Part shown: one piece after another, positions 1 through 62,924 of the stretch
Numbering within the stretch: the stretch's first letter is position 1
Layout of the letters: every line of letters starts with the position of its first letter
DNA from: Promethearchaeota archaeon
GTDB taxonomy: Archaea > Asgardarchaeota > Lokiarchaeia > Sigyniarchaeales > SOKP01
Reading direction: 5' to 3'
Length of the DNA: 62,924 nt
Assembly (NCBI GenBank): GCA_030603385.1
Contig: JAUVXW010000026.1
Span: 1 to 62,924 of the forward strand
Program-made: the position numbers and the translations under genes
Notes under the pieces: model-generated
What the model saw: only the letters and a program-made list of their open reading frames with translations
Told to the model about the DNA's origin: nothing
Database searches by the model: none

Positions 1-1026
1 TAATTCTCGAAAATCAAGCCAAACAAGATAAGTCCCCTCAGGTTCTATTACTTTTATTTGTGGGAGTTTTTCTTTGATAAAAACTTTTAAAAAATTCAGG
101 TTTCCTTTAAGATATTGTAATAGAGCATCTAACCAATTCTCACAGATTTCATGTCTATAAGCAGTTTCCATCGCTGCTACAGCAAAAAGGTTAGGTCCAC
201 CAACGCCAAAATTTGCTTGTGTATTTTTGAATGTTTGACGTATTTTTTGGTTTGGAATCACAATATTCGATATTTTTAGACCAGCTAGATTGAAAGTTTT
301 ACTTGTAGAAGTACATGTAATTGAGTTTTGGGCGAATTCATCATTTATAGTAGCAAAATTTGTGAGTTTATATCCAGGAAAAATTAAATCACAGTGAATT
401 TCGTCTGAGACGATTAAAATTTCATTTTTAATACAAATTTCCCCAAACTGTGTCAATTCTTCTTTAGTCCATACACGACCTACAGGATTATGTGGATTGC
501 ATAAAATTATCATTTTAGCTCTTGGATCTTTGACTTTTTTCTCTAGATCTTTAAAATCCATTGTATAATGGTTATTAGAAAACTTTAATGGATTTAAAAG
601 GATTCTACACCCATTATTTTCAATAACAGGATAAAAAGGATAGTAAACAGGATTTTGCACAATCACTTTATCACCAGAATTACAAAAAGCATTAACTGCA
701 ACATCTAAAGCTGGGATAACACCGGGAGTTTGACATAACCATTTTTTATCTATATCCCACCCATATCGTCTCTTGAACCAACTTAGAACAGATTCAAAAA
801 ATGAAGTAGGAAGAATTGAATAGCCATATATTCCATATTCAGCTGTTTGAACTAATTTTTCGATGATAGGTTGTGGTGCTTTAAAATCCATATCGGCTAC
901 CCAAAGAGGTAATAGATCAGGATCACCAAAACCTTTTTCTAAAACTTTCTTATCCCATTTTGCGGAATTAGATTTAGTGCGATCAATGACTTGATCAAAA
1001 TCATAAGAAGGATCTGTTTCACTCAT
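1..1026 (-). CDS. PatB/MalY-family PLP-dependent cystathionine beta-lyase/aminotransferase (runs off the window start)
   Basis: Not in the ORF track. Manual translation from ATG at 1026 gives MSETDPSYDFDQVIDRTKSNSAKWD...LLPLWVADMDF, then LCNPHNPVGRVW, SDEIH and the PLP lysine motif STSKTFNLAG. Confidence 0.9.
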   Translation of the reverse strand, partial: MSETDPSYDFDQVIDRTKSNSAKWDKKVLEKGFGDPDLLPLWVADMDFKAPQPIIEKLVQTAEYGIYGYSILPTSFFESVLSWFKRRYGWDIDKKWLCQTPGVIPALDVAVNAFCNSGDKVIVQNPVYYPFYPVIENNGCRILLNPLKFSNNHYTMDFKDLEKKVKDPRAKMIILCNPHNPVGRVWTKEELTQFGEICIKNEILIVSDEIHCDLIFPGYKLTNFATINDEFAQNSITCTSTSKTFNLAGLKISNIVIPNQKIRQTFKNTQANFGVGGPNLFAVAAMETAYRHEICENWLDALLQYLKGNLNFLKVFIKEKLPQIKVIEPEGTYLVWLDFREL

Positions 1027-1095
1027 TTTCCTTATTCAATTTTTAGTATAATATGTATTTAATCATTTTATAGTGAAAAATTATTATATGGATTT

Positions 1096-2010
1096 TTATA
1101 ATCCTCGAAGATAATCGGGTCGACGTAGGTGTGGATATTTAATACCTGCTTCAACGACCTTTAGGAAAAGCTCTTTATCTTTGGCTAATTCTCCTTTTAA
1201 GCTAACATAATTTGATGCATGATTTGAATTGAAAATACACTTTTGCAAATCATCAGACGTATATTCTATCATCGTGTATAACTCCTCTAATATTTCCGTA
1301 CTGGTGCATGGTTTGAATTCTCCTGTTGATTTTTGTGTCCATAACTCGGTTCCGGGAGTTACACCTAAAGTTAAAGGAGAGATATACCATTCAATTGGAG
1401 TTGGTGGAGCCATTCTATTAATCAATTTGGCAGATTCAATCGCATGTTTTCTATTTTTTTCAGGATCATTTCCTGCAAGCCCTAATAGAAAAATACCGGA
1501 CCAAGCAATTCCTGCTTTATAGCATTTTTGAGCAGCAAGAGCAAAATCATCTTGGGTAGCTCCTTTTTTACAAGCTTTTAGAACCTCGTCATCTCCACTT
1601 TCAATGCCTACGTAAACCATCGTAAATCCGCTATCAGCTAATTTTTTTAGGTCTTCATCTGATTTTTTTAAGATATCTTTAGCGTGTGCATATGCACTAA
1701 CTTTCTCAAGGTTTGGATGTATTTTATGGGCATATTCTGTTAACTCCGTAAGAATTCCAGGTTTAACAACAAACGCATTTCCATCTTCGAAAAAGATTTT
1801 ACGTACTCGATTTCCATAAATAGCGCCAGCTCTTTTAATATCATTTTTAATTTCTTCGATATCTTTACGAATAGAGAACTTTTTTGATCTATACATAGAG
1901 CAGAATGTGCATTTATGGGTACATCCATTCGTTATGGCAATTAATAAAGCATTCCACTCAGAAGGAGGTCTGAATACGGGGTCTTCTAAATTCCCAACTA
2001 CATAATTCAT
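1096..2010 (-). CDS. Radical SAM protein
   Basis: CxxxCxxC (CTHKCTFC), N-terminal FRPPSE and GIESG motifs. Confidence 0.9.
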   Translation of the reverse strand: MNYVVGNLEDPVFRPPSEWNALLIAITNGCTHKCTFCSMYRSKKFSIRKDIEEIKNDIKRAGAIYGNRVRKIFFEDGNAFVVKPGILTELTEYAHKIHPNLEKVSAYAHAKDILKKSDEDLKKLADSGFTMVYVGIESGDDEVLKACKKGATQDDFALAAQKCYKAGIAWSGIFLLGLAGNDPEKNRKHAIESAKLINRMAPPTPIEWYISPLTLGVTPGTELWTQKSTGEFKPCTSTEILEELYTMIEYTSDDLQKCIFNSNHASNYVSLKGELAKDKELFLKVVEAGIKYPHLRRPDYLRGL

Positions 2011-2072
2011 GGTTTATTCTATTTATATTATGTTTTTTTTTACTTTAACTTTTTCATTTAAAATTATTGGTA

Positions 2073-3347
2073 TTAGATACCGATAAGGTATATTAAGCCA
2101 TCTGCGAGTGAACCTCTCCAACAAATGAAATCATGACCCCCAATAAATTCCACATACTTTACTGAATAGCCCTTACTCAGTAACAAATCTCGGAAATGAC
2201 GATTTGAGAAAAAATGACTCGGTTCACCATGTAATGCTTCTTTACCTTCATAAACCCCAATTTCTATATAAAAGTCTAGGGGAAGTTTCTCTCTTTTCAT
2301 ATACTCCCCTATTAAATATTGCCAGTTCTGAAAATATGGATCAGTATTCTCTCCCAACTTTTCAGGTGCCCAGTAGGAACCTGATTGGGAAAGGATTTTT
2401 CCAAATTTATCTGGATATTTTAGACCAATATAAGAAGCTGACAAACCTCCGAGGCTCGCTCCTCCCACAACAGTCTTTTCTGGATTATTCGATAAGTTGT
2501 ATTTCTCTTTGAGATGGGGGAAAAGTTCCTCTCCTACAAAGAAAGCAAAATCTAGATTTGTCGTCAATTCATTTATTCTAGCTTTCATTCCCTCATCGAT
2601 ATGATTGTAAATGAAAACAGCGATAATCGGAGGAATCTTTTTGGAAAATATCAGGTTGTCTAGGATGGTGGGTGTTGGGATTTGATTTGGATTATTATAC
2701 ATAAATCCATCAAAAAGAAATAAACTACCATAAGGATCAGTTGAAGGATTGTAGTTTGGGGGGAGATAAATTTTGTTATAAAATTTTTCATTAAATTTGG
2801 TGCTTTTCAGTCGCACTGTTTTTAATGTTCCCTTAGGGATATTATCTTTTTTTTCAATCCAAGGTTGCGAAGGGGCATCAGGGAGTTCCAATGCAGCGAG
2901 TGTAACACCCGGTAACCAAGTAAAATTCTTTTTATTTAAAGGATCGCCCTTAAGGATAGGTATCATGATATCTTTTGGTGGATAAAGAGGAATATTTGCC
3001 TTTTGTCTAGTAATTGCATAAGTTATTCTGGTTTTATTTAGATAGAAAATAGATTTGTAGTAGATATCTGTACCTTGAAGACGTGCGAATTTCCCTCGAT
3101 GAGGAATCTCTCCTAGACTACCGCTATATAAGAGAATCTCATCCGTATCCCCATTTTCTTTACATAGGAAAGTAACTAGCTTATGGTTGGGTTCTCTTTC
3201 GATATGTTCAATAATTGGTGCGCCATTTTCTTCAATTTCTTTCCAAAAATCATCAACAAGACCCTTTTTATCTTCTACTTTATCCAAAACCTCTTTGAGT
3301 TTTAGTAATCGAGGGCTGATCATTTCATCATTAGGGACTAAGATCAT
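2073..3347 (-). CDS. Fes/enterochelin esterase-like alpha/beta hydrolase
   Basis: GASLGG nucleophile elbow, SQSGSYW, GGHD catalytic His and DPLN N-terminal domain typical of Fes. Confidence 0.85.
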   Translation of the reverse strand: MILVPNDEMISPRLLKLKEVLDKVEDKKGLVDDFWKEIEENGAPIIEHIEREPNHKLVTFLCKENGDTDEILLYSGSLGEIPHRGKFARLQGTDIYYKSIFYLNKTRITYAITRQKANIPLYPPKDIMIPILKGDPLNKKNFTWLPGVTLAALELPDAPSQPWIEKKDNIPKGTLKTVRLKSTKFNEKFYNKIYLPPNYNPSTDPYGSLFLFDGFMYNNPNQIPTPTILDNLIFSKKIPPIIAVFIYNHIDEGMKARINELTTNLDFAFFVGEELFPHLKEKYNLSNNPEKTVVGGASLGGLSASYIGLKYPDKFGKILSQSGSYWAPEKLGENTDPYFQNWQYLIGEYMKREKLPLDFYIEIGVYEGKEALHGEPSHFFSNRHFRDLLLSKGYSVKYVEFIGGHDFICWRGSLADGLIYLIGI

Positions 3348-3584
3348 GTAATACTATCTTTTTCCATAATTTAAAAACCTATTCTTAAACACCCAAGGTT
3401 TTCATTTAAATTTATTTGTAGTTTTCATAGAAAATATTGAATTACAGAAGAAGTTATATTAGCAATATCTCAAAAAAAGTTACCTTTAATCTAAAAATCG
3501 TTAATGTAGTAGGTTTTTCCAACAGTTAGTTAAAGGTATAATTCCAGAAAAAGTTATACAAACTTTATTCTTTTCCATATATAT

Positions 3585-4070
3585 TCATTCTTTTGTTTTT
3601 ATAAACTTCCATCGTGTTGGAGTTCCTGCATAGTCATTCATATCCCAACAAAAGACTTTAGTTTTGTTTATCCGATAAAATGGGGGAGGATGATCTAAAT
3701 TGTATTTTCTCATATAATCCTTTTTAATCTCCTTAATGAGATTTTCATTTTTCTCAATTGATACATTTCCTTCTATTATAACAACCTTAGTCCCACTTTC
3801 TGAGTGAACAACAATATGTGGATTACTAGCTAAATTTCTTCGATTTCTTGTTCCAGAACCCCCTCCAAAATAAAAATTATCATTAATCCATGAACCCCAT
3901 ACAGGAATTGCATGGGGACGGCAATCTGATTTTGTAGTACTTAACCAATAATTTCTTGCATCCTTCATCTCATCTTGCACAAAATCCCAACCTAATAATC
4001 CTGCGTCTGATTCCTCAATACCATAATCAGGTATATATGGTCGATCACGTGTTTTTTCTTGCTTCTTCAT
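3585..4070 (-). CDS. Pyridoxamine 5'-phosphate oxidase-like (PPOX/FMN split-barrel) protein
   Basis: YWLSTT...PHAIPVW...RNLASNPH pattern. Confidence 0.8.
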   Translation of the reverse strand: MKKQEKTRDRPYIPDYGIEESDAGLLGWDFVQDEMKDARNYWLSTTKSDCRPHAIPVWGSWINDNFYFGGGSGTRNRRNLASNPHIVVHSESGTKVVIIEGNVSIEKNENLIKEIKKDYMRKYNLDHPPPFYRINKTKVFCWDMNDYAGTPTRWKFIKTKE

Positions 4071-4308
4071 TTAACTTACGAATTTTCTGTAATTTTAAAT
4101 TATTCTTTTCTATCTTCATAGAATTCATAGTTCTGTAAAAAATTAATCAATATTGAGTTTTGCATCCACCTTAAATTTTTCTCTTAATAGTAAAATCATT
4201 AAATTAATCGGTTGTTAGAGTATTTAGTTGAAGGTATAAATTTATAAATGGTCTAAAAGTTTAGTATATAATATCTCATTATGTAATAGCTTTAACTTTA
4301 TTGTAAAG

Positions 4309-5244
4309 GTGAAAAAAATCTCAGATAAGATAATGTCTATGAAAGAAGCGATCAATAAATTAGTTCACGACGGTGAATTTGTATTCTTTGGGGGCTTCGG
4401 AAATGGCATGACATTTTCTGCAGCTCACGAAATAATCAGACAAAATAAACGAAATCTAAAAGTGACCAAATGTGGGGGTGGAATAATGTTTGACCAATTA
4501 ATAGGTGCGGGAGTCACAAATCATATAGTCACTTCACATTGTTGGAATGGCACCGGACCTCAACCTGCGTATAATCTAAGGCGCTCAATGGAAGAGGGAA
4601 TACCCCAAAAGATAATTTACAATGAACAATCTCTTTTTATGATCAATATGTCCTTTTTTGCTGGTTATATGGGCATCCCGTTTGTACCAATTCGTTCTGT
4701 TGTTGGTACAGGCATATTTGATCATCCAAAAGAAGTAGGGTTAAAGGCTGCAAGAGTGGAATGTCCTTTCACCGGTGAAAAGATATGTGTTGTTCCTGCA
4801 ATAAATCCCGATGTTGGTGTAATTCAAGTACAACGGGCAGATAGTGAAGGAAATGCCCAATTATGGGGATTAATAGGAGATACTAAATACGGAATCAATG
4901 CGTGTAAGAAAATTATTGTTGCAACAGAGGAAATCGTGGATAAAAGTGTAATTATGGAATCTCCCGAACGCACAATAATAGGCGCTCATAAAGTTGATGC
5001 TGTTGTACATGAGCCTTGGGGTGCTCATCCGAGCAGTATGCAAGGTTTTTACTACACAGATTTAGAATATAGGTTTAATTATGCAAAAGAAACGAAAACT
5101 ATTGAAGATTGGGAAAACTGGCTTGAGAGGTGGGTAACCGGAGTTGAGAATCGACAGGAATATCTGAAAGTATTAGGAAAGGATAAAATAAAGTTTCTAA
5201 AAGCTAAACCAATTATTCAGGGTGCTGTAAACTATGGATTCTAA
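4309..5244 (+). CDS. CoA-transferase subunit A (glutaconate CoA-transferase-like)
   Basis: GGFG, HEIIRQ, QRADSEGN and EPWGAHP motifs; overlaps subunit B. Confidence 0.9.
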   Translation: MKKISDKIMSMKEAINKLVHDGEFVFFGGFGNGMTFSAAHEIIRQNKRNLKVTKCGGGIMFDQLIGAGVTNHIVTSHCWNGTGPQPAYNLRRSMEEGIPQKIIYNEQSLFMINMSFFAGYMGIPFVPIRSVVGTGIFDHPKEVGLKAARVECPFTGEKICVVPAINPDVGVIQVQRADSEGNAQLWGLIGDTKYGINACKKIIVATEEIVDKSVIMESPERTIIGAHKVDAVVHEPWGAHPSSMQGFYYTDLEYRFNYAKETKTIEDWENWLERWVTGVENRQEYLKVLGKDKIKFLKAKPIIQGAVNYGF

Positions 5245-6064
5245 AGATAGAGAGTTTTGTAATGAATATACCGGTTTTGAAATGATGTTAGTGTCAGCAT
5301 GTAGACAAATTAAAAATGATGATATTGTATTTAATGCTTTTCACTGGCCTTTTCTTGCCGTTCACATGGCAAAATTACTCCATTGTCCTGATCTTTTCGC
5401 TGTGCTAGAAGTAGGGCAATTTCAAGACGAACTTCCGAGACCAATTAAGATGCCTTATTCAATTAGTGATCCTGTTTTAGTCCCAAATTCGCTATTTGTT
5501 GGAGACTCAATTGATGCATTATCTATTCTTCAAAGGGGAGAAATAACCGTAGCATTGTTAAGTACATCCATGGTTGATAAGTATGGAAATTGTAATACTA
5601 CGGTAGTAGGTCCATATGAGAAGCCAATTTATCGTTTACCGGGAGGTGGTGGAGCTACCGAAATTGCAGGTATGGCAAAAAGATTAATATGGCTAATTGA
5701 TGACCACACAAAACGGAGATTACCCGAAAAATTAGATTTTATTACTGATCCAGGTTATTTAGATGGATTTGATAGCAGAATAAAAGCTGGTTATCCTCCT
5801 GATACAGGTCCAGAAGTTATTGTTACGCCATTTTGTATAATGAAATTTGATCCTGAATCAAAAGAAGCCTATTTAGACGCACTACATCCAAATATTTCAA
5901 TAGAACAGGTAAAGGAAAATACAGGTTGGGATTTAAAGATTGTTAAAGAGGTTAAACAAATAGATCCACCAACTCTAAAAGAAATTGAAGTATGCCGACA
6001 AACTATGAGAGATGCAATAGATCAATATTTTATATTAAAACCTGAATGGACCACATATCTCTAG
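5234..6064 (+). CDS. CoA-transferase subunit B
   Basis: VDKYGNCNTT, RLPGGGGA and DFITDPG motifs. Confidence 0.9.
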   Translation: MDSKDREFCNEYTGFEMMLVSACRQIKNDDIVFNAFHWPFLAVHMAKLLHCPDLFAVLEVGQFQDELPRPIKMPYSISDPVLVPNSLFVGDSIDALSILQRGEITVALLSTSMVDKYGNCNTTVVGPYEKPIYRLPGGGGATEIAGMAKRLIWLIDDHTKRRLPEKLDFITDPGYLDGFDSRIKAGYPPDTGPEVIVTPFCIMKFDPESKEAYLDALHPNISIEQVKENTGWDLKIVKEVKQIDPPTLKEIEVCRQTMRDAIDQYFILKPEWTTYL

Positions 6065-6176
6065 TTAATTATTTACCTATCTTTCCTTTATTTTTATAAA
6101 TTTTTAAGACATTCAGTATTGTTTAATTTAATTAAATTCTATAAATGTAGTAAATAAAAATTGAGAAGAATTAGAT

Positions 6177-6965
6177 ATGGAAAAAATTGAAATTGCTAAA
6201 AAAGAGAAAATTGCGATAATTAAATTAATTGATGCTGAAAACCTTAATCCTTTAAACAAGGAAACTGCCAAGGAGTTATTGGAAACATTAGAATCACTAA
6301 AAGATGATATTGACATTAGATGTGTAATAATTACTGGTTCGGGAAGGGCTTTTTCTGCGGGAGGGGATATAAAGGGATTTAAATCAAGTATAGAAGCTGG
6401 TACCACTGGTAAAGAAATGGATGATCTAACAAAGGATCTTTATAAAACTGCCTTAATTTTGCGACTTTATCCTAAGCCTATAATTGCTGCGGTGAATGGG
6501 TGGGCTGTGGGCGCAGGTATGAATCTTGCATTATCATGCGATTTTATAATTGCCTCAGAAAAAGCAAGATTTAGACAATCATTTTCTAAACTCGGTTTAA
6601 TACCTGGATTTGCAGGCACAATACTATTAAGCCGTCAACTAACATGGCAACAAGCTACACAAATGTCGTTTTTTGGAGACACATATTCAGCAGAGGAATT
6701 AGCTAAGCTTGGGTTAGTTAATGAAATCACTCCTCCAGAAAAGCTTGATGAAGTGGCTTTACAATGGGCGCAACGCCTTGCTAATGGACCTACATTGGCA
6801 TTTGCAAGAACCAAAGAGCTATTCTTTAATGCATTAAGCATCCCGCTAAAAGAACATCTCGAAAACGAGCGACAAATGCAGATAAAATCAGCTGAAACTG
6901 AGGATTACAAAAGAGGAGTATTTGCCCTTATTGATAAAAAGGAACCCGAGTTTATCGGCAAATAA
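6177..6965 (+). CDS. Enoyl-CoA hydratase/isomerase (crotonase family)
   Basis: GRAFSAGGD and AAVNGWAVGAG motifs. Confidence 0.9.
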   Translation: MEKIEIAKKEKIAIIKLIDAENLNPLNKETAKELLETLESLKDDIDIRCVIITGSGRAFSAGGDIKGFKSSIEAGTTGKEMDDLTKDLYKTALILRLYPKPIIAAVNGWAVGAGMNLALSCDFIIASEKARFRQSFSKLGLIPGFAGTILLSRQLTWQQATQMSFFGDTYSAEELAKLGLVNEITPPEKLDEVALQWAQRLANGPTLAFARTKELFFNALSIPLKEHLENERQMQIKSAETEDYKRGVFALIDKKEPEFIGK

Positions 6966-7109
6966 TAAGCAATATATTTTTTAATAAATAATTTTAAAAT
7001 TGTTATTTATTATTCAATAAACAATTCTGACAACAAAGTATTAAATATTCTAAAACTATAAATAAACTAGATTTTTTCCATTTTTTTATAATAACAAAGT
7101 TTAGCAGAA

Positions 7110-7562
7110 ATGTCAAGAAATAAAGATGTTTTAAAGTTTTTTCAAGCTTACGTTAAAGAAATGATCGATATTGGGGGAAGGAATTTACCCAAAGCCATTT
7201 CAGTAAAATCAGGTTCAAAGTTAGGTAAATTTTATAAAGCAAGAGGGTCATCATTAGATTTGGAAGTCGTCTTAAAGCAGTTCTATACTGGTTTGAAAGG
7301 AAAACCAACGATAAAAAAATTAGATGATAATAATTATGATGTAAGTGTAAAATATTCTAAAAAATTTTGTCCAATAGGTGGGACTTATGACCCTTCTCGA
7401 GGTACTATTTTTCAAGAAAACATATGTATTCCCTATACGAAAGGATTTTTAAGTGAATTATTTCCTCAATTTATGACTGAAGCTGAGTTTTTAAATTGTA
7501 TTCCGCTTAATAATAAAAAAACTTGTCATTATATCTTAAAAGTTAGAGATATACAAAGATAA
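7110..7562 (+). CDS. Hypothetical protein, V4R/methanogen-output-domain-like small-ligand-binding fold
   Basis: FCPIG...IC..YTKG...C.......C.Y cysteine pattern; fold assignment is by recall. Confidence 0.55.
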   Translation: MSRNKDVLKFFQAYVKEMIDIGGRNLPKAISVKSGSKLGKFYKARGSSLDLEVVLKQFYTGLKGKPTIKKLDDNNYDVSVKYSKKFCPIGGTYDPSRGTIFQENICIPYTKGFLSELFPQFMTEAEFLNCIPLNNKKTCHYILKVRDIQR

Positions 7563-7634
7563 TTTAGTTTATCAAGTATTAAATATTTTTTTTCTTTTTC
7601 TCGATTCTTGATATCTTCACAATTCTATTTATTT

Positions 7635-8102
7635 CTAAAGAGAATAAAATCTTGAAAGTTTTGAGGCCACACAACATGGCTTTGATTCCCCTTCAACGTA
7701 GATTTTAAAATCAAACTCAACATCGTAAGCACCCCCATCAGCATCTCGAACATCAACAACTTTAGCAATTAATCTAACACGTTTACCTACGGGTGTAGGT
7801 GCTGGGAACCGAATCTTGTTCCAACCATAATTTACTGTCATCCTTGTATTAATTGAAGTATACAGTTGTGAAAATAATTTAGAATAAATTATAGAAAGCA
7901 CCCAATTACCATGTGCAACTGTTCTTCCATAAGGAGATTCATTTTTCGCTCGTTCAGGATCAACATGTATCCACTGCATATCTCCTACAATCTTTCCGTA
8001 TTCATTTATTTCATCTTGAGTTACTTCATACCAATCAGAAGTCCCAATCTCTTTCCCAACGTATTTTTTCCAATCGGATGGACTTATCTTTAATGAACCC
8101 AT
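7635..8102 (-). CDS. MaoC-family dehydratase
   Basis: GDMQWIHVDPERA, VAHG and NYGWNKIRFPAP motifs. Confidence 0.9.
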   Translation of the reverse strand: MGSLKISPSDWKKYVGKEIGTSDWYEVTQDEINEYGKIVGDMQWIHVDPERAKNESPYGRTVAHGNWVLSIIYSKLFSQLYTSINTRMTVNYGWNKIRFPAPTPVGKRVRLIAKVVDVRDADGGAYDVEFDFKIYVEGESKPCCVASKLSRFYSL

Positions 8103-8104
8103 GA

Positions 8105-9334
8105 CTATTTACCCCACATTCGAATCATTTCTCTTGATATAAGGAATCTCATGATTTCTGCTGAGCCTGCACTTATTTGCCCTATTTTTGCATCTCTATA
8201 AAATCTTTCCACGGGATATTCTTCAGAATATCCTAATCCACCAACAACTTGTACTGCTTCTTTAGTTATATTAACTGCGGCATCTGAAATTTTTGCTTTA
8301 ACCGCTGCCACTGATGCTCTACAATAATGTCCCTCATCAAGCATTCTGGCAATCTGCGCTATCGCAATTCTATTTAATTCTAAATCCATAAACATTTCAC
8401 TCAATTTAAAAGAAATACCTTCAAACTCGTAAATTGTCTTTCCAAATTGTTCACGTCTATGGGCATATTTATATGCCACTTCAAAAGCACTTCTAGCTAA
8501 TCCAAGATATTGAGATGCTGTGAATGTTCTTTCGCCATCAAGACCGAACATTAAAACCTCAACCCCTTCGTTTTCCTTATGTAATAAATTTTCGACAGGA
8601 ACTTTACAATTGGTAAATCTGAGATGTGAGTTTGGCATTCCTCTTCGACCCATATAAGTATAATCCTTCAGGACTTCAAATCCAGGAGTATCCGTTTCAA
8701 AAATAAATGCTGATATTCCTTGATGTCTTCTTACTTGGTCATTAGTAACCGCGTATAAGGTAATGTAATCCGCATAACTCCCATTAGTTATAAAACATTT
8801 TTCACCATTTAAGATGTAATAATCCCCATCTCGTTTCGCTCGTAAATTCATCCCACCAATGGCGTCAGAACCCCCAGTAGGCTCAGTTATACCAATTGCA
8901 CCTAATTTTGTGCCATCAGCGATTCCTGATAAATACCTTTCCTTTTGTTCAGGTGTTCCGTATTTTATGATTGGTGCGGCAAATAAGCATGATGATGCAC
9001 CAAAAATAGTAGCTATAGCATAATTAAAAGCAGTTAATTCTTCACCAAATATTGCACGGTATAGAACTCCTTTACCTAAACCCCCTAATTCTTCAGGAAT
9101 CAAAATATTTAAATAAGGTTTCATTTTTTTGACCGTATCTACGGCTAAATCTTTATTTCGTTCCCTATCTATCTTATTAGCAACAGGTTCAATGTTATCC
9201 TTACACCATTTACGAACTTCCATCCTAAAATCGTTTTCTTCTTTAGAGAAATAATGTAATCTATCGGGCATACATGAGTAGCCATATTCTAAATTTAAAT
9301 CTTCAAAATGTACTTGTCCTTCCATATAAATCAT
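8105..9334 (-). CDS. Acyl-CoA dehydrogenase
   Basis: ITEPTGGSD, LNGEKCFITNG, REQFG and ERFYRDAK motifs. Confidence 0.93.
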   Translation of the reverse strand: MIYMEGQVHFEDLNLEYGYSCMPDRLHYFSKEENDFRMEVRKWCKDNIEPVANKIDRERNKDLAVDTVKKMKPYLNILIPEELGGLGKGVLYRAIFGEELTAFNYAIATIFGASSCLFAAPIIKYGTPEQKERYLSGIADGTKLGAIGITEPTGGSDAIGGMNLRAKRDGDYYILNGEKCFITNGSYADYITLYAVTNDQVRRHQGISAFIFETDTPGFEVLKDYTYMGRRGMPNSHLRFTNCKVPVENLLHKENEGVEVLMFGLDGERTFTASQYLGLARSAFEVAYKYAHRREQFGKTIYEFEGISFKLSEMFMDLELNRIAIAQIARMLDEGHYCRASVAAVKAKISDAAVNITKEAVQVVGGLGYSEEYPVERFYRDAKIGQISAGSAEIMRFLISREMIRMWGK

Positions 9335-9444
9335 TTTAAAATGTGATTAATCAATATAATCTAAAATTAAAGATATTTAATTAATTTATTTTAATATCAA
9401 ACTATAAAATCTATGCTTCAATTTCCATTATTAAACAAAAATTA

Positions 9445-10389
9445 GTGAGAATTTGTATGGAATATACTACACTAGGACGTACGGGATTAAAAGTCAGTGT
9501 CATGGGATTAGGTTGTGGAGGTCCTAGTCGTATAGGGCAAAGTACCGGTAATAGTGAAGAGGAATCTATCGCAATTGTTAAACACGCTTTAAAGGCGGGG
9601 ATTAATTTCATTGATACAGCAGAAGTATATCGAACTGAGATTATCGTTGGAAAAGCAATAAAAGATTTTGACCGAGAAACTCTCGTATTATCAACGAAAA
9701 AATCAACGTGGGGAAATCCTAAACCAAAAGATGTATTAAAAAGTTTTGAGAGAAGCCTTAAAAATCTTGGCACCGATTATATTGACATTTATCACCTTCA
9801 TGGGGTGGTATTATCTGATTATGAATATCTCGTTTCAGAAATTATACCAACACTTCAAGAGTTGCGAGATCAAGGAAAAATACGGTTTTTAGGTATCACT
9901 GAACGATTTAATCCTGATCCTCATCATTCTATGCTACAAAGAGCATTACAGGACGATTTTTGGGATGTAATGATGGTAGGATTTAATATTTTAAATCAAT
10001 CTGCCCGGGATCGTGTCTTAGCAAAAACAATAGAAAAGAATATTGGTATTCTAATCATGTTTGCTGTCCGACTTGCACTTAGTAGACCAAAAAGACTTAA
10101 ACAATGTATTGAAGAATTAATCGAAAAAGGACAGGTTAGCATTTCTGAAATTGATAATGATAATCCCCTCGAATTTCTTATATACAAGAATGGTGCTAAA
10201 AATTTAGTTGATGCTGCATATCGCTTCTGCCGATATGAGCCAGGAATACATGTTACTCTTTCTGGTACAGGAAATCTTAGTCACTTGAAAGACAACCTTG
10301 AATCGATTTTAAGACCACCACTTCCAGAGAAAGATTTGATAAAACTTAAGAAGATTTTTAAGAATGCTGATTCAATTTCAGGTCAATAG
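9445..10389 (+). CDS. Aldo/keto reductase (likely start ATG 9457)
   Basis: LGRTGLKVS, GINFIDTAEVY and LGTDYIDIYHLH motifs. Confidence 0.9.
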   Translation: MRICMEYTTLGRTGLKVSVMGLGCGGPSRIGQSTGNSEEESIAIVKHALKAGINFIDTAEVYRTEIIVGKAIKDFDRETLVLSTKKSTWGNPKPKDVLKSFERSLKNLGTDYIDIYHLHGVVLSDYEYLVSEIIPTLQELRDQGKIRFLGITERFNPDPHHSMLQRALQDDFWDVMMVGFNILNQSARDRVLAKTIEKNIGILIMFAVRLALSRPKRLKQCIEELIEKGQVSISEIDNDNPLEFLIYKNGAKNLVDAAYRFCRYEPGIHVTLSGTGNLSHLKDNLESILRPPLPEKDLIKLKKIFKNADSISGQ

Positions 10390-10451
10390 TAAAATATTTC
10401 ATAAAGAATAAATAATTATCCTCACTAAAGTGCAAAAAATAATCTTTAACC

Positions 10452-11345
10452 TTGATAAAAATGATTTGGAATACAAGAATAACTAAAATGACCAATACTC
10501 AATACCCAATCATAATGGGTGCTTTTGCGATAATAGGGAGAGCTGAATTCGCGGCAGCTTTCTCAAATGCAGGTGGATTAGGCATCATAACAGCGTTGAA
10601 TTTTAGAACAAATGAAGAATTTCAAGAAGAAATTGATAAAATGAAGAAATTAACAAATAAACCTTATGGCGTCAATTTTACAGTATGGCCTCCACAAGTT
10701 AGGCAGAGGAGTGAACGAGCTCAATCTGAAGAATCATATTTTGATTTTGTAGATATCGCTTTAGATGCAGATGTCAAAGTTATTACTACTTCCGCTTATA
10801 AAGCAGCGAAAATTGGAAAGAAAGTGCATGATGCGGGATGTGTGTGGTTTCATAAGAGTGCTACTGTGAAGCATGCGATATCAGCAGAAAAGGTAGGTGC
10901 GGATGCTGTTACCATTGTAGGTCTTGAAGGAACAGGATTTAAAAACCCAAATCAAAACACGACACTTGTTAATATGACAATGGCAAGAAAATTAATTAAA
11001 GTGCCACTTATAGCAGCAGGAGGAATAGGTGACGCAAGAGGATTTCTTGCTGCTCTAGCGATGGGTGCCGATGCTGTATGCTTTGGGAGCGCAATAATGG
11101 CAACAAAAGAAAGCCCTGCTTCAGAAACGTGGAAAAAACAAGTGTTATACCAAGACATATTCGATGAGAAATTTTATAAGAAGATCTATCACCTAGAATT
11201 ACGTGACAGCCCGATTGGTTCCATGGCATGCGGGCACGTTAATGAGGAAACAACAATTAAACAATTTATTGAGGATATTATAGCAAATGCAGAAGAAATC
11301 CTTAGGAGATGGGGATTTGAGGGGAATAAAATTACAATTTTTTAA
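10452..11345 (+). CDS. Nitronate monooxygenase/FabK-like flavoprotein
   Basis: SNAGGLG, KPYGVN, PLIAAGGIGD and ALAMGAD motifs. Confidence 0.88.
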   Translation: MIKMIWNTRITKMTNTQYPIIMGAFAIIGRAEFAAAFSNAGGLGIITALNFRTNEEFQEEIDKMKKLTNKPYGVNFTVWPPQVRQRSERAQSEESYFDFVDIALDADVKVITTSAYKAAKIGKKVHDAGCVWFHKSATVKHAISAEKVGADAVTIVGLEGTGFKNPNQNTTLVNMTMARKLIKVPLIAAGGIGDARGFLAALAMGADAVCFGSAIMATKESPASETWKKQVLYQDIFDEKFYKKIYHLELRDSPIGSMACGHVNEETTIKQFIEDIIANAEEILRRWGFEGNKITIF

Positions 11346-11424
11346 ATCCACCAATCAAATTTTTATTTTATTATCTTTTTTATAAATTAGATAAGTTTAT
11401 CTCCAAACAAAAAGATGGATCGTT

Positions 11425-14400
11425 ATGGCAAAAAAATCATGTGAAAAACACGATAAATTTAATTATTATTGTGAAGATTGCCAAGAAGCAAATAGAATAA
11501 ATGAAATACAGCAGAAAGTTAAACTACTAGAACGAGGAGAGCTTGATACAACTGAAGGGCCTAGGAAATCCCCTGGTAGGAGGTATCTAAATTTTAAAGG
11601 GTTTAAAAAAAAATTTCGAGTGAAAAAATACCTTAAAATCATTATTCCCGTTGTTGTGATTACCCTAGTCCTTTTATCGATCTTCTGGTTTTGGCCTGCA
11701 TGGTTTGGTCCAATCCACTTAAATGCTCAACTCTACGAGAATAAAGCGGGGGGGTTAAATTATTATGATTTTTACTTTCTGAAATTTTGGTCAATTAATT
11801 TCTTCTTCAATAAAACCGCATTAACTGGTGCTTTTATAGGTTGTATAATAATGAGCTTACCTCCCAATCAAAACTTATTGACAATGATAGGGACTCTCTT
11901 AAAATTTGGAAAACCATCTAGGATAAAGGCATTGATTTTTTGGTGGACTGCAGGTTTCATCTTGTTCTACTTATTTGGGATGGCTATGGATGCGGGTGGT
12001 CAGTTTTCTTGGGTTTTATATCTATATGAAAAGGGGGAAATCACATTGTCACCATTTACCGTTCTTATCGATGCTTTTAATGTATTATTAAATCCAAATA
12101 ACATGAATATAGAATTCATTTTCGTCTACTCAAGGTTATATTTACCTTTAATCTATTTCATATTTGGGGTTTTTATTTTTCGGGGGATACTAAACGTTGT
12201 AAGTAATTATTACTTAAAAAGGAACGATTATAATATAATATCAAATGTATCAATAATAATTGGTCTTGTCTTTGGAATGATCTTTCTTACTTTACCTACG
12301 TTGGCTTTAAATGGAATAGAACTATTACAAATGTGGTCTTTAGTATTAGCATTTGTTATACTAATAGGATTAGGCATTTCGACATATATTTTTGGTCGTT
12401 ATAAATTAGCTAAAGATCCAAGAAATAACATGGTGATAAAACCTAAAAAAGTTAAAATAGGAATATTGGCTGGTGCATTAATTTTTCTCATAACATTACC
12501 ATCAATGTTCAGTATAGGTCCTATGATAACTCTGAGCAATACATCTGTTTACTTAGAAAACGAATGGACGAAAAAGATCCATCGAGAAATAACATGGTCA
12601 CGAGCATGTGCGGGATTAGATATGTTTGAGGAACGTCCAATTGAAAATTTTACATTATCATCCAGTCCCGAGAATGATACTCAAATGATTTTTAGTATAA
12701 GACAATTTGATCAAGATTTTGCTGTTCAAAGTTTAGCTGCTAAAATAGGTACAACCTTTGAAGGATTAGCTGATTCCGATATTGTTTATATAGATGGAAC
12801 AGAATATTGGGTTGCTCCCAAAACAGTCAGAATATCTCAATTTTCGGGAGATCCTGTAAAAACAAATACAGAATTATACGATCATATCGAAGGCTTCTTA
12901 GCATTAGATACATTTACAGGAGAATTAGTAAATATTAGTTTCACTTTTAATGTTTCTGAAGATTATCCAATATTTTTTGGTGAATCTGAAAGTAAAAAGT
13001 TTCTTGAACAACACGGAGCAAGCGAAGGATTAGGAGCTTATGATAAAACCATATTACTCGACACAGGATGGAGAGGCGGAATTCCGAACAATAATTATGT
13101 TTATGAAGGGGAACCTGATGGTGTACTCAAAGGATTAGAAGCATTCTGGTATACTGCAAGTTTAGATCTGTGGGGCTACGCATTCGAAGGAGGAGACCAT
13201 AAATATTTAATAAATAGAAACGTGAAAAAACGTGTAAGCAATATACTTTTACCTCAACTAAAGATAGATAACGATCCCTATTTAGTTTTTGACGGTAATA
13301 ATAATAAGATGTACTATGCGGTTTCAATTTACACTTCAATAGATATAGGGACGTATTCACAATCCCCAATTTTAAGATTCTTAGGTATTTGCTTGGTTGA
13401 CGTAAAAGATGGTGAATTGGTGTTTTTTAAAAATCCTGCTTTAATCGAATCAACTTTGGATCCATTATATCCTATGTGGAAGTACTACATGGACTTTTAT
13501 AATTGGCAAGCAATTCCCGCATGGTTAAATGACCAATTAAGATACCCTGAAGATTTATTTGAATTACAATTAGAAGCCAATTATAAATATCACGTACAAG
13601 ATCTAAAAACATGGAAGAGAGGAGATGATTTTCATGAAAGACCAGAATTTGGAGATCTTTTCTACATCGAAACAAACCTCGGAGATGGAATAGAATATGT
13701 AGGTTTAGATTTAGTGGAATATAAAGGTGCAGAAGCTAGAACCTTAGCAGGAATGTATGTAATAAGACATGGTAATAATTTTGGAGAAGCAATCTTTTAC
13801 CACACTAGAAATTCAACTGAAAATTTAATCGGTCCCAAAACTGCAAGAGATACATATGAGACTGAAGCCACACAACAAATATCCTTGATCTCTGGTGCTA
13901 GAAATGGAAATACTCTTTTATATCCTCTTGGAGGTTCAGTCTATTATTATATCCCTACTTATAGTACAGTTGGAGGATTACAACAATTAAAATTAGCTGG
14001 ATTTGTAGAAGCCTTTACAAGAAAAGTAGGGTATGGTTCAGAAGCCTTTGATGCTTACAATAGTTTAGAAAATTTTGATCCAGGTAGTTTCACATTAACA
14101 ACTGATGCCGATAATCCAGATATAGATGGATCTTTTATACTTAATTGGACGGAATCTCAATTTACAGATAGTTATTCAATCTATAGGAACGATAGTCTTT
14201 TGATTGAGGATCTACCCAATTCACAAACGCAATACTCAATTTCGGAAATGGATTCTGGAACCTATGAATTCTACATAAAAGCCTTAAACGAATTTGGGAA
14301 TACGACATCTAATATTATTACAGTGAACATTAAAATCTTTGCAATCTCTTACACGTTTGACATGGAAAACTCAATAATTTTACCTGACGATCTTGCACGT

Positions 14401-14736
14401 TTTAGAATTGAATTAGAAAATTTCAATGAAAGTATTTCATCTCCGGGATATAATGTAAGGGTGAACTTATCACTATATCGTGAAGACGGGGGTGTCTTTT
14501 CTATTGTAGTTCCACCTACTTATTATCCTCTAGAAAATGCTACATTCAACTATGGTATTTACACAGGGATTAATTTTACGTTAATTAACACTACTTTATA
14601 TTCTGGTGAAGGAATAATCTTAAACGGGTTTGTTAATAGTACCACAAGTGATATTTTAATAAGATTTAGATGGACTTTGATCGTTGACGATGTAGTTATC
14701 TATTCCTCTGAAGAAAATTTTATAGCAGTAATGTAA
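11425..14736 (+). CDS. UPF0182-family membrane protein with C-terminal FN3-like extension
   Basis: About 9 TM helices, YPIFFGE, DPYLV and LRYPEDLF (UPF0182). LNWTES..YSIYRN..GTYEFYIKALNEFG is FN3-like. Confidence 0.8.
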   Translation: MAKKSCEKHDKFNYYCEDCQEANRINEIQQKVKLLERGELDTTEGPRKSPGRRYLNFKGFKKKFRVKKYLKIIIPVVVITLVLLSIFWFWPAWFGPIHLNAQLYENKAGGLNYYDFYFLKFWSINFFFNKTALTGAFIGCIIMSLPPNQNLLTMIGTLLKFGKPSRIKALIFWWTAGFILFYLFGMAMDAGGQFSWVLYLYEKGEITLSPFTVLIDAFNVLLNPNNMNIEFIFVYSRLYLPLIYFIFGVFIFRGILNVVSNYYLKRNDYNIISNVSIIIGLVFGMIFLTLPTLALNGIELLQMWSLVLAFVILIGLGISTYIFGRYKLAKDPRNNMVIKPKKVKIGILAGALIFLITLPSMFSIGPMITLSNTSVYLENEWTKKIHREITWSRACAGLDMFEERPIENFTLSSSPENDTQMIFSIRQFDQDFAVQSLAAKIGTTFEGLADSDIVYIDGTEYWVAPKTVRISQFSGDPVKTNTELYDHIEGFLALDTFTGELVNISFTFNVSEDYPIFFGESESKKFLEQHGASEGLGAYDKTILLDTGWRGGIPNNNYVYEGEPDGVLKGLEAFWYTASLDLWGYAFEGGDHKYLINRNVKKRVSNILLPQLKIDNDPYLVFDGNNNKMYYAVSIYTSIDIGTYSQSPILRFLGICLVDVKDGELVFFKNPALIESTLDPLYPMWKYYMDFYNWQAIPAWLNDQLRYPEDLFELQLEANYKYHVQDLKTWKRGDDFHERPEFGDLFYIETNLGDGIEYVGLDLVEYKGAEARTLAGMYVIRHGNNFGEAIFYHTRNSTENLIGPKTARDTYETEATQQISLISGARNGNTLLYPLGGSVYYYIPTYSTVGGLQQLKLAGFVEAFTRKVGYGSEAFDAYNSLENFDPGSFTLTTDADNPDIDGSFILNWTESQFTDSYSIYRNDSLLIEDLPNSQTQYSISEMDSGTYEFYIKALNEFGNTTSNIITVNIKIFAISYTFDMENSIILPDDLARFRIELENFNESISSPGYNVRVNLSLYREDGGVFSIVVPPTYYPLENATFNYGIYTGINFTLINTTLYSGEGIILNGFVNSTTSDILIRFRWTLIVDDVVIYSSEENFIAVM

Positions 14737-15312
14737 GGTTTACTTTACTACTTTTTTTTTATTTTTAGAATTAGAATTATAAAATGGTATAGAATATGCG
14801 AATGAATACCCGAAGGTGTCTATTGCATTGGTATTCTAATTCCTTACTTGTTGAGTGGAATGTTCCAATAAACAAATTCAAGCACCATAGTGAAAAGACT
14901 AATTATTTTTAAATAAGTTTTTATCCAATGAATAATATTATCGTTCGGTAACCGCACCAATCCTTTCAAATTGGTCGGATTGAACACCGTTTAAAACCTA
15001 ATGGTTCATATTTTAGTTCAAATTACTCTATTTCACACAATTTTCTTTCTTATCGCAGCTGATTAACATATGGCTACTATTCATTGAGGTAGCAATACAA
15101 CTTCTCGACATTCACACAGTTAAGTATTAAGAATATTTAATAGTTAAATTGTTATTAACAATTGCTAACGCTTAAAAAAGTCAAAAATCTTTTAGTAAGT
15201 CCTGAATTAAGCATTTTATACATTTGACACACGTTTTAATTAATCATATATAATCCAAATATTTTTAAATTAGAGTATAACTATTTCAATTAGAACCCAA
15301 TAAAAAATTAGC

Positions 15313-17589
15313 ATGAATCCAGTTATTAATTCGAGAAGATTATTGTTTATATTCCTTTTTTCAATTTCATTCCTATTTTTAGCTCAAAATATTCAGAGTG
15401 TGTCATCATCAAATAGTGAAATTTCATTAAACATTGATACTGAATTTGAAATGATTGAATATTCAACAGCACAGGGCATCTATTCCAATACCAATACTAT
15501 AGATCTTGAATTACCTTCACCTACATGGGAAATTGATGATATAGAGTTAAATTTTACAAATGTAGAATTTGGAATTGAAGTGAAAACAATTGAAGATAAT
15601 CCAACTGATAATTTTATTATGGACAAATTTCATGATGGTTATGGTGTTCAAATAGTTATTGATGAACCTACTATTATTTATGGCGTGTTAATATATGGAA
15701 ATAATGAATCAAGTGAAAATATGGCCCTTTATGTTCAAATAAATGGATATAATAATATTACTAACTCTCCAAATAATATAGTTTATGGAACACCCAATTT
15801 ATTAAACATGTCTTATTCTTTAACACCATCGTGGCATACACAGACTTTTGTTGAACCAATTTTTCTTGCTAAAGGAAATTATTATCTCTTAATAGATGGT
15901 TCTGCTATAGGAACTAGCCCTAAATCGATCTATTATTGGTATTTTAATAATACTGAACCCAATTACCCTGAATTAAATATCTCCGAATTTGATGGAGGAT
16001 CATGGACAGGAGGAGTACAGGGAACTCCGTTTCTTCATAAATTTATTCAAAAAATGAATTATTCTTTTTTTCCCGAGGAAATCAACATGACCGCTGAACT
16101 TGATGGAAATTCATTTGAAATATCAAATGGGGATCATCCAGGAAAAGGGTATCTAAAGAAATCAAATATTAATTATCATCCAAATAAAAAAGATGTTGAG
16201 ATTAAAATAAAAAATAATAAGACAGAAAGTTTAGATTTCAATCTGAACTATAGCCTTAATATTAATAATGAATTTTTAGCATCTAGCCTTTTAGAAATTG
16301 GATATAATTCGAGCAATAAATGGTTAGTTTTTCCTACTATAGAAAGATTTTCAGATAACCATTTTGTTAGATTCGATTATCCGCATAATTGGTATGGTAT
16401 ATCAATATTAAAAAATCAACAAGATGTTACTGCAGATGTTGTTATTGATTCGCTAAATAACGTGATTTTCATACCAAATGATACCATTGAAAATGGTGCA
16501 GAATGGGAAATACAAGCTTATTCTCCAAGTGTTGATTTTAAACTTAATATAATCAAAACAGATTTCACAGGAGGACAAATATTACAGTTTTCAATAGCTA
16601 ACCCAATTCTCAATGGGCTTTATAAATTCATTTTAATTGATCCGTTAGGAAATGAGAAATATCAAGAGGTAGTAATTCTTCCTACGGAAAGTAATATATT
16701 TTCATATGAAATCCCCTCTAATATCCTTGAAGGAGATTATATAGCATATATTTACTGGTATAATCAGACCGATGCCGGAGTTCAATCACAGGTTTTTTCT
16801 CTATCCCCTTCATTGACTTCTAGTACATCTCAAGATTTTCCAATTCTCTTTGTATTAGGTATAGTATTAATTGGAGGATCCGTAATAGGAGGTTCTAGCT
16901 ATGTTACAATTAAAAAAATTCAAACTAACCGTAATGATAAATTAAGGCTTATTTTAGAAAGATGTAGTGATATAATGAATTTAGAATATATTATTGTTTT
17001 AGATAAGAAATCTGGAATTGATGTGTATTCTGAAGCGTTTGGAGAAAAAAAAATAGATCCTACATTAATCTCAGGCTTTCTTCAGGCAATACAAAATTTT
17101 GGCAGTGAAGTCCTTGGTAGAGCTAAAGATTCTCGCACTTTTAAGATTGAATACCGTAAATCAATTGTTTTAATGGCCGAATTTGTTAACTTAAGATTGA
17201 TTGTTATAATGAAAGAAAGTCCATCTAAAAACTTCTTATATACTATTGAATCATTAGCCTATGATATTTATAAAGATTATGGGAAATTGTTTGAGAAATT
17301 CAATGGAATCCTCGGAGAATTTCAAGGAATAAAAAACTTACTTGAACAACATTTAAACATTTCATTTCTTTATCCTTTATCGGTTAATTATTCAATAAAA
17401 ATGAAATTGGATCAAGCAGAAAGAGAAATGGTTCAGAAAGCTTTAAAGTTTATGCAAGAGAATAATTTTAATTACTTTCATGCACTTTATCTTCTTCCTG
17501 AAGATGCTTGTTCACCAAAAGATTATGAGACTATCCTTCGATTAATTCAAAAGCGAATTTTCCGCCCAATTGATAACTCATCAAATTAA
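15313..17589 (+). CDS. Single-pass membrane protein: signal peptide, beta-rich ectodomain, TM, cytoplasmic longin-like domain
   Basis: Hydrophobic N-terminus; TM near aa 510-532; C-terminal IIVLDKKSGIDVY...DPTLISGFLQAIQNFG is longin-like. Confidence 0.7.
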   Translation: MNPVINSRRLLFIFLFSISFLFLAQNIQSVSSSNSEISLNIDTEFEMIEYSTAQGIYSNTNTIDLELPSPTWEIDDIELNFTNVEFGIEVKTIEDNPTDNFIMDKFHDGYGVQIVIDEPTIIYGVLIYGNNESSENMALYVQINGYNNITNSPNNIVYGTPNLLNMSYSLTPSWHTQTFVEPIFLAKGNYYLLIDGSAIGTSPKSIYYWYFNNTEPNYPELNISEFDGGSWTGGVQGTPFLHKFIQKMNYSFFPEEINMTAELDGNSFEISNGDHPGKGYLKKSNINYHPNKKDVEIKIKNNKTESLDFNLNYSLNINNEFLASSLLEIGYNSSNKWLVFPTIERFSDNHFVRFDYPHNWYGISILKNQQDVTADVVIDSLNNVIFIPNDTIENGAEWEIQAYSPSVDFKLNIIKTDFTGGQILQFSIANPILNGLYKFILIDPLGNEKYQEVVILPTESNIFSYEIPSNILEGDYIAYIYWYNQTDAGVQSQVFSLSPSLTSSTSQDFPILFVLGIVLIGGSVIGGSSYVTIKKIQTNRNDKLRLILERCSDIMNLEYIIVLDKKSGIDVYSEAFGEKKIDPTLISGFLQAIQNFGSEVLGRAKDSRTFKIEYRKSIVLMAEFVNLRLIVIMKESPSKNFLYTIESLAYDIYKDYGKLFEKFNGILGEFQGIKNLLEQHLNISFLYPLSVNYSIKMKLDQAEREMVQKALKFMQENNFNYFHALYLLPEDACSPKDYETILRLIQKRIFRPIDNSSN

Positions 17590-17688
17590 ATTATTAGTCA
17601 TGTTTTTCTTGATTTCAGCTTAATTTCGTAATTAAATAATTTAGTAGATTATGAAAATTTATTTTTTAATAAACCATTTAAATTAAGT

Positions 17689-18534
17689 ATGAAAGCACAA
17701 GATATTCTAAATCATTTTAAAAGCAATGGATCATGGGTTAATTGGGAAAAAACAGTAGATCAAATTCTATTTGGAGACCCAAAAGTGGAAGTTAACGGAA
17801 TTGCAGTTTCGTGGATGCCTACTTTTTCTAACCTTAGCAAAGCAGTAGATGAAGGATGTAATATTTTCATTACACATGAGGCTTTATTTGCAGCAAAAAT
17901 AGATGATACAGGAAATATCATTGATTGTCCTATTGTTAAAGATCTTCACGCAAGGTGGATTGCCGGTAAAAGAAAATTAGAAAAAGATGATATTTGGATA
18001 AAAAAGATGGAATGGTTAGAAGAAAAGAACTTAACGGTTATAAGATGTCATGATTTTTGGGATAGCTACCCTGATATTGGGGTACACGGAGCTTGGGCAA
18101 AATGGTTAGGATATACGAAACCACCTATTAAGGTTGATAATTATTATGAACTTCATGAAATACAAGAAACAACTCTTGAAGAACTATGTAAGGAAATTTT
18201 AGAAAAAATAAGACCCCTTGGACAAGATTCAATTCAAGTTATTGGAGATTTAGATAAAAAAATTTCAAGAATCACATTAGGAACTGGAGCTGCTTCAAAT
18301 TATAGAGATATGCATGCTTTTGGAGGAGAAGCCATTATTTTAACTGACGATGGAACTTTGTTATGGGAATCGGGTCAATGGGCTAAAGATACAGGAATTC
18401 CATTAATAATCGTAAACCACTCACTTTCCGAAGAACCAGGGATGCGTTCATTAGCGAAATATCTAAAAAAGATTTTTCCTGATATTCCTGTTTTGCAGAT
18501 TCCCGTGGGCTGTATCTTCAAATGTATTTATTAA
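17689..18534 (+). CDS. NIF3/YbgI-family protein
   Basis: FITHE, RCHD and NHSLSEEPGM motifs. Confidence 0.85.
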   Translation: MKAQDILNHFKSNGSWVNWEKTVDQILFGDPKVEVNGIAVSWMPTFSNLSKAVDEGCNIFITHEALFAAKIDDTGNIIDCPIVKDLHARWIAGKRKLEKDDIWIKKMEWLEEKNLTVIRCHDFWDSYPDIGVHGAWAKWLGYTKPPIKVDNYYELHEIQETTLEELCKEILEKIRPLGQDSIQVIGDLDKKISRITLGTGAASNYRDMHAFGGEAIILTDDGTLLWESGQWAKDTGIPLIIVNHSLSEEPGMRSLAKYLKKIFPDIPVLQIPVGCIFKCIY

Positions 18535-18552
18535 TCCAATATATATATTCTT

Positions 18553-19386
18553 TCACTCTAAAGGAAAAAACTTGGGTAAGTCTCCCGGTACTTTTAATTT
18601 CCATTTAGGTCTTCTTTTTTGAAGGAACGATATAACTCCTTCTTTTGCATCAGGTTGCAACCCAGTCCATCCAAAATATCGATGGTTAATCATTTCTGCC
18701 TTATCAATATCCGTTTCAGTCAGGAACTGATAAACCATTCTTTTTGTTAGGGTTACACTCACAGGCGCACATAATAGTATTTCATCAGCTATTTCTCGTG
18801 CTGTATCCATTAATTTTTCATCTGGTACGACTCGACTAACAAGGCCATATTCTAAGGCTTCTTTAGCATTAATAATTCTGCCTGTATACATCAATTCTGC
18901 CGCTCTACTGAGTCCTATGATACGGGGTAAAATCCACGGACAAGAAATTTCAGGTATGACACCACGTCGATTGAAAACGATTCCAATACGTGCACTTTCA
19001 GATGCAATTCTTATATCAAATGGTAAGATAAATGTGATTCCAACTCCCACTACAGGTCCGTTTATTGCAACAATAACAGGTTTTTTCAGTAAAAAGTATC
19101 TTTTAATTAAGCTACCCTCGCGTCTGGTTCTTTCATCAGTCTCACGAGGTCGGTTTGAACCATCAAAAGTACTACCACCTCTCGATAAGTCGGCACCCGC
19201 ACAAAATCCTCTTCCTGCACCAGTGATTATTGTAACTCGTAGGTTAGGATCATTTTCTACCTTATCAATTGCATCCCATATTTCTAACCCCATTTCGTAT
19301 GTCCAAGCATTAAGCCGTTCCGGTCTGTTTAAAGTGATTGTTGCGATCTCATCTGAGGTTTCAAAAATAATATATTCATAATCCAT
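18553..19386 (-). CDS. Enoyl-CoA hydratase/isomerase
   Basis: LNRPERLNA, GFCAGADL and AINGPVVGVG motifs. Confidence 0.92.
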   Translation of the reverse strand: MDYEYIIFETSDEIATITLNRPERLNAWTYEMGLEIWDAIDKVENDPNLRVTIITGAGRGFCAGADLSRGGSTFDGSNRPRETDERTRREGSLIKRYFLLKKPVIVAINGPVVGVGITFILPFDIRIASESARIGIVFNRRGVIPEISCPWILPRIIGLSRAAELMYTGRIINAKEALEYGLVSRVVPDEKLMDTAREIADEILLCAPVSVTLTKRMVYQFLTETDIDKAEMINHRYFGWTGLQPDAKEGVISFLQKRRPKWKLKVPGDLPKFFPLE

Positions 19387-19516
19387 TCTATACTTAACCT
19401 CCTTTTATAAAGATTTGAAATTTAAAATTATTTTAATGAAGATATATTTTTATAATGCATTATAAATCGAATGGAAATATATAAGTTAATAATTGACTTC
19501 TATAAAGTGAAAAATT

Positions 19517-20488
19517 ATGATAAAGACGAAAGTAACTGAAATGTTAGGATGTAAATATCCTATAATTGCAGGGACAATGGCAAATATCTCCAATCCTGAA
19601 TTTGTTGCTTCGGTAAGCAATGCAGGTGCTTGTGCTGTATTAGCAAGTGCAAATTATCAAACCCCTGAAGAGTTACGTGAGGCAATTAGAAAAACACAAT
19701 CTTTAACTGATCAACCATTTGCTGTAAATATAAATCTATTTCCCGCTATGATGCCACAAGAAAAATTGGTAAAATATGTTGAGGCAACGTTAGATGAGGG
19801 TGCGAAAATAATTGAAACAAGCGGTCATAAGGCTCCAGCAGATCTGGTTCCAAAATTCAAAGAAGGGGGTGCTATATGGATACATAAGTGTGCGGGTGTC
19901 AGATATGCTATAACAGGTGCATCTTTAGGTGCTGATATGATTACAGTTGTGGGTTATGAAAACGGTGGTGCAACTGGAACTTTAGATATTGGTACTCTTG
20001 TAATGACACCATCGGTTGTGGATGCTATAGATGTTCCTGTAATAGCAGGAGGAGGAATTACAGATGGAAGAGGAATTGCTGCGGTTCTTGCACTTGGCGC
20101 TGAAGGAGTAATTATGGGGACGAGAATGATGGCCACTAAAGAATGTCCAATCCATGATAATCTAAAACAAGCTTTTGTTCAGGCAAAGGAAACTGATACT
20201 CATTTAGTAATGCGCTCAATTCGTAATACTCATAGGGTATGGAGGAATAAAGCAGCAGAAAAAATAATTGAATTGGAATCTCAAAAGGCATCCCTACAAG
20301 AAATTATTCAAGTAGCCTCTGGTCAAAATGCTTTAAAAATGTATAAAGAAGGGGATATAGATGCAGGAATGGTAAGTTGTGGCCAAGGTGTAGGACTAGT
20401 TAAAGACATTCCAACTGTAAAAGAATTACTTGACAGGATAATGAAAGAAGCAGAAGAAGTTATCCAAAGGCTAAAAAAGATTTCCTAA
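19517..20488 (+). CDS. Nitronate monooxygenase/FabK-like flavoprotein
   Basis: VSNAGA, PVIAGGGITDGRG and MGTR motifs. Confidence 0.88.
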   Translation: MIKTKVTEMLGCKYPIIAGTMANISNPEFVASVSNAGACAVLASANYQTPEELREAIRKTQSLTDQPFAVNINLFPAMMPQEKLVKYVEATLDEGAKIIETSGHKAPADLVPKFKEGGAIWIHKCAGVRYAITGASLGADMITVVGYENGGATGTLDIGTLVMTPSVVDAIDVPVIAGGGITDGRGIAAVLALGAEGVIMGTRMMATKECPIHDNLKQAFVQAKETDTHLVMRSIRNTHRVWRNKAAEKIIELESQKASLQEIIQVASGQNALKMYKEGDIDAGMVSCGQGVGLVKDIPTVKELLDRIMKEAEEVIQRLKKIS

Positions 20489-20571
20489 TACATCCTTTTT
20501 TTATTTTTTTTAATTGTATATTTGAAAAACTCACATATTATTAAGAATAAATTTAAATTTGAGATGAAAAT

Positions 20572-20997
20572 ATGAGTGAGAAATTAAAGGATTTTCATGT
20601 GGTAGAGGAGATGCCTGTACGATGGGGCGATATGGATGCTAGGGGGCATGTAAATAACACAATATATTATCGCTATTTTGAAAGTTCAAGAATAGCTTTA
20701 TTTCGATTATTAAAGATTTATGAAGAGCCTACAACAGTACGTATAGGACCAATCTTATCTTTTCAAAGTTGTTATTATAAAGCTCCATTGACTTATCCAG
20801 ACACTATCTATATAGGAGCAAAAATCGTAAACATAGAAGAATCAAAAATAATAATAAAACATTCTATAATGAGCAAAAAATTAAATAGAAAAGCAGCTGA
20901 GGGTGAAGCTCATATGGTCTGGTATGATTATGAACACCAAAAAAAAGCGATCATTCCAGATGATTTGAAGCAAGAAATTTTAAAACTTATGTTTTGA
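20572..20997 (+). CDS. Acyl-CoA thioesterase (4HBT/YbgC hot-dog fold)
   Basis: VRWGDMDARGHVNNTIY motif. Confidence 0.9.
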   Translation: MSEKLKDFHVVEEMPVRWGDMDARGHVNNTIYYRYFESSRIALFRLLKIYEEPTTVRIGPILSFQSCYYKAPLTYPDTIYIGAKIVNIEESKIIIKHSIMSKKLNRKAAEGEAHMVWYDYEHQKKAIIPDDLKQEILKLMF

Positions 20998-21067
20998 TAA
21001 AAACTAAAAATAAGGTATAATATAGAAAAAAAAATTTTATAAAAAAGAATTGAATTTTTTAACTTCT

Positions 21068-22111
21068 CTATTTTATCATAGAATTGTTACTTTTTATAGC
21101 AGCTTCTGCATCCTTTATTACACTTTTAATAATGTCGTCGACGTCGTTAATACTATCAATAATACCTATTGATTGTCCAAGTAATACAGCTCCTTCTTCA
21201 GTATCTCCATTATAAACTCTATCATAAGCACCAGCGTCGCGTGTCGCCTGCTCAATCGTTATAGATTTTTCATACGCAATCATTTCCTCTTTTGATTGAG
21301 GTGCGGGATGTGCTAAGGCATATTTGTTTTTATATAAACGAATAGGACCAAATGATCCGGTGAATAGCCCTGTATCTTGGGGTTTACCAGGTGGAATTAA
21401 TGCTTTGTATTTTTCATGAAACTCTGATTGTTTAGAAGCAATAAATCGTGAACCCATAGCTATTGCTCCAGCACCGAGCGATAAAGCTGCAGCTAAACCT
21501 TCTCCTGTAGCAAAACCTCCACACGCAATCACGGGTAAATCAGGAAAAATTTTATTAATTTGTTGCAGTAGTACAAGGGTACTTACTCTCTCATATGATT
21601 GATGACCGCCTCCTTCACCACCAGTGGCTACTATTCCGTCTACATTAGCATCTACACATTTCTGTGCTAACCATACAGCTGGTGCTACATGAAAGTGTTT
21701 TACTTCCGATTTTTCCCGTAATTCTTGAAAATTCTTAGAAGCAGGTAAAAGCTTTGAAGAACCAGCAGAAGTTAACCAATAAACACACTGTTCTCTCATT
21801 TTAGGATTGTTCATAACGAGTTTAGGTACATCGGTGCACATTTCTTGAACGCCCTTATTATTCCGAGAGGTAAGAAAATTAAGGCCAAATGGCTTATCAG
21901 TGTGTTCAATCATATATTCTATGCTTTCTTTATGCTCCTTTACTGGATCTGTCCCGGTTATATTAACGTTCGACAAAACCCCCAAACCACCAGCCTCACA
22001 AACTGCCAAAGCTAAATCGCGGGTGTAGAAGGGTCCCATTGGAGCACTGAAAATTGGATGCTTTATTCCAAACATTTTTGTTATATTAGTTTCGATCATT
22101 TTAAAAATCAC
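21068..22111 (-). CDS. Nitronate monooxygenase/FabK-like flavoprotein
   Basis: APMG, AGGLG, EGGGH and PVIACGG motifs. Confidence 0.88.
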   Translation of the reverse strand: MIFKMIETNITKMFGIKHPIFSAPMGPFYTRDLALAVCEAGGLGVLSNVNITGTDPVKEHKESIEYMIEHTDKPFGLNFLTSRNNKGVQEMCTDVPKLVMNNPKMREQCVYWLTSAGSSKLLPASKNFQELREKSEVKHFHVAPAVWLAQKCVDANVDGIVATGGEGGGHQSYERVSTLVLLQQINKIFPDLPVIACGGFATGEGLAAALSLGAGAIAMGSRFIASKQSEFHEKYKALIPPGKPQDTGLFTGSFGPIRLYKNKYALAHPAPQSKEEMIAYEKSITIEQATRDAGAYDRVYNGDTEEGAVLLGQSIGIIDSINDVDDIIKSVIKDAEAAIKSNNSMIK

Positions 22112-22357
22112 TTTTAAATGGATAAATATTTAGAATTTTTAAAAGTTTATTGAGTGATAAAAAAAATAGATCCATTTCTTCATTTACTCTTCAGTAAATA
22201 TTTCAAGAGAACTTATTCAGAAGGGTGAAAACAAATTAAAAATTTATATTAAATAAATTGTTCAAAATTATAAAAAGAAATTTTACTTTTTTTTAATTAA
22301 GGGTATATGGAAATTTAGTGAGATTAATCAATATAGGGAAAATAGGGTTATAAAATT

Positions 22358-23341
22358 ATGATCTGGCTAGGAGCTTTATTTAGCTTTTTCGCAGTTTTAG
22401 CATGGGTAATAAGTACCTTAGTTGTGAGCAAAGGAATAAAAGAATTAAAGGAAGCATATGGAACTTTTTTTAATAGAGTCAAAGATTACTCAATTAAAAT
22501 AGAAATTATCTTTACTTATCTAGGAATTACTTTATTAACCGGCACTATACTGCTATCACTTACAATGGTCCCTTTGCTTATTCAATACGATTTTATATTC
22601 TCTGGTTATTTGATTTTAGCTGGAATTTTTTCATTTAGCGCTGGAACAGGTTTATATTATTTTTGCACCTTAATATATAGAAAAGCAGAGATTGCTTCAC
22701 AGTTCTCAAGAATTGGACCTTTTTTTAGTATAATTTTAGGGGTTTATATCTTCGGTGAAATATTTAATGTATTTGATTTGGTCTCCCTAATCTTATTAGG
22801 TATTGGAATAACTCTATTTTTTATATTCACATGGAGAGGAAAATTTGGTTTTATTGGTTTTTTCTTGGGAATTCTAACATCATTGAGTTGGACTTCAGGT
22901 GGTATTTTTATGAATATTGCATTTTTAACTACTCCTTCAAATCAATTTAAACCCTTAGCTTATACTTTAATCAGCCTTTTTTTCGGATTTTTATCATTGC
23001 TACTATTTAATTTAATATTTATGCTAAAAAATAGAAAAAAGAAGAAAAATGAGGGAATAAAGTTTCACATTTTTAAAGTTAAAAAATCTGTTGCCAAATA
23101 TTTTGTCATCCATGGGGTTTTAAGCACGTCTATCGGATTTACTTTTAATTTTTTTGGTATTTTCTATTTAGGTGTATCTGGAGCGGCGTTTATTATGAGT
23201 CTTTGGCCAATCCTTTCATTACTAGTTGGATATTTATTATTTTCATCTTCTCCAGATTACTTAAGATACAAAAAGCATATAAAATGGTTGTTTCTAATCG
23301 CTATTATCTTACTATGTGCCTCGATTATTTCGATTTTTTAA
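22358..23341 (+). CDS. EamA/DMT-family transporter
   Basis: About 10 TM helices in two repeats; PFFSIILGVYIFGE motif. Confidence 0.75.
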   Translation: MIWLGALFSFFAVLAWVISTLVVSKGIKELKEAYGTFFNRVKDYSIKIEIIFTYLGITLLTGTILLSLTMVPLLIQYDFIFSGYLILAGIFSFSAGTGLYYFCTLIYRKAEIASQFSRIGPFFSIILGVYIFGEIFNVFDLVSLILLGIGITLFFIFTWRGKFGFIGFFLGILTSLSWTSGGIFMNIAFLTTPSNQFKPLAYTLISLFFGFLSLLLFNLIFMLKNRKKKKNEGIKFHIFKVKKSVAKYFVIHGVLSTSIGFTFNFFGIFYLGVSGAAFIMSLWPILSLLVGYLLFSSSPDYLRYKKHIKWLFLIAIILLCASIISIF

Positions 23342-23364
23342 GATCTTTAATCCTAATTAATTTT

Positions 23365-24096
23365 TCAGGAAATTTTCCCAATAACGCCTACATATATAGT
23401 AGTTTCATTAATTCCATCAATGTCTAACAATTCATTTAATTCATCATCATAAATCGCGCCAATTGTGCATGCTCCTAAACCCAGTGCCTCAGCAATCAGA
23501 TAAAAATTCTGTCCAATATGCCCAGCATCCAAATAAATATAACGATAACATCTTTGTAGATATTTCCATTTTGACCTTTCAATAATCGCGGTCCAAATAA
23601 AATTCACAGCAGACTTATAAGCAATATTTTGATCTAAACATCCCTTTGCGACTTCACTTCGAAAATCACCATTCCTCACCAATTCTAGACTATGTTTAGG
23701 AATATTGTAATGAAAAATTCCTTTTTCAAAGTTTTCAACATTATTAATCACCGGATACACTTCAATAGGATATAAACCTCCTGCAGATGGGATAGTTCTA
23801 AAAGCATAATTAGGAAAAATCCGTGTAAGACCCGTCATACCAAACAAGAGTAAACTAAGTTGTTCTTGCGTTATAGGTTCATTTTTGAAGTTTCGAGAAG
23901 ATTTTCTGTTAATAATAACATCCCAAAATTTAACAGTTTCATCGAATTTAGGATGAGGTAATTTAATTGTTTTTATCGCATTTGGATATGTTTTATAAGA
24001 TTCTGGCTTCCGCGCCCAATCTAATCGATGCTGTGGTAGATGATTTCTAATATATTTCGATTTTCGTTGAAAATTGTCTCCATCGTTCTCATTCAT
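23365..24096 (-). CDS. SagB/ThcOx-type nitroreductase-family dehydrogenase
   Basis: RKSSRNF, PSAGGLYP and DAGHIGQN motifs. Confidence 0.9.
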   Translation of the reverse strand: MNENDGDNFQRKSKYIRNHLPQHRLDWARKPESYKTYPNAIKTIKLPHPKFDETVKFWDVIINRKSSRNFKNEPITQEQLSLLLFGMTGLTRIFPNYAFRTIPSAGGLYPIEVYPVINNVENFEKGIFHYNIPKHSLELVRNGDFRSEVAKGCLDQNIAYKSAVNFIWTAIIERSKWKYLQRCYRYIYLDAGHIGQNFYLIAEALGLGACTIGAIYDDELNELLDIDGINETTIYVGVIGKIS

Positions 24097-24217
24097 AATA
24101 TAATTAGATAAAGAGTGTTTTAAAGTTTTAAATTTATATTTTAAAAATTAATTATTCTAAAATGATCGTTTCTGGCTTCTGACATATTAATTTGACATAT
24201 GAACTATATTCCAACAC

Positions 24218-24235
24218 TTTTTTTTCTCTTTATAT
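24218..24235 (+). promoter_or_regulatory. T-tract/TATA promoter variant (TTTTTTTTCTCTTTATAT) upstream of the 24295 gene
   Basis: Resembles the motif repeated at 29.7-54.5 kb; GGTGA SD at 24281-24285. Confidence 0.45.
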
Positions 24236-24294
24236 GGATTTATAAATAGATTAACTTATTGATATTTTAGGAGTAAATTTGGTGAAGGGAATAA

Positions 24295-24504
24295 ATGGAT
24301 TATTCAGAAACTTTTTTTGAGATGCTTAAGGTTCTTCAACGTACTTACAGAAAGTTCCCTAAATTTATGATTGAAATTATGGCTGAAAACTACGGCATTC
24401 CCATTAAAGAGATTAAACCATTGCTAAATAAATTCAGGAAAAAAGGGATTTTGCTTATAATGAAAGACGAAGGGTATACTTTTACGTTAAATAAAAATGT
24501 TTAA
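24295..24504 (+). CDS. Small winged-helix-like protein, paralogue of the C-terminal domain of 50166..50687
   Basis: YRKFPKFMIEIMAENYGIP..E.K.L..KFRKKGIL matches YKKFPIYIIEVMADNYGIP..ELK.L..NFQKQGIL. Confidence 0.8.
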   Translation: MDYSETFFEMLKVLQRTYRKFPKFMIEIMAENYGIPIKEIKPLLNKFRKKGILLIMKDEGYTFTLNKNV

Positions 24505-24581
24505 ATTTTAAAATCCAAATGAAAACTATTTTTTTCTGTTCAATTAAAAAAAGAAGACGTGTAAAAAATTAGTAATTAAAA

Positions 24582-26492
24582 TTATTCTATCATTTTCAGA
24601 AATTCTTCTTCTGTAATGATTTTGGTACCTTGTCCTTGGGCTTTTACATACTTAGCTGTTGGCTCATCTGAGTTAGTCACTAAATAGGATAAATTCGCGA
24701 CTACTCCGCTTTTCGCTTGACCGCCATGGTCCCTTACAAGTTGCTCTGCTTCTGCTCTTTTCATGGCCTCTAATTTCCCAGTAAAACAAAAAGTCATACC
24801 TTCAAATTTTCCTCCCGTTTTCTTCACCTCCTCTATTGTAATTTTATTTGAATTTAATACTTCCTTCATTTGTGGATAAAGTTTTTCAACCCCTTCATGT
24901 AACTGCTGGGCTGTGATTTCAGCAAATCCATCAACTTGAGACAGTTGGAAAATAGAAGCATCTTTTATTTTGCCCAAGGTATCAAATCCTGCATCTACGA
25001 CTCGTTGAGTGAGATCCTCTCCAATGTTTTCAATATCAAATCCGCCAATGAATCGTGCTAATGGTACATTTTTAACAGCCAACAGGTTGTCTAATGCTTT
25101 TTTTGCCGAAGTTTCTTTTACTCCCTCAAATTGTGTTAAATGTGCAACTTCAAGTTTGTACAAATCAGCAATAGTCTTTACTTTCCCTGAGTCAAATAAT
25201 GGTTTTAACATTAATTTTTCACTAAAATGCTTTACGTTTAGTTTATTAATCCACTTTACTAATCGATGATATGCTCTCTTTGGACACGCTTCGTTTGGAC
25301 AGTACAATCTTGTACCTTCATTGATGAGTTTGGTTTTACATTCCTCACATATAGTAGGAATAGGGATCTCTTTTGCATCTGAAGGTGTTTTAATTACTCG
25401 CTCGATCTTAGGGATAATATCTCCTCGTTTGCTGATAAACACTTCAGAGCCGATTTTCAATTTTAAATCCCCAATTAGATTTGGATTTGCTAAACTTGCT
25501 CTTGATACGGTAGTTCCCATTAATCTCACAGGATCAACAATAGCAATAGGGGTATAATTTTGGCCGCTAATACTCCATTCCACATCAAGCAACGTAGTTT
25601 CGATTTCTTCAGCTTGGAATTTAAAGGCAATTTGTTTCATAGGTTTTGCTCGTTTCATGTCTTCTAAATCGATTGCTTTCCCCTTAATCACTAATCCATC
25701 GATATCAAATTCTAGAGTATCGCGTCTGTTGGTCATGACATCCTCTCTAATATTAATTACTTCTTGAGGAGAATGTACTGTCTTGGTAGGAATTGTCGGG
25801 AATCCTTCTTCTTTTAACCATTTTAACTTTTGAATCTCACTCTGAAAAGTTACATCATCACCAATACTGAATGCATCATAGAATACTAAGTTTAAATCTC
25901 CACTTCCGATTCCATCTTTTCTTCTTACCAACCCTGAAGCCGCATTCCTACAATTTTGCTTATCGTTATATTTCCTCTCAAAAACATCATGAAATAGCAA
26001 AATTTCGGCACGAGTAGCACCTGTAAATTTAGTTTTGAGCTTAGGGATGAATCCTTTCATATTAATAACGTTCGCTGAAACATCATCTCCGATTTTTCCA
26101 TCCCCTCTTGTTAGGGCGTATTGGAAAATACCATCTTCGTATTGAAGTTCAATACTAATCCCGTCAAGCTTAAATTGGATGAGGAACGTCTTAAAATTTC
26201 GCTTCCTTGCCCATTTTAAGAATTCTTGAGGGTTAGTAACTTTATCTTGAGAAGTCATTGGAATAATATGTTCTCGCTTTGTAAAAAGTTCTGAAGAATC
26301 TACACCAATCTTGAATAATATTGGGTTTTCTGGATCAAGTTTGTGAAGCTCATCTTCAAAAGTATCGTATTTGACATCGGAAATTTCTGGTTGTTCATTG
26401 TAATACAGATATCGATGACGCTTTATTTCTTCAACAAGATAGTTAATTCTTTCTTGATTTGATTTTTGTCTTTCGAGCATGATTACCCTCAA
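24582..26492 (-). CDS. ligA: NAD-dependent DNA ligase
   Basis: KLDG adenylation motif, TRGDG, DGLVIK, RGDIIP, C4 Zn finger, HhH and BRCT (FCFTGKL). Confidence 0.95.
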   Translation of the reverse strand: MRVIMLERQKSNQERINYLVEEIKRHRYLYYNEQPEISDVKYDTFEDELHKLDPENPILFKIGVDSSELFTKREHIIPMTSQDKVTNPQEFLKWARKRNFKTFLIQFKLDGISIELQYEDGIFQYALTRGDGKIGDDVSANVINMKGFIPKLKTKFTGATRAEILLFHDVFERKYNDKQNCRNAASGLVRRKDGIGSGDLNLVFYDAFSIGDDVTFQSEIQKLKWLKEEGFPTIPTKTVHSPQEVINIREDVMTNRRDTLEFDIDGLVIKGKAIDLEDMKRAKPMKQIAFKFQAEEIETTLLDVEWSISGQNYTPIAIVDPVRLMGTTVSRASLANPNLIGDLKLKIGSEVFISKRGDIIPKIERVIKTPSDAKEIPIPTICEECKTKLINEGTRLYCPNEACPKRAYHRLVKWINKLNVKHFSEKLMLKPLFDSGKVKTIADLYKLEVAHLTQFEGVKETSAKKALDNLLAVKNVPLARFIGGFDIENIGEDLTQRVVDAGFDTLGKIKDASIFQLSQVDGFAEITAQQLHEGVEKLYPQMKEVLNSNKITIEEVKKTGGKFEGMTFCFTGKLEAMKRAEAEQLVRDHGGQAKSGVVANLSYLVTNSDEPTAKYVKAQGQGTKIITEEEFLKMIE

Positions 26493-26984
26493 TTAATAGG
26501 TTTTAGTCTTAAAGTTTATTATTCCACCCAAACTTAAAAACTTAATTAGGGGGTAAAGGATAGTTAGCAAATTCAAAATTTAAAAAAAATGAGGGAATGG
26601 GATTTGTAATAAATTAAATTAGAATTATTGTGTCAATTTGGGTGGTTACAAATCTAAGTAATGGGCTTTAAATATTTTCATACTATTATTCTATTAAATT
26701 TTCTTAAGATAAATGTTCTATGGTTGTAGGTATTTCTTGTTTGACTGTATAAGGTTTAATAATTTATGTTTGAGATATCTTCCTTGTCTTTTTAATATGG
26801 GTTTATTAGGATTTTCGGTAAGAATATTTAAGATGGTTAAAATTCTTTATAAAAATTGATTTTTGTATTAATTACTTTAAAAAAGGTAGAAGAATTAAAT
26901 ACAAAGATGTTAAATATTTATACATAAATTTCATAGTTAGTCTAATTATTTTTTTGAAAAGTTAAAACAAATTCAAAAAGATAT

Positions 26985-29645
26985 TTGGAGGGAGATCCAA
27001 TGAATAGGAAAAAGACTTTTCAATTGATGATATTAATTCTCATTCTATATAGCTTTTTGCTAAACTTCCTATTTCTCAAAAATATTGTAAGCAATCGCCA
27101 AAAGAACAGAGGAAATTACGATTATGACGAAATTGTTCCGGAGTATTTAAAAACTTCAGATTATTCTTCTTTTATCGAGGGAAATGGTGAAAATATCAAT
27201 TTATCACTTCAGCAATCTCTCCTTGATGACTCACCAATCATAATTTCTAACATTTCAGATTCCAATAATAACAAGTTTTATGAACCATCCCCCACAGTTG
27301 AGAATTTTGATAGTTTTTTTGTCAATATAACAATTGAAGATATCTATGCTCCTAATAAAATTTTAATAATAGAAGATTATCTACCAATTGCAGGTTCTTA
27401 TGATTTTACTAATGCTCAACCGGGAGCAACATCTTTTAAAATTAATGGAAACGGATATTTAGAAAATATATCTGTCATTGTTAGAAATACAGATACTGTA
27501 GAAACAGTTGTAGTAGGATTCTATATATATAATTCCACATGGAATAGCACAACACAAAAATCAATACCAGATGGTAGATCCCCTCTTTTAGATACATATA
27601 TTATACCTGTCGGCGATATAATTGGTTGGTATACAATAACAAATCAGCATTATTACTTAGATAACTCTAAAACAGAAAATAAAACATGGTTTATTGGTCT
27701 TTATGATATGGGATTAGGTGATGCGAGATGGGCTTATGTCGATGATGATAGTGCTTATTTTGGTAGTAGCGATGATGATAATGAAACTTGGAGTTATTAC
27801 AAATTCGGACTGGACTGGCTTTTAATAGACAATCCAGGTTCAGGTTGTCCAACTGTTGATTTAGAATTGAAAGTTGATTTGGCACCCTATATTTATCCAT
27901 CAGAAAAAACATTAATTGTTGAAGATCAGTCTACAGGAATATTGTGGAATTTTGGAATTACAGGCTCTCCTGCTTATGGTAGTTTTAGAATTCGCGGTAA
28001 TACAATTTTAGAGAACATTTCTATTTGGTTATGGAATAATGGTGATGGAACGGATTGTAATTTTAGAGTAAGGATATTTAATTCGCAGTGGACAGGTACT
28101 AAAAACGAACCACTCGGACTTTATGCTACAGTTGTGCCAATTGATGCAGTTCTAATTGATGGTTTTGATGGTTGGTATAATTTTACAGACCTTAATACTT
28201 TTCTTAACGTTTCTGAAACAGATAATAATACATTTTATGTAGTAATGCAAGATGTTGATGATGACACTTATTGGTATATGATTTCTGATGATATTATAGG
28301 AGATAATGATGATGAAATGGATGCTTATTACTACTCTGGGGGATACCAATTAATTACTATTGGTCCTCGAACTGTTGATTTATCTTTAAAGGTTGGATTA
28401 AAACCCCATAAAAATATCCCTAAACCTGAAGATATTGGTTTGAAGATAAATAATACTGCTGTAATTGGAGATAATGACATTCATGGTTTTGGGTATTGGA
28501 ATTCGACACAGGAATATTCAAGTTCTTCTGGTCAATTGGAATTTAAACTATCTGCTGATTGGTGGGATGTCTTGTGTAAAATTACTCTTGTTCAGATTAA
28601 TTACACTAAGACAGATTTAAAGGCAAATTCAATGTATAGAGTTCTTGGAAGTGGACAAGAAGTCATATGGAATGTATCTCGAAATAGTGGATTAGACTTT
28701 TTTGATGCAAGGTTAAGTAACTATAGAATAAATTTTACTGTTCCATCTTCCTGGAATAACATCCAAGTCTTTAATGGACCTATAGATAAAACTAATGATA
28801 TTTCAATAAACCCGGAAAAAAAAGGCTATAAAACAGTTCAAGTAGCAAATGCTGGAAACGGTACGTATTGGCATTTAACTGCCACATCAGAAAACCTACT
28901 CTCATCAATTGATACCTATGTCAATTCAAATCCAACCAATACAGTAATGTATTCTGATATTGTTCAATTCAACACTACTTTTACAGAAAAAATAAGTCAA
29001 AACGATGGAATCATTAATTTGAGTGTGTATAATCCTATTGCTATTAATGACAAGTTGAATTTTACATCTGTAAATTCAACTTACGGTTCAAGTACGGAGT
29101 TCTACCTTGGAAGTTGGGATGTTTCTGATACTATAACTAGATATGGAGGATTCCGCGTTCAAGTGTTCTGGAGCAATAACACCGCAGTCGGATTTTGGGA
29201 CAAAGTTCTAACAATAATAGGAGAAACTGATTTGTCGTTATTAACACCAAGCCAAGATGCGACTTTTTATACTAACCAGTCTTTTGATATCATAGTCTAT
29301 TTCGAGGATTTTAATCTATTAACATCAATCGACGGAGCTACCATAGAATATAATATCAACGGACAAGGGTTGCAATCCACCATTGTAAATAATGGTACTA
29401 TTGGATATTATGTCATCCCTGTTGATTGCACTGTCTTCACTTCCGATGGTCTAAAATCTGTTGATATCAGCGCAAATAAGCAATATTATGATTCTCAATT
29501 GCTCACCTATTACTTTAATGTTATTGTCGTCGAAGAACCTTCCATGGCTTCTCGACCAGCAATCCCAGGATATAACATAATTGCTCTAATTGGGTTGTGT
29601 TTTGGAATAACAATAGCTCTCATCAAAAATAAATATAAAAAATAA
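26985..29645 (+). CDS. Large surface glycoprotein with tandem beta-sandwich repeat and IPGY-TM-basic C-terminal sorting signal (likely start ATG 27000)
   Basis: N-terminal hydrophobic helix; repeat KILIIED..YLENISV..IYNSTW / KTLIVED..ILENISI..IFNSQW; many NxS/T sequons; ends AIPGYNIIALIGLCFGITIALIKNKYKK. Confidence 0.75.
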   Translation: MEGDPMNRKKTFQLMILILILYSFLLNFLFLKNIVSNRQKNRGNYDYDEIVPEYLKTSDYSSFIEGNGENINLSLQQSLLDDSPIIISNISDSNNNKFYEPSPTVENFDSFFVNITIEDIYAPNKILIIEDYLPIAGSYDFTNAQPGATSFKINGNGYLENISVIVRNTDTVETVVVGFYIYNSTWNSTTQKSIPDGRSPLLDTYIIPVGDIIGWYTITNQHYYLDNSKTENKTWFIGLYDMGLGDARWAYVDDDSAYFGSSDDDNETWSYYKFGLDWLLIDNPGSGCPTVDLELKVDLAPYIYPSEKTLIVEDQSTGILWNFGITGSPAYGSFRIRGNTILENISIWLWNNGDGTDCNFRVRIFNSQWTGTKNEPLGLYATVVPIDAVLIDGFDGWYNFTDLNTFLNVSETDNNTFYVVMQDVDDDTYWYMISDDIIGDNDDEMDAYYYSGGYQLITIGPRTVDLSLKVGLKPHKNIPKPEDIGLKINNTAVIGDNDIHGFGYWNSTQEYSSSSGQLEFKLSADWWDVLCKITLVQINYTKTDLKANSMYRVLGSGQEVIWNVSRNSGLDFFDARLSNYRINFTVPSSWNNIQVFNGPIDKTNDISINPEKKGYKTVQVANAGNGTYWHLTATSENLLSSIDTYVNSNPTNTVMYSDIVQFNTTFTEKISQNDGIINLSVYNPIAINDKLNFTSVNSTYGSSTEFYLGSWDVSDTITRYGGFRVQVFWSNNTAVGFWDKVLTIIGETDLSLLTPSQDATFYTNQSFDIIVYFEDFNLLTSIDGATIEYNINGQGLQSTIVNNGTIGYYVIPVDCTVFTSDGLKSVDISANKQYYDSQLLTYYFNVIVVEEPSMASRPAIPGYNIIALIGLCFGITIALIKNKYKK

Positions 29646-29725
29646 CTATTTCTTCATTTTTTTTCATTTCATGAACTATATTAGTTCGACATATCTTGTC
29701 ATCACTGAATTTTGCACCCACTCTT

Positions 29726-29741
29726 AATTTTTCTTTAAATA
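29726..29741 (+). promoter_or_regulatory. Cluster promoter motif AATTTTTCTTTAAATA
   Basis: About 45 nt upstream of the 29786 ATG; identical to the copy at 43056-43071. Confidence 0.7.
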
Positions 29742-29785
29742 CTTTCAATTTTGTAAATAAATCAAAAATAAAATCGTGATAAAGA

Positions 29786-30040
29786 ATGAATATTAGGCAA
29801 ATAGTAAATAAAAATAAAATAAGGAGAATATTGCATTCTAGAATGAGACTTCGTGAGGTCTATAGGAAAGCATACTGGTTAGAATTTGAAAATGAAAGTA
29901 TTCTGAGTTTCTTAGCTAAATATAATGTAGTGATGAGCAGGCAGGAATCTTCTTCGAATATTCCAAGGGATACAAAAGTTCAAGATTATATTAATATAGA
30001 TAACCAGCCCGAAATTGTTATTGATATAATCGAATTATAA
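29786..30040 (+). CDS. Hypothetical protein (84 aa, basic N-terminus)
   Basis: ORF preceded by the cluster promoter motif; no recognisable domain. Confidence 0.55.
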   Translation: MNIRQIVNKNKIRRILHSRMRLREVYRKAYWLEFENESILSFLAKYNVVMSRQESSSNIPRDTKVQDYINIDNQPEIVIDIIEL

Positions 30041-30190
30041 TTAATAGACACTCAATTTTCATTCAGCAGTTTCTTAGTGATGCCTGGTCTTTATATATAA
30101 AACTTCCGTTAAAAAATCTGCAAGTTAGTCAGCAGGGATGAAATAAAGTCAGCTCTAAAGTATGTATAACGAATAGAAGCATGTAATTCG

Positions 30191-31537
30191 TCATATAATC
30201 TCTTTCTTAATGTTTTCTCCTACTATTGATCTCTTAAGTTTTTGTTCTTGGTGTTCTTTATATTTTTTAATCGTTAGAAGCTTTTCTAGTCCTAATAGTT
30301 CTTCTAATAGATATGATCCTAGCTTTTTATTCACCTTTATAGGCTGTTCTATTAAATGCTTATCTACTAACCGCGTCAAGGTTTCCAACTGCCTCATAAA
30401 CCATTGTTTGTAATCCTTCCAGTTATTATGAAAGGAAGGCATCTCATCTATAAGCGTTTGATCTGAAACTCGGGATTCAAGAAGAGTAGGACGTTGTTCA
30501 GTTTCAGGACTAGCACCGAGCGGTTCAGAGGTTGGTAAAGGTGGGGTATCCTGACGAATTCCTAACTTGGTAAAGATCGTCTCGAGATCATCTATATCTG
30601 AGTCTATTAAGGTGTATTGAGAGATACTCATCTGAAGCCATTTATCTATAAATTTCTGGGGAATTCCTTCTTTCCAATGGCGATTCCGTAGGTAGTTATA
30701 TAACTTGAGCGGACTAAACAACTCCTCTAACTCCAAATATTCGGGATTTACTCTTTTACTTCTAAATTCGTGTAACTGTTGGATAAATTCTTTTCCAATA
30801 CGTTTATTAAGTGAAACGATTATCTCATATTCATTGGAGAAATCTTTGAAATCTTTTCTTGAACCGATTGATGATGGTTCATAAGAATCGGATTTTAATT
30901 GAGAAGCGGGGGGAATATTAACTCCAAAATATCGGCTAGTAAAATCTAGGATCTTTTGCCAATTTTTTTGTTCAAAGCCTTTTAACAGCTCTGGAAGCCT
31001 ACTTGATGAACCGTTTTGGTTTACTTCTGTAAAGATTTGTGATGCTACATTTTTGATACTTTGTATCTTGTCTTGTAAAATGGTAATATTTTGTGAACTG
31101 GATATAAGATGCTGTTCAAATGCTAAATTCGAATTGTGTTCAAGATAATTTAAGAACTGATTATTTTTTTTATTGTAAAAAATAAATTCGCTGTCATTCG
31201 CTATCTCAGGGATGATCTCATTGGAATTTAACACACAGCGAATATTATCTATAGCCAATATCTCTTTTACTTTATTCCTATCTAAATTATAAATAAAGTA
31301 AAAAGTAGGTGATTGAGAATAGGAATTGCTCGATTCAAACTCTAATATATTTCTTAAATCGTGTAATGCCGTGGATTCTAAGTCAATTGGAGTATGCCCT
31401 GCGGTAAATATTTCAAGGGCATGGAGATGTTTCAAATCAACATAGGGAAATATAACTAGGTTTTTCTGCTGAAAAAAAAGAATATTTAAAAATTCCGGGG
31501 TAATAAAATCTTCTCCTGAATCCACTTTTTCTCTCAC
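30191..31537 (-). CDS. Hypothetical protein, last gene of the roadblock-MglA operon
   Basis: 448-aa ORF starting 12 nt after the GTPase stop; no recognised motif. Confidence 0.7.
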   Translation of the reverse strand: MREKVDSGEDFITPEFLNILFFQQKNLVIFPYVDLKHLHALEIFTAGHTPIDLESTALHDLRNILEFESSNSYSQSPTFYFIYNLDRNKVKEILAIDNIRCVLNSNEIIPEIANDSEFIFYNKKNNQFLNYLEHNSNLAFEQHLISSSQNITILQDKIQSIKNVASQIFTEVNQNGSSSRLPELLKGFEQKNWQKILDFTSRYFGVNIPPASQLKSDSYEPSSIGSRKDFKDFSNEYEIIVSLNKRIGKEFIQQLHEFRSKRVNPEYLELEELFSPLKLYNYLRNRHWKEGIPQKFIDKWLQMSISQYTLIDSDIDDLETIFTKLGIRQDTPPLPTSEPLGASPETEQRPTLLESRVSDQTLIDEMPSFHNNWKDYKQWFMRQLETLTRLVDKHLIEQPIKVNKKLGSYLLEELLGLEKLLTIKKYKEHQEQKLKRSIVGENIKKEII

Positions 31538-31548
31538 GTAAAAAAAAT

Positions 31549-32196
31549 TTATTCTTGAAAATAATTAAAAATTGCCTGAAGAATAATATGCTTAAAGCAT
31601 TGGACTACATTCTTCCCTTGCAAAGCCTCAGCAGGATATATTACATTTGTACCGTCTGGGAATGTTTCTAATAAAGGCAACCCAAGAGCTACCTTAAATT
31701 TTGGAATACCGATAGCATTCTCTAAGTCTCGCTTGTTTAATTGTACTAAATAAGGTATGTTTTTAGGGGATGCGAAGCTCACTAACTCTCTAAAACTTCT
31801 TTTGTTCTGTTCTAATTTCTCAGGATCAGAATCACCAATAAATATAATCCCATCTGCGCCGTCTAACACATACTCTCGAGTCGACAAGAATCGTTCTTGC
31901 CCTGTACATGTTACCACATGAGCGATAATATTAAACTTGACATCTCTTAGTGTAAACTTAAATAAAAGATAGAGCGAATCTTCCCATAAGGTTCTTCCTT
32001 CTGTGGTCTCAATAGAATATCCTTTCGATAATTTTAAGAGATCGAATTTTTCCCTCAATCGAAAGAAGTTAGTTGTTTTTCCACTCTCCCCCGGACCCCA
32101 ATAAACAATCTTAAATTGAAGCATGTTCTCTGAGTCGTTAAAATCGAACTTATCACTTACTTCTAACTCACTTTCATCTTTCTGATGGGTTTCCAT
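31549..32196 (-). CDS. MglA-like small GTPase
   Basis: KIVYWGPGESGKTTN (G1), RTL (G2), TCTGQ in place of DxxGQ as in MglA TVPGQ, NKRD (G4). Confidence 0.88.
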   Translation of the reverse strand: METHQKDESELEVSDKFDFNDSENMLQFKIVYWGPGESGKTTNFFRLREKFDLLKLSKGYSIETTEGRTLWEDSLYLLFKFTLRDVKFNIIAHVVTCTGQERFLSTREYVLDGADGIIFIGDSDPEKLEQNKRSFRELVSFASPKNIPYLVQLNKRDLENAIGIPKFKVALGLPLLETFPDGTNVIYPAEALQGKNVVQCFKHIILQAIFNYFQE

Positions 32197-32230
32197 TTTA
32201 TCACCGCTTACCTATTTTTTAATGATGTTT

Positions 32231-32779
32231 CTAACTAATACTACCGAGTTTGTCAGAGAAAATTTCTTTCTTTAGCTCTTTAATATGTTCTTTTATTTCT
32301 CTCTCTGACATTTTTAACATTCTTTGGGTTGATTGGTTTTGCTCAATTTCTTCTTTTATTTTCATGGCAAATTTACTGAGCTGAAGGAAAATAACTCCTA
32401 AATTCACCTCATTATCGGAAAGTAAAACGACTAATATGTCGCGCTTCCCCTTTTTATGAAGCTCAACAGCTCCGATTGACTTAACGAACAACCGCATATC
32501 ATTATAAATTATTGTTGCTCTTTCAAGAGAATCAGATTCAAAAAAATCCTGCCCTTGTCGTGCAACACCATATAGAGCTGCGCCAATAGAGCTTAAATCC
32601 CAATAATTCAGCTTACGGTCAAAACGAGAATCGATGGCTATAATTTTTGCGTCTTGATCGATTGCAATTAGACCATAGATATATCCTCTGCGAGTTAATT
32701 TCCCATAGTTATACCTTATATCATCCAACACTTCAGTTATACTATTTTTATATAACACTTTTGGAATGTGGTTTACCAT
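32231..32779 (-). CDS. Roadblock/LC7 (MglB-like) protein with C-terminal helix
   Basis: IAIDQDAKIIA..LSSIGAALYG..ILVVLLSDNEVNLGVI roadblock pattern; adjacent to the MglA-like gene. Confidence 0.75.
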   Translation of the reverse strand: MVNHIPKVLYKNSITEVLDDIRYNYGKLTRRGYIYGLIAIDQDAKIIAIDSRFDRKLNYWDLSSIGAALYGVARQGQDFFESDSLERATIIYNDMRLFVKSIGAVELHKKGKRDILVVLLSDNEVNLGVIFLQLSKFAMKIKEEIEQNQSTQRMLKMSEREIKEHIKELKKEIFSDKLGSIS

Positions 32780-32832
32780 TTTTAGACCTATTCTATTATA
32801 TAATTAAGTTACCTAAGAGAATTGAGTAAGAG

Positions 32833-32850
32833 TATTTAAAGAAAAAAATT
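32833..32850 (-). promoter_or_regulatory. Cluster promoter motif AATTTTTTTCTTTAAATA
   Basis: 54 nt upstream of the roadblock ATG. Confidence 0.7.
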
Positions 32851-32859
32851 TAGAAAAGT

Positions 32860-33429
32860 CTACTTTAATCCTAATTTATTTCGGGTTCTATGAAATGCAT
32901 AGGCACTACAATTACAAAAAACTCTTAAATTAGTTTGTATAATTTTTTTTTCATGCTCTTTATCATTTAAATCTGTTACAAATACAACAACCGCAAGCTG
33001 CGTGGTAAATTGAGGTAAAAAGCAATGTTTTTCAAGATTATTTTTGAGGATTCTTGCGTTCTCTTTGGCTCGAGGGTAGTCAAATATTGGAGCAAATCGA
33101 TGGAGTTTATGCAAATAAATTTGTAGTTTTCTAAGACTTTTTGTATAGCCATATGTAAATGAATAGCTTCGAAGGAATCTTCTAAAATATACTAGGTTAA
33201 CTAAAAACTTGCTTATTACAGGATGGATAAGATTAACGGGTAGATCAATACTCTTAGCTATAGCCTTATACTCTTGAGATGTTAAAGCTCTGATATTTTG
33301 AGGGTGTGAAATAAAACAAACTTCACGAAACAGATAGTTTAACACGATTTTCTCAACTACTTGTTGTGATCTCCCTATAGTTGTTAATGGTGAAATCCAA
33401 GAGTAATCTTTTTTAACTATTTGAGTCAT
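32860..33429 (-). CDS. Hypothetical protein with C-terminal TFB-like cyclin/HTH repeat
   Basis: TTQLAVVVFVTD...IIQTNLRVFCNCSAYAFHRTRNKL parallels the TFB pattern [31 protein letters not shown]. Confidence 0.55.
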   Translation of the reverse strand: MTQIVKKDYSWISPLTTIGRSQQVVEKIVLNYLFREVCFISHPQNIRALTSQEYKAIAKSIDLPVNLIHPVISKFLVNLVYFRRFLRSYSFTYGYTKSLRKLQIYLHKLHRFAPIFDYPRAKENARILKNNLEKHCFLPQFTTQLAVVVFVTDLNDKEHEKKIIQTNLRVFCNCSAYAFHRTRNKLGLK

Positions 33430-33478
33430 AGTAAATGGGATAAAAGTAATTATATCTGAAAAAAAGTAATGCTCAATC

Positions 33479-33495
33479 TATTTAAATGAAAAAAT
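33479..33495 (-). promoter_or_regulatory. Cluster promoter variant ATTTTTTCATTTAAATA
   Basis: 50 nt upstream of the 33429 ATG. Confidence 0.55.
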
Positions 33496-33526
33496 AAATT
33501 CAATAAAAACAATCATCAGATCTACA

Positions 33527-34621
33527 CTAAATGATCTTATCCAAGGTAAGTTGTATTGATTTTGGTCTATCTTGTAACTTAAGAAAATAATCTCTACATT
33601 TCTGGTAGTTAGAGACCAACTTCTCTAAATTATTTTCTACTCGCTCTCTGTTAAGGTGATGCTCCTTGCATAATAAATCTACTACATTTGGTTTGTTAGG
33701 GAGATTCCAATAGAAATTTTCTGTTGATTTGTTCACTTCAGGAAACAGAAATATTTTTCTTACTGTTTTAATAACTTCAATAGTTAAAGTGCTAACATCA
33801 TATTTTTCATTTACTGAAGTAATGACATTTTCTATTTGTTTGTGGTTCTTGATATACTTTAAAGCTTTTTTAGGACCTATCCCCTTTATTCCTGGAAAGT
33901 AATCTGTGCCAACCAATAATGCCAAATCAACTAATTGAAATTGATTGATCTCTAATTCTTTCAAGTTTTTTCGCAAATCAACGCTCAATGGAGTTATTTT
34001 GGTATAGGTCCATTTTCCTTGAACTTTTCTTCGCAATGATTTTGAAAGATTTTGTATCATATTAGGGCATCCAAACAAAAGCGAATCAAAATCTTGAGAA
34101 TTGGAATAGTGTGCAATGCCTTCTTTTACTAGATAAGCACATTGAGATTCTGCTGAAGCTGGAGAATCTATATAAATTACTCCAAGTGCCCCAAGCAATT
34201 GCTTTGATTCCAATATGATATTTTGCCACAGATATTCTTTACTTAAAGCAATTTTTCTAGCTGCGTTCTTATCCCCGCTTTTAATTGCTTCTTCATACCA
34301 TTTCTGTGTAAATCTAAAATCATTAAGTTGATCTTTTGTAATTAACTTTTTAAGCTCAGAATCGCGACCGTCAAAACAAAAAATAGGGAATATTTTCTTC
34401 GTGTAATAGAAATTGATTCGGTAGAGAAGGCCATATAAATGCGAAATTGGTCTTTGGGTTCTGTCTAATATCAACCCAGCATAGGTGCCATCTGGATTTT
34501 TTCGAGCAAAATTGAACAAACCCATAATGATATTTGGAGCATCGATTGCGATAATTTTTCCTCCTAACGTTTGAAAATCAAGTACTTTTCGTAGTATGAT
34601 GTCTTGAAGTTTAACTCCCAT
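33527..34621 (-). CDS. fen1: Flap endonuclease 1 (divergent paralogue)
   Basis: MGV start, IDA, FDG, SQDFDSLLFG, GTDYFPGIKGIGPKKA and C-terminal PIP-like QLTLDKI. Confidence 0.9.
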   Translation of the reverse strand: MGVKLQDIILRKVLDFQTLGGKIIAIDAPNIIMGLFNFARKNPDGTYAGLILDRTQRPISHLYGLLYRINFYYTKKIFPIFCFDGRDSELKKLITKDQLNDFRFTQKWYEEAIKSGDKNAARKIALSKEYLWQNIILESKQLLGALGVIYIDSPASAESQCAYLVKEGIAHYSNSQDFDSLLFGCPNMIQNLSKSLRRKVQGKWTYTKITPLSVDLRKNLKELEINQFQLVDLALLVGTDYFPGIKGIGPKKALKYIKNHKQIENVITSVNEKYDVSTLTIEVIKTVRKIFLFPEVNKSTENFYWNLPNKPNVVDLLCKEHHLNRERVENNLEKLVSNYQKCRDYFLKLQDRPKSIQLTLDKII

Positions 34622-34643
34622 GAATTTAAATTACCTACAAAAA

Positions 34644-34660
34644 TTAATAAAGAAAAAAAA
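34644..34660 (-). promoter_or_regulatory. Cluster promoter variant TTTTTTTTCTTTATTAA (leaderless fen1)
   Basis: TATA box ends 23 nt before the fen1 ATG; may double as terminator for the upstream small ORF. Confidence 0.55.
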
Positions 34661-34683
34661 AGAAGTTGGGTAATAACTAATAA

Positions 34684-34743
34684 CTACCATCCTTTCATCA
34701 TATGGTATAACCGGGTTAGTAAAGTAAAAATCTTAAACTTCAT
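34684..34743 (-). CDS. Putative 19-aa peptide MKFKIFTLLTRLYHMMKGW
   Basis: Below the ORF-track cutoff. GGTGA SD 4 nt upstream, own promoter motif at 34793-34809, T-tract downstream. Confidence 0.5.
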   Translation of the reverse strand: MKFKIFTLLTRLYHMMKGW

Positions 34744-34792
34744 AATTCACCTTTTTCTAGTAATTAAAGGTGAACCATAGGACATGTGAAAA

Positions 34793-34809
34793 TATTTAAA
34801 CAAAAAATT
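34793..34809 (-). promoter_or_regulatory. Cluster promoter variant AATTTTTTGTTTAAATA
   Basis: 50 nt upstream of the 19-aa ORF. Confidence 0.6.
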
Positions 34810-34838
34810 GAATTGCTAAAAAAAGAAATTATTCTAAT

Positions 34839-35084
34839 CTAATTTTCATCTTCAAGGTCTTCCATTATGGAATCAAAAAATTTTTTGGCTTTTTCAGGAT
34901 CTTTAAGTTCCTTGAATGAATCGAAAAAACCACCCATCTCTGTAAAAGCCAATATTTCGTCATCGGGTATGACTCCAATTTGTTTTTTGTCAAATTCCAA
35001 TAAACAATCTGGACATTCGATTGAGTCTGGATACTCCATAACCTTTTTTGTCTTACATCGAGGGCAATAATACTTTTTCGCCAT
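34839..35084 (-). CDS. Small zinc-ribbon protein (probable start MAKKYYC at 35084)
   Basis: CPRC...CPDC with acidic tail. Confidence 0.7.
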   Translation of the reverse strand: MAKKYYCPRCKTKKVMEYPDSIECPDCLLEFDKKQIGVIPDDEILAFTEMGGFFDSFKELKDPEKAKKFFDSIMEDLEDEN

Positions 35085-35202
35085 AGGTCCGATAAAACCT
35101 ATAAAAATGTATTTGGTAGCTAAAGATAAGTTGATTATACATATAAAACAATGTGTTGTTAGGATTTTCATTGCATACATATCATACATTGCAAGATAAA
35201 CC

Positions 35203-35254
35203 TATTTAAATAAAAATTTGGCTACTAATCGTTTACGTTTTTCCTTTAAAAATA
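35203..35254. promoter_or_regulatory. Back-to-back divergent cluster promoters: AAATTTTTATTTAAATA (-, 35203-35219) and TTTTTCCTTTAAAAATA (+, 35238-35254)
   Basis: Both have the T-tract upstream of the TATA box relative to their gene; there is no upstream same-strand gene to terminate. Confidence 0.6.
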
Positions 35255-35301
35255 ACGAGCTTTTTTTGACTATAATTATAAAAATTTTATGAACGAGAAA
35301 G

Positions 35302-35664
35302 ATGAAAAAAGAAAAATATTACCTTCTTAAACCCGAGAAGAATTCAAAATGGGTGGCCTATACTTTCATTGGGATAATAGTTTTTATAGTAATCTACTTT
35401 CCCTTCTTTGCGGTCAACTTGCGTTATCAATTAGGTGCGGTATTCTCAAAGATATTCGATACATTCGGAGTGGCGTGTTTGACGATTGGTAGTGCTATGA
35501 CAGCGATTAGTATATTAAGCTTATTTATAAGTAAATCAATAAACACACGATGGTTTATTCTAGGAATCGTCTTACTGTGGATTGGATGCTGGTGTACTGG
35601 AAGTGTGCTCAACATATTTGGGATCATTATAGGGAACGAGACATCAAATCCTGGATATCACTAA
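35302..35664 (+). CDS. Hypothetical 3-TM membrane protein
   Basis: Three hydrophobic segments. Confidence 0.7.
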   Translation: MKKEKYYLLKPEKNSKWVAYTFIGIIVFIVIYFPFFAVNLRYQLGAVFSKIFDTFGVACLTIGSAMTAISILSLFISKSINTRWFILGIVLLWIGCWCTGSVLNIFGIIIGNETSNPGYH

Positions 35665-35697
35665 AATTTAGATAATATTTAGAATAGAAATGGATCT

Positions 35698-36363
35698 TCA
35701 ATAAAGAAATGGGATTAATTTTTTAGTGTTTTTTTTATATTCTTCGAATTTTTCACCAAATTTTTTTTCCAGTATTCTTTCTTCTTCATTAATCCTCATT
35801 CTAATTAATAAAAAGTAATAAACAAACATAATAATGAGAGTAATGATACATCTAAAAACAAGGCAGAATCCAATAGTTGCAATTAAACCCCCGGAATACA
35901 TGGGATTTCGAATATAATTATAAACTCCCTGAGTAATGAGTTGATGATCCTCTTCAGTAATTAATTCACCAGTTCCAAACCGTCCTAATTGAGCTCGAGC
36001 AACAATTATAAGCAACCCACCAGAAATATAGAGACTGAAACCTACATAACTTATAATAATATTGTCCCAAAAAGGAATTAGCTGGGATATAAACAACTTA
36101 TTCTCATAAAAGGCTCCAATTAAAAAAAAGGGAGATAATAGCAACATGGTTAGTATCAAAAAGTCAAACAGCTTTGAGACATTTCTTTGCTGAGGAATAG
36201 ACCGTAATAACGTATCCACAAGCGTTATCATATAAGCTGTAAGTAAGTACAGAACATATAAAGGAATTGAATAGATCTCTGGTACAAATAATAGATAGAA
36301 TATGTTCTGATAGATTACATAAAGAAATATAAAAAGAGCAAGCTTTTTTCCAAAATCTTTCAT
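35698..36363 (-). CDS. Isoprenylcysteine carboxyl methyltransferase (ICMT/Ste14)-family membrane methyltransferase
   Basis: HQLITQGVYNYIRNPMYSG, RINEEERIL..KFG and LIPFLY motifs. Confidence 0.85.
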   Translation of the reverse strand: MKDFGKKLALFIFLYVIYQNIFYLLFVPEIYSIPLYVLYLLTAYMITLVDTLLRSIPQQRNVSKLFDFLILTMLLLSPFFLIGAFYENKLFISQLIPFWDNIIISYVGFSLYISGGLLIIVARAQLGRFGTGELITEEDHQLITQGVYNYIRNPMYSGGLIATIGFCLVFRCIITLIIMFVYYFLLIRMRINEEERILEKKFGEKFEEYKKNTKKLIPFLY

Positions 36364-36478
36364 GTTACTGTTATTTTAAGTACTCTCTTGATATGACTAT
36401 GGTAAGATTCCTTATAAAAATTTTAGTAAACTTTAGAAAATTACATATAACCAACTTCTCAAGAATGCCTTTAAAAAA

Positions 36479-36700
36479 TCAATGATAGACATGAAAATAT
36501 TTGAAACCTGTAGAGGACCCACAGAGAATTAGTAACACTACTGATCCTACGATAACACCAATCATTTTATGTCGTTGAAATTGTCCTAGAAAAAGCCATC
36601 CAATAATCCCTACAATCAATCCTAATGCTCCTACAAGAGATCCTAATGCAATTAAGAATTCAATCGACTCAGCAACAGCATCAAAATAGTCAAATATCAT
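36479..36700 (-). CDS. Small 2-TM protein, VirB2/CedA1-pilin-like architecture (tentative)
   Basis: 73 aa; two Gly-rich hydrophobic helices joined by the short basic loop QFQRHK. Confidence 0.6.
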   Translation of the reverse strand: MIFDYFDAVAESIEFLIALGSLVGALGLIVGIIGWLFLGQFQRHKMIGVIVGSVVLLILCGSSTGFKYFHVYH

Positions 36701-36724
36701 AATGTAATGCTATAATGCCAAACT

Positions 36725-36767
36725 TATATAAAGAAAAATTTGGAGTCGCAACTTTTTCCTTTAAATA
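36725..36767. promoter_or_regulatory. Back-to-back divergent cluster promoters: AATTTTTCTTTATATA (-, 36725-36740) and TTTTTCCTTTAAATA (+, 36753-36767)
   Basis: 25 nt to the 36700 ATG and 47 nt to the 36814 ATG. Confidence 0.7.
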
Positions 36768-36813
36768 TTGTGGCTATGTTAGAATTCACTAAAATTTCAA
36801 ATTTGAGATTGCT

Positions 36814-37131
36814 ATGAGAAAAATAAAAGAAATTGGCGCGTGTCCAAACTGCGATTGTGGGCTCATAATGTTTAAAACAAACAATTACAAACGGTTTGTG
36901 AAATGTGAGATTTGCGGAATGTCATATTCGTTGCCAAAACGAGGCAAAATTTCAAATTCAGCAATAATCTGTCCAAGAAGCAGGGTCCCAATATTAATCG
37001 TGGAAAAAGAACAGCAAAAAGCATATTTTTGGACAGATCAACCCTGTTTTAGCTGTGTTGCCTTTGATAAATGTAACGCGATTGAGGAACTTGTCAATGA
37101 ATTTAAGTCGTTAGAGGTGTATGGATATTAA
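36814..37131 (+). CDS. Stand-alone topoisomerase-IA-type C4 zinc-ribbon protein
   Basis: GACPNC..LIMFKT..KRFVKCEICGMSYSLPKRGKI..CP resembles the archaeal TopA C-terminal Zn ribbons. Confidence 0.65.
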   Translation: MRKIKEIGACPNCDCGLIMFKTNNYKRFVKCEICGMSYSLPKRGKISNSAIICPRSRVPILIVEKEQQKAYFWTDQPCFSCVAFDKCNAIEELVNEFKSLEVYGY

Positions 37132-38146
37132 AATAGTAAGAAAAGTATCTTTAATACTTCTTTTCTGCTTTTTTTTATGTTTTTTTAGCGTTGTTAATAA
37201 TTCGAGTAAATTTTGGGTTAGAGCCCAATTAAGCACAATTGATCCTGAATTACCTGATAAAGTATATGCATTCGTAGCCCCAAGTGATACGCTTACGTTT
37301 GAAGATCTGCCTTTACAGAAGTATTACAAGTATTATATTTGGGTGGAGATTGTTACCCCTCACAATTGTTCCCTTACAATTACTTTATGGGATCCTGACG
37401 GTATGCAATTTGATATCTTTGAAAATGATTTATTTTATGATCCCGATTTTGGGAGATACTATGAGATTCCCTTTGGTACGGCGTTAGGAGGCAATTGTAC
37501 AATTGAGTTTTTCGTAGTCACCTTCGAGAATCTGAATATGTATATCAGAATAGAGCAAGGTCCTAAGTGTCTTTTTGATATAATTCCGTGGGAAGAGATT
37601 GGGGATATGGTTTTGTATAAGGTAACACGTTTTTCTAATGGGATGACCATCTCACATAACGTTACCTTCAAGATAGATTATATGTATAAATTCTACATCG
37701 GGAGACTTTCAGCTATTTCATTTAAAGAAAATAATGAACATAGACTTGATTATACCATTTATGATCCTGATGATTTAGAATATGAGATTTATTATAATGA
37801 AAGCCTTTCTCCTATTAATGAGGTGGATAAATTTATGTTCGGAACAGCGATTGAGGGTTTTTACATGATAACATTATCTATATACAGCGAAGTGGAATAT
37901 TCAAATATAGCGTATGCCATAATAGAACATCACAAGATTAGTCATGTGGTAGATCCGAACCAGACAGACCAAGAACCGCCGAACAATACAACCCTTCAAA
38001 CAAATAAGTTTTCAATCCCTAAAGAATGGACAGCGGGAATTCTCATTGTCGGAGGGATTATAATAGTAGGTGTGATCATCATCATAGTAAGAAGCCGAGA
38101 ACGAAATTTCGTAAACTTTAAGGAAAGAATTGACCGCAAAAAATAA
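37121..38146 (+). CDS. Secreted, C-terminally anchored protein with two tandem beta-domains
   Basis: Signal peptide; repeats YKYYI..WDPDG..FGTALGG / YKFYI..YDPDD..FGTAIEG; TM and basic tail. Confidence 0.7.
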   Translation: MDIKIVRKVSLILLFCFFLCFFSVVNNSSKFWVRAQLSTIDPELPDKVYAFVAPSDTLTFEDLPLQKYYKYYIWVEIVTPHNCSLTITLWDPDGMQFDIFENDLFYDPDFGRYYEIPFGTALGGNCTIEFFVVTFENLNMYIRIEQGPKCLFDIIPWEEIGDMVLYKVTRFSNGMTISHNVTFKIDYMYKFYIGRLSAISFKENNEHRLDYTIYDPDDLEYEIYYNESLSPINEVDKFMFGTAIEGFYMITLSIYSEVEYSNIAYAIIEHHKISHVVDPNQTDQEPPNNTTLQTNKFSIPKEWTAGILIVGGIIIVGVIIIIVRSRERNFVNFKERIDRKK

Positions 38147-38338
38147 ACAAGATTATATTATTTCTTTATTTTTAATAGAAGTGTTTGGATAAACATTATA
38201 CCTTAGTGAAAGAAATTTGGAATGATTTTCAATTCTCTCAGAAATAACCCCTCAAATTAAAATTTATATTGTTCTTTCGAATAAATAGCTTTATTAAAGA
38301 CTTCAGATATATTCATATAATAGAGTATATAAATACGC

Positions 38339-38563
38339 GTGGTCACGCTGGGAAAAGAAATGAATTTTTTAGAATCATTAGAACTAGCGTTAAAAGATTA
38401 TATTGAAGATAAAATATCACTAGGGAAAGCAGCTGAGCTTGCGAATCTGGCGATATGGGAAATGAATGATGAATTGAAGAAAAGAAAATTTACCCTTAAT
38501 TATAAATTATCAGAAGCTCAGTTAGAGATAGAGAGATTATTAAAGAAACACAAAAAAGAATAG
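38339..38563 (+). CDS. UPF0175-family (antitoxin-like) protein, possibly N-truncated
   Basis: KISLGKAAELANL motif; no adjacent PIN toxin seen. Confidence 0.6.
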   Translation: MVTLGKEMNFLESLELALKDYIEDKISLGKAAELANLAIWEMNDELKKRKFTLNYKLSEAQLEIERLLKKHKKE

Positions 38564-38649
38564 TCTTTGAAATCTTTTTAAGAAATTTAAAGATATCAAT
38601 AAGCTAGTATCCATTCAAGTCTTAAAAAAAATGAAAAAAAAAAATTAAA

Positions 38650-39891
38650 TTAGGTTTTTAATAATCCTTTCGCGTTTTTTTGCCACTCAAGAACTTTGGA
38701 CGTTGATGCACCACTTAACTTAGCGGATAAATCGCCTGGATCAGCAACTACTAACTCGTCAATCGAACTAATACCAAGAGCATGCAAACCCTCTGCTGTG
38801 CCTTTGCCAATACCTTTAACAGAAACTAATGAAACTTGTTTTGAAACTGACTCTGAATCATTATTTACGTCTGATGAAGTCTCATCTTTTTCCTCGTATA
38901 GCGTTTCGACTTCAAATTCTAATCCAGGTGATTCAGGAATCTCTACTTTGTCTGTATCTGCAATCCCTGCTGAAGTGATGAAAAATTCGCACTCTTCAGG
39001 AGGGAGATCGGGAGCATCCACAATTACAGCTCGCCTTTTTAGTGAGTTATTCGATGAAAATCCTTTAGTCTTAAACATGATTCGGAAATGGCACCCGTGG
39101 GCTACAATATTGCCGCCAATTGCATCGTTGGTTGAGAACATGCCCATCATCTTGACTGCGACTTGGTTGGTAAGCAAAACGGCACAATTATACGTCTCGG
39201 CTATCCTTGATAGTGTATGAATAATATTGTTTAAGAGGGCTTGTCGAGGCGCTAGTTTACTAATGCCTACATACTCTGCTCTTAACAATGCCATCAGACT
39301 GTCAATGATAATAAGTCGCACCCCACGAGTTTTACAGAGAGTTTCTGCTTTTTGGATCATCTGAGATTGATGATCTGAGGAGTAAATCCTAGCATGATAA
39401 ATCCGTGAGAGTGTCTCATTAGGATTTAACCCGAAACGTTTGGCAATGCGTTTGATTTTCTCTTTCGAAAATGTGTTTTCAGTATCGATATAGGCAACAG
39501 AGGTATTTAGTCCACCATTCTTCACAGAAAGTTGACTTGTAACTGATATCGTATGAGCTAATGCTGTCTTTCCCGATTTGAAAGGCCCATATACTTCGGT
39601 TAATTTTCCTGTTTGGAAGCCACCACCTAAAATTTTATTAAGCTCTGAAGATCCAGTGGTCATGAACTCCACATTCTCATCAATATCTTTTGCTTGTATA
39701 AAATCTGTCATTCCTAACGCATTCCGTGCATTCCAAATTAATTTTTTCGCAGTCTTGTCTCCTAATCCATCAATATCTGACACTATAGAACCGGGACTCA
39801 TTGCTAGGGCTTCTGCGGTGCTGATGCCGTTATCCTGAAGCAGTTTAATCTGTCGGGCGTTTATTCCTTTAATTTGACTTAAATCTGCCAT
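38650..39891 (-). CDS. radA: RadA/Rad51-family recombinase with extra C-terminal HhH domain
   Basis: HhH N-domain, FxxA (FIQA), TTGS..L..ILGGG, Walker A GPFKSGKT, YIDTENTF, Walker B LIIIDS, TNQV and GGNIVAH. Confidence 0.88.
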   Translation of the reverse strand: MADLSQIKGINARQIKLLQDNGISTAEALAMSPGSIVSDIDGLGDKTAKKLIWNARNALGMTDFIQAKDIDENVEFMTTGSSELNKILGGGFQTGKLTEVYGPFKSGKTALAHTISVTSQLSVKNGGLNTSVAYIDTENTFSKEKIKRIAKRFGLNPNETLSRIYHARIYSSDHQSQMIQKAETLCKTRGVRLIIIDSLMALLRAEYVGISKLAPRQALLNNIIHTLSRIAETYNCAVLLTNQVAVKMMGMFSTNDAIGGNIVAHGCHFRIMFKTKGFSSNNSLKRRAVIVDAPDLPPEECEFFITSAGIADTDKVEIPESPGLEFEVETLYEEKDETSSDVNNDSESVSKQVSLVSVKGIGKGTAEGLHALGISSIDELVVADPGDLSAKLSGASTSKVLEWQKNAKGLLKT

Positions 39892-39944
39892 ATCTTTTTT
39901 ACATCACCATTTTTCTGGTAATTATACTCTAAATACTACCAGTC

Positions 39945-39960
39945 TATATAAAGAAAAAAT
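39945..39960 (-). promoter_or_regulatory. Cluster promoter motif ATTTTTTCTTTATATA (radA)
   Basis: 54 nt upstream of the radA ATG, with a GGTGA SD-like sequence in the leader. Confidence 0.7.
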
Positions 39961-39963
39961 AAG

Positions 39964-40078
39964 AGTTAAAAAAGAGTGATAAAACCAAAAATTTAGGAGG
40001 AAGGGGGCTAAAGTAGGGGATATGGATATATTCGAACTCTAAACACGGGGAATATAGGTTTATAACTCTTTTTTAACT
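39964..40078 (-). ncRNA. Candidate ~115-nt hairpin sRNA with ~22-bp closing stem and C-rich interior
   Basis: Inverted repeat 39964-39986 / 40057-40078; promoter motif at 40101-40115 placed about 23 nt upstream on the minus strand. Confidence 0.45.
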
Positions 40079-40100
40079 TGAATCTTATTAGTGATGAGGT

Positions 40101-40115
40101 TTTATAAAGAAAAAT
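40101..40115 (-). promoter_or_regulatory. Cluster promoter motif ATTTTTCTTTATAAA with no ORF downstream
   Basis: Points into the 39964-40078 hairpin. Confidence 0.55.
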
Positions 40116-40266
40116 AAAAAGTGAAAAACACTTCAGATAAAACAAAACCCACCATCATCCAACATAAAGTATAGTTAAATTACAGTTCTAAGGTTTTTAA
40201 CAAAATTAATTATTCATTTTGGATTTGGTAATATAATAAAAAACATAATTATACAAATTAAATAGA

Positions 40267-41100
40267 TTGAAAAAAATGATAGCTATTGAAGATTTTAGAG
40301 ACATAAAATATGAAAAAGAAGAAAATGGCATAGGAACTATAACTATCAATCGTCCAGAACGCAGAAATGCTCTATCTCCCATAACCTTTTTAGAATTGGA
40401 GGCAGCATTCGATCATATGGAACAAGATGATGATATTAGAGTTGTTATCATAACGGGGAACCAAGATGGAAATGCTTTTTCTTCAGGGGCATATATGAGT
40501 CCAAAAGTGATGAGTGAGATGACACCCGAAATAAGGAAATTGTTAGATCCGACTGATCGATCATCGAGAAATATGGCTCGAAAGATTTTTGATTTTCCTA
40601 AGCCTATAGTAGCTGCTGTGAATGGATTAGCTATTGGTGGTGGGATTACGATGCTTTTAATTGGTGCGGATCTTATCTATGCCTCAGAAAACGCATATTT
40701 AGGCTTTTATTTTGTACAAAATGCGTTTATGTCAGAATTTGCATCAACATTCCTTTTACCCCTCTATCTTGGATTTCAAAGAGCTAAAGAGATTATATAT
40801 TACGGAAGAAAAATCGAAGCACAGAAGGCTCTAGAGCTTGGGTTAGTAAATAAAGTCCTTCCACTTAATGAGCTTGTACCTTATGCGAGAGAACAGGCAT
40901 TAAAATTAATTGCTCCAAAAGCACCGGGTTTATCAATCAGATTAATGAGGAAAGCTGTGCACGACATGTTCAAAGATCAAATATACAAAATCCTAGATAT
41001 AGAAAACGAAGGTTATAAAACCTTACTGAGTAAACCGGATATAACAATCGCAATGTCTGCTAGAAGTAAAAAAATAGAACCTGTATTCAAGGGAAGATAA
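40267..41100 (+). CDS. Enoyl-CoA hydratase/isomerase (appears interspersed in the cluster)
   Basis: INRPERRNAL, AFSSGA and AAVNGLAIGGG motifs; lacks the cluster promoter motif. Confidence 0.88.
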   Translation: MKKMIAIEDFRDIKYEKEENGIGTITINRPERRNALSPITFLELEAAFDHMEQDDDIRVVIITGNQDGNAFSSGAYMSPKVMSEMTPEIRKLLDPTDRSSRNMARKIFDFPKPIVAAVNGLAIGGGITMLLIGADLIYASENAYLGFYFVQNAFMSEFASTFLLPLYLGFQRAKEIIYYGRKIEAQKALELGLVNKVLPLNELVPYAREQALKLIAPKAPGLSIRLMRKAVHDMFKDQIYKILDIENEGYKTLLSKPDITIAMSARSKKIEPVFKGR

Positions 41101-41189
41101 AATTTTTGTGAACTTTTTTTCTATTTCCTAATGATTATTTGTATTTTTTATTTTTTAACAAATAGTATTAAACCAGATAATAAACTTAA

Positions 41190-41897
41190 TTAGAAAAAAA
41201 AAAACCCGTGATTGTCTAACTGAAAGAACAGGGATGCGATTTTTTTTCCTATCTCAATTACCATTTCCCTATCCTTAGAAATTAGTGACTTTCTCAAAAA
41301 AATATTCACACTTTTAATCCTTTTATATAACGAGTGAAAAAACGGAAGTGTTTTCTGTAATTTGACATTAAAAGAAACTTCATGGAGTAGAATTAACGTG
41401 ATATTCTCCCGCTGACATCGTAATATAAGAGGACATAGGATATTATCAAAGATATCCTCCAAGATAGAGGTTCTCTTTCTGATATCGTCAACCTTAGAAA
41501 TCTTAAAACGTAGATGGTGTGAGATATTATCTATTACAATGAACCTTAAATCAGGAGGGAAAAGAAAGTTTTCATTTACCATTTTTCCAAGTAAATTATT
41601 TTGTTCTGAATATGAGGGAAAAACCTTACTTGGAGTAATGTATAAATTATTTAGTAAATAATCGCACTTCTTATTCTGATCCTGACACATCGAAACTAAT
41701 CTATTTTTAGGAAATGGTTCACTTGCTTGAATCCAGAAACAACTACCTTTATAGACATCGCCGATTGCTAACGATTGGCTGACTAAAAAGAGAGCTAAAG
41801 AGGTTTTCCCTGTTCCAGACTCTCCTGAAATGGATATTACTGAATTATGCTGAAGAATTTTTTCAAATCCTTGTAAAACTACGTCTTGAAAAGTCAT
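41190..41897 (-). CDS. RadB/XRCC-like RecA-fold ATPase
   Basis: Walker A GESGTGKT, Walker B FIVIDN, E.FP..RL motif; no N-terminal HhH domain. Confidence 0.75.
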   Translation of the reverse strand: MTFQDVVLQGFEKILQHNSVISISGESGTGKTSLALFLVSQSLAIGDVYKGSCFWIQASEPFPKNRLVSMCQDQNKKCDYLLNNLYITPSKVFPSYSEQNNLLGKMVNENFLFPPDLRFIVIDNISHHLRFKISKVDDIRKRTSILEDIFDNILCPLILRCQRENITLILLHEVSFNVKLQKTLPFFHSLYKRIKSVNIFLRKSLISKDREMVIEIGKKIASLFFQLDNHGFFFF

Positions 41898-41900
41898 AAC

Positions 41901-42239
41901 TCACTCATCTAATAACTCTAGAACTTCCTGCTTGGTTTGCTCTATTTGCTCTTCATTGTTATTTTCTTTAATGCTGTCATCATGTATATATCGGGGCTCG
42001 GAATTACTAAATAGTTGTTGGAGCATCATTAGAGTCATAATATCATTAAACTTACCATCTTGGTGTTGCGGGTTGCCTTTCATAAAACCAAATACTCCTC
42101 CACTCGATCCCGAACGTTTAGATTTGACATATAAATACACCACAATGAAAATTCCAATGAAAATAACCGCATAGACCGGATTTTGCTGAAAAAATATAAA
42201 AAATCCAATAATCAACACTATATAACAGAATCCTTTCAT
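41901..42239 (-). CDS. Small membrane-anchored hypothetical protein
   Basis: N-terminal hydrophobic hairpin, Gly/Ser linker, acidic helix. Confidence 0.7.
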   Translation of the reverse strand: MKGFCYIVLIIGFFIFFQQNPVYAVIFIGIFIVVYLYVKSKRSGSSGGVFGFMKGNPQHQDGKFNDIMTLMMLQQLFSNSEPRYIHDDSIKENNNEEQIEQTKQEVLELLDE

Positions 42240-42257
42240 CTTTCTTACAACCTCATA

Positions 42258-43034
42258 TTACTCCTCATAATCCATATAATATCGTTCAACCATTTCGGGT
42301 TTGAAGCGCCTTCTGATAAGCCTTCTCCTTCTAATTTTAGAGGGAATTCTTCCTTTACGATAGCGAATTTTGTTTATAAGGATACCTAACGAAATGAACG
42401 AGTATTTTAAGATAATATAGCAAAAAATGATGATAAAATAATAGAAAAATTCATAGGAAAAGATAATATTAAAACTTCCAACCAATAACCAAGATATCAA
42501 AAAAGAAAGGATTACGAGAAAAATCTGATATTGACCATGTTGAGGATCATTCTGATATGAAAACTTGAGAAAAAAAAGATCTCCTCTTGAGGGAGATAAG
42601 GTTATAAAAATCGACACAATACAAATCCCAGAAATAATGCGGGCAATGGGATCAAAGATCGGATTAAATACCACCTTAAGCAGAAAATAGATTATCCATG
42701 TTCCAAAAATTAATGGAGCAAAACTTGTTAAAAATCCTTGTAAGAGGGTCATCTGATAGGGATGTAATGGAGTTACTGAACCATGAGGAGATGCTTTTGA
42801 CGAATTTTCGTCCCGATACTTGACTCTTAAGTTATGAGAAGGAACACCAACTAAAAGATCCATTAGGCGATGCGATACTTCATGCACAATGACACCTACA
42901 AAAAATATAAGGTTTATTATGGTATTTCCAATGCTTCCAAAATCAGTTGACAACAATAATTTTTCACTTATATACCCAATAGCATAGACAAACGGGAAAA
43001 TTGTAAGAGCTATAAGTAACACTTCTCCAAACAT
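42258..43034 (-). CDS. Membrane metalloprotease-like protein (M50/site-2-protease-like)
   Basis: HEVSH (HExxH) at the end of a TM helix, FAPL, SPSRGD; about 6 TM; Arg-rich tail. Confidence 0.65.
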   Translation of the reverse strand: MFGEVLLIALTIFPFVYAIGYISEKLLLSTDFGSIGNTIINLIFFVGVIVHEVSHRLMDLLVGVPSHNLRVKYRDENSSKASPHGSVTPLHPYQMTLLQGFLTSFAPLIFGTWIIYFLLKVVFNPIFDPIARIISGICIVSIFITLSPSRGDLFFLKFSYQNDPQHGQYQIFLVILSFLISWLLVGSFNIIFSYEFFYYFIIIFCYIILKYSFISLGILINKIRYRKGRIPSKIRRRRLIRRRFKPEMVERYYMDYEE

Positions 43035-43055
43035 ATACTTTTATGAAATTATTCA

Positions 43056-43071
43056 TATTTAAAGAAAAATT
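43056..43071 (-). promoter_or_regulatory. Cluster promoter motif AATTTTTCTTTAAATA (leaderless)
   Basis: TATA box ends 22 nt before the 43034 ATG. Confidence 0.72.
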
Positions 43072-43354
43072 TCTGAAGGAGAATTTATGATCAATTTATG
43101 ATGAAATTTGTTACTACATTATTTTTCTTCGTGATCACTAAAATTTTAATACTCAACCGAATAGCCTAATTCTTATATGATGGAAAACTTATGACTAAAC
43201 GGGCACTATTTCTAGATGTTATTATATCACCTTCGATGGTTTTTATATGTACAAAAATGTCACTGCGAGTCGAAATGAAAAAAGTGGGGTTTTTATACTT
43301 TTAGTCAATTTGTGATCGAGGTGTAGACGAGCTCTACTTACAAATTCCGATCCC

Positions 43355-43373
43355 AACCGATAGCTTTAAAAAG
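43355..43373 (+). promoter_or_regulatory. Canonical archaeal BRE-TATA (AACCGATAGCTTTAAAAAG) of the divergent tfb
   Basis: CCGA-type purine-rich BRE directly before TTTAAAA, about 56 nt upstream of the ATG. Confidence 0.6.
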
Positions 43374-43428
43374 CAAACACCGTCACAAAGTTTTCTTAGT
43401 AAAAAGAAAAAATAGTGATCAAAAAAAA

Positions 43429-44655
43429 ATGACGATATACAAAACCTCAGTTACATTAGATCATACAAATCTAAAATGTGATTTGTGTGGTTCTGACGAT
43501 ATTGTTGAGACTGTTGAAGGTTATGTGTGTAGGGCATGTGGAATTGTCCAAACTCTACAAAAACTTCAATATGATCAACCATACAAAGCAGATGTACTAC
43601 AATATGCACGAAGATTAGGAAGTACACAATTAGGGAATAAGAGAGAACGGTTGGGCTCCCCTCATTCTAGAGTCTTAAAGCGAATGAGTAAGTACAACAA
43701 GATAAACGACAATGAAAAAATTGTTTATACTAAGGCATATAGGGAGATTTCAAGAATCCTTTGCAGTTTAGGTCTGGAAGATTATAATTCCCTTAAAGAA
43801 ATGACTATGGTTAATTTTAAAGAAATACGAGCTAAATTAAGAGCAGGCTCAAAATACAGGAATGTAGAGAAGCTTGTTGCTATCATTCTATATTTTAGGT
43901 TCAAAATTGATAATATCTCAGTGACAAATACCGATATATTTGAGAACACAGAACTAACCAAAAAAGAATTTAATGACTTCTTTATGCAAGTTCGCGATTA
44001 CGTTCCTAATTATCTGATAAGAGATAGACAAAAATATATCTCCCAGAAATTGTTAGAGATTACCAATCATTTTGGGCTTGAGATGCCCTATTATTTTCTC
44101 GCAAAGAAGGTTTTGTATCGTCTCTGGGAAGGTATTAAAAACACTACAGATAATGTCATAGCAGGATTGTGTGCGTCAATTACAGCCCTCTGTGAGTATA
44201 AAGAACAAGTTAGAATAAGTTCAATTTGTGAATTGGTCAATATTAGGATGAGTACTATCCAGCTTCAGGTTAAAAAGAAAATTTTTGAAAGGTTTGGGAT
44301 TCTAGGATTCTCAACTTTGGTACATTCTGCCGATTTATTAAAAAAGTTTTTAGTAAAAATCGGGCTGATAGAAGACAAAGAACCTGACATCGAATTGATT
44401 TCAGAAGAAGTAGAAGATGATGATATTATTCATGTTCAATTAGGAAATGCAGTTCAGATATTTAATCCATCAAATGAGCATTATCTTTTTGAAAGTTTTG
44501 ATCAAAATGGAACGATTACCTACATATACCTTGAGGTATATAATCATACTAATACCAAGACTAAATTTAAGAAAAAGTCAAAGACAAATGGTGTATGGTT
44601 TAAGCTAGGTCTTGAGGAATATTTTCCATATAAGGGACCTCCGGTAACCATTTGA
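43429..44655 (+). CDS. tfb: Divergent transcription initiation factor TFB/TFIIB paralogue with C-terminal extension
   Basis: Zn ribbon CDLC..VCRACGIV, two cyclin-like repeats and an extra domain of about 100 aa. Confidence 0.8.
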   Translation: MTIYKTSVTLDHTNLKCDLCGSDDIVETVEGYVCRACGIVQTLQKLQYDQPYKADVLQYARRLGSTQLGNKRERLGSPHSRVLKRMSKYNKINDNEKIVYTKAYREISRILCSLGLEDYNSLKEMTMVNFKEIRAKLRAGSKYRNVEKLVAIILYFRFKIDNISVTNTDIFENTELTKKEFNDFFMQVRDYVPNYLIRDRQKYISQKLLEITNHFGLEMPYYFLAKKVLYRLWEGIKNTTDNVIAGLCASITALCEYKEQVRISSICELVNIRMSTIQLQVKKKIFERFGILGFSTLVHSADLLKKFLVKIGLIEDKEPDIELISEEVEDDDIIHVQLGNAVQIFNPSNEHYLFESFDQNGTITYIYLEVYNHTNTKTKFKKKSKTNGVWFKLGLEEYFPYKGPPVTI

Positions 44656-44731
44656 CTATGATCAAAAGTAAGACCACAGGTAATATATATAGTATATATG
44701 TAGCATAAGTTTTTCTCTTTTTTTTCTCTCT

Positions 44732-44748
44732 ATTTTTTTCTTTAAATA
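44732..44748 (+). promoter_or_regulatory. Cluster promoter motif ATTTTTTTCTTTAAATA
   Basis: About 40 nt upstream of the 44785/44794 start. Confidence 0.7.
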
Positions 44749-44784
44749 TACCGAGTTATATTTTATAGAAGTTAACAATTAAAC

Positions 44785-47403
44785 GTGAGTTTTATGCATA
44801 AAAAATTTGTTGTAATTGTGTTAATTGTGATTTCTACACTTCTAGGTGTTAGCGGTTACTTTGTGAATACCCAATATGAAGAAAATACACCATTTGAAAT
44901 CCCTCCTGAGAATGTGAACATGGCCTCAATGACAAATTATAACAATATCAATTCCATATTTGCTGAAAAAATTAGCGATTATGCTACATATGGCTTTTTT
45001 CCCCAGATATATGAACCTTCTTTACAAGCGACGTACTATGCACTTTATACATTAGAGGCTATAGGAAAGCGGGATCAGGTAAATGAAACACAGATAACAA
45101 ATTATATCATGAGCAACTACAATTCTAGCACTCATTTATTCATGGACAAATATGCGTATAGGTATCTCGATACTGACTTTACTCAAGATTCTCATTATCG
45201 TCCACTTACTTCTATTCTTGAAGTAAACTGTTATGCGATCCTTTCATTAGAACTTTTTAATGCTCTTAATTTAATTGATATAGGCGCATCAATAGACTTT
45301 ATATGGAGTTGCTATAATCCCCTCACATCTGGATTTATTGGGCAACCTTACAGTCCTTCCTTAGAGTATTATGCGAAAATCTCTACAATGGACAATACAT
45401 ATTACGCAATTAAGAATTTAGATGTATTAATGGACAATTGGGTTGGGTATACTCAGGAACGCAATGATTTAATTCAATATATTAACTCATTACAAATTAC
45501 TGACGATGGTAATCCAGAATTTGGAGGATTTTTGAATGATAACGAGATAAGCTTTAGCTCCTTGAAGCTGTATACTGATACTAATATGTTTTCTTCTTAT
45601 TATTGCATAAAAAGTTTAGAAATATTTGGTATGGTCGGAACTATTAACTATGCTAGTTTTTACACGTTCTTAGAGCAATTATATGTTGCAGATGAGAACT
45701 ACTTTCAGTATATGGTTTTTGGGACACCATTAGATGCAAATATCGTTACCACAGCCCTTGGATTAGACCTCTCTCGTATTACAGGGTTCTCTTCTTATAA
45801 TGAGACCGGCATCTTAGACTTCATTTTCAATACCCGGAATAGTCTTGGTATTTGGGATGGCTCTACTGAGATTCAATACCATGAAATAATAGATACTTCT
45901 CAAATTATTCGAGCATTAAAGGATTGTAGTCAATTGTCAAGATTGAATTTTACCGACACTAACCAAATAACAACCTCTATTATAGAGTATTTTTTTATGG
46001 ATCAAAGTTTTTCTCTCATATCTATAGATTATCCAACTCTTAATCTTATTAATTCGATTATCACTTCATTTGATTTATATGGGAGACTTCCAGAATTAGA
46101 TTTACAGGAACTTTATTTGAAGATAATAGAATCATATCATGGTCTTACACCGATATATCATGGATTCTGGGCATTTTTAAACGCTGAACTTTATGCAAAT
46201 TCGATAATAGGCTTTCGTTCCTACCCTATTGAGTTTTATACCGAAGGGAATAAAATTCATTTTAAAGAGATTGAATACTTAATTTCTCATAAATCTACCT
46301 TCTATGCATTAAATTCTTTAAAAACTATTTTCAAATTAGATGATTTTGCATTAACTCATAATCTAAATAGACTTATGAATGATATTCTTAATACGCAATT
46401 TCTAAATAGCTCATATCCAGAACAATATGGTGCCTTTTTATGCATATTACCTTATGAAGAATTACGCAGTGAATTTCTAAGTCAAAATATTTATTTTGAA
46501 TATACATATTATGCGATTAAAGCCCTTGAACTTCTTGTCGAACAGTTAAATATAGGAGACCTTACCTTTTTGGACCTTAATATGACAGCCTTACAGTCAT
46601 ATATCAATACTCATATTGTAGAAACTTCAGAACAGTTATACTTTAACCCTCACTATACCGATGATTATGAAACTATTTTGCAAAATACCTATTATATGAT
46701 ATATATACTAAAATCGATTGATATATTTAATTTGGATGACCAAAAAATAAGAAACTTAATTGTACAAAACCTAAATTATAGCAATATCAAAAACATTTAT
46801 TATAGTTATAAAGTAGCAAAATTATTGGATTTTAATTTTGAATTTGATATTGAGTTGGTACAACATTTAGTAGGGGATATCTTTTCTCAAGAATTAAATG
46901 AGTTTTATCTTACGTCTAAAAGAGAAGAAGTTGATCAAGAAATATTCCTTTGGATCAGCGAAATGGCTTCATTACACAACTATAAAATTATTACTCAATA
47001 CCAAGAAGAAGTTATGCTGGGAAATCATATAACCATCGAAGCTTCACTATCCAACTTGATTCTTTCTTACTTCGATTATAATCTCTCATTTAGCTTCGAA
47101 AGTGCTCAATTAGGGTATTATGAATTTGAGAGAGTAGAAAATAATGAATTTTCACTTAATCTCCATATTCCGCAACGTCCGAGTAATTATCCAAGTGTGA
47201 ATGGGAAGCTATATGCCCTCACTGGCAAGTTTATATTAGCAGAACTTAGTATATCGCTTACTACGGTTTATCCTAAGAAAGTGTATCAAGATGAGATAAA
47301 TAGTGCAGTTGTATTATCCGTCTTATTCATTACTATTCCTGGAGGAGTCATATTTTATTCAGAAAAAAAACTAAAAAAACGAGATTCAGGTATTAATATC
47401 TAA
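44785..47403 (+). CDS. Surface protein with prenyltransferase/squalene-cyclase-like alpha-alpha barrel repeats
   Basis: N-terminal signal and C-terminal TM; repeats ATYYALYTL, NTYYAIKNL, SSYYCIKSL, STFYALNSL, YTYYAIKAL; LQ..GGF. Confidence 0.72.
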   Translation: MSFMHKKFVVIVLIVISTLLGVSGYFVNTQYEENTPFEIPPENVNMASMTNYNNINSIFAEKISDYATYGFFPQIYEPSLQATYYALYTLEAIGKRDQVNETQITNYIMSNYNSSTHLFMDKYAYRYLDTDFTQDSHYRPLTSILEVNCYAILSLELFNALNLIDIGASIDFIWSCYNPLTSGFIGQPYSPSLEYYAKISTMDNTYYAIKNLDVLMDNWVGYTQERNDLIQYINSLQITDDGNPEFGGFLNDNEISFSSLKLYTDTNMFSSYYCIKSLEIFGMVGTINYASFYTFLEQLYVADENYFQYMVFGTPLDANIVTTALGLDLSRITGFSSYNETGILDFIFNTRNSLGIWDGSTEIQYHEIIDTSQIIRALKDCSQLSRLNFTDTNQITTSIIEYFFMDQSFSLISIDYPTLNLINSIITSFDLYGRLPELDLQELYLKIIESYHGLTPIYHGFWAFLNAELYANSIIGFRSYPIEFYTEGNKIHFKEIEYLISHKSTFYALNSLKTIFKLDDFALTHNLNRLMNDILNTQFLNSSYPEQYGAFLCILPYEELRSEFLSQNIYFEYTYYAIKALELLVEQLNIGDLTFLDLNMTALQSYINTHIVETSEQLYFNPHYTDDYETILQNTYYMIYILKSIDIFNLDDQKIRNLIVQNLNYSNIKNIYYSYKVAKLLDFNFEFDIELVQHLVGDIFSQELNEFYLTSKREEVDQEIFLWISEMASLHNYKIITQYQEEVMLGNHITIEASLSNLILSYFDYNLSFSFESAQLGYYEFERVENNEFSLNLHIPQRPSNYPSVNGKLYALTGKFILAELSISLTTVYPKKVYQDEINSAVVLSVLFITIPGGVIFYSEKKLKKRDSGINI

Positions 47404-47408
47404 TTCCA

Positions 47409-47424
47409 AATTTTTTCTTTTTAT
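47409..47424 (+). promoter_or_regulatory. Cluster promoter variant AATTTTTTCTTTTTAT (leaderless)
   Basis: About 24 nt before the 47448 ATG; could also be a terminator. Confidence 0.45.
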
Positions 47425-47447
47425 TTATTTAACTCTAGAATCTTATA

Positions 47448-48050
47448 ATGGTGTTACATAGTAGTTCAGATAGCGTATTGCGTAATAGGAATTTATTACA
47501 GGTATTACATCAGATACTAGATGTATTAAGTAAATTTGCGAAGAATTATAACAAAAGACTTAATTTCAGTAAATTCGCAAGTTATCTCAAATTAAATCCA
47601 TCGGAAGTAGAAGAAATAATCTTTTTACTTCTAGATTTTCAAGAACTCTATGAAACCACCCTCAACAAATATTCTTTAAAAAAGAGAATCAACAATAATC
47701 AAGTTTATTTAGTTACGGAGAAAATTCAGAAGCTAAATAGCATACCACTTAAAATAAGGATGTCCCAATCCCACATTAATCAATTCAATGACATAATTTA
47801 TTTTTTTAAACATGTAAAACGAGGGAAGGGGTTTGACGTACAAACCAATGGCACGGATTTACTAAAGAATGTAAAAGAGCTATGTGATTTTTATCCATAT
47901 TGTTTTCAAGAGCAGCAAAATGGACTAGTATATCCTTCTAAATTTGGATTAAAACTAGGAGAATTATTACTCTCCTATAAGAAAAGTAATAAAAATATCA
48001 AAAAAATAGATATCGAGGAAACACAAATAGTAGTGGACAGCTGTGAGTGA
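47448..48050 (+). CDS. Hypothetical protein, possible winged-helix domains
   Basis: LNFSKFASYLKLNPSEVEEII is HTH-like; C-terminal YPSKFGLKLG is wing-like; coupled to hef. Confidence 0.6.
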   Translation: MVLHSSSDSVLRNRNLLQVLHQILDVLSKFAKNYNKRLNFSKFASYLKLNPSEVEEIIFLLLDFQELYETTLNKYSLKKRINNNQVYLVTEKIQKLNSIPLKIRMSQSHINQFNDIIYFFKHVKRGKGFDVQTNGTDLLKNVKELCDFYPYCFQEQQNGLVYPSKFGLKLGELLLSYKKSNKNIKKIDIEETQIVVDSCE

Positions 48051-50163
48051 GACGTCTGAAGACAAACTAGCATTAAAATCCGATAAATTAGAGTTTCGGA
48101 AATATCAGGTTGAGATTGCAAGTAAATGTGTGAATAAGAACTCGTTAGTTGTATTACCCACAGGGCTAGGAAAAACAATCATCGCGGTACTCATAGCAAG
48201 TAAGACATTAGAATTCTTTCCTGAAGAGAGTAAAATAATTATATTAGCCCCTACACGTCCCTTAATAAACCAACATTATGATACATTTAGCAATTTCCTA
48301 CAAGTCCCTCAGGAGAAGTTTGTAGTACTCACAGGCAAAGTTCTTCCTGAGAAACGAATTGAGTTATATGAAGATAATCAAATTTTGTTTTATACTCCTC
48401 AAACGCTGAGAAATGACTTAGTGAATCGAAGATATACCTTAGAACATACAGCTCTTATTATATATGATGAAGCTCATCATGCATCTGGCGATTATGCATA
48501 TACGATGATTGCTGACGAGTATGCGGAACAAAATCCGGATGGAGTGACGCTTGCACTCACCGCTTCCCCGGGAGCATCAAAAAAGAGAATTCAAGAATTA
48601 TGTGAAAATCTCCATATCCCATTAGAAAATATTCATATTAGGACTCGAAAAGACAGCGATGTGAAGACATACATCAAACCAATGAATATATATAAGATTG
48701 GAGTGAATCTTACAGAATTAATGGAAGAAGTATACTCTGCGGTAATTGTTGTACTAGAAGAGCGATTACACTACCTTTCACAGCTTAGTTTCATTGACAC
48801 TAAATCTGATGTACTACATCATAAAGTATTCCGAAAAGATTTATTAAGATTAAATAAGGAATTAGTTGCTATGATACAAGGGAGTGGAGATAAGACTGGG
48901 CTATACAGCGCTTTATCGATAAATGCTCAAGCGTTAATCCTATATCATATGATAGAGCTTATCGAACAACAAGGACTCGATGTTCTCTTATATTACTTAG
49001 AAAAGCTCTATACTGACGCAAAAAAGAAAAGCAGCTCAAAAGCTGTAAAAATCTTAGCTTCTGATTCGAGAATCCGTCGTAATTTTATTGAATTGAAAAA
49101 GAACCAAGATTTTACGCCTGAAAAACTTATACATCCTAAATATCACATTTTACAAAAAGTGTTGGTAGATGAATTATCCCAAAATCCTAATTCTCGCATA
49201 CTGGTCTTTGTAAAATTGCGTGACTCACTAAAGAACATCGTGGAAAGACTTGGAGAAATAGAAATTATAAAACCAGTACGATTTGTTGGGCAAGCTACTA
49301 AATCTAGTGAAGATAAAGGAATGTCTCAAAAAATCCAGATTGAAACTTTAGATCGGTTTAAGAAAGGCGTGTATAATGTGCTGGTATCTACAAACGTGGG
49401 GGAAGAAGGTTTAGATATCGCGGAATGTGATTTAGTAGTATTTTACGATGTGGTAGCATCTGAAATCCGCTTAATTCAAAGAAAAGGTAGAACAGCTCGA
49501 CATCGAGAAGGAAAAGTTATAATTTTATACTGTAAAGGGACCCATGATGAGATTTATCTTAGAATTGCTTTGAGTAAATTAAAGAAAATGAATGTCAACC
49601 TTAAAAAACCTCAGCAGCTTGCAGAACCAGAACCGATTTATAGTAATCAAATTGGTAAAATTGAAGAAAAAGTCTCTAAGCCATCATTAAAGCGACAACA
49701 TCAAGTTAATTTACATTCTTTTATTGATACCTCCCCTCTAGATGACGTTTTGGAAAAAGAAGAGGATTCTTCTGAAGTTAAAATAAGTAAACTTCTACCC
49801 ATGAAATTCGGCATACGTAAGAAACTGCAGAAAGATAAAATTGATTTTGCTATTGTTGATACAGACCTTCATATTGTCTTATTTAATAGAGTGTTAATTC
49901 AAGTATATGATCCAAGAAAAACTACTGATAATTTATTTATTACAGAAATTCAGGATTTTTCAGAGATTTGTGAATTATTTATCCTCATCTTTGATTTTGT
50001 AGATTTTGAAGTACAAACACCAGGAGAAAAACGAATTTTAAAAAAAAAAATTCAAGAGTTAAAACAAGAGTATAATTTTCAATTCATTCCTGTTGAAAAT
50101 GAAGAAGAACTCTATTTTATTATGAAAAGTATTTTAGAAAGCCCATCAGGGAGGGGTTTATAA
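48043..50163 (+). CDS. hef: Hef/FANCM-family DEAH helicase with degenerate C-terminal ERCC4-like domain
   Basis: LPTGLGKT, DEAHHASGDYAY, LTASPG, RFVGQA, EEGLDI and QRKGRTAR motifs. Confidence 0.9.
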   Translation: MSETSEDKLALKSDKLEFRKYQVEIASKCVNKNSLVVLPTGLGKTIIAVLIASKTLEFFPEESKIIILAPTRPLINQHYDTFSNFLQVPQEKFVVLTGKVLPEKRIELYEDNQILFYTPQTLRNDLVNRRYTLEHTALIIYDEAHHASGDYAYTMIADEYAEQNPDGVTLALTASPGASKKRIQELCENLHIPLENIHIRTRKDSDVKTYIKPMNIYKIGVNLTELMEEVYSAVIVVLEERLHYLSQLSFIDTKSDVLHHKVFRKDLLRLNKELVAMIQGSGDKTGLYSALSINAQALILYHMIELIEQQGLDVLLYYLEKLYTDAKKKSSSKAVKILASDSRIRRNFIELKKNQDFTPEKLIHPKYHILQKVLVDELSQNPNSRILVFVKLRDSLKNIVERLGEIEIIKPVRFVGQATKSSEDKGMSQKIQIETLDRFKKGVYNVLVSTNVGEEGLDIAECDLVVFYDVVASEIRLIQRKGRTARHREGKVIILYCKGTHDEIYLRIALSKLKKMNVNLKKPQQLAEPEPIYSNQIGKIEEKVSKPSLKRQHQVNLHSFIDTSPLDDVLEKEEDSSEVKISKLLPMKFGIRKKLQKDKIDFAIVDTDLHIVLFNRVLIQVYDPRKTTDNLFITEIQDFSEICELFILIFDFVDFEVQTPGEKRILKKKIQELKQEYNFQFIPVENEEELYFIMKSILESPSGRGL

Positions 50164-50165
50164 GA

Positions 50166-50687
50166 ATGGAAGACGCCACCTGGAAAAAAGATGAGACACC
50201 TTATCTAATATTTGAATGTGCGAAATGTAAACAATATCTCTATGTAAAAGCAACGCAGAAAGGGAAGAAATGTTTACGATGTGGTCGCACACATACAGTC
50301 TCAACCATTATTAATACTGGAGAGTTTGTTAATGGAATAACTGCTGCGGTAGAAATGGTGAAAAAAAGACAAGACGAGTTTGGAAAAAAAGAATTAGGGC
50401 ATACACCTGAATTCAGAGCATTTGGGGATTTTACGGTGGCTGTTAAAAAACTGAAGGATATAGCAGTTAATGGTGATGAATCTAGTGAAGACACAACTAG
50501 GCAATTTAGAAAAATGTTATTTGAGATTTCTGCGATGTATAAGAAATTCCCGATCTATATTATCGAAGTCATGGCAGATAATTATGGAATACCTGCTTCT
50601 GAACTAAAGAATTTAGCAAAAAACTTTCAGAAACAAGGAATTTTAATCCGATTAGACGATTATTCCTATACTGTGAAAATGAAGTAG
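50166..50687 (+). CDS. DUF1922-like zinc ribbon fused to a winged-helix-like domain
   Basis: YLIFECAKC...KKCLRCGR; C-terminus paralogous to 24295..24504. Confidence 0.7.
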   Translation: MEDATWKKDETPYLIFECAKCKQYLYVKATQKGKKCLRCGRTHTVSTIINTGEFVNGITAAVEMVKKRQDEFGKKELGHTPEFRAFGDFTVAVKKLKDIAVNGDESSEDTTRQFRKMLFEISAMYKKFPIYIIEVMADNYGIPASELKNLAKNFQKQGILIRLDDYSYTVKMK

Positions 50688-50704
50688 AATAAAAACTAAA
50701 AAGG

Positions 50705-50908
50705 CTAAGGCCTAAACTCATTTAATAATATAACTTTATAGAGTGGATGTCTTTTTTTAAAGGGAATCTTCTCTTCCCCTGAATAAATATAACTTTCTTG
50801 ATTTCCAAAAAACAGAGAAAAGGGGACAATAACATTTTTGACTTGAAATGACTCTCTGATATCATACTCAATTTCGTGATTCTTCTTATCAACTGATTTT
50901 GAACTCAT
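50705..50908 (-). CDS. Small hypothetical protein (paralogue of 51282..51506)
   Basis: Shared I.PFS..YIY.G.E.I.F..RHP.Y...LLNEF motif. Confidence 0.75.
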   Translation of the reverse strand: MSSKSVDKKNHEIEYDIRESFQVKNVIVPFSLFFGNQESYIYSGEEKIPFKKRHPLYKVILLNEFRP

Positions 50909-50947
50909 TTCATAACCACTATTTTTATATGGAAATACTCTCCAGAT

Positions 50948-50965
50948 TATTTAAAAGAAAAAATT
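50948..50965 (-). promoter_or_regulatory. Cluster promoter variant AATTTTTTCTTTTAAATA
   Basis: 40 nt upstream of the 50908 ATG. Confidence 0.65.
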
Positions 50966-51229
50966 CTATTCTTTTAGTTTATATTTTAATTTCTTAAGGT
51001 ATAGCTTCATGAAATATCGTTCACTATTACAAAACTCTAACTTTTCTTTTTCGTTTAAGTTTAAGCAGTTTAAGAGAATTGCATGAATTTTTTCGAGAGA
51101 AATTAGATTTTCATCGCAAATCTCTTCTACTTTTTCCGATTCAGATAGTTCCTTAATTTTAATGTTTTCTCGATTTGATGGTTTCTCTGTAGAAAACTTA
51201 CCATTTCGAGATTTACTTTTTAAATCCAT
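50966..51229 (-). CDS. Small hypothetical protein
   Basis: 87 aa, with its own cluster promoter 27 nt upstream. Confidence 0.6.
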   Translation of the reverse strand: MDLKSKSRNGKFSTEKPSNRENIKIKELSESEKVEEICDENLISLEKIHAILLNCLNLNEKEKLEFCNSERYFMKLYLKKLKYKLKE

Positions 51230-51255
51230 GAATCAATACAATAATGATTAAATTG

Positions 51256-51273
51256 TATTTAAAGAAAAAAATT
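51256..51273 (-). promoter_or_regulatory. Cluster promoter motif AATTTTTTTCTTTAAATA (leaderless)
   Basis: Identical to the 32833-32850 copy. Confidence 0.7.
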
Positions 51274-51281
51274 GAGAATAA

Positions 51282-51506
51282 TCATATTTTATGAAACTCA
51301 TTTAATAAAAGTCTTCGATATACAGGGTGTCTTTCATTAAATTTAATATTTTCATTTCCATTGTAAATATATGCAAGACTTTGAGAACTGCCAAAATTCG
51401 AAAACGGAATTATAATCTTATTAAAATTTATAGAGGCTCTCTCCTCTTTATCAGTATTATAACTAGGGAAAATGAGAACCTTTTTTTCAACTGTTTGAGA
51501 ACTCAT
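51282..51506 (-). CDS. Small hypothetical protein (paralogue of 50705..50908)
   Basis: Shares the I.PFS..RHP.Y..LLNEF motif with 50705..50908. Confidence 0.75.
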   Translation of the reverse strand: MSSQTVEKKVLIFPSYNTDKEERASINFNKIIIPFSNFGSSQSLAYIYNGNENIKFNERHPVYRRLLLNEFHKI

Positions 51507-51619
51507 GATTAAAACCTTTTTATAAAATTATATTCTTATCTATTATTAAATCCTAAATATTCAAATATAAAGTCTATTGGAATAAAATTGAAGTTTTTCT
51601 CAAATATAGCAAAAAATAA

Positions 51620-54163
51620 TTATCTTTTTCCAATAATTTTTTTACATAAATTTATTCCCAAACCTGTTTTCTGATTTAGCGTATAGGGGTTTTCCTTTTT
51701 AACTTGAGATGCGGTATGGTTTCCGGCTTTGTAAAGGACCCTTGCTCGTACTCGCGCAACGTTATCTAAACGTAATACTAAGTCAAATAATTCCTCACGA
51801 ATCCCATAATGTATCCGTATCCGAAGCGTTTCTGACATTTCGGCAACCTTTTCTAACCTGTTACGAATATCAAACCCGCTTGAACTTAGGTTGTTTGCAA
51901 TTATCCCAATAAAGGTAATAATTCTCTCTAAACTATCTCGTACAGAAAAAAGATCACCTGTCATTATGTGATATCTTTCTAAGATATGTTCAATCGGCTC
52001 CTCATCTGTCCATTCAAGAATAGGCTCTAACATCTTATAGTCACGTACTCGAAATTCCGATTTTAACACTTCATAGGCTTCCTTAATTAAATCCCGAAAA
52101 GAGGTTATATTTGTATTCTCTAATTTATATCGAATGAGTACACCTGAAGAAGGATATAGATAGAGCCTAATTATTAGTTTTCCAAACTGGGAGCATTGTA
52201 TTGAGCCGTTATTATTCTTTAATATTAACCCTTTTTCAAACAAGTAATTTAGGATATATTGGTTCTTAATACTTTTTGGAATAATATCTTCAACATATTT
52301 TTGGATATTTACATCAGGAAATTTGATTAAATACAAAAGGAACATGGTAATATGGTCGCAAAATTCAAAGGCAAACTCGTTCTCAACTGCAAAATTATCG
52401 GATATACCATTTTGAAATCCGCAAGAACATTTAATTCCAGTATCAATATCGAATTGACATGAATAGACTCCAAAAGTAGTCTTAACATAGCCCGAAAGGT
52501 TTGAGTTACTACATTTTGTTATTTTAATCTGAGGTTTTTTACTTCTAAGTGTTTGTACTTTTTTCGGATCGGCATGAAGCTTAAGAATATTGACAGGAGA
52601 TATCTCTTTAATCATTAATAACTGCTCAATTGGGATTTGTTGGTCTTTCATCTTATGAGTAATTGTATACCAAAAGTACGTTTTTTCAAAGAAATTCTTG
52701 AGTTTATCCATTGTAATTTCTTGCTCTTCAAATACCCGAAGTAGTACTTGTTCTTTTAAAATATTAATTTTGTTTAATCCAGAAGTGAGATCATTGTATT
52801 TAGCCATGAGTGGACTATTCATCTGGAGTGATTTAAAGTAGTGATCCTCAACCCACATCTTCTCTTCTATGTTCTTTACTAACATAATCCCATAGCCGAC
52901 TGAGTCCAATCCCGGTCTACCCGCCCTCCCTAAGATTTGAAAAACTTCGTTTGATGAGAATGGCTTGAAATAGGAAAATCCATCGCCATTCTCATAGTAT
53001 CCTGAAAAGTTTTTTATATTAAATCCGGATGTGGTATACTTTTTAAAGTCTCGTAAAATAACAACACGGGCAGGTGTGTTGATTCCTGCTGAAAGTGTAG
53101 TCGTACAACATATAACTCTAATAAGCTTACTACGGAAATTATCCTCTATTAATTTTCTTTCGCGTGAAAGGAGGCCAGCATGATGAAACGCGACTCCATG
53201 GGAAAATATCTTACTCAATTCAAGGTTTCCTCCCTTAATCGATGCGATACGCTTAGAGAGCGCTTTTAACACTTTTAACTCAGATTCTTCTAAAAATTTC
53301 TTTACTATTTCCTTAAGATTTTGAGCAGACTGTTGTGCCGTCTTACGCTTATTTAGAAAGATAAGCACTTGTCCTTTATCGTTAAGGGTAGTCTTTACGA
53401 TATGTTTGATAGTAGAGTCTTTATTTTGTGTGGTGTGAATTTTATAATGAAGTGGTACAGGTCTTTCCTCAGATATCACCAAGGTAGTATGGTTCCCAAG
53501 TGATGTGAGCCATGCATTAAAGAACTCTGGATTCGCAATTGTGGCACTTAACCCAATTATTTGAGGGTGGTGAAAGAATTCATTCAATCGTACAATGAGA
53601 GATTCCAAACGAGGTCCTCTGTCTGATTCTCCGATGATATGGACCTCATCAATAATGATTGTAGAAAACTCAGAAATCCACTCCTTATCATAGAAGTTCC
53701 TTATGATCGAATCCATTTTTTCATAGGTAGTAACGATAATGTCAGCTTTTTCAAGTTTAGAATCGTCTATGTTATAATCTCCAATAGATATTTCTACTTT
53801 TACACCATATTTTCCATAGGCTTTTTTGAAGTGGAAGAATTTCTCAGTAGCTAATGCTTTAAAGGGCACTAAATATACAGATTTGCCGAACTTCTGAAAC
53901 ACATTATTTACCGCGCATAATTCACCAATGAGAGTTTTCCCACTACCAGAGGGGGCACATACTAAAAACGATTTGCGAAAAAATAGTCCTTTCCGTATGG
54001 CTTCTTTTTGAATTTCGCGTAGTTCAAATATCTTGTTTTCAAATAATACCCGAAGAATGCGCTTATCTGGAATATATTTATAAATTTCAGTTTCTTCTAA
54101 AGTCTCCTCTTTTGTACCTTTCCCAGTAAAATCGATTAAACTCATATCTATGGGTATAGACAT
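51620..54163 (-). CDS. hel308: Hel308/Ski2-like DExH helicase with inserted SWIM zinc finger (true start possibly 54145)
   Basis: APSGSGKT, DEVH, GLSAT, FHHAGL, TLSAGINTPA and QILGRAGRPG motifs; CSC...CDH insert; C-terminal RVRARVLY HhH. Confidence 0.85.
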   Translation of the reverse strand: MSIPIDMSLIDFTGKGTKEETLEETEIYKYIPDKRILRVLFENKIFELREIQKEAIRKGLFFRKSFLVCAPSGSGKTLIGELCAVNNVFQKFGKSVYLVPFKALATEKFFHFKKAYGKYGVKVEISIGDYNIDDSKLEKADIIVTTYEKMDSIIRNFYDKEWISEFSTIIIDEVHIIGESDRGPRLESLIVRLNEFFHHPQIIGLSATIANPEFFNAWLTSLGNHTTLVISEERPVPLHYKIHTTQNKDSTIKHIVKTTLNDKGQVLIFLNKRKTAQQSAQNLKEIVKKFLEESELKVLKALSKRIASIKGGNLELSKIFSHGVAFHHAGLLSRERKLIEDNFRSKLIRVICCTTTLSAGINTPARVVILRDFKKYTTSGFNIKNFSGYYENGDGFSYFKPFSSNEVFQILGRAGRPGLDSVGYGIMLVKNIEEKMWVEDHYFKSLQMNSPLMAKYNDLTSGLNKINILKEQVLLRVFEEQEITMDKLKNFFEKTYFWYTITHKMKDQQIPIEQLLMIKEISPVNILKLHADPKKVQTLRSKKPQIKITKCSNSNLSGYVKTTFGVYSCQFDIDTGIKCSCGFQNGISDNFAVENEFAFEFCDHITMFLLYLIKFPDVNIQKYVEDIIPKSIKNQYILNYLFEKGLILKNNNGSIQCSQFGKLIIRLYLYPSSGVLIRYKLENTNITSFRDLIKEAYEVLKSEFRVRDYKMLEPILEWTDEEPIEHILERYHIMTGDLFSVRDSLERIITFIGIIANNLSSSGFDIRNRLEKVAEMSETLRIRIHYGIREELFDLVLRLDNVARVRARVLYKAGNHTASQVKKENPYTLNQKTGLGINLCKKIIGKR

Positions 54164-54172
54164 TTTAAAATA

Positions 54173-54187
54173 ATATAAAGGAAAAAG
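54173..54187 (-). promoter_or_regulatory. Cluster promoter variant CTTTTTCCTTTATAT
   Basis: Only 10 nt from ATG 54163 but 28 nt from ATG 54145, which favours the second Met as a leaderless start. Confidence 0.55.
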
Positions 54188-54236
54188 TCAAATAAAATTC
54201 TTTATTTTGAGTTGTATTTGAAATTAAGGTAAAAAG

Positions 54237-54350
54237 GTGCCCCGTGCCAACCGACGCAAAATCGCGTCTAAAAATCAAAAGGGTAAGATTATAGAGTGTA
54301 ATGAATTACACTACCAAAAGACAAAAATCCAGGGTGTAAGCATGGGGCAT
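54237..54350 (+). ncRNA. Candidate multi-stem structured RNA (~114 nt)
   Basis: Closing stem TGCCCCGTGC (54238-47) / GCATGGGGCA (54340-49) with a G-U pair; internal hairpins GACGC/GCGTC and AGTGTAA/TTACACT; locally GC-rich; T-rich downstream. Confidence 0.55.
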
Positions 54351-54433
54351 AGTTTAATTTTACTTTGTTAAATTAAGACAAAAAATTCCTGTCTTCTAGT
54401 TATGAATAAGACATTAAACAATTTAAATTTCAC

Positions 54434-54449
54434 ATTTTTTCTTTATAAA
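54434..54449 (+). promoter_or_regulatory. Cluster promoter motif ATTTTTTCTTTATAAA (leaderless, heads the 54.5-62.2 kb operon)
   Basis: 29 nt before ATG 54478. Confidence 0.7.
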
Positions 54450-54468
54450 CGATCATTTTTAATAATAT

Positions 54469-56496
54469 TTGATAGTTATGACGGTTCTAGAAAATGAGAT
54501 CAGTAGGAAGAAAAACACATTAGGATCATATTATGAAGAAGCAAAAAAAGCTATAGCAGCACAAAATATCGAGCAGGCAATTGATTTAACCGAAAGAGGA
54601 CGCATACAAGCCGAACTGGAAAATGATTATGAATGGGTTCAGAGATTTAACTCGTTTAATTCGGCAATTAAAAAAAACCCATTACTAAGTACTACTATAG
54701 TGAAAGAGGATATAACAAAAATAAAAGGTGTTGGACCCTCTGTAGCACAAAAATTGCGAGAGCATGGATTTGATACGATTGAAACGCTTGTAAGATCGAC
54801 TATACCTCAATTATCAAGTATAAAAGGAATTGGACCAGTAACAGCCCATAAAATAGTAGAAGGAGCTATATCGCTCACATCCCATAAAAAATTAAACGAT
54901 TTTCCTCAACCAGATGATAAATCAGAAGAAACTCCTGTTCATGAAGAAATTGAAGAATACAATCAAGAAGATTATAATAAAATTATAAAAGAAATGAGAC
55001 CACAAAAATGGTTTTCTGATAAATATAAACGACTTAAAACCGGAGTCTGGTACAATCCACAGAAACAAAATTCCGTCCAAAAATCTAAAATGGCATCTAA
55101 GGAATCTGGAAATTTCCCCCAAATTAATAAGAAAACTAGCCAACATATTACCCCTACTATACATGAAGAATTTGTTGATTTTGAGGATGTAGAAGATGTT
55201 GAAGATAAAGAAGAGTTTACCAAAATACCAGATGTTGCGCTAAGTTCTCCTAAGTTAACATTCATAGAAGAGATACCATTAGTAGTCAAACAAAAAGATA
55301 TTCAGCCATTACAGAAACTAAAAACTATTCAAGATGAGAAAATAGATCATTCTGAAAGACAAACAATTGAAAATCAGGTTGTGCAAATCTTCCAAAAATA
55401 TGACTATAATATTATTAAACAAACTCCACTTTTGAAAGATATTTTTACCCATGCCGATGTGGTTGCGGTAAAAAAAGCTGATTTTAACGATGTATTAGAT
55501 TTCGTTATAATTATTCCATTAAAGCTAAATAGCCTTAAAGGAGAATTACAAGTCTCAAGTGAAACGATTAAGTATGTTCCTAACCATCAACAATTTAAAG
55601 AAAATGGTTCAGCGTTTAAAATGCTACTTGATTCATATTTTGATACTATACAAGAAAGCCATAAGACCATTCATCATGATCTCATAAATAAAGGTAATTT
55701 CTATTCTTACATAAAACGCCATTTTGGGATAAATATCACAATTAAAAAAACGTTGACACGTAAGAACTTATTTTTTACAGAAGGTAATATGCAATTAAAA
55801 GTGCTTATAGAACCAGTATTATTGTGTCAAAATGATGTCGGATTTTTAGAAAAAGACATTCCGTTTGCATATCTCAGCGATATAAACCTTCATATCATCA
55901 AAGAGAATAATCTTTCTGATTTTGTACATTTCATAGAGCAGAAATATATCTTATTAGAAACACATCGTAAACAAAATCATTCATTAATATCCTATAATGA
56001 ATCATACGACCAATTTCTAAAACGTTCTACAATTCTTTCCATCCCATTTATAGGATTTGGCGTTGTACTTCTCTTTCTGATATTATTTCAATCATTTGAA
56101 ACAATGAAATTTCTTATTAATATTGGATATGCACTTCTTGGAGTTTTCTTTATATCAATACCATTCTTCTATATGAAAGTGTTGAAACCGAGATTAGAGA
56201 TCCAAGCTGAATTCTTCAATCCTTATTGCCAAAAAGAATCTCAACTAGATGAGACGAGTTTAGTATTAATTAATGAAAAGTTTTCTCCTGAGATGATGTC
56301 GCAATTTGGGTATGAATGCTTAGGAAAACATCATCAGTCTAAAGTAATTATGCAAATTGAACAGGATCAGATTAAAGAAAGTATTGATCAAAATAGATTA
56401 TTGACTAAGGTTAAAAATGGCGGATTTTTTGAAAAAGAGATTCCAGAGAAAAATAAAGATTTCATAAACAGATATGGATCATTTTTAGAGGATTAA
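54469..56496 (+). CDS. Membrane-anchored HhH DNA-binding protein with degenerate PD-(D/E)xK-like domain (likely start 54478)
   Basis: IKGVGPSVAQKL..IKGIGPVTAHKI; disordered linker; IENQV..ADVVAVK..IIPLK; two TM helices near the C-terminus. Confidence 0.72.
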   Translation: MIVMTVLENEISRKKNTLGSYYEEAKKAIAAQNIEQAIDLTERGRIQAELENDYEWVQRFNSFNSAIKKNPLLSTTIVKEDITKIKGVGPSVAQKLREHGFDTIETLVRSTIPQLSSIKGIGPVTAHKIVEGAISLTSHKKLNDFPQPDDKSEETPVHEEIEEYNQEDYNKIIKEMRPQKWFSDKYKRLKTGVWYNPQKQNSVQKSKMASKESGNFPQINKKTSQHITPTIHEEFVDFEDVEDVEDKEEFTKIPDVALSSPKLTFIEEIPLVVKQKDIQPLQKLKTIQDEKIDHSERQTIENQVVQIFQKYDYNIIKQTPLLKDIFTHADVVAVKKADFNDVLDFVIIIPLKLNSLKGELQVSSETIKYVPNHQQFKENGSAFKMLLDSYFDTIQESHKTIHHDLINKGNFYSYIKRHFGINITIKKTLTRKNLFFTEGNMQLKVLIEPVLLCQNDVGFLEKDIPFAYLSDINLHIIKENNLSDFVHFIEQKYILLETHRKQNHSLISYNESYDQFLKRSTILSIPFIGFGVVLLFLILFQSFETMKFLINIGYALLGVFFISIPFFYMKVLKPRLEIQAEFFNPYCQKESQLDETSLVLINEKFSPEMMSQFGYECLGKHHQSKVIMQIEQDQIKESIDQNRLLTKVKNGGFFEKEIPEKNKDFINRYGSFLED

Positions 56497-56500
56497 TCAC

Positions 56501-57175
56501 ATGAAAACATTATCTTATCCTAGACTTGCACTATTAGCAGGTGTTACTCTGCTTTTTGTCTCACTCTTCTTAGAATGGTATTCATTTCAAGTAGTTGATA
56601 CAAATAATGAACTAATCGTATCATGGAGTTATAACCTATTTTTTGAATGGACAACGGATTTTCCAACGGGAGCAACCGTAAATGAGGATTATAGGCCTTT
56701 AAATCTTAACGTGCCGTTTTATATTAATATCTTATTTATAGTAATACTTATATTAGCTGTAGGGGTAGGTACCATTCAAGATATTAAAGTATCTAATAAT
56801 TCTAGTAATACAAGATATTATTCCTATATTTTTGCTTTTTTACTTGTGCTTACGTTCTTCTATGTTGTATTATTCCCGATCATCTATTTATATCCTAATG
56901 AGCTCTATTATCCCGTTTTAACTAACGTAGATATTGATTTGAATACTATCACATATTATTCTATTGGTATTGGATATATATTACAATTATTTGGATTTGT
57001 CCTTATTTTTCCCTACTCTCTTTATTATCTATTAACTATTACTGCTCTTGAGAGAAGTCGTCAAATACCTGAGATCCAAATTGAGAAAATAATCCAAGAT
57101 ATTCAAGAACCGATTGATTTAGATGAATTTATCGCAGAAGAGGAATTGAAAATTAAAAAGGGGGATTATTCATGA
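56501..57175 (+). CDS. Hypothetical 4-TM membrane protein
   Basis: Four hydrophobic helices with two polar loops; translationally coupled. Confidence 0.75.
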   Translation: MKTLSYPRLALLAGVTLLFVSLFLEWYSFQVVDTNNELIVSWSYNLFFEWTTDFPTGATVNEDYRPLNLNVPFYINILFIVILILAVGVGTIQDIKVSNNSSNTRYYSYIFAFLLVLTFFYVVLFPIIYLYPNELYYPVLTNVDIDLNTITYYSIGIGYILQLFGFVLIFPYSLYYLLTITALERSRQIPEIQIEKIIQDIQEPIDLDEFIAEEELKIKKGDYS

Positions 57176-58038
57176 CTGTGAATTATCAAGTCTTCGATTT
57201 GAAGTTAAAACGGTTGATACAAGCCTGTAAGGAGACTGGTAATTACAAAAAGCTAGCAGTAGTTGGATTCATCTCAACCAGTAATCTTGTAGACGAGATT
57301 GCACTAAAATTAGGAATGAGACCTCGTTATAAAGAAAAAAGTGAAGAACTTTTATTTGAATATATGACTGCGGTAAACGATATATTTGAAAAAAACCTGC
57401 AAATTCAAATTTTTAATAATGAAACTATCACTACAATCAAAGAAATAGAATTACTCTTCTTACGGAACCGCGGAGATATTCCCTACAAGCATATAAAAAA
57501 CCTAATCTTTGTTTATTATGAGCTTAGAAAAATTGAAGTTCCAAATCTCTATAAAGGAATGACAGGAGAGGATTACTTTGAGTCTTCTAACTTATATATG
57601 CTTAATGTGATTCCTCGCGGGATGAGACAGAAACGAGACACAAACTCTAGTAAGTTTAAACCAATGCTATTACACAAAATTAAGGAGCAAGAAAGAGTAC
57701 TTCAAAATAATTTAAATAAAAAACTCGACCAAACGAATATAGAAAGGGCTATTTTCTTAAAAAACATCAAAAATAGTCTAAAAGAGAGCAATAAGAACAG
57801 GATAACCTTTCAAGGAAGCTTAAAGGATAATATGGATTATGGTAAATCTCAAAATATTCTTATAAAATATTTCCTTATTGGGATTGCGTTTATATCTCTA
57901 TGTTTAGGGGGTTTAATTGCCGTTGAGATGTTTTTATATCCGAATACTATGCCTGTGTTGAGTAACCTTCTTCTCATTTTCTTCGGAATCGTCATAATTA
58001 TGATTTTTTCATATAAGAGTTTGAATAAAAAGAGGTAA
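57172..58038 (+). CDS. Hypothetical protein with two C-terminal TM helices
   Basis: Soluble helical N-terminal domain plus hydrophobic hairpin; ATGA overlap. Confidence 0.75.
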   Translation: MTVNYQVFDLKLKRLIQACKETGNYKKLAVVGFISTSNLVDEIALKLGMRPRYKEKSEELLFEYMTAVNDIFEKNLQIQIFNNETITTIKEIELLFLRNRGDIPYKHIKNLIFVYYELRKIEVPNLYKGMTGEDYFESSNLYMLNVIPRGMRQKRDTNSSKFKPMLLHKIKEQERVLQNNLNKKLDQTNIERAIFLKNIKNSLKESNKNRITFQGSLKDNMDYGKSQNILIKYFLIGIAFISLCLGGLIAVEMFLYPNTMPVLSNLLLIFFGIVIIMIFSYKSLNKKR

Positions 58039-58047
58039 CTATGAAAA

Positions 58048-61000
58048 ATGGCAAGTTTTAGTAAAAAATATTCTTCAGAAGAAGGGAAAAAAATGCGAAT
58101 TGTAATAGATGAGAAAAGCTCAAAAAAAGAGATCCCGCGAATCTGGAAAATTAACCCTTCATTTAAACATATAAATAGTGCCTTCACCATAGCAAGAAGT
58201 ATATTTTTTGTAGTAATTGTGGTATTTTTTATGGTTTCTACGTATCTTATCACTTTTGACCTGTCTATGGCTATAGGAGCAGGTGTTTTAATTATTACTA
58301 TGTTTATATTTGTCTTTCGAGATCATATTTATTTTCTTAATAGTTTATCTTCTCTTTCCTTCAAGAAAGCGAAAAAAATTTACCCCTTTCAAGATATACT
58401 ATTTCTTTTAGACGGAGAAACATCATCAACAGTTTATATTTCTAATAAAAGAGACTTAGTGCATACTGGTCTTGCCATCTTTAGAATAAAGGTGATTCCC
58501 GAAAATATTCATGCCTCCGTAAACTTGTTTATAAAAAGTCTTAGTGAATATAAGAATATGGTAAGCTTCACCTACCAAATAATTCAAACTCCGCTTCTTA
58601 AAAAGGGTCAAAATGAATTGGGAGGTTCGGTCCAGACTAATATTTACTTCTGTGTGTATTGCTCTGTAAAAGGAATTTTGAGTCGCAATAAATTTAGAGT
58701 ATTAAAGGATAAGATGTATAGTTTAGAAAACATATTACAAAGCAATTTTGTAGGAAATTTTCATCACTTTCAGATCTTACATCTTTCTGGGCGCAATCTG
58801 ATTAACGCGTTAAGAACCTATTTTTTTAAGTTTCCTTCAAAAATAAGAAATGAAGAAATAGAGGTGGTAAGGAAATTCAGAATAAAACCGGATTTTCTTA
58901 TAAAAGCTCTTTTTTGCTCTATTTTATTTATTAGTTCAAGTATTCTATTATCTTCTTTGGGATTATCACTTATTTATATCCTTTTATTTAATATTGCTCT
59001 ATTAGGTGTTTTAGTCTATTTCTGGTGGCAAGAGTTGTTATTTGTTATATTTAATCAATCATTAATTAAAAGTAGTTACTTTATCACAATAAATCCTTTT
59101 AGCGATACTGCTTTTTTCTGTTATCGAGGGATACCTGATTCCATCTTTGCCTACGTTGATAATAAGCTATTGGTTGGAATGAAAATGTTTAATTTGGCAT
59201 TGATACGACCTCCATCATATTTTAGAACTGATAAGTTTATCCAAGGAATTATGAATCAAAAAGTCTCGTTTGGATATACCTGCATAAATTCTCCTCTATC
59301 TTTTGAAGTATTCTATAAAAAATATCTTGATTACTTAAATCTTAACACACATAGGAGTCTATTGCTTTCTGATTGGAGAGTGCAGACTAAATTAGACGGG
59401 ATTAATTGGTTAGCAATGCGTTCTGGGATGTGGCAAACTTTTCTTACGCTTTCTGCCTGTGAATTCAAGTATATTGAGACACTTTCAAGTGAAGTAATTG
59501 AAAATCTTGAAGAACAATTACACTTAAAAGCCCTGAAATTATATAATGCGTTCAATACACATTTCTTTAATTGTGACTTGGTACAGCTCAGAAGGCGAGT
59601 TCTTCTTTCAGGTATCATATCAACTTTAGTAAAAAACAAAGATTTTACAATTAATGGAACACATCTTAATTATCTTATAATTCAAGGAAAGTTTCTCGTT
59701 TCTCTTACTGAAATAGTTGACGAGCTAAAAAAGGGAATTACAACACGAGTCGCCTCTGAGTTTAACACTCCATTAAAACTTAAAAATAGTATTGTTATTG
59801 GGGATACAATTAATACTGAGGTGCTCGAAAAAGAGATTCCTTTTGGTTTTACTAAAGAACAGCTCTCTAATATCCTCATTGTAAATGGCACATATTCCAG
59901 TAGAGAACTCCTTGCGATGAAGATCGTGTCACAGTTAGTCGAAAAAAACAAACCTTCATTGATTTTTGACTTTAGAGGGGTATGGTCTAAATTACTCAAA
60001 CACTTTGAAGACACCCCCTTTGAAAATGATTTTCTTTACTTTAAGCTCGGTACCGCCTTTAGTTTAGATCCCCTTAAGTCCAATATTCCTTATGATAAAG
60101 ACAATGTAGAGTTTATGGACTATATCTTTGATGCATACGCATTAGCGTTTCAAAAGCAAAAAAATACCATAGATATAATGAGAAATGCCATCCAGCAGAA
60201 CCCAAATTTAGACATGGAATCTCTTAATGTCCATTTAGTCAATCAAAATAAGTGGGAAAATCCTGTAAGTGATACATTACTTGCATTATTTCGCGACCTC
60301 AATCCCCAAGACTTAGCGTATCTCCATATTTCAACTTTAAAAACTGGTGAAAATATCATAACATTTCAGGATTTTATTAACACCAATAAAACGGTTATTA
60401 TCGATCTTTCCATTATAACGGATTTACCCAAATTAGTGTTTGTGGCATTCCTGATTATTTCAAAAATTATTCATTTTCTCAAGCGAAACTCAGAGTATGT
60501 AGAAAGGTATATATTTATCCCTCATATAGATATGTTCTTTAGAAGTTTTAATATTGAACGAAACAATGACTATGGAAAAATTTACAAATTCTTAGATCCA
60601 CTTATCGAAAAGGGGTTTGGTCTACTCTTTGGGGCAAACCAGATGTATTATCTCCACCCTAACTTGGTTAAATACTTTAATAATATCGTCACCTTTAGAG
60701 CAACTGATAAACGCGATATTGGCGCTTTAATCAATAGGATGAACCTTCAAGAAATGCATGGCACAGGTATATACTCACGGAGCAGAAAGGAGACGTATCA
60801 AATCCAGTATTTAGAAAGCATGAAAAGTCAGGAAGCGATAGTGAAACGGTCAGACATCTATCAAGCCTTTCCTGTATGTTTTGATTGGAATGATATAAAA
60901 GATCGTACTCTCATGGATAATGAGGAGATTATCGCATATATGGATAGACAGGGATATAATTTACGAGATACAGAAAGAATAATATTAGACCAAATAAAGA

Positions 61001-61830
61001 AAACAATATTTGAAAAAGACCTAGGAATGTATAGTGGATATATAACTGAGGTAAAAAAATTCCTCGAATCAATTGGCACATTAGATCAAATTGGAAACCT
61101 TTACGAGAAAAAACTGAAAAAAGAACTAAAGAAGGTAATTTATCCCAAAGCTTCACGGCATTATAAAGATAAAGCAGATATAAAAAGATGCAGAGATGAG
61201 ATATTTACTCTATTGATAAGACACGAATATATAGTGGAAAATCATCCTAAGACGGCAAGTGGTTCGGAATCACTTAGAACATCTTATTCCGTAGGATCTC
61301 AGTATCAGAAGGCATTAGAAGATGAATTTGAATCTAATCAACCATATGCTCTAGAAGCTATTGAAAATGAGTCTACTAATTCTTTAACTTTTTTAGAAGA
61401 ACGTCATCAACAGCCACGAAAGTTCATAATTGAGGAAGGTAATTTAAAAAAAGCGCTCATGCGAGAATTTAGCAACTTTAACTTCGAAGTCTTTACCATC
61501 TATAATTACATAAAAAATGACGATTTCAAAAATGCGCTCAAACTCGAACACAATTTCATACGAAGGTTTCTTACGGAAGTATACAAACATTATTTTAACT
61601 CTGATGACATGGTTACCACCAAAAATTTAAATGATTTCATTAAGCACCTTAGTGTAGATTGTAAGATGCCTTTTACTAAAGAAGAATTACAAAGTTATTT
61701 AGAGCAATTTAAGATGATTGATTTTGAGTATAATAATGCAGAATCCAGATCTAAAGAACTCTATGAATACTTGTTTATATTTTTCAGTAAACTGCAATCA
61801 TACATATACAATGAAAATGAGGAGGATTGA
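58048..61830 (+). CDS. Membrane-bound VirB4/HerA/FtsK-superfamily protein with degenerate Walker motifs
   Basis: IVIG..PFG..NILIVNGTYSSRE..PSLIFDFRG..W; TVIIDLS; YIFIPHID; two TM hairpins. Confidence 0.72.
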   Translation: MASFSKKYSSEEGKKMRIVIDEKSSKKEIPRIWKINPSFKHINSAFTIARSIFFVVIVVFFMVSTYLITFDLSMAIGAGVLIITMFIFVFRDHIYFLNSLSSLSFKKAKKIYPFQDILFLLDGETSSTVYISNKRDLVHTGLAIFRIKVIPENIHASVNLFIKSLSEYKNMVSFTYQIIQTPLLKKGQNELGGSVQTNIYFCVYCSVKGILSRNKFRVLKDKMYSLENILQSNFVGNFHHFQILHLSGRNLINALRTYFFKFPSKIRNEEIEVVRKFRIKPDFLIKALFCSILFISSSILLSSLGLSLIYILLFNIALLGVLVYFWWQELLFVIFNQSLIKSSYFITINPFSDTAFFCYRGIPDSIFAYVDNKLLVGMKMFNLALIRPPSYFRTDKFIQGIMNQKVSFGYTCINSPLSFEVFYKKYLDYLNLNTHRSLLLSDWRVQTKLDGINWLAMRSGMWQTFLTLSACEFKYIETLSSEVIENLEEQLHLKALKLYNAFNTHFFNCDLVQLRRRVLLSGIISTLVKNKDFTINGTHLNYLIIQGKFLVSLTEIVDELKKGITTRVASEFNTPLKLKNSIVIGDTINTEVLEKEIPFGFTKEQLSNILIVNGTYSSRELLAMKIVSQLVEKNKPSLIFDFRGVWSKLLKHFEDTPFENDFLYFKLGTAFSLDPLKSNIPYDKDNVEFMDYIFDAYALAFQKQKNTIDIMRNAIQQNPNLDMESLNVHLVNQNKWENPVSDTLLALFRDLNPQDLAYLHISTLKTGENIITFQDFINTNKTVIIDLSIITDLPKLVFVAFLIISKIIHFLKRNSEYVERYIFIPHIDMFFRSFNIERNNDYGKIYKFLDPLIEKGFGLLFGANQMYYLHPNLVKYFNNIVTFRATDKRDIGALINRMNLQEMHGTGIYSRSRKETYQIQYLESMKSQEAIVKRSDIYQAFPVCFDWNDIKDRTLMDNEEIIAYMDRQGYNLRDTERIILDQIKKTIFEKDLGMYSGYITEVKKFLESIGTLDQIGNLYEKKLKKELKKVIYPKASRHYKDKADIKRCRDEIFTLLIRHEYIVENHPKTASGSESLRTSYSVGSQYQKALEDEFESNQPYALEAIENESTNSLTFLEERHQQPRKFIIEEGNLKKALMREFSNFNFEVFTIYNYIKNDDFKNALKLEHNFIRRFLTEVYKHYFNSDDMVTTKNLNDFIKHLSVDCKMPFTKEELQSYLEQFKMIDFEYNNAESRSKELYEYLFIFFSKLQSYIYNENEED

Positions 61831-61831
61831 A

Positions 61832-62197
61832 TTGAGCAGTAAAAAACAAGGCCAACAAAAAATGTTATCTGAGATGATCGAAAAGATCTTATTTGATGAG
61901 AAGGAACTCGAAGTACTTAAGGATTTAATTAGTGATATACGGATCGGAAGGACTGAGCCGAAACAATTAAGAGCAGCGATAATTGAGAATCGGGCAAATA
62001 TCTTAAATAAAATTCTAAATATTTTTCCATACTATAGCAAACAGATATCCTACCAACAACAGATTGATGATTTTACTGAAAAAGACTCATCCTTACAAAT
62101 ACAAAACGAACTGAAAGAAAAAAACGAACTCCTTAGACGAGTAGGGGAATGGATGCAAGACACTCGTAAAAAATTAGAAGAAAAAACTGATACCTAA
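61832..62197 (+). CDS. Hypothetical coiled-coil protein (TTG start after GGAGG; ORF track extends it to 61718)
   Basis: SD at 61821-61825; start immediately after the previous stop codon. Confidence 0.65.
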   Translation: MSSKKQGQQKMLSEMIEKILFDEKELEVLKDLISDIRIGRTEPKQLRAAIIENRANILNKILNIFPYYSKQISYQQQIDDFTEKDSSLQIQNELKEKNELLRRVGEWMQDTRKKLEEKTDT

Positions 62198-62800
62198 ACA
62201 TTGTGTTATTTTACTTTCTCTTAATAAAGTTAAAATTTACTCAATTCTTACATAACATCTTTTAGCATAGCTATAATCTGGAGCATAATAGGTTTTTTTC
62301 AACGTTAAGCAAGCCCAATGCTAATCTCAAGAAAATGGGGGTTTGTTGCATGGTTTATTTCTTTTCTTATTACTTACGTTAGCTATTCTTACTTTTCTAT
62401 ATTACTTGTTATGTCGTTCTATAAAATCAAATTCAAATTTGAAAAGGTACCCCTTGAGATTATGGTTCCCATTATTGAACCAGTAATTAATTTTCTTTTC
62501 GGACTGAATTATCCATTATTTTCCTTCTTTTATTATTTATAACAAAATAAGAGAAATTATTTGATTCCTACATTTGAACGTAGTCCTAACATTAAAACCA
62601 TCGAATTTTATAAAGTAATAATAATGAAACTATTTTTAGATTAATAATAACCCTCTAATTAAAATTGATCATTTTCGACATTGAAGTAAAGACTTAAATT
62701 TTGTCGGTATGATTATTATATAGAGGAGTTTATAGAAAGTGCTATAAGAATAATATTTTAGCTAAATTACTGAATGCACTCAAAACAAAAGGTGTAAGAA

Positions 62801-62924
62801 ATGAGCAAGGAGTTAATCTACAAAATATGTCTTTTTGGAGATAGAAATGTTGGAAAAACTTCATTAACCCAAGCAGGTATTCAAAAAAAGGAAGTAAAGC
62901 CACCAGTATGCATAGATATTGCGA
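62801..62924 (+). CDS. Rab/Ras-like small GTPase (5' part only)
   Basis: Manual translation MSKELIYKICLFGDRNVGKTSL contains a G1 P-loop. Confidence 0.7.
   Translation, partial: MSKELIYKICLFGDRNVGKTSLTQAGIQKKEVKPPVCIDIA

Follow-up and report, generated by a model that had tools for sequence, protein, structure and literature searches.

Archaeal promoters are thought to vary little. Canonically, as in the Pyrococcus woesei TBP-TFBc-DNA complexes (PDB 1D3U, 1AIS), an A/purine-rich BRE lies 5' of the TATA box, and the helix-turn-helix (HTH) of TFB sits directly beside that box in the solved complexes (1D3U). To our knowledge the promoters served by the known paralogues of TFB, whether Sulfolobus TFB2 and TFB3 or those of haloarchaea, are near-canonical. 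The TFBs of the haloarchaeal multi-TFB/TBP networks differ only subtly in promoter preference. The Sulfolobales TFB3 is truncated, acts alongside TFB1 and serves a DNA-damage regulon (Ups pili, Ced DNA importer) for DNA exchange and repair. Sulfolobales TFB2 is tied to the cell-division wave, and its promoters have a TATA box and a BRE similar to those of TFB1, the difference being mainly one of spacing (bioRxiv 10.64898/2026.09.06.749720).

The locus described here lies in a window of 62,924 nt (the whole stretch of DNA that was analysed). Its putative promoters are like the canonical archaeal promoter in that a TATA box of 8 bp (TTTAWATA type) is preceded on its 5' side by a specific element which fixes direction, and in a spacing to the start codon that would fit leaderless or short-leader mRNAs. 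They differ in the element itself, which is A/purine-rich in the canonical case and T6-C here. The gene cluster headed by these promoters also encodes a divergent paralogue of TFB, and a literature search found no paper describing such a pair of T6-C promoter and TFB paralogue. The sites are listed below with their strand, the unit for which each is the putative T-run promoter, the score in bits and the occurrence in related genomes (G numbers; negative numbers are distances from the start codon). The gene of the paralogue and its own TATA box are included.

24219–24234, +: weak, atypical copy, T8-C-TC-TTTATATG, before a 69-aa ORF (24295–24504); 12.4 bits; outside the conserved cluster and with no orthologous counterpart among the relatives.
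29726–29741, +: 84-aa gene (29786–30040); 16.8 bits; same motif at the G004 homologue.
32833–32848, −: operon for a 182-aa protein, an Arf-like GTPase and a 448-aa protein (32779 down to 30191); 20.9 bits; kept at −54 to −61 in five relatives and also at the stand-alone GTPase operon of G006, G009 and G013.
33479–33494, −: 189-aa gene (32860–33429); 16.7 bits; at about −57 in 5 of 6 genomes.
34644–34659, −: FEN1/XPG-like gene (33527–34621; Pfam XPG_I match), with TATA variant TTTATTAA; 11.5 bits; T7-8-C-TTTTTATA at −29 to −33 in relatives.
34793–34808, −: short transcript upstream of fen1, including the conserved TTCACCTTTAA; 19.2 bits; counterparts in G002 and G005.
35203–35218, −: 116-aa gene (34839–35189), divergent pair; 13.9 bits; site also in G002.
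35237–35252, +: 120-aa gene (35302–35664), divergent pair; 14.7 bits; at −56 to −62 in G002, G019, G016 and G017.
36725–36740, −: 73-aa membrane protein gene (36479–36700), divergent pair; 16.7 bits; TATA box at exactly −32 in 7 of 7 genomes.
36752–36767, +: operon for a 105-aa Zn-ribbon protein and a 341-aa protein (36814–38146); 19.4 bits; kept in G002, G019, G016, G017, G005 and G024.
39945–39960, −: RadA/Rad51-like gene (38650–39891; Pfam Rad51, 6.8e-69); 21.6 bits; at −61 to −68 in 7 of 7 genomes.
40101–40116, −: orphan site upstream of the radA promoter; 13.5 bits; kept only in G019, the closest relative.
43056–43071, −: operon for a 258-aa, a 112-aa and a RadB-KaiC-like 235-aa protein (43034 down to 41190), divergent from the TFB gene; 16.8 bits; at −29 in G000, G002 and G019, with counterparts in G017, G005 and G006.
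43365–43372, +: TATA box TTTAAAAA of the paralogue's own promoter, no T-run upstream.
43429–44655, +: divergent TFB/TFIIB-family gene, 408 aa, with Zn ribbon, two cyclin folds and a rewritten recognition helix.
44733–44748, +: 872-aa gene (44785–47403); 20.9 bits; kept in seven relatives.
47410–47425, +: operon for a 200-aa protein, an SF2 helicase of 706 aa and a 173-aa Zn-ribbon protein, with TATA variant TTTTTATT; 17.8 bits; variant shared by G002, G019, G003, G016, G017 and G005.
50949–50964, −: unlisted ORF of ∼66 aa (about 50895 down to 50700); 15.4 bits; counterpart in G002.
51256–51271, −: 87-aa gene (50966–51229); 20.9 bits; at −34 in G000 and G002.
54172–54187, −: Hel308/Ski2-like helicase gene (51620–54163); 17.1 bits.
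54434–54449, +: operon for an HhH membrane protein and proteins of 224, 288 and 1260 aa (54469–61830 and beyond); 19.1 bits; kept in G002, G003, G017 and G006.

A first-pass annotation of the window had described 19 copies of a T-tract plus TATA motif, with the tract always upstream at the BRE position, two spacing classes and no copies at internal operon genes. All 19 were found in the window sequence at the positions and on the strands it gave, and a matrix built from five relatives only, with the window's own genome excluded, recovered every one of them at a score of at least 11 bits. The T6-C plus TATA motif is real. The 19 sites share the pattern (A/T)-T6-(C, less often A or G)-TTTAWATA and each of them faces a gene or a small ORF. 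A consensus drawn from 41 orthologous sites in relatives has A or T at −8, T at −7 to −3 (94–98%) and at −2 (84%), and C (67%), A (20%) or G (12%) at −1, with TTTAWATA next. The BRE position, abutting the 5' side of the TATA box, is occupied by T6-C and not by a purine- or A-rich sequence, and the T-run is on the gene-distal side of the box in all 19 sites and in all of the orthologous sites so that the asymmetric element is directed at the gene. The TATA box is of the TTTAWATA type at every site, and its first T lies either 27–34 nt from the start codon, a leaderless-type distance, or 44–61 nt from it, in which case a Shine-Dalgarno (SD) sequence of the GGTGA/GGAGG type is present; both distances would fit leaderless or short-leader mRNAs. 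Two sites are closer, at 16 and 21 nt, because in-frame ATGs sit a few codons further downstream. Approximately 17 transcription units with roughly 30 genes are headed by the element in the window, and the genes inside operons have SD sequences and no motif. The description of placement, spacing and operon structure given in the first-pass annotation held up.

The motif is very strongly concentrated in the cluster. Using the relatives-built matrix at 15 bits or more, 14 matches were found in the 5,679 nt of intergenic DNA in the cluster and 71 in the 531,510 nt of intergenic DNA outside it, so that the density in the cluster is 18-fold that of the remaining genome. Markov models of order 1–5 give an expectation of 28–37 matches outside the cluster and, when scaled, of only ∼0.3–0.4 inside. 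The earlier statement that the motif occurs almost only in the cluster thus stands as regards the cluster and is slightly overstated as regards the rest of the genome. The ∼35 matches above chance outside the cluster have unrelated genes as neighbours and a few are perfect; one perfect match, C57:621, is not kept in the G012 orthologue. A strict regular expression gave 50 matches in the 3.89 Mb genome, the 10 on this contig all falling between 29.7 and 54.4 kb. The metabolic half of the window (1–24 kb) contained a single weak match to the relatives-built matrix, at 2057.

Orthologous promoters keep both the element and its distance from the start codon even where the proteins are only 35–80% identical. 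Footprinting across G002, G019, G003, G016, G017, G005 and G024, which are non-independent samples, showed the motif kept while the flanking sequence had diverged. In the complete genome G006 the genes of the set are spread over at least four loci (∼203–223, 493, 963 and 2641 kb) and the same units are headed by the motif at each of them. The density of matches is 0.285 per kb in the 49 independent loci which flank the paralogue in other Promethearchaeota MAGs and 0.034 per kb in the part of G000 beyond the cluster, an 8.5-fold enrichment, and in G001 and G012 the motif clusters exactly on the contigs carrying the paralogue. Genomes with the paralogue have on average 17 matches above a reversed-pattern control, and the four genomes lacking both the paralogue and the 182-aa marker have an excess of ∼0 against this control. 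Since relatives retain the motif, even one in which the cluster has been scattered, it is, judged by this sequence conservation, a functional, gene-specific signal, and it probably defines a dedicated core-promoter class. The gene set comprises a RadA paralogue, a RadB/KaiC-like ATPase, a FEN1-like nuclease, two SF2 helicases, an Arf-like GTPase module, HhH and other membrane proteins and small Zn-ribbon proteins. It is an accessory (optional) set conserved in Lokiarchaeia-type Asgard archaea; it was present in 16 of the 24 genomes of the genus-level group, in 1–4 copies per genome, and the genes flanking it vary between genomes.

The protein encoded at 43429–44655 gave nothing in a Pfam search at E ≤0.01, and PF00382 at E ≤1 finds the six canonical TFBs of the genome and not the paralogue. 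Profile comparison by hhalign with these six TFBs gave a probability of 96.9% (E 1.5e-10) over 250 columns, which start at the Zn ribbon and run through the whole of the second cyclin repeat, and a profile search of the PDB gave TFIIB at E 0.011. The N-terminus aligns to the canonical TFB ribbon, cysteines C17, C20, C34 and C37 being invariant in 25 family members, and some homologues carry PF08271. An AF2 model, of moderate confidence only (pLDDT 62.8), shares the core fold of canonical TFB (1d3u_B; TM 0.73, rmsd 3.6 Å), and its top 40 Foldseek matches are all TFIIB, TFB or Brf, with Brf1 and Brf2 included. There is an additional C-terminal domain of about 100 aa, and C-terminal extensions are also found in Brf-type factors. 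The paralogue differs from canonical TFBs in the HTH recognition helix of the second repeat, where the canonical TEVTxRxR becomes MSTIQxQV, invariant in the paralogue's family, with Gln where canonical TFBs have two conserved Arg. On the profile and model evidence it is a genuine, if highly divergent, member of the TFIIB/TFB family, as the first-pass annotation implied, and its recognition helix has been rewritten. Besides the paralogue, the genome encodes six TFBs and four TBPs, any of which could also serve as reader of the element.

The paralogue's own promoter is of a different kind. A TTTAAAA(A/G) box is conserved there and a T-run was absent in all nine genomes examined. The purine-rich BRE that had been proposed in front of this gene is present in distant relatives, as GAAAAGG-TTTAAAA; the sequence in the window is CGATAGC, which is simply not T-rich.

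These observations suggest, with somewhat better than even confidence, a private TFB/promoter pair comparable to a sigma factor and its promoters, in which the T6-C plus TATA class is read by the set's own TFB paralogue. We infer from the sequences that the paralogue is probably the protein that binds the T-run. Since the promoter of the paralogue gene has no T-run, one of the six ordinary TFBs would transcribe this gene first. The paralogue would then bring RNA polymerase to the T-run promoters and the whole set would be turned on together, a two-step cascade like that of a bacterial alternative sigma factor.

It could instead be that T6-C is the operator of a separate activator or repressor acting beside TBP, that an ordinary TFB initiates and that the paralogue has some other role. 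Possible DNA-binding proteins exist among the small uncharacterised products of the cluster (the Zn-ribbon proteins with 105 and 173 aa, and others with 116, 120 and 189 aa), and the large repertoire of general factors in the genome also favours such an arrangement. Moreover the motif is kept at the GTPase operon in G009 and G013, where the paralogue was not found, though these are fragmented assemblies (94% and 92% complete) and its absence may be an assembly gap. A separate regulator is nevertheless unlikely. The element abuts the TATA box at a fixed register, so a second protein would have to displace the TFB-DNA contact, and no candidate co-varies with the motif in the genomes compared. 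The family-invariant change in the paralogue's helix is what would be expected for the reader of an invariant DNA element.

A quite improbable explanation dispenses with a dedicated factor: the T-run would be a DNA-shape element (a rigid A-tract beside TATA), a terminator-promoter module of oligo-T, or both, and the ordinary machinery would give strong or insulated expression. Oligo-T terminates archaeal transcription and 10 of the 19 sites directly follow the stop codon of a co-directional gene. The ∼2-fold excess over the Markov expectation outside the cluster is also what would be expected from frequent juxtaposition of terminators and TATA boxes in short spacers. However, the other nine sites are in divergent spacers where there is nothing to terminate. 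The pairs 35203/35238, 36725/36753 and 54173/54434 exclude a role as terminator only and bear out the first-pass argument that a terminator makes no sense there. The length of six Ts, the C after the run and the register with TATA are all kept across genomes. The element is restricted to a single gene set even where this is dispersed in G006, and a T-run is absent from the TATA-like boxes of 1,473 further genes. At the ten tandem spacers the T-run may have a dual role, terminating the upstream transcript as well as serving as promoter.

An origin of the cluster as a mobile element or provirus that integrated and brought the motif along as its own promoter style would suit the patchy distribution, the variable flanks and a per-residue coding potential below that of metabolic genes on the same contig, but is very improbable given that no integrase, attachment site, tRNA or Rfam RNA was found in the window and no relative of the paralogue on IMG/VR viral contigs, that the G+C of the cluster is that of the host, that the chromosomes of G006, G009 and G013 have the set in separate pieces each with the motif, and that mobility alone leaves the promoter reading unexplained and overlaps with the main explanation.

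Returning to the pairing of paralogue and T6-C, the likeness to Sulfolobales TFB2 and TFB3 is that a paralogue of a general factor would switch on a defined gene set, and the DNA exchange and repair content of the TFB3 regulon resembles the recombination and membrane content of the present set. The difference is that the present factor is full-length with a C-terminal domain and that the promoter element has been rewritten outright. The haloarchaeal networks and the eukaryotic Brf1, Brf2 and Rrn7/TAF1B are alike in duplication of the TFIIB fold and specialisation for promoter subsets, the eukaryotic paralogues differing in that they serve different polymerases. Bacterial alternative sigma factors, such as ComX of the streptococcal competence regulon, would be alike in logic only: an initiation factor specific to the regulon, itself expressed from an ordinary promoter, and a private element shared by DNA-processing and recombination genes. 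They belong to an unrelated protein family with unrelated polymerase contacts and there is no homology.

A wider version of the proposal, which we hold to be about evenly balanced, is an orthogonal initiation system of Lokiarchaeia-type Asgard archaea in which a full-length TFIIB-family paralogue, with its helix rewritten and a C-terminal domain added, reads T6-C as an ‘anti-BRE’ and controls a regulon of its own with roles in DNA recombination, in membrane/GTPase functions and possibly in DNA exchange, factor and element co-evolving between families. In the sister family, where co-variation could be followed in very few genomes, G038 has a more divergent paralogue with the helix ASTVYSHIK and promoters of the form T8-10-G(C)-TTTTATAAAC, and in G028 neither the paralogue nor a T-run at the GTPase operon was seen. 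A BRE position wholly rewritten, with the matching factor encoded alongside, would be a clean and testable case in which the archaeal lineage nearest to eukaryotes partitions its promoters in a sigma-like manner with eukaryote-type parts. If true, no prokaryotic example of a TFIIB paralogue that has a promoter grammar of its own would be clearer, and these archaea, the closest to eukaryotes, would offer a model for the split of the TFIIB family into promoter-class specialists. It would also delimit ∼30 mostly uncharacterised genes, those for large membrane proteins among them, as one co-regulated system and provide an orthogonal promoter/factor pair ready for future Asgard genetics.

A minor observation concerns the Hel308/Ski2-like helicase gene. 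Translation probably begins 18 nt further downstream, at the second in-frame ATG, and in several relatives the gene is instead co-transcribed with the gene upstream.

All 19 copies of the T-run motif reported in the first-pass annotation were found to be present as described. Since circularity was to be avoided, a weight matrix was trained only on 41 sites that precede orthologous genes in five relatives (G003, G005, G016, G017 and G024). In the matrix consensus an A/T precedes T6, followed by C (A or G in a minority of sites) and TTTAWATA, and the two T positions not forced by the locating regular expression were still 94–96% T in the 41 sites. When the genome carrying the window (G000) was scanned, every one of the 19 sites scored at least 11 bits, and the metabolic half of the window gave one weak match only. 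There were 14 matches of at least 15 bits in the 5.7 kb of spacer within the cluster versus 71 in the remaining 531 kb of intergenic DNA, where counts of intergenic and promoter positions are approximate as the genes were called with a crude codon-usage ORF picker. Markov models of order 1–5 predicted 28–37 matches outside the cluster and, scaled, ∼0.4 inside it. The genome-wide frequency check proposed in the first-pass annotation, run with the matrix and these backgrounds, showed the motif to be concentrated in the cluster ∼18-fold relative to the genome and at least ∼35-fold relative to chance. The further statement that the motif occurs almost only in the cluster is correct as to strong concentration but not as to exclusivity, because ∼35 extra matches lie elsewhere.

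No second island of the motif was seen in G000 outside the cluster, and the top outside matches precede unrelated genes (bactofilin-like, thioesterase, amidohydrolase, DHDPS and IFT52/ABC-aux-like). One perfect outside site, at position 621 of contig C57, is not conserved at the orthologue in G012. Neither regex-anchored profiles nor a home-made EM procedure on 1,473 upstream regions cleanly gave the consensus of the ordinary promoters of G000; all that emerged was a weak TTTAA and, at −2 to −4, a small bias towards A.

The genes sharing the T-run promoters form a set of ∼33 kb that starts at 29.7 kb and runs to the contig end; its synteny is kept in seven relatives (G002, G019, G003, G016, G017, G005 and G024) with protein identities of 30–93%. 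At the heads of transcription units, the distance from motif to start codon is nearly fixed and the flanking sequence has diverged; the motif lies at −32 for the 73-aa gene in all seven genomes, at about −57 for the 189-aa gene and at −61 to −68 for radA. Genes internal to operons lack the motif and carry Shine-Dalgarno sequences instead, as had been proposed. In G006, a complete genome of 3.34 Mb, the genes are scattered over four or more loci far apart from one another, each with the motif ahead of the same units; the motif is thus not just a compositional peculiarity of a single imported stretch. A role solely as a terminator, already doubted in the earlier reading, is untenable since 9 of the 19 sites sit in divergent spacers; in the ten tandem spacers the T-run may double as a terminator. 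The T-run motif is very probably a conserved, regulon-specific promoter class.

The metagenome-assembled genome G000 comprises 3.89 Mb in 58 contigs (31% G+C, 94% completeness), the window being one entire contig, C48. Homologues of its proteins were found in Asgard genomes labelled Promethearchaeota/Promethearchaeia (Lokiarchaeia-type) or, in some cases, Hod-, Hermod-, Thor- or Odinarchaeota. Acyl-CoA metabolism genes occupy 1–24 kb. The region from 24 to 62.9 kb encodes an NAD-dependent ligase, an Arf-like GTPase, a FEN1/XPG-like nuclease, a RadA/Rad51-like protein with an extra HhH, a RadB/KaiC-like ATPase, two SF2 helicases and membrane proteins (HhH and others), along with many proteins that have no Pfam family. 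A provirus origin is unsupported because no tRNA, Rfam RNA or integrase was found in the window and no viral relatives of the TFB paralogue were found in IMG/VR. Three genes of the cluster require separate mention.

Genes of the cluster distinguished by conservation or promoter
32231–32779: 182-aa protein, no Pfam family; best conserved of the set, 77–98% identity in the genus-level group
35698–36363: ICMT/PEMT-type methyltransferase gene, no T-run promoter; full counterpart in G002 only
40267–41100: enoyl-CoA hydratase gene, no T-run promoter; counterpart absent from the clusters of relatives

The 182-aa protein may be a GTPase partner as its gene is always first in its operon, ahead of that for the Arf-like GTPase. 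The hydratase and methyltransferase genes look like local insertions; partial matches to the latter occur elsewhere in G006, G009 and G028. The ligase gene (LigA) and an 886-aa gene also lack the T-run motif and have no counterparts in the clusters of the relatives.

The 408-aa product of the ORF at 43429–44655 (+) is one of a family with over 170 members in Asgard archaea, and some of these carry a TFIIB-like annotation. Single-sequence searches with this paralogue against the PDB and Pfam gave no match and its identity required profile and fold searches. The AF2 model (pLDDT 62.8, best at residues 95–235) matched only TFIIB, TFB, Brf1 and Brf2 structures, with a TM score of 0.73 against the P. 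woesei TFB core on BRE-TATA DNA. Profile-profile alignment of the family with the six canonical TFBs of G000 gave 96.9% probability over a span that starts at the Zn ribbon and reaches through the second cyclin repeat. By model and alignment the paralogue is a TFIIB-family protein. The first-pass idea that the 189-aa protein (32860–33429) is a second TFB-like cyclin protein found no support, with an hhalign probability of 0.2% against the paralogue family and nothing significant in Pfam.

The recognition helix is an invariant T-E-V-T-x-R-x-R in the six ordinary TFBs, and the helix aligned to it in the paralogue is M-S-T-I-Q-x-Q-V, invariant in 25 family members of 42–81% identity. Residues ∼310–408 form an acidic linker and then an extra beta-rich C-terminal domain of ∼100 residues, of low pLDDT, with a nearly invariant K-G/D-P-P end. 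The promoter of the paralogue gene itself is never of the T-run type; a TTTAAAA(A/G) box is conserved, preceded by GAAAAGG in distant relatives. The canonical BRE in G000 is taken to be purine-rich, mainly on established knowledge and on this promoter in the relatives.

The paralogue gene has a patchy distribution: of 24 genomes sampled from the genus-level group, 16 carry it, in up to four copies. The contigs that carry the gene in G001 and G012 are exactly those on which the strict pattern accumulates. At 49 loci (764 kb) from other genomes, which were not part of matrix training, 0.285 matrix matches per kb were found versus 0.034 per kb in G000 outside the cluster. Strict matches exceeded a reversed-pattern control by a mean of 17 in genomes with the paralogue gene and by ∼0 in four genomes without either it or the 182-aa marker, figures that are descriptive and not tests because kin are not independent. 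The TFB paralogue of the cluster is somewhat more likely than not to be the reader of the T-run promoters. Another general factor is a possible reader, given that G000 also encodes six canonical TFBs (on C34, C17, C4, C24 and C38) and four TBPs (on C17, C1, C55 and C31), an expansion resembling that of haloarchaea. Furthermore, the GTPase operon retains the motif in G009 and G013 although the paralogue was not found in these fragmented assemblies (94% and 92% completeness). A predicted complex of TBP (from C17) with the paralogue core (residues 92–312) scored 0.00 and carries no weight either way.

Pairing of the paralogue with these promoters would follow the same logic as an alternative sigma factor, and the closest archaeal parallel is the TFB2 and TFB3 regulons of Sulfolobales. 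TFB2 promoters there are reported to have BRE and TATA elements like those of TFB1, spacing being the main difference (bioRxiv 10.64898/2026.09.06.749720), whereas in the cluster promoters the upstream element is rewritten. A literature search found no description of the T-run promoter class or of the paralogue family. Regulons of TFB paralogues are already known; the one proposed here would be a variant of them and is directly testable.

A diverged version of the set is present in the sister family. In the complete genome G038 the paralogue is only ∼25% identical, its helix reads ASTVYSHIK and the set promoters read T8-10-G(C)-TTTTATAAAC. The GTPase operon promoter has T8-CG-TTTAAAAG in G037 and a T8-G element in G035; in G028 neither a paralogue nor a T-run at this operon was seen. 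These few genomes are consistent with co-change of factor and element. Upstream of the G038 ORFs 20954–21739 and 25500–25811 (joined loci L036–L038), a long T-run lies ∼12 nt upstream of the TATA box. The similar spacers of these two displaced promoters, CATAGATTCTGA and CTTCAGATTTTGA, suggest an alternative architecture or an extra operator.

Several individual promoters in the window bear on transcripts and start codons.

Transcripts and starts at individual T-run promoters
34684–34809 (−): short region upstream of fen1, driven by the orphan T-run promoter at 34793
about 50700–50895 (−): ORF of ∼66 aa, ∼47 nt downstream of the T-run promoter 50949–50964
51620–54163 (−): helicase gene, first ATG just 16 nt from the TATA box

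The region upstream of fen1 contains TTCACCTTTAA, complementary to the GGTGA Shine-Dalgarno sequence and kept in G002 and G005; it may give rise to a leader or small RNA instead of the 19-aa peptide proposed in the first-pass annotation. The ∼66-aa ORF was too short for the ORF list, which was cut at 80 aa, and the gene caller did not pick it up; its promoter is kept in the corresponding spacer of G002. Translation of the helicase probably begins at a second in-frame ATG 18 nt further on, which lies 34 nt from the TATA box, a leaderless-type spacing. The gene at 34839–35189 has ATGs at 21, 30 and 39 nt from the TATA box, and there too a later in-frame ATG is probably the true start. Elsewhere in G000 two giant ORFs were noted, C3:19347–63845 (∼14,800 codons) and C41:11349–38702 (∼9,100 codons), the second with T-run/TATA matches just upstream.

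Follow-up and report, generated by a model that had tools for sequence, protein, structure and literature searches.

Introduction

In Sulfolobales, the TFB3-dependent DNA-damage response governs a set of genes in which envelope or DNA-transfer proteins, the Ups pili and the Ced DNA importer, whose CedB component is HerA/VirB4-like, are combined with DNA repair and recombination genes (PMC6101591, PMC6101594). TFB3 is a truncated co-activator without a DNA-reading core, and its targets are scattered. Other TFB paralogues, such as the haloarchaeal TFB families and the Sulfolobus TFB2 that drives the cell-division wave, partition transcription in a sigma-factor-like way; TFB2 promoters have a BRE similar to that of TFB1 promoters and differ in spacing (bioRxiv 10.64898/2026.09.06.749720). 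In bacteria, ECF sigma and sigma-K systems with site-2 protease control offer an analogy.

Here we describe a conserved but dispensable 32-kb gene island of a Loki-type Asgard archaeon, which carries its own divergent TFB, one rare promoter shared by about 16 transcription units, a second set of DNA-recombination enzymes and membrane proteins with DNA-binding and translocase-like folds. Nothing yet shows that this island moves DNA between cells. The window analysed is a stretch of 62,924 nucleotides (Promethearchaeota archaeon, assembly GCA_030603385.1, contig JAUVXW010000026.1), and the island occupies 29.7-62.2 kb. A first-pass annotation, made from the sequence alone, had proposed that this block is a chromosomal, inducible alternative-TFB regulon that couples a membrane DNA-transfer apparatus to a private recombination toolkit, with dormancy or cell fusion as other possibilities. 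A literature search returned no paper describing the island.

Results

Gene content of the island

To identify the island genes, the window was compared with Pfam and NCBIfam profiles. The observation made in the first-pass annotation was borne out: divergent extra copies of recombination genes, a divergent TFB, a GTPase operon, several membrane proteins and a shared promoter are all present (Table 1). The RadA paralogue has a Rad51 domain (PF08423, 232 bits against a cut-off of 22; NF003301, 316 bits against a cut-off of 259), the Walker A GKT, an N-terminal HhH and a second, C-terminal HhH. The FEN1 paralogue carries XPG_I (78.6 bits) and XPG_N (22.5 bits) domains, both at or above cut-off. 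The Hef-like helicase matches NF010337 with 572 bits, below cut-off, over positions 8-553 of 781; its aligned C-terminus lacks the ERCC4 nuclease motifs (DxRE, GDY, ERK), which are present in the paralogue encoded on another contig, C18, and no nuclease was recognisable. The Hel308-like helicase scores 416 bits with NF002654 against an equivalog cut-off of 887, and its domain-4 hit of 26 bits falls just under the cut-off of 27, which leaves its membership of Hel308 proper undecided. A RadB-like P-loop protein (TIGR02237, E 1.6e-6), an Arf-family GTPase (Pfam Arf, 33.8 bits) and an HhH membrane protein were also detected.

The roadblock-like partner of the GTPase has no PF03259 match on contig C48, which carries the island, even at E 1, whereas hhalign against the genome's own roadblock proteins gives 86%, E 5e-6, with controls under 1%; these two results do not settle whether the operon encodes an MglA/MglB-type pair. 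The polytopic HExxH membrane protein has invariant HExxH and PSxxD motifs, but Pfam M50B or M50 hits appear in only 4 and 3 of 12 members, with a best E of 0.004, below cut-off, and a PDB profile search with this family gave only a spurious TM match. It is a candidate site-2 protease, and its M50 assignment is weak. For the TopA-like Zn ribbon of the first-pass annotation, we obtained only a sub-threshold Lar-type Zn-ribbon hit. The 189-aa protein, which had been considered as a second TFB-like factor, is not supported as such, as hhalign gives 0.2-0.3% against both TFB profiles. The pilin identity of the 73-aa two-TM protein was not examined, and the small TM proteins (73, 112, 120 and 224 aa) were not compared with CedA, CedA1 or CedA2.

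Table 1. Features of the island (positions in the window; T-run promoter coordinates where given).
Position	Strand	Feature	Promoter	Observations
29729..30040	+	84-aa ORF	29729-29741	Left edge of the island; ORF without orthologue in the relatives checked
30191..32845	-	Operon: roadblock-like 182 aa (32231-32779), MglA/Arf-like GTPase (31549-32196), unknown 448 aa (30191-31537)	32833-32845	Operon and promoter kept in G132, G135, G083 and closed genome G151
32860..33492	-	Unknown 189-aa protein	33479-33492	Orthologues in G132, G135 and L018
33527..34656	-	FEN1 paralogue	34644-34656 (variant)	Probably leaderless; canonical copy on C18 37% identical; orthologues 49-67% identical
34839..35215	-	Zn-ribbon protein, 116-aa ORF	35203-35215	True start probably an internal Met; promoter back to back with the next one
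35239..35664	+	Promoter and 120-aa multi-TM protein		
35698..36363	-	ICMT/PEMT-type methyltransferase		Probably a passenger; absent from the island of most relatives
36479..36737	-	73-aa two-TM protein	36725-36737	
36754..38146	+	Promoter, 105-aa double Zn ribbon and 341-aa protein		341-aa protein with hydrophobic segments at N and C termini (surface protein, by eye)
38650..40113	-	RadA paralogue with an extra C-terminal HhH	39945-39957, plus orphan copy 40101-40113	40% identical to the two canonical RadAs; promoter spacing of 53-59 nt kept in G132, G135 and L018
40267..41100	+	Enoyl-CoA hydratase (ECH)		Passenger gene, not in the islands of relatives and without the motif
41190..43068	-	Operon: polytopic HExxH membrane protein (candidate M50/S2P-like protease, 42258-43034), 112-aa TM protein, RadB-like ATPase (41190-41897)	43056-43068	
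43365..44655	+	Divergent TFB (408 aa): Zn ribbon, two cyclin folds, extra C-terminal domain of about 100 aa	Canonical: purine-rich BRE plus TATA at 43365	
44736..47403	+	Promoter and 872-aa membrane-anchored protein with an alpha-alpha toroid (prenyltransferase-like) domain (surface protein, by eye)		Next to the TFB in most relatives, including the dispersed genome; about 3 kb away in genus g3
47413..50687	+	Operon: unknown 200 aa, Hef-like helicase without ERCC4 motifs, DUF1922 Zn-ribbon protein	47413-47425 (variant)	
50705..51506	-	Three small ORFs (67, 87 and 74 aa)	50949-50961 and 51256-51268	The 67- and 74-aa ORFs are paralogues
51620..54185	-	Hel308-like helicase	54172-54185	CxC...CxH insert seen by eye; true start probably Met7, making the transcript leaderless
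54437..62197	+	Membrane operon: HhH plus 2-TM protein (675 aa), 224-aa multi-TM protein, 288-aa C-terminally anchored protein, 1260-aa TM plus HerA/VirB4-fold pseudo-ATPase, 159-aa protein	54437-54449	Five-gene operon intact in closed genome CP070831, where the promoter site lies 19 nt upstream of the HhH gene
G and L numbers denote relatives of the source genome (G000); G132 belongs to the same genus.

A true but divergent TFB

As no PF00382 match was found on contig C48, and the protein gave no Pfam hit at E 0.01, the TFB was examined by fold and profile comparisons. The NCBIfam TFIIB profile hits residues 8-104 (E 7e-4), and the Zn-ribbon cysteines C17, C20, C34 and C37 are invariant in 32 homologues. 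The AF2 model matches yeast TFIIB (Foldseek E 2e-7) and superposes on the P. woesei TFB core 1d3u_B with a TM of 0.76 and an rmsd of 3.5 A over 206 columns. hhalign against the genome's six canonical TFBs gives a probability of 97%, E 1e-10, over 257 columns. However, the helix that reads the BRE, TEVTxRxR and invariant in these six TFBs, aligns to RMSTIQxQ, both arginines being replaced by glutamine, and the B-reader region is also replaced. The replacement helix is conserved in 9 orthologues. The TFB gene itself is preceded by a canonical promoter with a purine-rich BRE, conserved in most of the relatives examined.

A rare promoter shared by the island units

We next asked whether the promoter (a T-run, then C or A, then the TATA box) is specific to the island. 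A loose pattern occurs 218 times in the 3.89-Mb genome, and all 13 copies in the window fall between 29.7 and 54.5 kb, where 1.4 are expected. Nine of 10 TATA sites upstream of island ORFs carry the T-run, against 12 of 620 elsewhere. A relaxed scan gives 17 correctly oriented sites, which precede nearly all units; every site points at a downstream ORF, at about 20-28 or 45-56 nt. The promoter is kept at orthologous genes in G132, G083, G135, G109, G147, G040 and L018, and at five dispersed loci of closed genome CP070831. In G008, extra HerA-like paralogues outside the island also carry a loosely matching T-run site upstream.

Whole-genome counts are noisy. The excess of the strict motif over a reversed control is clear in G000, G151, G163 and G170 but absent in the island-bearing G083 and G147. 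Counts in island-free against island-bearing genomes were 166 against 143 control, and 294 against 179 control: the trend fits, but the lack of excess in G083 and G147 keeps this comparison from deciding either way. About 40 strict copies lie outside the island in G000, and island-free genomes also hold copies at background level. Candidate regulon members outside the island in G000 (contigs C3, C8, C13, C26, C38 and C57) are mostly small unknown ORFs, whose conservation with the motif was not demonstrated. Recognition helix and motif are both invariant across the relatives, so no covariation supports their pairing.

Extra copies, co-conservation and absence of mobile-element signatures

The regulon proposal was to fall if the recombination genes were the sole housekeeping copies, if the genes were not co-conserved, or if the block was bounded by att sites. 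On the first point, canonical RadA (two copies), FEN1, Hef and Hel308 lie on other contigs and lack the motif. On the second, the island and its promoter recur in at least six genera of one Lokiarchaeial family. The TFB and the HerA-like gene are present or absent together in 34 of 41 family genomes (25 have both and 9 have neither), the 7 discordant cases being mostly fragmented or incomplete assemblies, and neither gene was found in 26 other families of the phylum. The RadA and Hef paralogues are missing from CP070831, so the toolkit is not an obligate unit. Co-expression, also named as a condition, was not examined, nor were transcription start sites or TFB binding. On the third, no flanking direct repeats and no tRNA were found, Pfam and PHROGs searches returned no integrase, relaxase, capsid or terminase, PHROGs gave nothing meaningful for a virus or plasmid, and the GC content equals that of the flanks. 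Rfam found no family in the window. PADLOC gave only generic helicase-domain hits and nothing for the seven unknown or membrane proteins tested, which rules against a defence island. LigA (24582-26492) and an 886-aa surface protein (26985-29645) were rejected as island members, as they have no motif and no orthologues in the islands of relatives.

The membrane operon

The domain at residues 570-970 of the 1260-aa protein superposes on VirB4 (Z 24.3), DndH-C (24.2), HerA (23.4) and TrwB (20.9), and follows N-terminal TM hairpins, as in VirB3-VirB4 fusions. However, the P-loop reads NGTxxxRE across the family, with no Walker A lysine in any homologue examined, and the Walker B position reads IPHID rather than hhhhDE. 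The protein is therefore probably not a motor, which weakens any DNA-pumping model. No other T4SS component was recognised, and no VirB2, VirB6 or CedA homology was demonstrated. The HhH domain of the 675-aa protein has no signal peptide and so, by eye, faces the cytoplasm. An ESM Atlas search with the middle domain of this protein gave no usable hit, and the idea of a dead Hjc/Mrr nuclease was not put to the test.

Discussion

Our analysis partly supports the interpretation of the first-pass annotation: the block is chromosomal, and an alternative-TFB regulon is likely, although untested, whereas intercellular DNA transfer remains an inference and nothing ties the membrane proteins to it. We favour, with moderate confidence, the view that the island is a chromosomal accessory gene set of one Lokiarchaeial family that behaves as a single regulon. 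In this view, the housekeeping TFB should transcribe the island TFB gene from its canonical promoter. The product keeps the Zn ribbon and both cyclin folds needed to bridge TBP and RNA polymerase and, together with TBP, would select promoters in which a run of 5-9 T followed by C or A replaces the BRE directly upstream of TTTAWATA, switching on about 16 transcription units together. The products would be a complete second homologous-recombination and branch-processing set (RadA with two HhH domains, a RadB-like mediator, FEN1, a nuclease-less Hef/FANCM-like translocase, a Hel308-like helicase and several Zn-ribbon proteins), an envelope module (a membrane-anchored HhH DNA binder facing the cytoplasm, a HerA/VirB4-fold ring protein that has lost its ATPase P-loop, small TM proteins and large surface proteins), an MglA-type GTPase switch, and a candidate intramembrane HExxH protease next to the TFB, which could link an envelope signal to TFB activity. 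The gene identities and folds, the extra-copy status, the promoter enrichment, the conservation of genes and promoter and the co-occurrence rest on direct evidence, whereas it is by inference that this TFB reads the T-run promoter, that the programme is inducible, and that recombination is coupled to DNA held at the membrane for exchange, uptake or repair.

Compared with the TFB3 response, the island TFB is full length with a rewritten recognition helix, the promoter has a distinct BRE-position element, the genes form an island, and the recombination enzymes are dedicated paralogues; no sequence homology to Ced or Ups proteins was shown. Compared with TFB2, the BRE position holds a different sequence and the cognate helix has lost both conserved arginines. 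As in the bacterial sigma systems with site-2 protease control, a specificity factor is encoded next to a polytopic HExxH membrane protein and a large surface protein, and target promoters differ from housekeeping ones, but no anti-factor was identified and the proteins are unrelated to sigma factors.

A possible but less likely alternative is that the same regulon is purely an intracellular response to DNA damage or replication stress, in which the extra recombinases repair the cell's own chromosome and the membrane proteins tether or organise DNA, or remodel the envelope. The recombination enzymes are indeed the best-identified part, the HerA-fold protein has no ATPase P-loop, the HhH domain appears cytoplasmic, and no pilin, VirB6, CedA or relaxase was identified. 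However, this does not explain why large surface proteins, small TM proteins and a VirB4/HerA-fold membrane protein are under the same promoter and co-inherited. About as doubtful is a more speculative reading, not excluded by our data, in which the island is a switchable mating or DNA-exchange programme of Asgard archaea: an envelope signal, possibly relayed by the HExxH membrane protease, would release or induce the dedicated TFB, surface proteins would mediate cell contact, DNA would be handed over at a HerA/VirB4-fold membrane ring bound by the HhH tether, and the private RadA/RadB/Hel308/Hef/FEN1 set would integrate it. This would be a prokaryotic analogue of a meiosis-specific recombination toolkit in the closest relatives of eukaryotes. 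Competence or proto-sex is one possible reading, not a result.

It is unlikely that the T-run element is an operator for another factor, or an intrinsic A-tract-type feature read by housekeeping TFB and TBP, the island TFB being then a co-factor, decoy or repressor. No binding data exist, Sulfolobus TFB3 acts as a co-activator rather than an independent initiation factor (PMC6101594), TFB2 targets show a BRE similar to that of TFB1 targets, and motif copies lie outside the island and in island-free genomes; however, the element sits exactly where a BRE lies, is directional, and co-occurs with a TFB whose BRE-reading residues are replaced and then conserved. Still less likely is a domesticated or decayed mobile element, a conjugative-type element or provirus that brought its own TFB, recombination genes and transfer ATPase. 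Presence is patchy within genera, with joint loss, some genomes (G008, G163 and G170) have several TFB-like or HerA-like copies, the left flanking genes (LigA and the 886-aa gene) were not found next to the island in G132, and a VirB4/HerA fold is present. Against this stand the lack of mobile-element signatures, the dispersal of the genes over at least five loci in a closed genome where they keep the promoter, the scrambling of gene order between genera and the insertion of host-type metabolic genes (ECH, ICMT). Least likely is a cell-cycle or differentiation programme (chromosome segregation, cell fusion or dormancy), which the precedent of a TFB paralogue driving cyclic transcription, the GTPase with its roadblock-like partner and the membrane DNA tether would fit, but the absence of the island from four genomes that are at least 97% complete argues against a core cell-cycle role.

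Archaeal TFB paralogues are thought to act like sigma factors, but clean pairs of a rewritten recognition helix and a distinct promoter element are rare. This island would offer one, with about 16 target promoters in 32 kb, in a form that can be tested directly in vitro. It also shows that Lokiarchaeia keep a second recombination machinery, separately controlled in this view, next to membrane proteins with DNA-binding and translocase folds. That bears on how Asgard archaea exchange or repair DNA, and on whether specialised recombinase sets (compare Rad51 and Dmc1) predate eukaryotes.

Gene content of the island

The island lies on contig C48 of a 3.89-Mb draft genome (G000; 58 contigs, 94% completeness), and the window is the whole of this contig. 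GC content is 29-36% throughout the contig, with no step at the island, and bases 1-24 kb hold ordinary metabolic genes for acyl-CoA metabolism, nitronate monooxygenases and similar functions. Searches of the window for tRNA genes and Rfam families returned none. Pfam and NCBIfam profile searches identified the Arf/MglA-type GTPase, FEN1, RadA, the RadB-like protein, the Hef-type and Hel308-type helicases, the DUF1922 Zn-ribbon protein and the HhH protein of the island, which are listed below together with the other features located in this study.

Features of contig C48 and related loci in other contigs and genomes
Feature	Location	Strand	Remarks
Small ORF with preceding promoter-like stretch	24217-24480 (ORF 24298-24480)	+	46% identical to the C-terminal half of the island DUF1922 protein
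LigA, bacterial-type NAD-dependent DNA ligase	24582-26492	-	adenylation, OB, HhH and BRCT domains
886-aa surface protein	26985-29645	+	contains an internal repeat
Paralogue of the 886-aa protein	G000, C50:23572-25524		about 6 kb from one of the two canonical RadA genes
Island	29.7-62.2 kb
Arf/MglA-type GTPase	31549-32196
FEN1	33527-34621
74-aa ORF	38339-38563	+	69% identical paralogue on contig C25
RadA	38650-39891		second, C-terminal HhH
Inverted repeat, 20 nt	39964-39983 / 40059-40078		95% complementary
Orphan T-run promoter	40101-40113	-	209 nt upstream of radA
RadB-like P-loop protein	41190-41897
TFB	43429-44655		408 aa
Promoter	44717-44759
Hef-type helicase	48043-50163
DUF1922 Zn-ribbon protein
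Hel308-type helicase	51620-54163
HhH protein	54469-56496		two C-terminal TM helices
Membrane operon and hel308	CP070831, 0.21-0.22 Mb
Roadblock-GTPase-448 operon and small ORFs	CP070831, 0.49 Mb
Protease-TFB-surface protein trio	CP070831, 0.96 Mb
Zn ribbon	CP070831, 1.21 Mb
FEN1	CP070831, 2.64 Mb
659-aa protein	G000, C39 near 8.4 kb		T-run motif 135 nt upstream
305-aa protein	L018, 143-1060	-	weak OB-fold (tRNA_anti-codon) hit
TFB-like paralogues	G163, C9:389-395 kb and C6:684 kb

The Hef-type protein matches NF010337 only over positions 8-553 of 781, and its C-terminus lacks the DxRE, GDY and ERK motifs that are present in the paralogue on contig C18; it is therefore a nuclease-less translocase. 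Two island genes, encoding an ICMT/PEMT methyltransferase and an enoyl-CoA hydratase, look like passengers; they lack the shared promoter and are missing from the islands of relatives. The 74-aa ORF, which has no T-run promoter and is not conserved in the islands of relatives, is probably an unrelated insertion. Just outside the island, LigA, an unusual enzyme for an archaeon, has no T-run promoter and is absent from the islands of relatives.

The 182-aa protein is roadblock-like only by hhalign, with a probability of 86%, and the 189-aa protein is not TFB-like. The 258-aa polytopic protein, which lies next to the TFB in every genome in which both were located, has invariant HExxH and PSxxD motifs and weak M50 hits. 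It is a candidate intramembrane protease, which suggests, by inference, a signalling link to the envelope.

A divergent TFB and a predicted HerA/VirB4-like fold

The island TFB escapes detection by Pfam. Its family of more than 170 homologues comes from Promethearchaeota/Lokiarchaeia-type MAGs or from metagenome contigs. The AF2 model has a pLDDT of 70, reaching 80-93 over the cyclin core, whereas an extra C-terminal domain of about 100 aa is modelled poorly. The best PDB matches of the model are TFIIB, TFB and Brf (E 2e-7; P. woesei TFB core, TM 0.76), and hhalign against the six canonical TFBs of the genome gave a probability of 97% and an E-value of 1e-10 over the Zn ribbon and both repeats. 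In this alignment, the canonical invariant TEVTxRxR helix corresponds to RMSTIQxQ and the B-reader is also replaced; the new helix is conserved in nine orthologues. Some genomes, such as those of the relatives G163 and G170, carry two to four TFB-like paralogues, some of which match only positions 13-340 of the profile and so lack the C-terminal domain. In G163, the copy at C9:389 kb has motif sites clustered around it.

The language-model neighbours of the 1260-aa membrane protein are the DUF87, HerA and TrwB families, and its ESM Atlas neighbours are also DUF87/HerA clusters. The model of residues 540-1120 (pLDDT 77) aligns to VirB4 at Z 24.3, to DndH-C at 24.2, to HerA at 23.4 and to TrwB at 20.9. 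However, the P-loop between strand and helix reads NGTYSSRE, the family consensus is NGTxxxRE without lysine, and the Walker B position reads IPHID. The protein is therefore probably a non-catalytic ring or scaffold.

A shared promoter element

Regions upstream of the island genes show the pattern T(5-9)-C/A-TTTAWATA. The strict pattern occurs 52 times in the genome, of which 11 are in C48, and ten of these 11 lie 19-53 nt upstream of an ORF. A looser pattern occurs 218 times in the genome; all 13 copies in the window lie in 29.7-54.5 kb, where 1.4 are expected (our Poisson arithmetic gives about 3e-9). Of 620 TATA-like sites upstream of ORFs of at least 100 aa elsewhere, 12 have the T-run, compared with 9 of 10 in the island, the exception being the TFB gene itself. 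A relaxed scan lists 17 oriented sites, including variants at FEN1, the hef operon and hel308. The sites fall into two spacing classes, about 20-28 and 45-56 nt from the start codon, which suggest leaderless and leadered transcripts. By contrast, the promoter of the TFB gene has a purine-rich BRE plus TTTAAAAA, followed by a GTGATC Shine-Dalgarno-like element, and is conserved in most of the relatives examined.

The orphan promoter upstream of radA is followed by the inverted repeat, and this arrangement may represent a small RNA or a leader. The small ORF at the left of LigA is preceded by a T-rich promoter-like stretch that resembles the promoter at 44717-44759, and may be an outlying regulon member. 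A homologue of the 659-aa protein encoded on C39 lies directly downstream of an extra HerA-like paralogue on contig C76 of the relative G008, and another lies about 11 kb from the HerA-like paralogue on contig C59 of that genome. In the closed genome CP070831, a 641-aa DUF998 gene follows the membrane operon. The regulon may continue beyond the end of contig C48.

The recombination genes are extra copies

The first-pass annotation had stated that its proposal would fail if the island genes were the sole housekeeping copies. We searched the genome by tblastn, which found other copies of each of the four recombination genes RadA, FEN1, Hef and Hel308. RadA has copies on C44 and C50, at 40% identity to the island copy; FEN1 has a copy on C18, at 37%; Hef has copies on C18 (with nuclease) and C10, at 43% and 36%, respectively; and Hel308 has a copy on C9, at 30%. 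The two other RadA genes are full-length and of canonical type (Rad51 domain 300 and 321 bits), and CP070831 also has two. No promoter motif lies upstream of the RadA (C44, C50) or FEN1 (C18) copies, and none was seen next to the Hef and Hel308 copies. The objection that these are the sole housekeeping copies therefore does not hold.

Conservation and distribution of the island

We next asked whether the genes are co-conserved, as the proposal required. A JGI contig whose TFB is 46% identical keeps the gene order from FEN1 to the HhH membrane gene, as well as the promoter at orthologous genes. Regions fetched from six genomes of five genera contain 14-29 of the island genes; the order is collinear in G132, G083, G135 and G109, and rearranged in G147 and G040. 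It is scrambled again in G163, which also has a mini-island with a second TFB-like gene, the RadA paralogue and a second GTPase pair. Promoter sites and their spacing are kept: the RadA promoter, for example, sits 53, 59, 53 and 56 nt from the start. In L018, the JGI relative, the 305-aa protein sits between the roadblock-like gene and the 189-aa gene, with a T-run motif upstream, and may be an RPA/SSB-like island member that is missing from this window. In CP070831 the genes are dispersed, but a strict promoter site lies directly upstream of five of these units. The RadA and Hef paralogues were not found in that genome.

The TFB profile finds matches in 21 of 25 genomes of one GTDB family and in none of 126 genomes from 26 other families of the phylum. 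Across 41 family genomes, the TFB and the HerA-like gene are both present in 25 and both absent in 9, four of which are at least 97% complete. The remaining 7 are discordant, mostly in fragmented or incomplete assemblies. The island is thus dispensable and inherited or lost as a unit. As related genomes are not independent, no statistic is given.

Interpretation

A mobile element bounded by att sites had also been named in advance as an outcome that would count against the proposal. No integrase, relaxase, capsid or terminase was found in the window with Pfam and PHROGs, and the only flanking repeats are the promoter copies themselves. Dispersal with retention of the promoter argues against an element that moves as a unit. 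PADLOC, used to look for defence systems, gave only generic helicase hits.

The closest described systems are the TFB3-dependent UV response with Ced and Ups (PMC6101591, PMC6101594) and the cell-cycle TFB2; we found no description of this island in the literature. Taken together, these data confirm what the first-pass annotation had observed, namely a block that combines a divergent TFB, extra recombination genes, membrane proteins and one unusual promoter. Its interpretation, a regulon coupling DNA transfer to recombination, is supported only in part. The gene content, the extra copies, the promoter enrichment and the joint conservation of genes and promoter rest on direct observation, whereas a single regulon governed by the TFB is our reading of them; coupling to DNA transfer between cells is unproven, and we regard it as doubtful. 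The explanation that we favour, with moderate confidence, is an alternative-TFB regulon with a private recombination toolkit.

Follow-up and report, generated by a model that had tools for sequence, protein, structure and literature searches.

A full-length, divergent TFB paralogue in a lokiarchaeial island rich in T-run promoters

Introduction

Archaeal TFB paralogues split regulons between them. In haloarchaea and Thermococcales, the TFB and TBP families comprise several general-factor paralogues per genome, with partly distinct regulons. To our knowledge, the canonical helix motif is retained in these paralogues, which also score above the family thresholds, and none has been tied to a BRE class of its own by a corresponding change in the helix. 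More generally, we know of no TFB paralogue in which a changed BRE-reading helix has been demonstrated to match a distinct BRE class. The eukaryotic TFIIB-like factors Brf1, Brf2, and Rrn7/TAF1B consist of a TFIIB core with an added C-terminal part, and each serves one promoter class.

Two paralogues of the Sulfolobales are the closest described systems. TFB3 and its UV/DNA-damage regulon tie a TFB paralogue to DNA-transaction and membrane genes (PMC6101594, PMC5817253). TFB3 has no DNA-binding domain and works alongside TFB1-TBP (PMC5817253). The promoters of its regulon have weak BREs and, just upstream, a T-rich, C-terminated, non-palindromic element; in Sulfolobus this element, A(N)TTTC, occupies −44 to −39, ahead of the BRE. 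TFB2 of Sulfolobus acidocaldarius, a cell-cycle TFB, is a full-length, regulated paralogue serving a defined gene set; its promoters resemble those of TFB1 in the BRE but not in the BRE-TATA spacing, and it also targets tfb2 itself (bioRxiv 10.64898/2026.09.06.749720). In addition, Asgard viruses and mobile elements carry extra TFB genes, which are thought to redirect host transcription (bioRxiv 10.1101/2021.07.29.453957; PMC13700489).

The window analyzed here is the whole 62,924-nt stretch of contig JAUVXW010000026.1 (assembly GCA_030603385.1), from a lokiarchaeial genome that holds six canonical TFBs and four TBPs. As in haloarchaea and Thermococcales, several general-factor paralogues thus occur together. 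The window encodes a further, divergent TFB paralogue, here called TFBL, among promoters in which a run of T residues abuts the TATA box (T-run promoters). Like TFB3, TFBL is tied to DNA-transaction and membrane genes, and by analogy it may resemble TFB3 in serving a repair regulon. The promoters of the TFB3 regulon also resemble the T-run promoters, except that the T-run takes the place of the BRE and the Sulfolobus element precedes it. Unlike TFB3, TFBL is full length, with both cyclin repeats and a helix-turn-helix (HTH), and is therefore not a truncated TFB of the TFB3 type. In mode of action, it would work most like TFB3 or TFB2 of the Sulfolobales.

Identity and fold of TFBL

TFBL is encoded by a single open frame (Table 1). 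The sequence-only reading had given the gene a span of 43355 to 44655; the frame itself stood, but 43355 did not hold as the gene start, as it lies in the promoter and the coding sequence begins at 43429. The Pfam TFIIB model PF00382, which finds the six other TFBs in the same 3.9-Mb genome, gave no match to TFBL at E ≤ 1, and the NCBIfam TFIIB model PRK00423 was not passed (18.8 bits vs. a cut-off of 384). When PDB sequences were searched, phmmer gave no match, and a TFBL profile reached the first repeat of TFIIB only at E 0.008.

An AlphaFold2 model was built on 36 relatives, and the core (residues 100–310) had a pLDDT of about 85–92. Foldseek and VIA-align both ranked 1d3u_B first, the TFB core of P. 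woesei in complex with TBP and BRE-TATA DNA, with Z 17.4 and an rmsd of 2.9 for 196/201 residues. Foldseek E values for TFIIB and TFB were 9e-8 to 1e-4, and the top 40 structural matches were all TFIIB, TFB, or Brf, with the Brf1 and Brf2 cores (Z 13–15.6) below TFB/TFIIB. The TFBL profile was also aligned with the six canonical TFBs of its own genome by hhalign (97.4% probability, E 9e-12), spanning the Zn ribbon through the HTH, at an identity to canonical TFB of ~14%. TFBL was assigned to the TFB/TFIIB superfamily because of the structure and profile matches, despite failing the curated sequence models. It is clearly a complete, very divergent member of the TFB/TFIIB superfamily, in which the Zn ribbon, the reader/linker-like segment, and the two cyclin repeats follow one another as in canonical TFB/TFIIB (P. 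woesei TFB core, PDB 1D3U, 1AIS).

Table 1. Position of TFBL, its parts, and the T-run promoters in the window
Feature	Position	Strand	Basis or remarks
TFBL promoter and 5' leader	43355..43428	+	Purine-type BRE (..GATAGC), TATA TTTAAAAA, CAAAC(A/T)CC, GTGATC
TFBL CDS	43429..44655	+	408 aa plus stop; Foldseek/VIA-align and hhalign matches to TFB
Zn ribbon, residues 17–37, CxxC-x13-CxxC	43477..43539	+	Cys invariance and TFB ribbon alignment
Region aligned to B-reader and B-linker, residues ~43–95	43555..43713	+	Conservation, hhalign
Two cyclin-fold repeats, residues ~100–310	43726..44358	+	AlphaFold2 model, structural matches
Helix-turn-helix of repeat 2, residues 262–283	44212..44277	+	RISSICELVNIRMSTIQLQVKK; recognition helix MSTIQLQV; alignment
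Extra C-terminal domain, residues ~320–408	44386..44652	+	Acidic linker, then predicted four-stranded beta domain, then conserved K-G/D-P-P end
T-run promoter, o182 / Arf-like GTPase / o448 unit	32829..32853	-	Score 24.2, TATA 61 nt before start codon
T-run promoter, o189	33475..33499	-	Score 18.8
T-run promoter, FEN1 paralogue	34640..34664	-	Score 18.9, TATA at -30; FEN1 domains found
T-run promoter, o116	35199..35223	-	Score 18.9
T-run promoter, o120	35232..35256	+	Score 16.7
T-run promoter, 73-aa ORF (36479-36700)	36721..36745	-	Score 24.7
T-run promoter, o105-o341 unit	36747..36771	+	Score 22.7; recurs before o105 orthologues
T-run promoter, RadA paralogue	39941..39965	-	Score 24.9; kept before radA in 7 same-genus loci
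T-run promoter, o258 / o112 / RadA-like ATPase unit, divergent from TFBL	43052..43076	-	Score 14.3; kept before o258 orthologues
T-run promoter, o872, 75 nt past TFBL stop	44728..44752	+	Score 25.6, best in genome
T-run promoter, o200 / helicase (706 aa) / DUF1922 unit	47405..47429	+	Score 12.7
T-run promoter, 87-aa ORF (50966-51229)	51252..51276	-	Score 25.4
T-run promoter, Hel308-like helicase (847 aa)	54168..54192	-	Score 17.8
T-run promoter, HhH protein (675 aa) unit	54429..54453	+	Score 21.5

The ribbon cysteines (C17, C20, C34, and C37) were invariant in 36/36 aligned family members, and the ribbon was aligned to the TFB ribbon in the profile comparison; Pfam gave weak Zn-ribbon matches only (Zn_Ribbon_TF, E 0.29). 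The reader/linker-like segment is ~25 residues shorter than in canonical TFB according to hhalign, which paired RPY with RAY/F, TQIG with GLST.I, and RL.KYN with RL.KWQ at low identity. Within the family, Y48, P51, T66, G69, E73, and R74 of this segment were strongly conserved. In the AlphaFold2 model, the segment was disordered, with low pLDDT, as would be expected if it orders only inside RNA polymerase. Together, the invariant cysteines and the conserved reader/linker suggest that TFBL has kept its contact with RNA polymerase.

An extra C-terminal domain of ~100 aa had been noticed in the sequence, and the length comparison agrees: TFBL extends ~90 aa beyond the canonical TFBs of the genome (296–323 aa). 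The PP of the tail is invariant. A fold search with the tail alone yielded no convincing structural relative (best Z 4.5), and a search of the ESM Atlas yielded no usable match. Phage coat proteins, Pur-alpha, and WRKY were considered as tail relatives and dropped, having only Z ≤ 4.5. The layout of core and tail is common to TFBL and Brf1, Brf2, and Rrn7/TAF1B; however, no similarity to Brf tails was detected in the Atlas and structure searches (none above Z 4.5), and there is one RNA polymerase only here.

Recognition helix

In the profile-profile alignment, IRMSTIQxQVK (IRMSTIQLQV in TFBL) was placed opposite VTEVTLRSRxK of the six canonical TFBs of the same genome, and therefore S275, Q278, and Q280 replace V299, R302, and R304, which are invariant in the canonical set. 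All six canonical TFBs keep VTEVT(L/V)R; TFBL has the HTH, but without the canonical BRE-reading residues VTEVT-L/V/I-R-x-R. S275, Q278, Q280, and V281 were invariant in the TFBL family alignment (36 members). In human TFIIB, the corresponding V283 and R286 make the base contacts with BREu. The alteration of the BRE-reading helix in the second cyclin repeat, first proposed from the sequence, is thus confirmed by the alignment and by the invariance within the family. A conserved, different DNA-reading surface on a complete TFB-type factor is well supported.

A different meaning of these changes was considered, namely that TFBL is a decoy or brake, which occupies TBP, RNA polymerase, or promoters via its ribbon and cyclin core and is not an initiator; the C-terminal domain would then tie it to a partner, e.g., a neighboring recombination or membrane protein. 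With the canonical DNA-contact residues gone, BRE reading could have been lost rather than altered, and the shortened reader/linker and the extra domain without a known fold, with its invariant PP, are in line with such a role, as is fast evolution: within a genus, identity was 43–49% for TFBL vs. 75–78% for RadA, so TFBL evolves faster. We consider this role unlikely: a DNA-reading surface in use would be expected to carry polar residues that do not vary, and the substituted helix positions (S, T, Q, Q) are of that kind. Conservation within the protein is also among its highest in the ribbon and the reader-like segment.

Genomic surroundings and distribution

The block around TFBL (the island) contains extra copies of recombination and repair genes together with membrane and unknown proteins; elsewhere, the genome encodes two more RadA proteins, a further FEN1, and additional helicase paralogues. 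TFBL is the only transcription-factor homologue recognized in the island. A reading of the block as a defense system was dropped: in PADLOC, the two helicases resembled HamB and Cas3 only as helicases in general, and TFBL had no match.

At 90% identity, TFBL homologues fell into >170 clusters; at 50%, there were 318 representatives. Nearly all were of ~410 aa and from Lokiarchaeia-type metagenome bins. Most were named "hypothetical", and a few had been auto-annotated as TFIIB/Brf1-like; a literature search found no publication on this family. TFBL was present in 76/102 species-representative genomes of the window's own family (f1), weakly matched (about 25% identity) in 4/10 genomes of the sister family f2, and found in 0/124 genomes of 26 other Asgard families. 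Unlike canonical TFB, the TFBL family is therefore lineage-restricted, being found in one lokiarchaeial family (f1), with weak relatives in f2.

The gene order RadA / RadA-like ATPase-o112-o258 <-> TFBL-o872-o200-helicase-DUF1922 / Hel308-like was shared by 14 loci from at least six genera, and the divergence of TFBL paralleled that of the neighboring genes across loci. That TFBL belongs genetically to the island is well supported. Since TFB homologues are known from Asgard viruses and mobile elements (bioRxiv 10.1101/2021.07.29.453957; PMC13700489), TFBL could be a remnant or passenger of such an element, with the island as an integrated element having its own promoter dialect. The 4–6 copies of TFBL in some genomes, two TFBL fragments elsewhere in the genome studied here, and the absence of the island from several fairly complete relatives would suit this origin. 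It is nevertheless very improbable given the stable gene order and parallel divergence: no TFBL relative was found in 2.9 million viral contigs (IMG/VR), no integrase, tRNA, or capsid genes were found near TFBL, and in a closed 3.3-Mb genome TFBL lies within the chromosome. TFBL has this chromosomal, syntenic context and no viral-contig relatives, in contrast to the Asgard viral TFBs.

T-run promoters

The T-tract sites of the window share (CTC)nAA-T5-7-C-TTTAWATA and amount to ~14 promoters within 32–56 kb (Table 1). The T-run with its conserved C abuts the TATA box in a fixed register, at the position of the BRE. The strict motif T5-C-TTTAWAWA had 39 copies in 3.9 Mb, of which 9/39 lay within 31 kb around TFBL vs. 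0.31 expected. Every gene of the window was scored with a T-run promoter matrix, which was trained on this window only. Scores of 12.7–25.6 were reached only by unit leaders at 32–56 kb (o182, o189, FEN1 paralogue, o116, o120, o105, RadA paralogue, o258, o872, o200, Hel308-like helicase, and HhH protein), all but o200 with at least 14. TFBL (−2.4), ECH (−5.5), PEMT (1.0), NAD-ligase, and all genes at 1–31 kb scored below 8. The TATA-to-start distances of the T-run promoters clustered near 27–30 nt and 54–61 nt, which fits leaderless and leadered transcripts. ECH and PEMT are unrelated genes inside the block.

Across genomes, matrix matches sat upstream of radA, o258, and o872 orthologues, and their density at the 14 loci was 8.5 to 36 times the own-genome background. 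T6-N-TTTAWATA promoters were found upstream of o872 orthologues in 12 loci. The strict motif exceeded its reversed control in f1 only. For the 14-mer motif, the ratios to the control were noisy and non-deciding: ~1.7 in TFBL-plus genomes of the same genus, ~1.3 to 1.4 in TFBL-minus genomes of f1, and ~0.8 outside f1. The T-run promoters are real, concentrated around TFBL, and conserved with TFBL across genera.

Promoter of TFBL

The sequence AACCGATAGCTTTAAAAAG at 43355–43373 includes the TATA box TTTAAAAA at 43365–43372, 64–65 nt upstream of the TFBL ATG; a conserved CAAAC(A/T)CC follows the TATA box ahead of the expected start site, and a Shine-Dalgarno-like GTGATC stands 8 nt upstream of the ATG. 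Relative to the TATA box, −3 is A and −6 is G in this promoter, in agreement with the rule of A at −3 and purine at −6 for a strong BRE (PMC5817253); in the T-run promoters, both are T. The layout GGAAAAGG-TTTAAAA-nCAAACTCCTnCC ... TAGTGATC was found upstream of TFBL orthologues in at least 10 loci, and thus both the promoter type and an operator-like element between TATA and start are conserved. A genome search for a second promoter of this kind (TTTAAAA-n-CAAAC..CC) found none and yielded no regulon. No sharp general BRE could be derived from the TATA-like sites of the genome, which gave a slight A excess only; the term canonical therefore refers here to the rule of A at −3 and purine at −6, and to the orthologues. 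In this sense, the sequence-only reading was right to call the promoter canonical and not of the T-tract type: the −3/−6 rule and the conservation among orthologues agree with the matrix score of −2.4, against 14–25 for the neighboring promoters.

TFBL as a candidate reader of the T-run

TFBL as reader of the T-run, acting as an alternative-sigma-like switch of the island, is the most economical mechanism; with co-location and the position of the element as its basis, we hold it plausible, though short of probable. In such a mechanism, a housekeeping TFB would drive the TFBL gene from its promoter, and expression would probably depend on a regulator acting at the conserved CAAACTCC site. TFBL would form a TBP-TFBL-RNA polymerase initiation complex, its Ser/Gln helix would prefer an oligo-T/A element, and it would act as an alternative sigma factor for the island. 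This cascade from housekeeping TFB to TFBL to island fits the two promoter types and is partly supported, the support being co-location. The link between TFBL and the T-run is likewise partly supported: it is one of neighborhood, common to any island-borne gene. The strongest version, in which TFBL is a promoter-class-specific initiation factor whose rewritten Ser/Gln helix reads oligo-T instead of a purine BRE and switches on the whole island, is possible and rather doubtful. As proposed here, TFBL would share with TFB2 a full-length, regulated form serving a defined gene set; unlike tfb2, the TFBL gene has a promoter that differs from those TFBL is proposed to read, and the element proposed for TFBL stands in place of the BRE, in contrast to TFB2 promoters.

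If the mechanism is true, a single TFB paralogue in Asgard archaea activates the spare recombination, repair, and membrane genes of an entire island, as an archaeal counterpart of alternative sigma factors; the cell would run a whole spare recombination gene set from one private general factor. It would also offer a possible model for the origin of gene-class-specific TFIIB-like factors (Brf, Rrn7). Should the link to TFBL not hold, another reader would be required for the T-run promoters.

Such a reader may exist among the other factors of the cell. The main alternative, serious if tentative, is that TFBL is a genuine TFB-type factor of which the T-run promoters are not private targets, so that it would serve other promoters or merely tune the island; the T-run would then be read by a canonical TFB and a TBP paralogue, perhaps with an island DNA binder, or via the shape of the A/T-tract beside TATA. 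The six canonical TFBs and four TBPs are available for this, and good T-run promoters also precede unrelated metabolic genes elsewhere in the genome (amidohydrolase, DHDPS, thioesterase, and Fe-S proteins). The general BRE is weak in this genome, so many promoters may function without a strong one, and the T-rich A(N)TTTC of Sulfolobus is attributed to a regulator of unknown identity, not to a TFB helix (PMC5817253). On the other hand, the T-run with its C occupies exactly the position of the TFB helix, in fixed register beside TATA, and TFBL, besides being the sole recognized transcription-factor homologue of the island, is the sole factor with a changed helix, VTEVT(L/V)R being kept in all six canonical TFBs.

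Genomes without TFBL bear on both readings. The sequence-only reading had proposed to test whether the motif and this TFB co-occur across genomes; they do in the 14 loci where the motif is conserved with TFBL and do not in one assembly (G072, 99% complete). On its contig C31 (G072:C31), o258 and o872 are adjacent, with no TFBL between them, and TFBL was not found in the whole assembly at E ≤ 0.01; T-run promoters are kept there before o258, o872, HhH, o224, o105, o120, and the helicase. This case is moderate evidence against a link between TFBL and the T-run, and it favors targets that are not private. However, G072 is a metagenome bin from which the island radA is also missing, and TFBL could therefore lie in unassembled DNA. 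In G030 (99% complete), a T-run promoter precedes o872 and there is no TFBL; the contig ends 430 nt upstream. Most TFBL-minus genomes are uninformative, because a contig break falls at the TFBL position or next to it (G034, G062, G067, G040, G037, G050, and G086). Others are also without the island RadA.

Among relatives, position 278 of the helix varies (Q, H, and N; Y in f2), while the T-run is unchanged, and therefore there is no clean covariation between helix and promoter; like the T-run promoters at unrelated genes, this speaks against a private link. Covariation in the sister family was considered as well and set aside as not robust, since two of its genomes differ: G106 has the helix ASTVYSH and the promoter T8-10-G(C)-TTTTATAA, and in G089, T9-C-TTTTAAATA precedes radA.

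TFBL locus in related genomes

In related genomes, the gene for the divergent TFB paralogue (TFBL) was a recurrent end point of metagenome contigs, which terminated at or beside it in G034, G062, G067, G040, G037, G050, G086, and G030, and its conservation was far below that of the neighboring genes. Taken together, these observations suggest that this position is hypervariable among strains or contains repeats. Some relatives (G041, G075, G060, and G027) carried four to six copies of TFBL. Those of G041 include four of full length, each on another contig (C23, C56, C36, and C22), and the one copy examined (L041) was not within the usual synteny. A looser version of the island was identified in a closed genome of the sister family (L108/L109, G106:C1:1722000-1761999). 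Its TFBL-like gene encodes 411 aa with about 25% identity and the helix ASTVYSH, and the promoters preceding the orthologues of o182 and o1260 (ORFs named by length in aa) have the form T8-10-G(C)-TTTTATAA.

Downstream of the TATA box of the TFBL gene and ahead of its expected start site, CAAAC(T/A)CC(T)nCC was observed as a conserved element in the window and at the orthologous loci; a regulator may use it as an operator. The conserved divergent neighbor, o258, spans the membrane several times, carries the HExxH-like motif HEVSH, and may be a membrane metalloprotease.

General-factor paralogues and spare genes

The window's own genome (G000, 3.9 Mb) has a large set of general-factor paralogues, with six canonical TFB and four TBP genes. 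Two short ORFs, on contigs C38 and C3, matched TFBL in part only, in its C-terminal beta domain and in a portion of cyclin repeat 1, and these are probably remnants of decayed paralogues.

Positions 32000-62000 of the window hold a block of spare DNA-transaction genes, interspersed with membrane and unknown proteins; two further RadA copies, as well as further copies of FEN1 and helicase, are found elsewhere in the genome. Four small ORFs (60–87 aa) lie downstream of high-scoring T-run promoters, and one of these ORFs (24298-24480) is similar to the DUF1922 zinc-ribbon protein. A bacterial-type NAD-dependent DNA ligase, with LigA adenylation, OB, HhH, and BRCT domains, is encoded in this Asgard archaeon as the sole copy found in the genome, and its gene has no T-run promoter.

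Coordinates of the features (window positions unless a contig is given)
Feature	Position	Strand
Small ORF after T-run promoter	24298-24480	+
NAD-dependent DNA ligase	24582-26492	-
Small ORF after T-run promoter	29786-30040	+
Arf-like GTPase, in block	31549-32196	
FEN1 paralogue, in block	33527-34621	
Small ORF after T-run promoter	36479-36700	-
RadA paralogue, ~100-aa C-terminal extension, in block	38650-39891	
RadA/KaiC-like ATPase, in block	41190-41897	
o258	42258-43034	-
CAAAC(T/A)CC(T)nCC element	43374-43395	
Superfamily-2 helicase, first of two, in block	48043-50163	
DUF1922 zinc-ribbon protein	50166-50687	
Small ORF after T-run promoter	50966-51229	-
Superfamily-2 helicase, second of two, in block	51620-54163	
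HhH protein, in block	54469-56496	
Partial TFBL match	G000:C38:33551-33823	-
Partial TFBL match	G000:C3:88935-89234	-

Follow-up and report, generated by a model that had tools for sequence, protein, structure and literature searches.

Asgard archaea are the closest known relatives of eukaryotes; apart from rRNA, tRNA, SECIS elements and guide RNAs, very few of their non-coding RNAs have to our knowledge been described. The element analysed in this work lies in a stretch of 62,924 nucleotides from one such archaeon (the window), and it can be set beside several described systems. By analogy, it would resemble the sibling sRNAs Qrr1–5 of Vibrio (Hfq/Sm-like) in its several paralogous genes of about 100–130 nt per genome, its shared single-stranded core with divergence outside it, and the U-run after its terminal helix, but the Qrr RNAs are linear series of hairpins, bacterial and chaperoned, whereas the present RNA is a closed three-way junction and archaeal. 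The Y RNAs (RF00019, and the bacterial YrlA) share with it a length of about 100 nt, a long stem closing the ends, several paralogues and a U-tail; in contrast to them, the RNA described here has no Rfam match and no Ro60, and its conserved element sits in the junction, not in the stem. Riboswitches built on a three-way junction (purine, TPP) also have covarying helices around invariant junctions and several occurrences per genome, but our RNA has T-runs after its closing stem, a neighbour with its own promoter, and many copies that are not upstream of a co-oriented gene. Finally, orphan ncRNAs such as raiA, OLE, ROOL and HEARO were likewise discovered by comparative genomics, have no known function and are lineage-restricted, although the present RNA is much smaller, archaeal and multi-copy, and its stems are rewritten from copy to copy.

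Our favoured reading, held with about even confidence, is that positions 54236–54350 of the window form a stand-alone gene encoding a structured small RNA of about 112–120 nt, one paralogue of an undescribed multi-copy family. The family is new: it is absent from Rfam 15, and no description of it was found in the searchable papers on Lokiarchaeial and Asgard ncRNAs. At E ≤ 10, a search of window positions 53900–54800 against Rfam 15 gave just two weak matches, both inside the neighbouring helicase gene hel308, and none that overlapped the RNA; six canonical copies of the family gave nothing at E ≤ 5.

Fold and layout of the RNA

The RNA forms an island of 37–42% G+C, against 18–27% in the surrounding spacer. 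It is bordered on one side by the start of a Ski2/Hel308-like helicase gene (51620–54163, minus strand) and on the other by a gene for a 675-aa helix-hairpin-helix (HhH) membrane protein (ATG at 54478), both genes being assigned by Pfam. Folded on its own, the island has a minimum free energy of -37.9 kcal/mol (z = -4.87) and is more stable than all 200 of its dinucleotide shuffles, which bears out the original prediction of a GC-rich multibranch structure between hel308 and the membrane gene. In the + strand fold of 54236–54350, a closing stem (P1) and two hairpins (P2 and P3) meet in a three-way junction with two long, purine-rich junction strands. The features of the locus are as follows:

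54231–54236, + strand: purine leader AAAAAG (family consensus AAA(A/G)GG), directly 5' of P1
54237–54251, + strand: 5' strand of P1, GUGCCCCGUGC, a 2-nt bulge and AC; from the fold and the covariance-model match, with every P1 pair covarying
54253–54268, + strand: P2 hairpin, GACGC-AAAAUC-GCGUC; from the fold and the model match
54269–54294, + strand: junction strand J2/3, a derived 'subtype B', UAAAAAUCAAAAGGGUAAGAUUAUAG, without the canonical GGAGGAGGGCGAAAUC; from alignments
54295–54312, + strand: P3 hairpin, AGUGUAA-UGAA-UUACACU; from the fold and the model match
54313–54335, + strand: junction strand J3/1, ACCAAAAGACAAAAAUCCAGGGU, the near-invariant family core; from the alignment of 100 copies
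54336–54350, + strand: 3' strand of P1, GU, a 2-nt bulge and GCAUGGGGCAU; from the fold, the model match and covariation
54353–54366, + strand: T-rich trailer (TTT, TTTT, TTT), likely the termination zone of a + transcript; from the T profile of the family
54375–54395, + strand: spacer hairpin AAGACA-AAAAAUUCC-UGUCUU, containing the box AAAATTCYTGYC; specific to this locus and outside the RNA family
54434–54480, + strand: promoter of the HhH gene, ATTTTTTCTTTATAAA at 54434–54449 with its TATA at 54442–54449, and the ATG at 54478; conserved at orthologous loci

Most of what had been predicted of the fold survived the comparison. The closing stem of 10–11 bp joins G54237/U54238–C54247 to G54340–A54349/U54350 with one internal G·U pair (G54244·U54343), and is extended by the pairs A54250–U54337 and C54251–G54336; the hairpins predicted at 54253–54268 and 54295–54312 are present both in the fold and in the covariance-model match. 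The hairpin AATC..GATT, in contrast, appears in the single-sequence fold only, and has no counterpart in the family alignments. As for the extent, predicted as 54237–54400, the RNA proper stops near 54349–54352 and does not reach 54400. In the leader, the three A positions are A in 80–90% of 99 flanks and the following GG is G in 75–85%; this sequence may contain the start of a + strand transcript or, should the RNA be made from the - strand, correspond to a T-run on that strand. A putative TATA-like element, CTTTATTTTG, can be read at 54200–54209, about 27 nt upstream.

The three helices P1, P2 and P3 are preserved through compensatory change. Over 50 copies, each of them covaries: 94.9% of the pair cells are standard pairs and 23 of the 29 pairs are changed on both sides, values reached by none of 500 column shuffles, while slid 3' partners are only 21–40% paired. 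Among paralogues and orthologues, P2 also takes the covarying forms GACCU/AGGUC and GAUGC/GCAUC, as P3 does GAGCGUG/CACGCUC and GUGUAG/CUACAC in other genera, whereas two small helices that RNAalifold places inside J3/1 show no covariation in the same 50 copies. The predicted structure also stands up in the orthologous intergenic regions, since among the 14 copies at orthologous loci all 11 P1 pairs are doubly changed and 95.2% of the cells are paired (P1 being, for example, GUGCCCCGUGC/GCAUGGGGCAU, CACUCCCGCCCCAU/AUAGGGUGGGAGUG or CUUGCACCCAUUCUGC/GCAGACGGGUGCAAG).

Distribution of the family and variation of its junctions

A BLAST search of the relatives with a 141-nt element gave full-length matches of 72–98% identity and many partial ones which, once extended, all proved to be full-length copies of one architecture. 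Family members are 115–135 nt long and consist of a P1 of 10–16 bp, a 5-bp P2 hairpin, a J2/3 that is canonically A-rich and then AUAGGGGGAGGAGGGCGAAAUCAG, a P3 hairpin of 7–8 bp, and the J3/1 strand given above. Copies were counted with a covariance model of the family (R1); the window copy matches it over model positions 1–129 with 126.9 bits (E ~1e-35), with P1, P2, P3 and the J3/1 core all matched. By this model, the genome of the window (G000) has three copies, namely that of the window, C3:395-524 and a decayed one; the genus has 1–18 copies per genome in 49 of 54 genomes, and the Lokiarchaeial taxonomic family to which it belongs (12 genera) has matches in 119 of 126 genomes. In the sister families of the class, a match was found in one of 24 genomes, on a 1.8-kb contig. 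As far as searched, the RNA is restricted to one family of Lokiarchaeia-type Asgard archaea. The sole match outside that family (G047:C1000:1300-1750, locus L148) is in an 85%-complete bin, and may be a binning error or a transfer.

The most conserved part of the RNA is single-stranded. About 95 of 100 copies share one identical J3/1 core, AAAGACAAAAAUCCAG, among them copies with a broken P1, and the junction strand CCAAAAGACAAAAAUCCAG is nearly invariant across the family. In the decayed third copy of our genome (C42:24612-24733, - strand, locus L030), P3 is deleted and the 3' strand of P1 is replaced, and the J3/1 core differs by one base. Copy number is highest in one genome of the genus, G077, with 18 copies that include two tandem pairs 288 nt apart (loci L153, L156, L157 and L159). 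There, a pair of copies also flanks a 2.1-kb segment with a Schlafen/AlbA_2 gene, and in genome G024 two copies enclose a SIR2-TPR gene; variable, defence-like neighbourhoods are therefore the setting of some copies. Elsewhere in the window, upstream of radA (39964–40115), there is a long hairpin with a G-rich interior that, by eye and by BLAST, is no member of the family.

J2/3 is where the window copy departs from the others. The canonical strand is G-rich, GGGGGAGGAGGGCGAAAUCAG, whereas the window copy has AAAGGGUAAGAUUAUAG, with a 7-nt deletion and without GGAGG. This variant is confined, at the window locus, to G000, G019, G002 and G073, and more distant orthologues at the same locus keep the canonical G-rich AGGAGGAGGGCGAAAUCAG. 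Judged from these alignments, the J2/3 of the window is a derived state and the window copy a variant member of the family. The change could signal loss of function, but it may instead be an alternative module and not decay, because another genome has some paralogues with comparable GGUAAAGAUUA junctions.

The variable 5' part of J2/3 has a possible partner downstream of the RNA. In 33 of 100 copies, a box located 15–45 nt after P1 is a perfect complement (at least 9 nt) of this part, against 4 of 100 in each of three controls. The complementarity is 9–14 nt long (examples are the loci L061:1501-1626 on the - strand, L070, L048, L012 and L084), and the box tracks the junction sequence, AAAACAAAAUAG going with CUAUUUUGUUUU, AAAAUACAAUAG with CUAUUGUAUUUU and AGAAAGAUU with AAUCUUUCU; about 16 copies match no trailer but their own. 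The box may serve to capture the RNA's own U-rich 3' tail, or may have a role in maturation. No conserved equivalent of it was found for the window copy, and a pairing of the window J2/3 with 54355–54366 (12 bp, 3 of them G·U) was rejected, as it is not kept in the nearest relatives. Between the trailer and J3/1, complementarity across the family showed no excess over the compositional expectation.

A different pairing had been proposed for the window, in which AAGACAAAAA, found both inside the RNA (54318) and outside it, would allow alternative structures and make the locus a switch. The repeat is real, although the copy outside begins one base away from the predicted position, at 54375, and the outside hairpin with TGTCTT is there too, AAGACAAAAAATTCC...TGTCTT forming AAGACA/UGUCUU at 54375–54395. 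The switch itself is unsupported: among 100 copies the same-sense outside 10-mer is present only in G000, G019 and G002, and the 5-bp outside hairpin is kept in these and in G073 only, that is, in four close species, and lies beyond the contig found in an RNA library (see below). A second, decayed copy in the trailer as the source of the repeated sequence was also rejected, the covariance model finding none there at E ≤ 10 with its filters off. The box AAAATTCYTGYC (54381–54393) is conserved upstream of the HhH gene in more distant orthologous loci, and may be part of the control region of that gene, or a regulator site.

Strand, transcripts and neighbouring genes

The RNA is probably transcribed from the + strand. 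A T-rich zone extends solely downstream on this strand, with 85, 82, 64 and 52% T from the fifth base after P1 and then 50–60% for 30 nt (the trailer T-runs of the window copy are short), and runs of four or more T inside the RNA are missing from the + strand in 86 of 97 copies, against 2–6 such runs per copy on the - strand, always including one of T5 or longer. Runs of at least five T are tolerated in sense ORFs of our genome at 2.8 per kb. No position-specific promoter motif, either TATA-like or a T-tract, was found on either side of the family copies. The original prediction had favoured the + strand on account of a G-U pair in the closing stem. This argument holds at the window locus, where the G54244·U54343 pair in the middle of P1 is kept in 6 sequences, but it does not decide the matter for the family as a whole; where the trailer helices end, G·U exceeds A·C by 21 to 7, a count that is composition-biased.

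Transcription from the - strand is unlikely, but it is the main alternative. The RNA would then show an invariant, single-stranded and U-rich CUGGAUUUUUGUCUUUUGGU like an Sm/LSm site and, in canonical copies, an exposed CCCUCCUCCCCCU tract, and the family would be one of sibling antisense regulators with an Sm-like chaperone. The AUUUUUG-like tract exists on the - strand alone, and the + strand offers no candidate Sm/LSm site other than its 3' U-run; P1 reads alike on both strands, and a fixed run of three or four T lies 3 nt after P1 on the - strand (CC(Y)UUU). Mismatches of the A·C type, which are G·U on the - strand, outnumber G·U by about 2:1 when counted by cell among intact copies; counted by pair type over 100 copies, however, the two are equal, and the mid-helix G·U kept at the window locus would become a conserved C·A mismatch. 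The - strand also has the lower free energy in 83 of 97 copies, by 2.7 kcal/mol on average, but this is expected from its G+U-rich composition. Against this reading, each copy would have inside the RNA a T-run of T5 or longer and 1–5 further runs of at least four T, that is, archaeal termination signals; the region upstream would be 50–60% A, unlike a promoter; T-richness extends solely downstream on the + strand; and the window copy has no CCUCC tract. Were the - strand reading true, the C-rich CCCUCCUCCCCCU tract could act as an anti-Shine-Dalgarno and pair with ribosome-binding sites of the GGAGG type, so that the siblings would regulate translation, and the window copy would lack this seed.

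The favoured reading of a stand-alone RNA gene is consistent with what is found in RNA libraries. In the metatranscriptome run X19, a 160-nt contig matches exactly positions 54236–54349, with 2 differences, and has at both its ends inverted copies of one 22–24-nt sequence, AGTCTATAGTGCCAGCAATTTC(GG). The 22-mer is absent from our genome and from searchable papers, and since 25–28 unmatched bases are found at the ends of other contigs too, its behaviour is that of a library adapter; this puts the end of the insert at the terminal P1 pair (U54238–A54349, or G54236). In the same run, hel308 (up to 54213) and the HhH gene (from 54471–54477) are on contigs of their own. Run X20 covers the downstream gene only, and runs X21 and X22 gave no contig on the stretch; positions 54214–54235 and 54350–54470 are uncovered, and such gaps were not counted as evidence. 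The X19 contigs point to a discrete RNA, its ends trimmed as far as the P1 helix, on the basis of one contig, strandless and from a related strain, whose depth of 9.6 is about that of the neighbouring mRNA. The HhH mRNA looks near-leaderless, its RNA contigs beginning 1–7 nt before the ATG.

A regulatory leader of the HhH gene would also place a structured RNA at this position. Homologues of the gene are present in 25 of the 54 genus genomes (E ≤ 1e-20; 26 loci), and at 14 of these 26 loci (13 genomes) the RNA lies 116–175 nt upstream on the same strand; since the HhH proteins at the RNA-linked loci are merely 30–84% identical, the adjacency is old. These distances on one strand, kept despite such divergence, together with invariant junctions and covarying helices of the kind typical of aptamers, are what a cis-acting leader or riboswitch would show. 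We nevertheless consider it very unlikely. The sequence ATTTTTTCTTTATAAA, a T-tract with a TATA, is conserved about 30 nt before the HhH ATG in nearly all 14 loci (a weaker variant is found in L175), which gives the gene a separate promoter located between the RNA and the ATG; the HhH contigs start at 54471–54477, beside the ATG, and none of the contigs listed connects them with the RNA. Own promoters had been predicted for both flanking genes, and it is the HhH part of this claim that is confirmed. Moreover, no riboswitch of Rfam was matched, and the paralogues adjoin other genes. In 50 paralogue neighbourhoods, the upstream gene is mostly divergent, while the gene downstream has the same orientation as the RNA in about 35 cases and faces it in about 14, and the neighbours are unrelated (radical SAM, SIR2-TPR, Schlafen/AlbA_2, a cation-efflux (CDF) transporter, mTERF, LRR, Ras-like GTPases, methyltransferases), which makes an obligatory cis-regulatory role unlikely. 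No recurrent partner gene was found beside non-orthologous copies, beyond orthologous synteny and generic Asgard families. One of the copies, in genome G156, adjoins a gene for an mTERF-domain protein (L065:3-1277, + strand; Pfam E = 1e-26), of a family typical of eukaryotic organelles.

Taken together, the covariation across the family, the conservation at orthologous loci, the separate promoter of the downstream gene and the discrete RNA contig support the original prediction of an independent ncRNA.

Other identities and a possible role

Could the repeat act at the level of DNA, as a miniature transposable element, a recombination site or an element bound by protein? Copy numbers of 1–18, copies at contig ends and in tandem or duplicated pairs, G·U and A·C at about equal frequency, and symmetric flanks (A-run, P1 ... 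P1, T-run) would all suit such an element. We regard it as highly improbable, however: the copies are stably syntenic across species, no transposase or integrase is nearby in the flanks examined, a discrete contig is present in an RNA library, and compensated stems around an invariant asymmetric interior are the opposite of what terminal inverted repeats would show if a transposase had to recognise them. The least probable alternative is a small self-cleaving ribozyme or a tRNA-like processing substrate with discrete ends produced by cleavage, which would fit a multi-copy three-way junction with invariant junction nucleotides and an RNA contig ending exactly at the P1 base on both sides, but seven copies gave no Rfam ribozyme match (E ≤ 5–10), the hammerhead core motifs are absent on reading the sequence, a single self-cleavage site would not yield two helix-flush ends, and the base of P1, likewise as read, is without staggered bulge-helix-bulge geometry.

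Several known classes were also considered as identities for the RNA. That it is not a tRNA, as had been predicted, is confirmed by ARAGORN, which finds no tRNA gene in the whole window, and by the sequence, which has no T-loop and no 7-bp acceptor geometry. In the 3.9 Mb of our genome, ARAGORN finds only 13 tRNA genes; the majority of its tRNA genes are probably interrupted or atypical, a common state in Asgard archaea. A Y RNA in a Ro60 RNP was rejected, as the 94%-complete genome has no TROVE protein (PF05731) while control genomes were matched, and so was a box C/D or H/ACA sRNA, which would need RUGAUGA and CUGA boxes, or an ACA tail with a pseudouridylation pocket and a K-turn: none of these boxes was read in the family consensus, and Rfam gave no snoRNA match over the RNA. 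Antisense targets of the J3/1 core, searched for in our genome at a complementarity of at least 16 of 19, were limited to the RNA copies themselves and one 17/19 site on C31.

We propose that the RNA is transcribed on the + strand from its own promoter, with a start in the conserved A-run, and that the transcript terminates within the T-rich trailer, its ends being trimmed afterwards as far as the stable P1 helix. The mature RNA would act in trans, its helices being a scaffold that shows the invariant, purine-rich junction strands to one conserved partner. That a single molecular partner should be expected follows from the J3/1 core, which is stricter than most proteins of these genomes; this partner would most likely be a protein, in an RNP, because there is no complementary RNA target in our genome and no gene association of the type expected for a ligand. 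The canonical J2/3 would add a GGAGG-rich segment which, in about one third of the copies, may pair with the RNA's own U-rich 3' trailer; in the window copy this G-rich segment would have been lost and all else kept. More specifically, though this is doubtful, the family could provide the RNA subunit of a lineage-specific Asgard RNP, or a new ribozyme or aptamer fold, with the invariant 20-nt A-rich J3/1 as its surface and the pairing of the trailer with J2/3 controlling stability or maturation. In that case, compared with an ENE, which binds the 3' end, the arrangement would be inverse, with an A-rich junction capturing the RNA's own U-rich tail.

What would such a family mean for these archaea? 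The window copy is stably linked to a gene neighbourhood that resembles those of DNA repair or DNA transfer, and, being without the G-rich module, it is a natural variant for functional comparison. Knowing the partner would show whether Asgard archaea have here a new RNP or an additional level of regulation.
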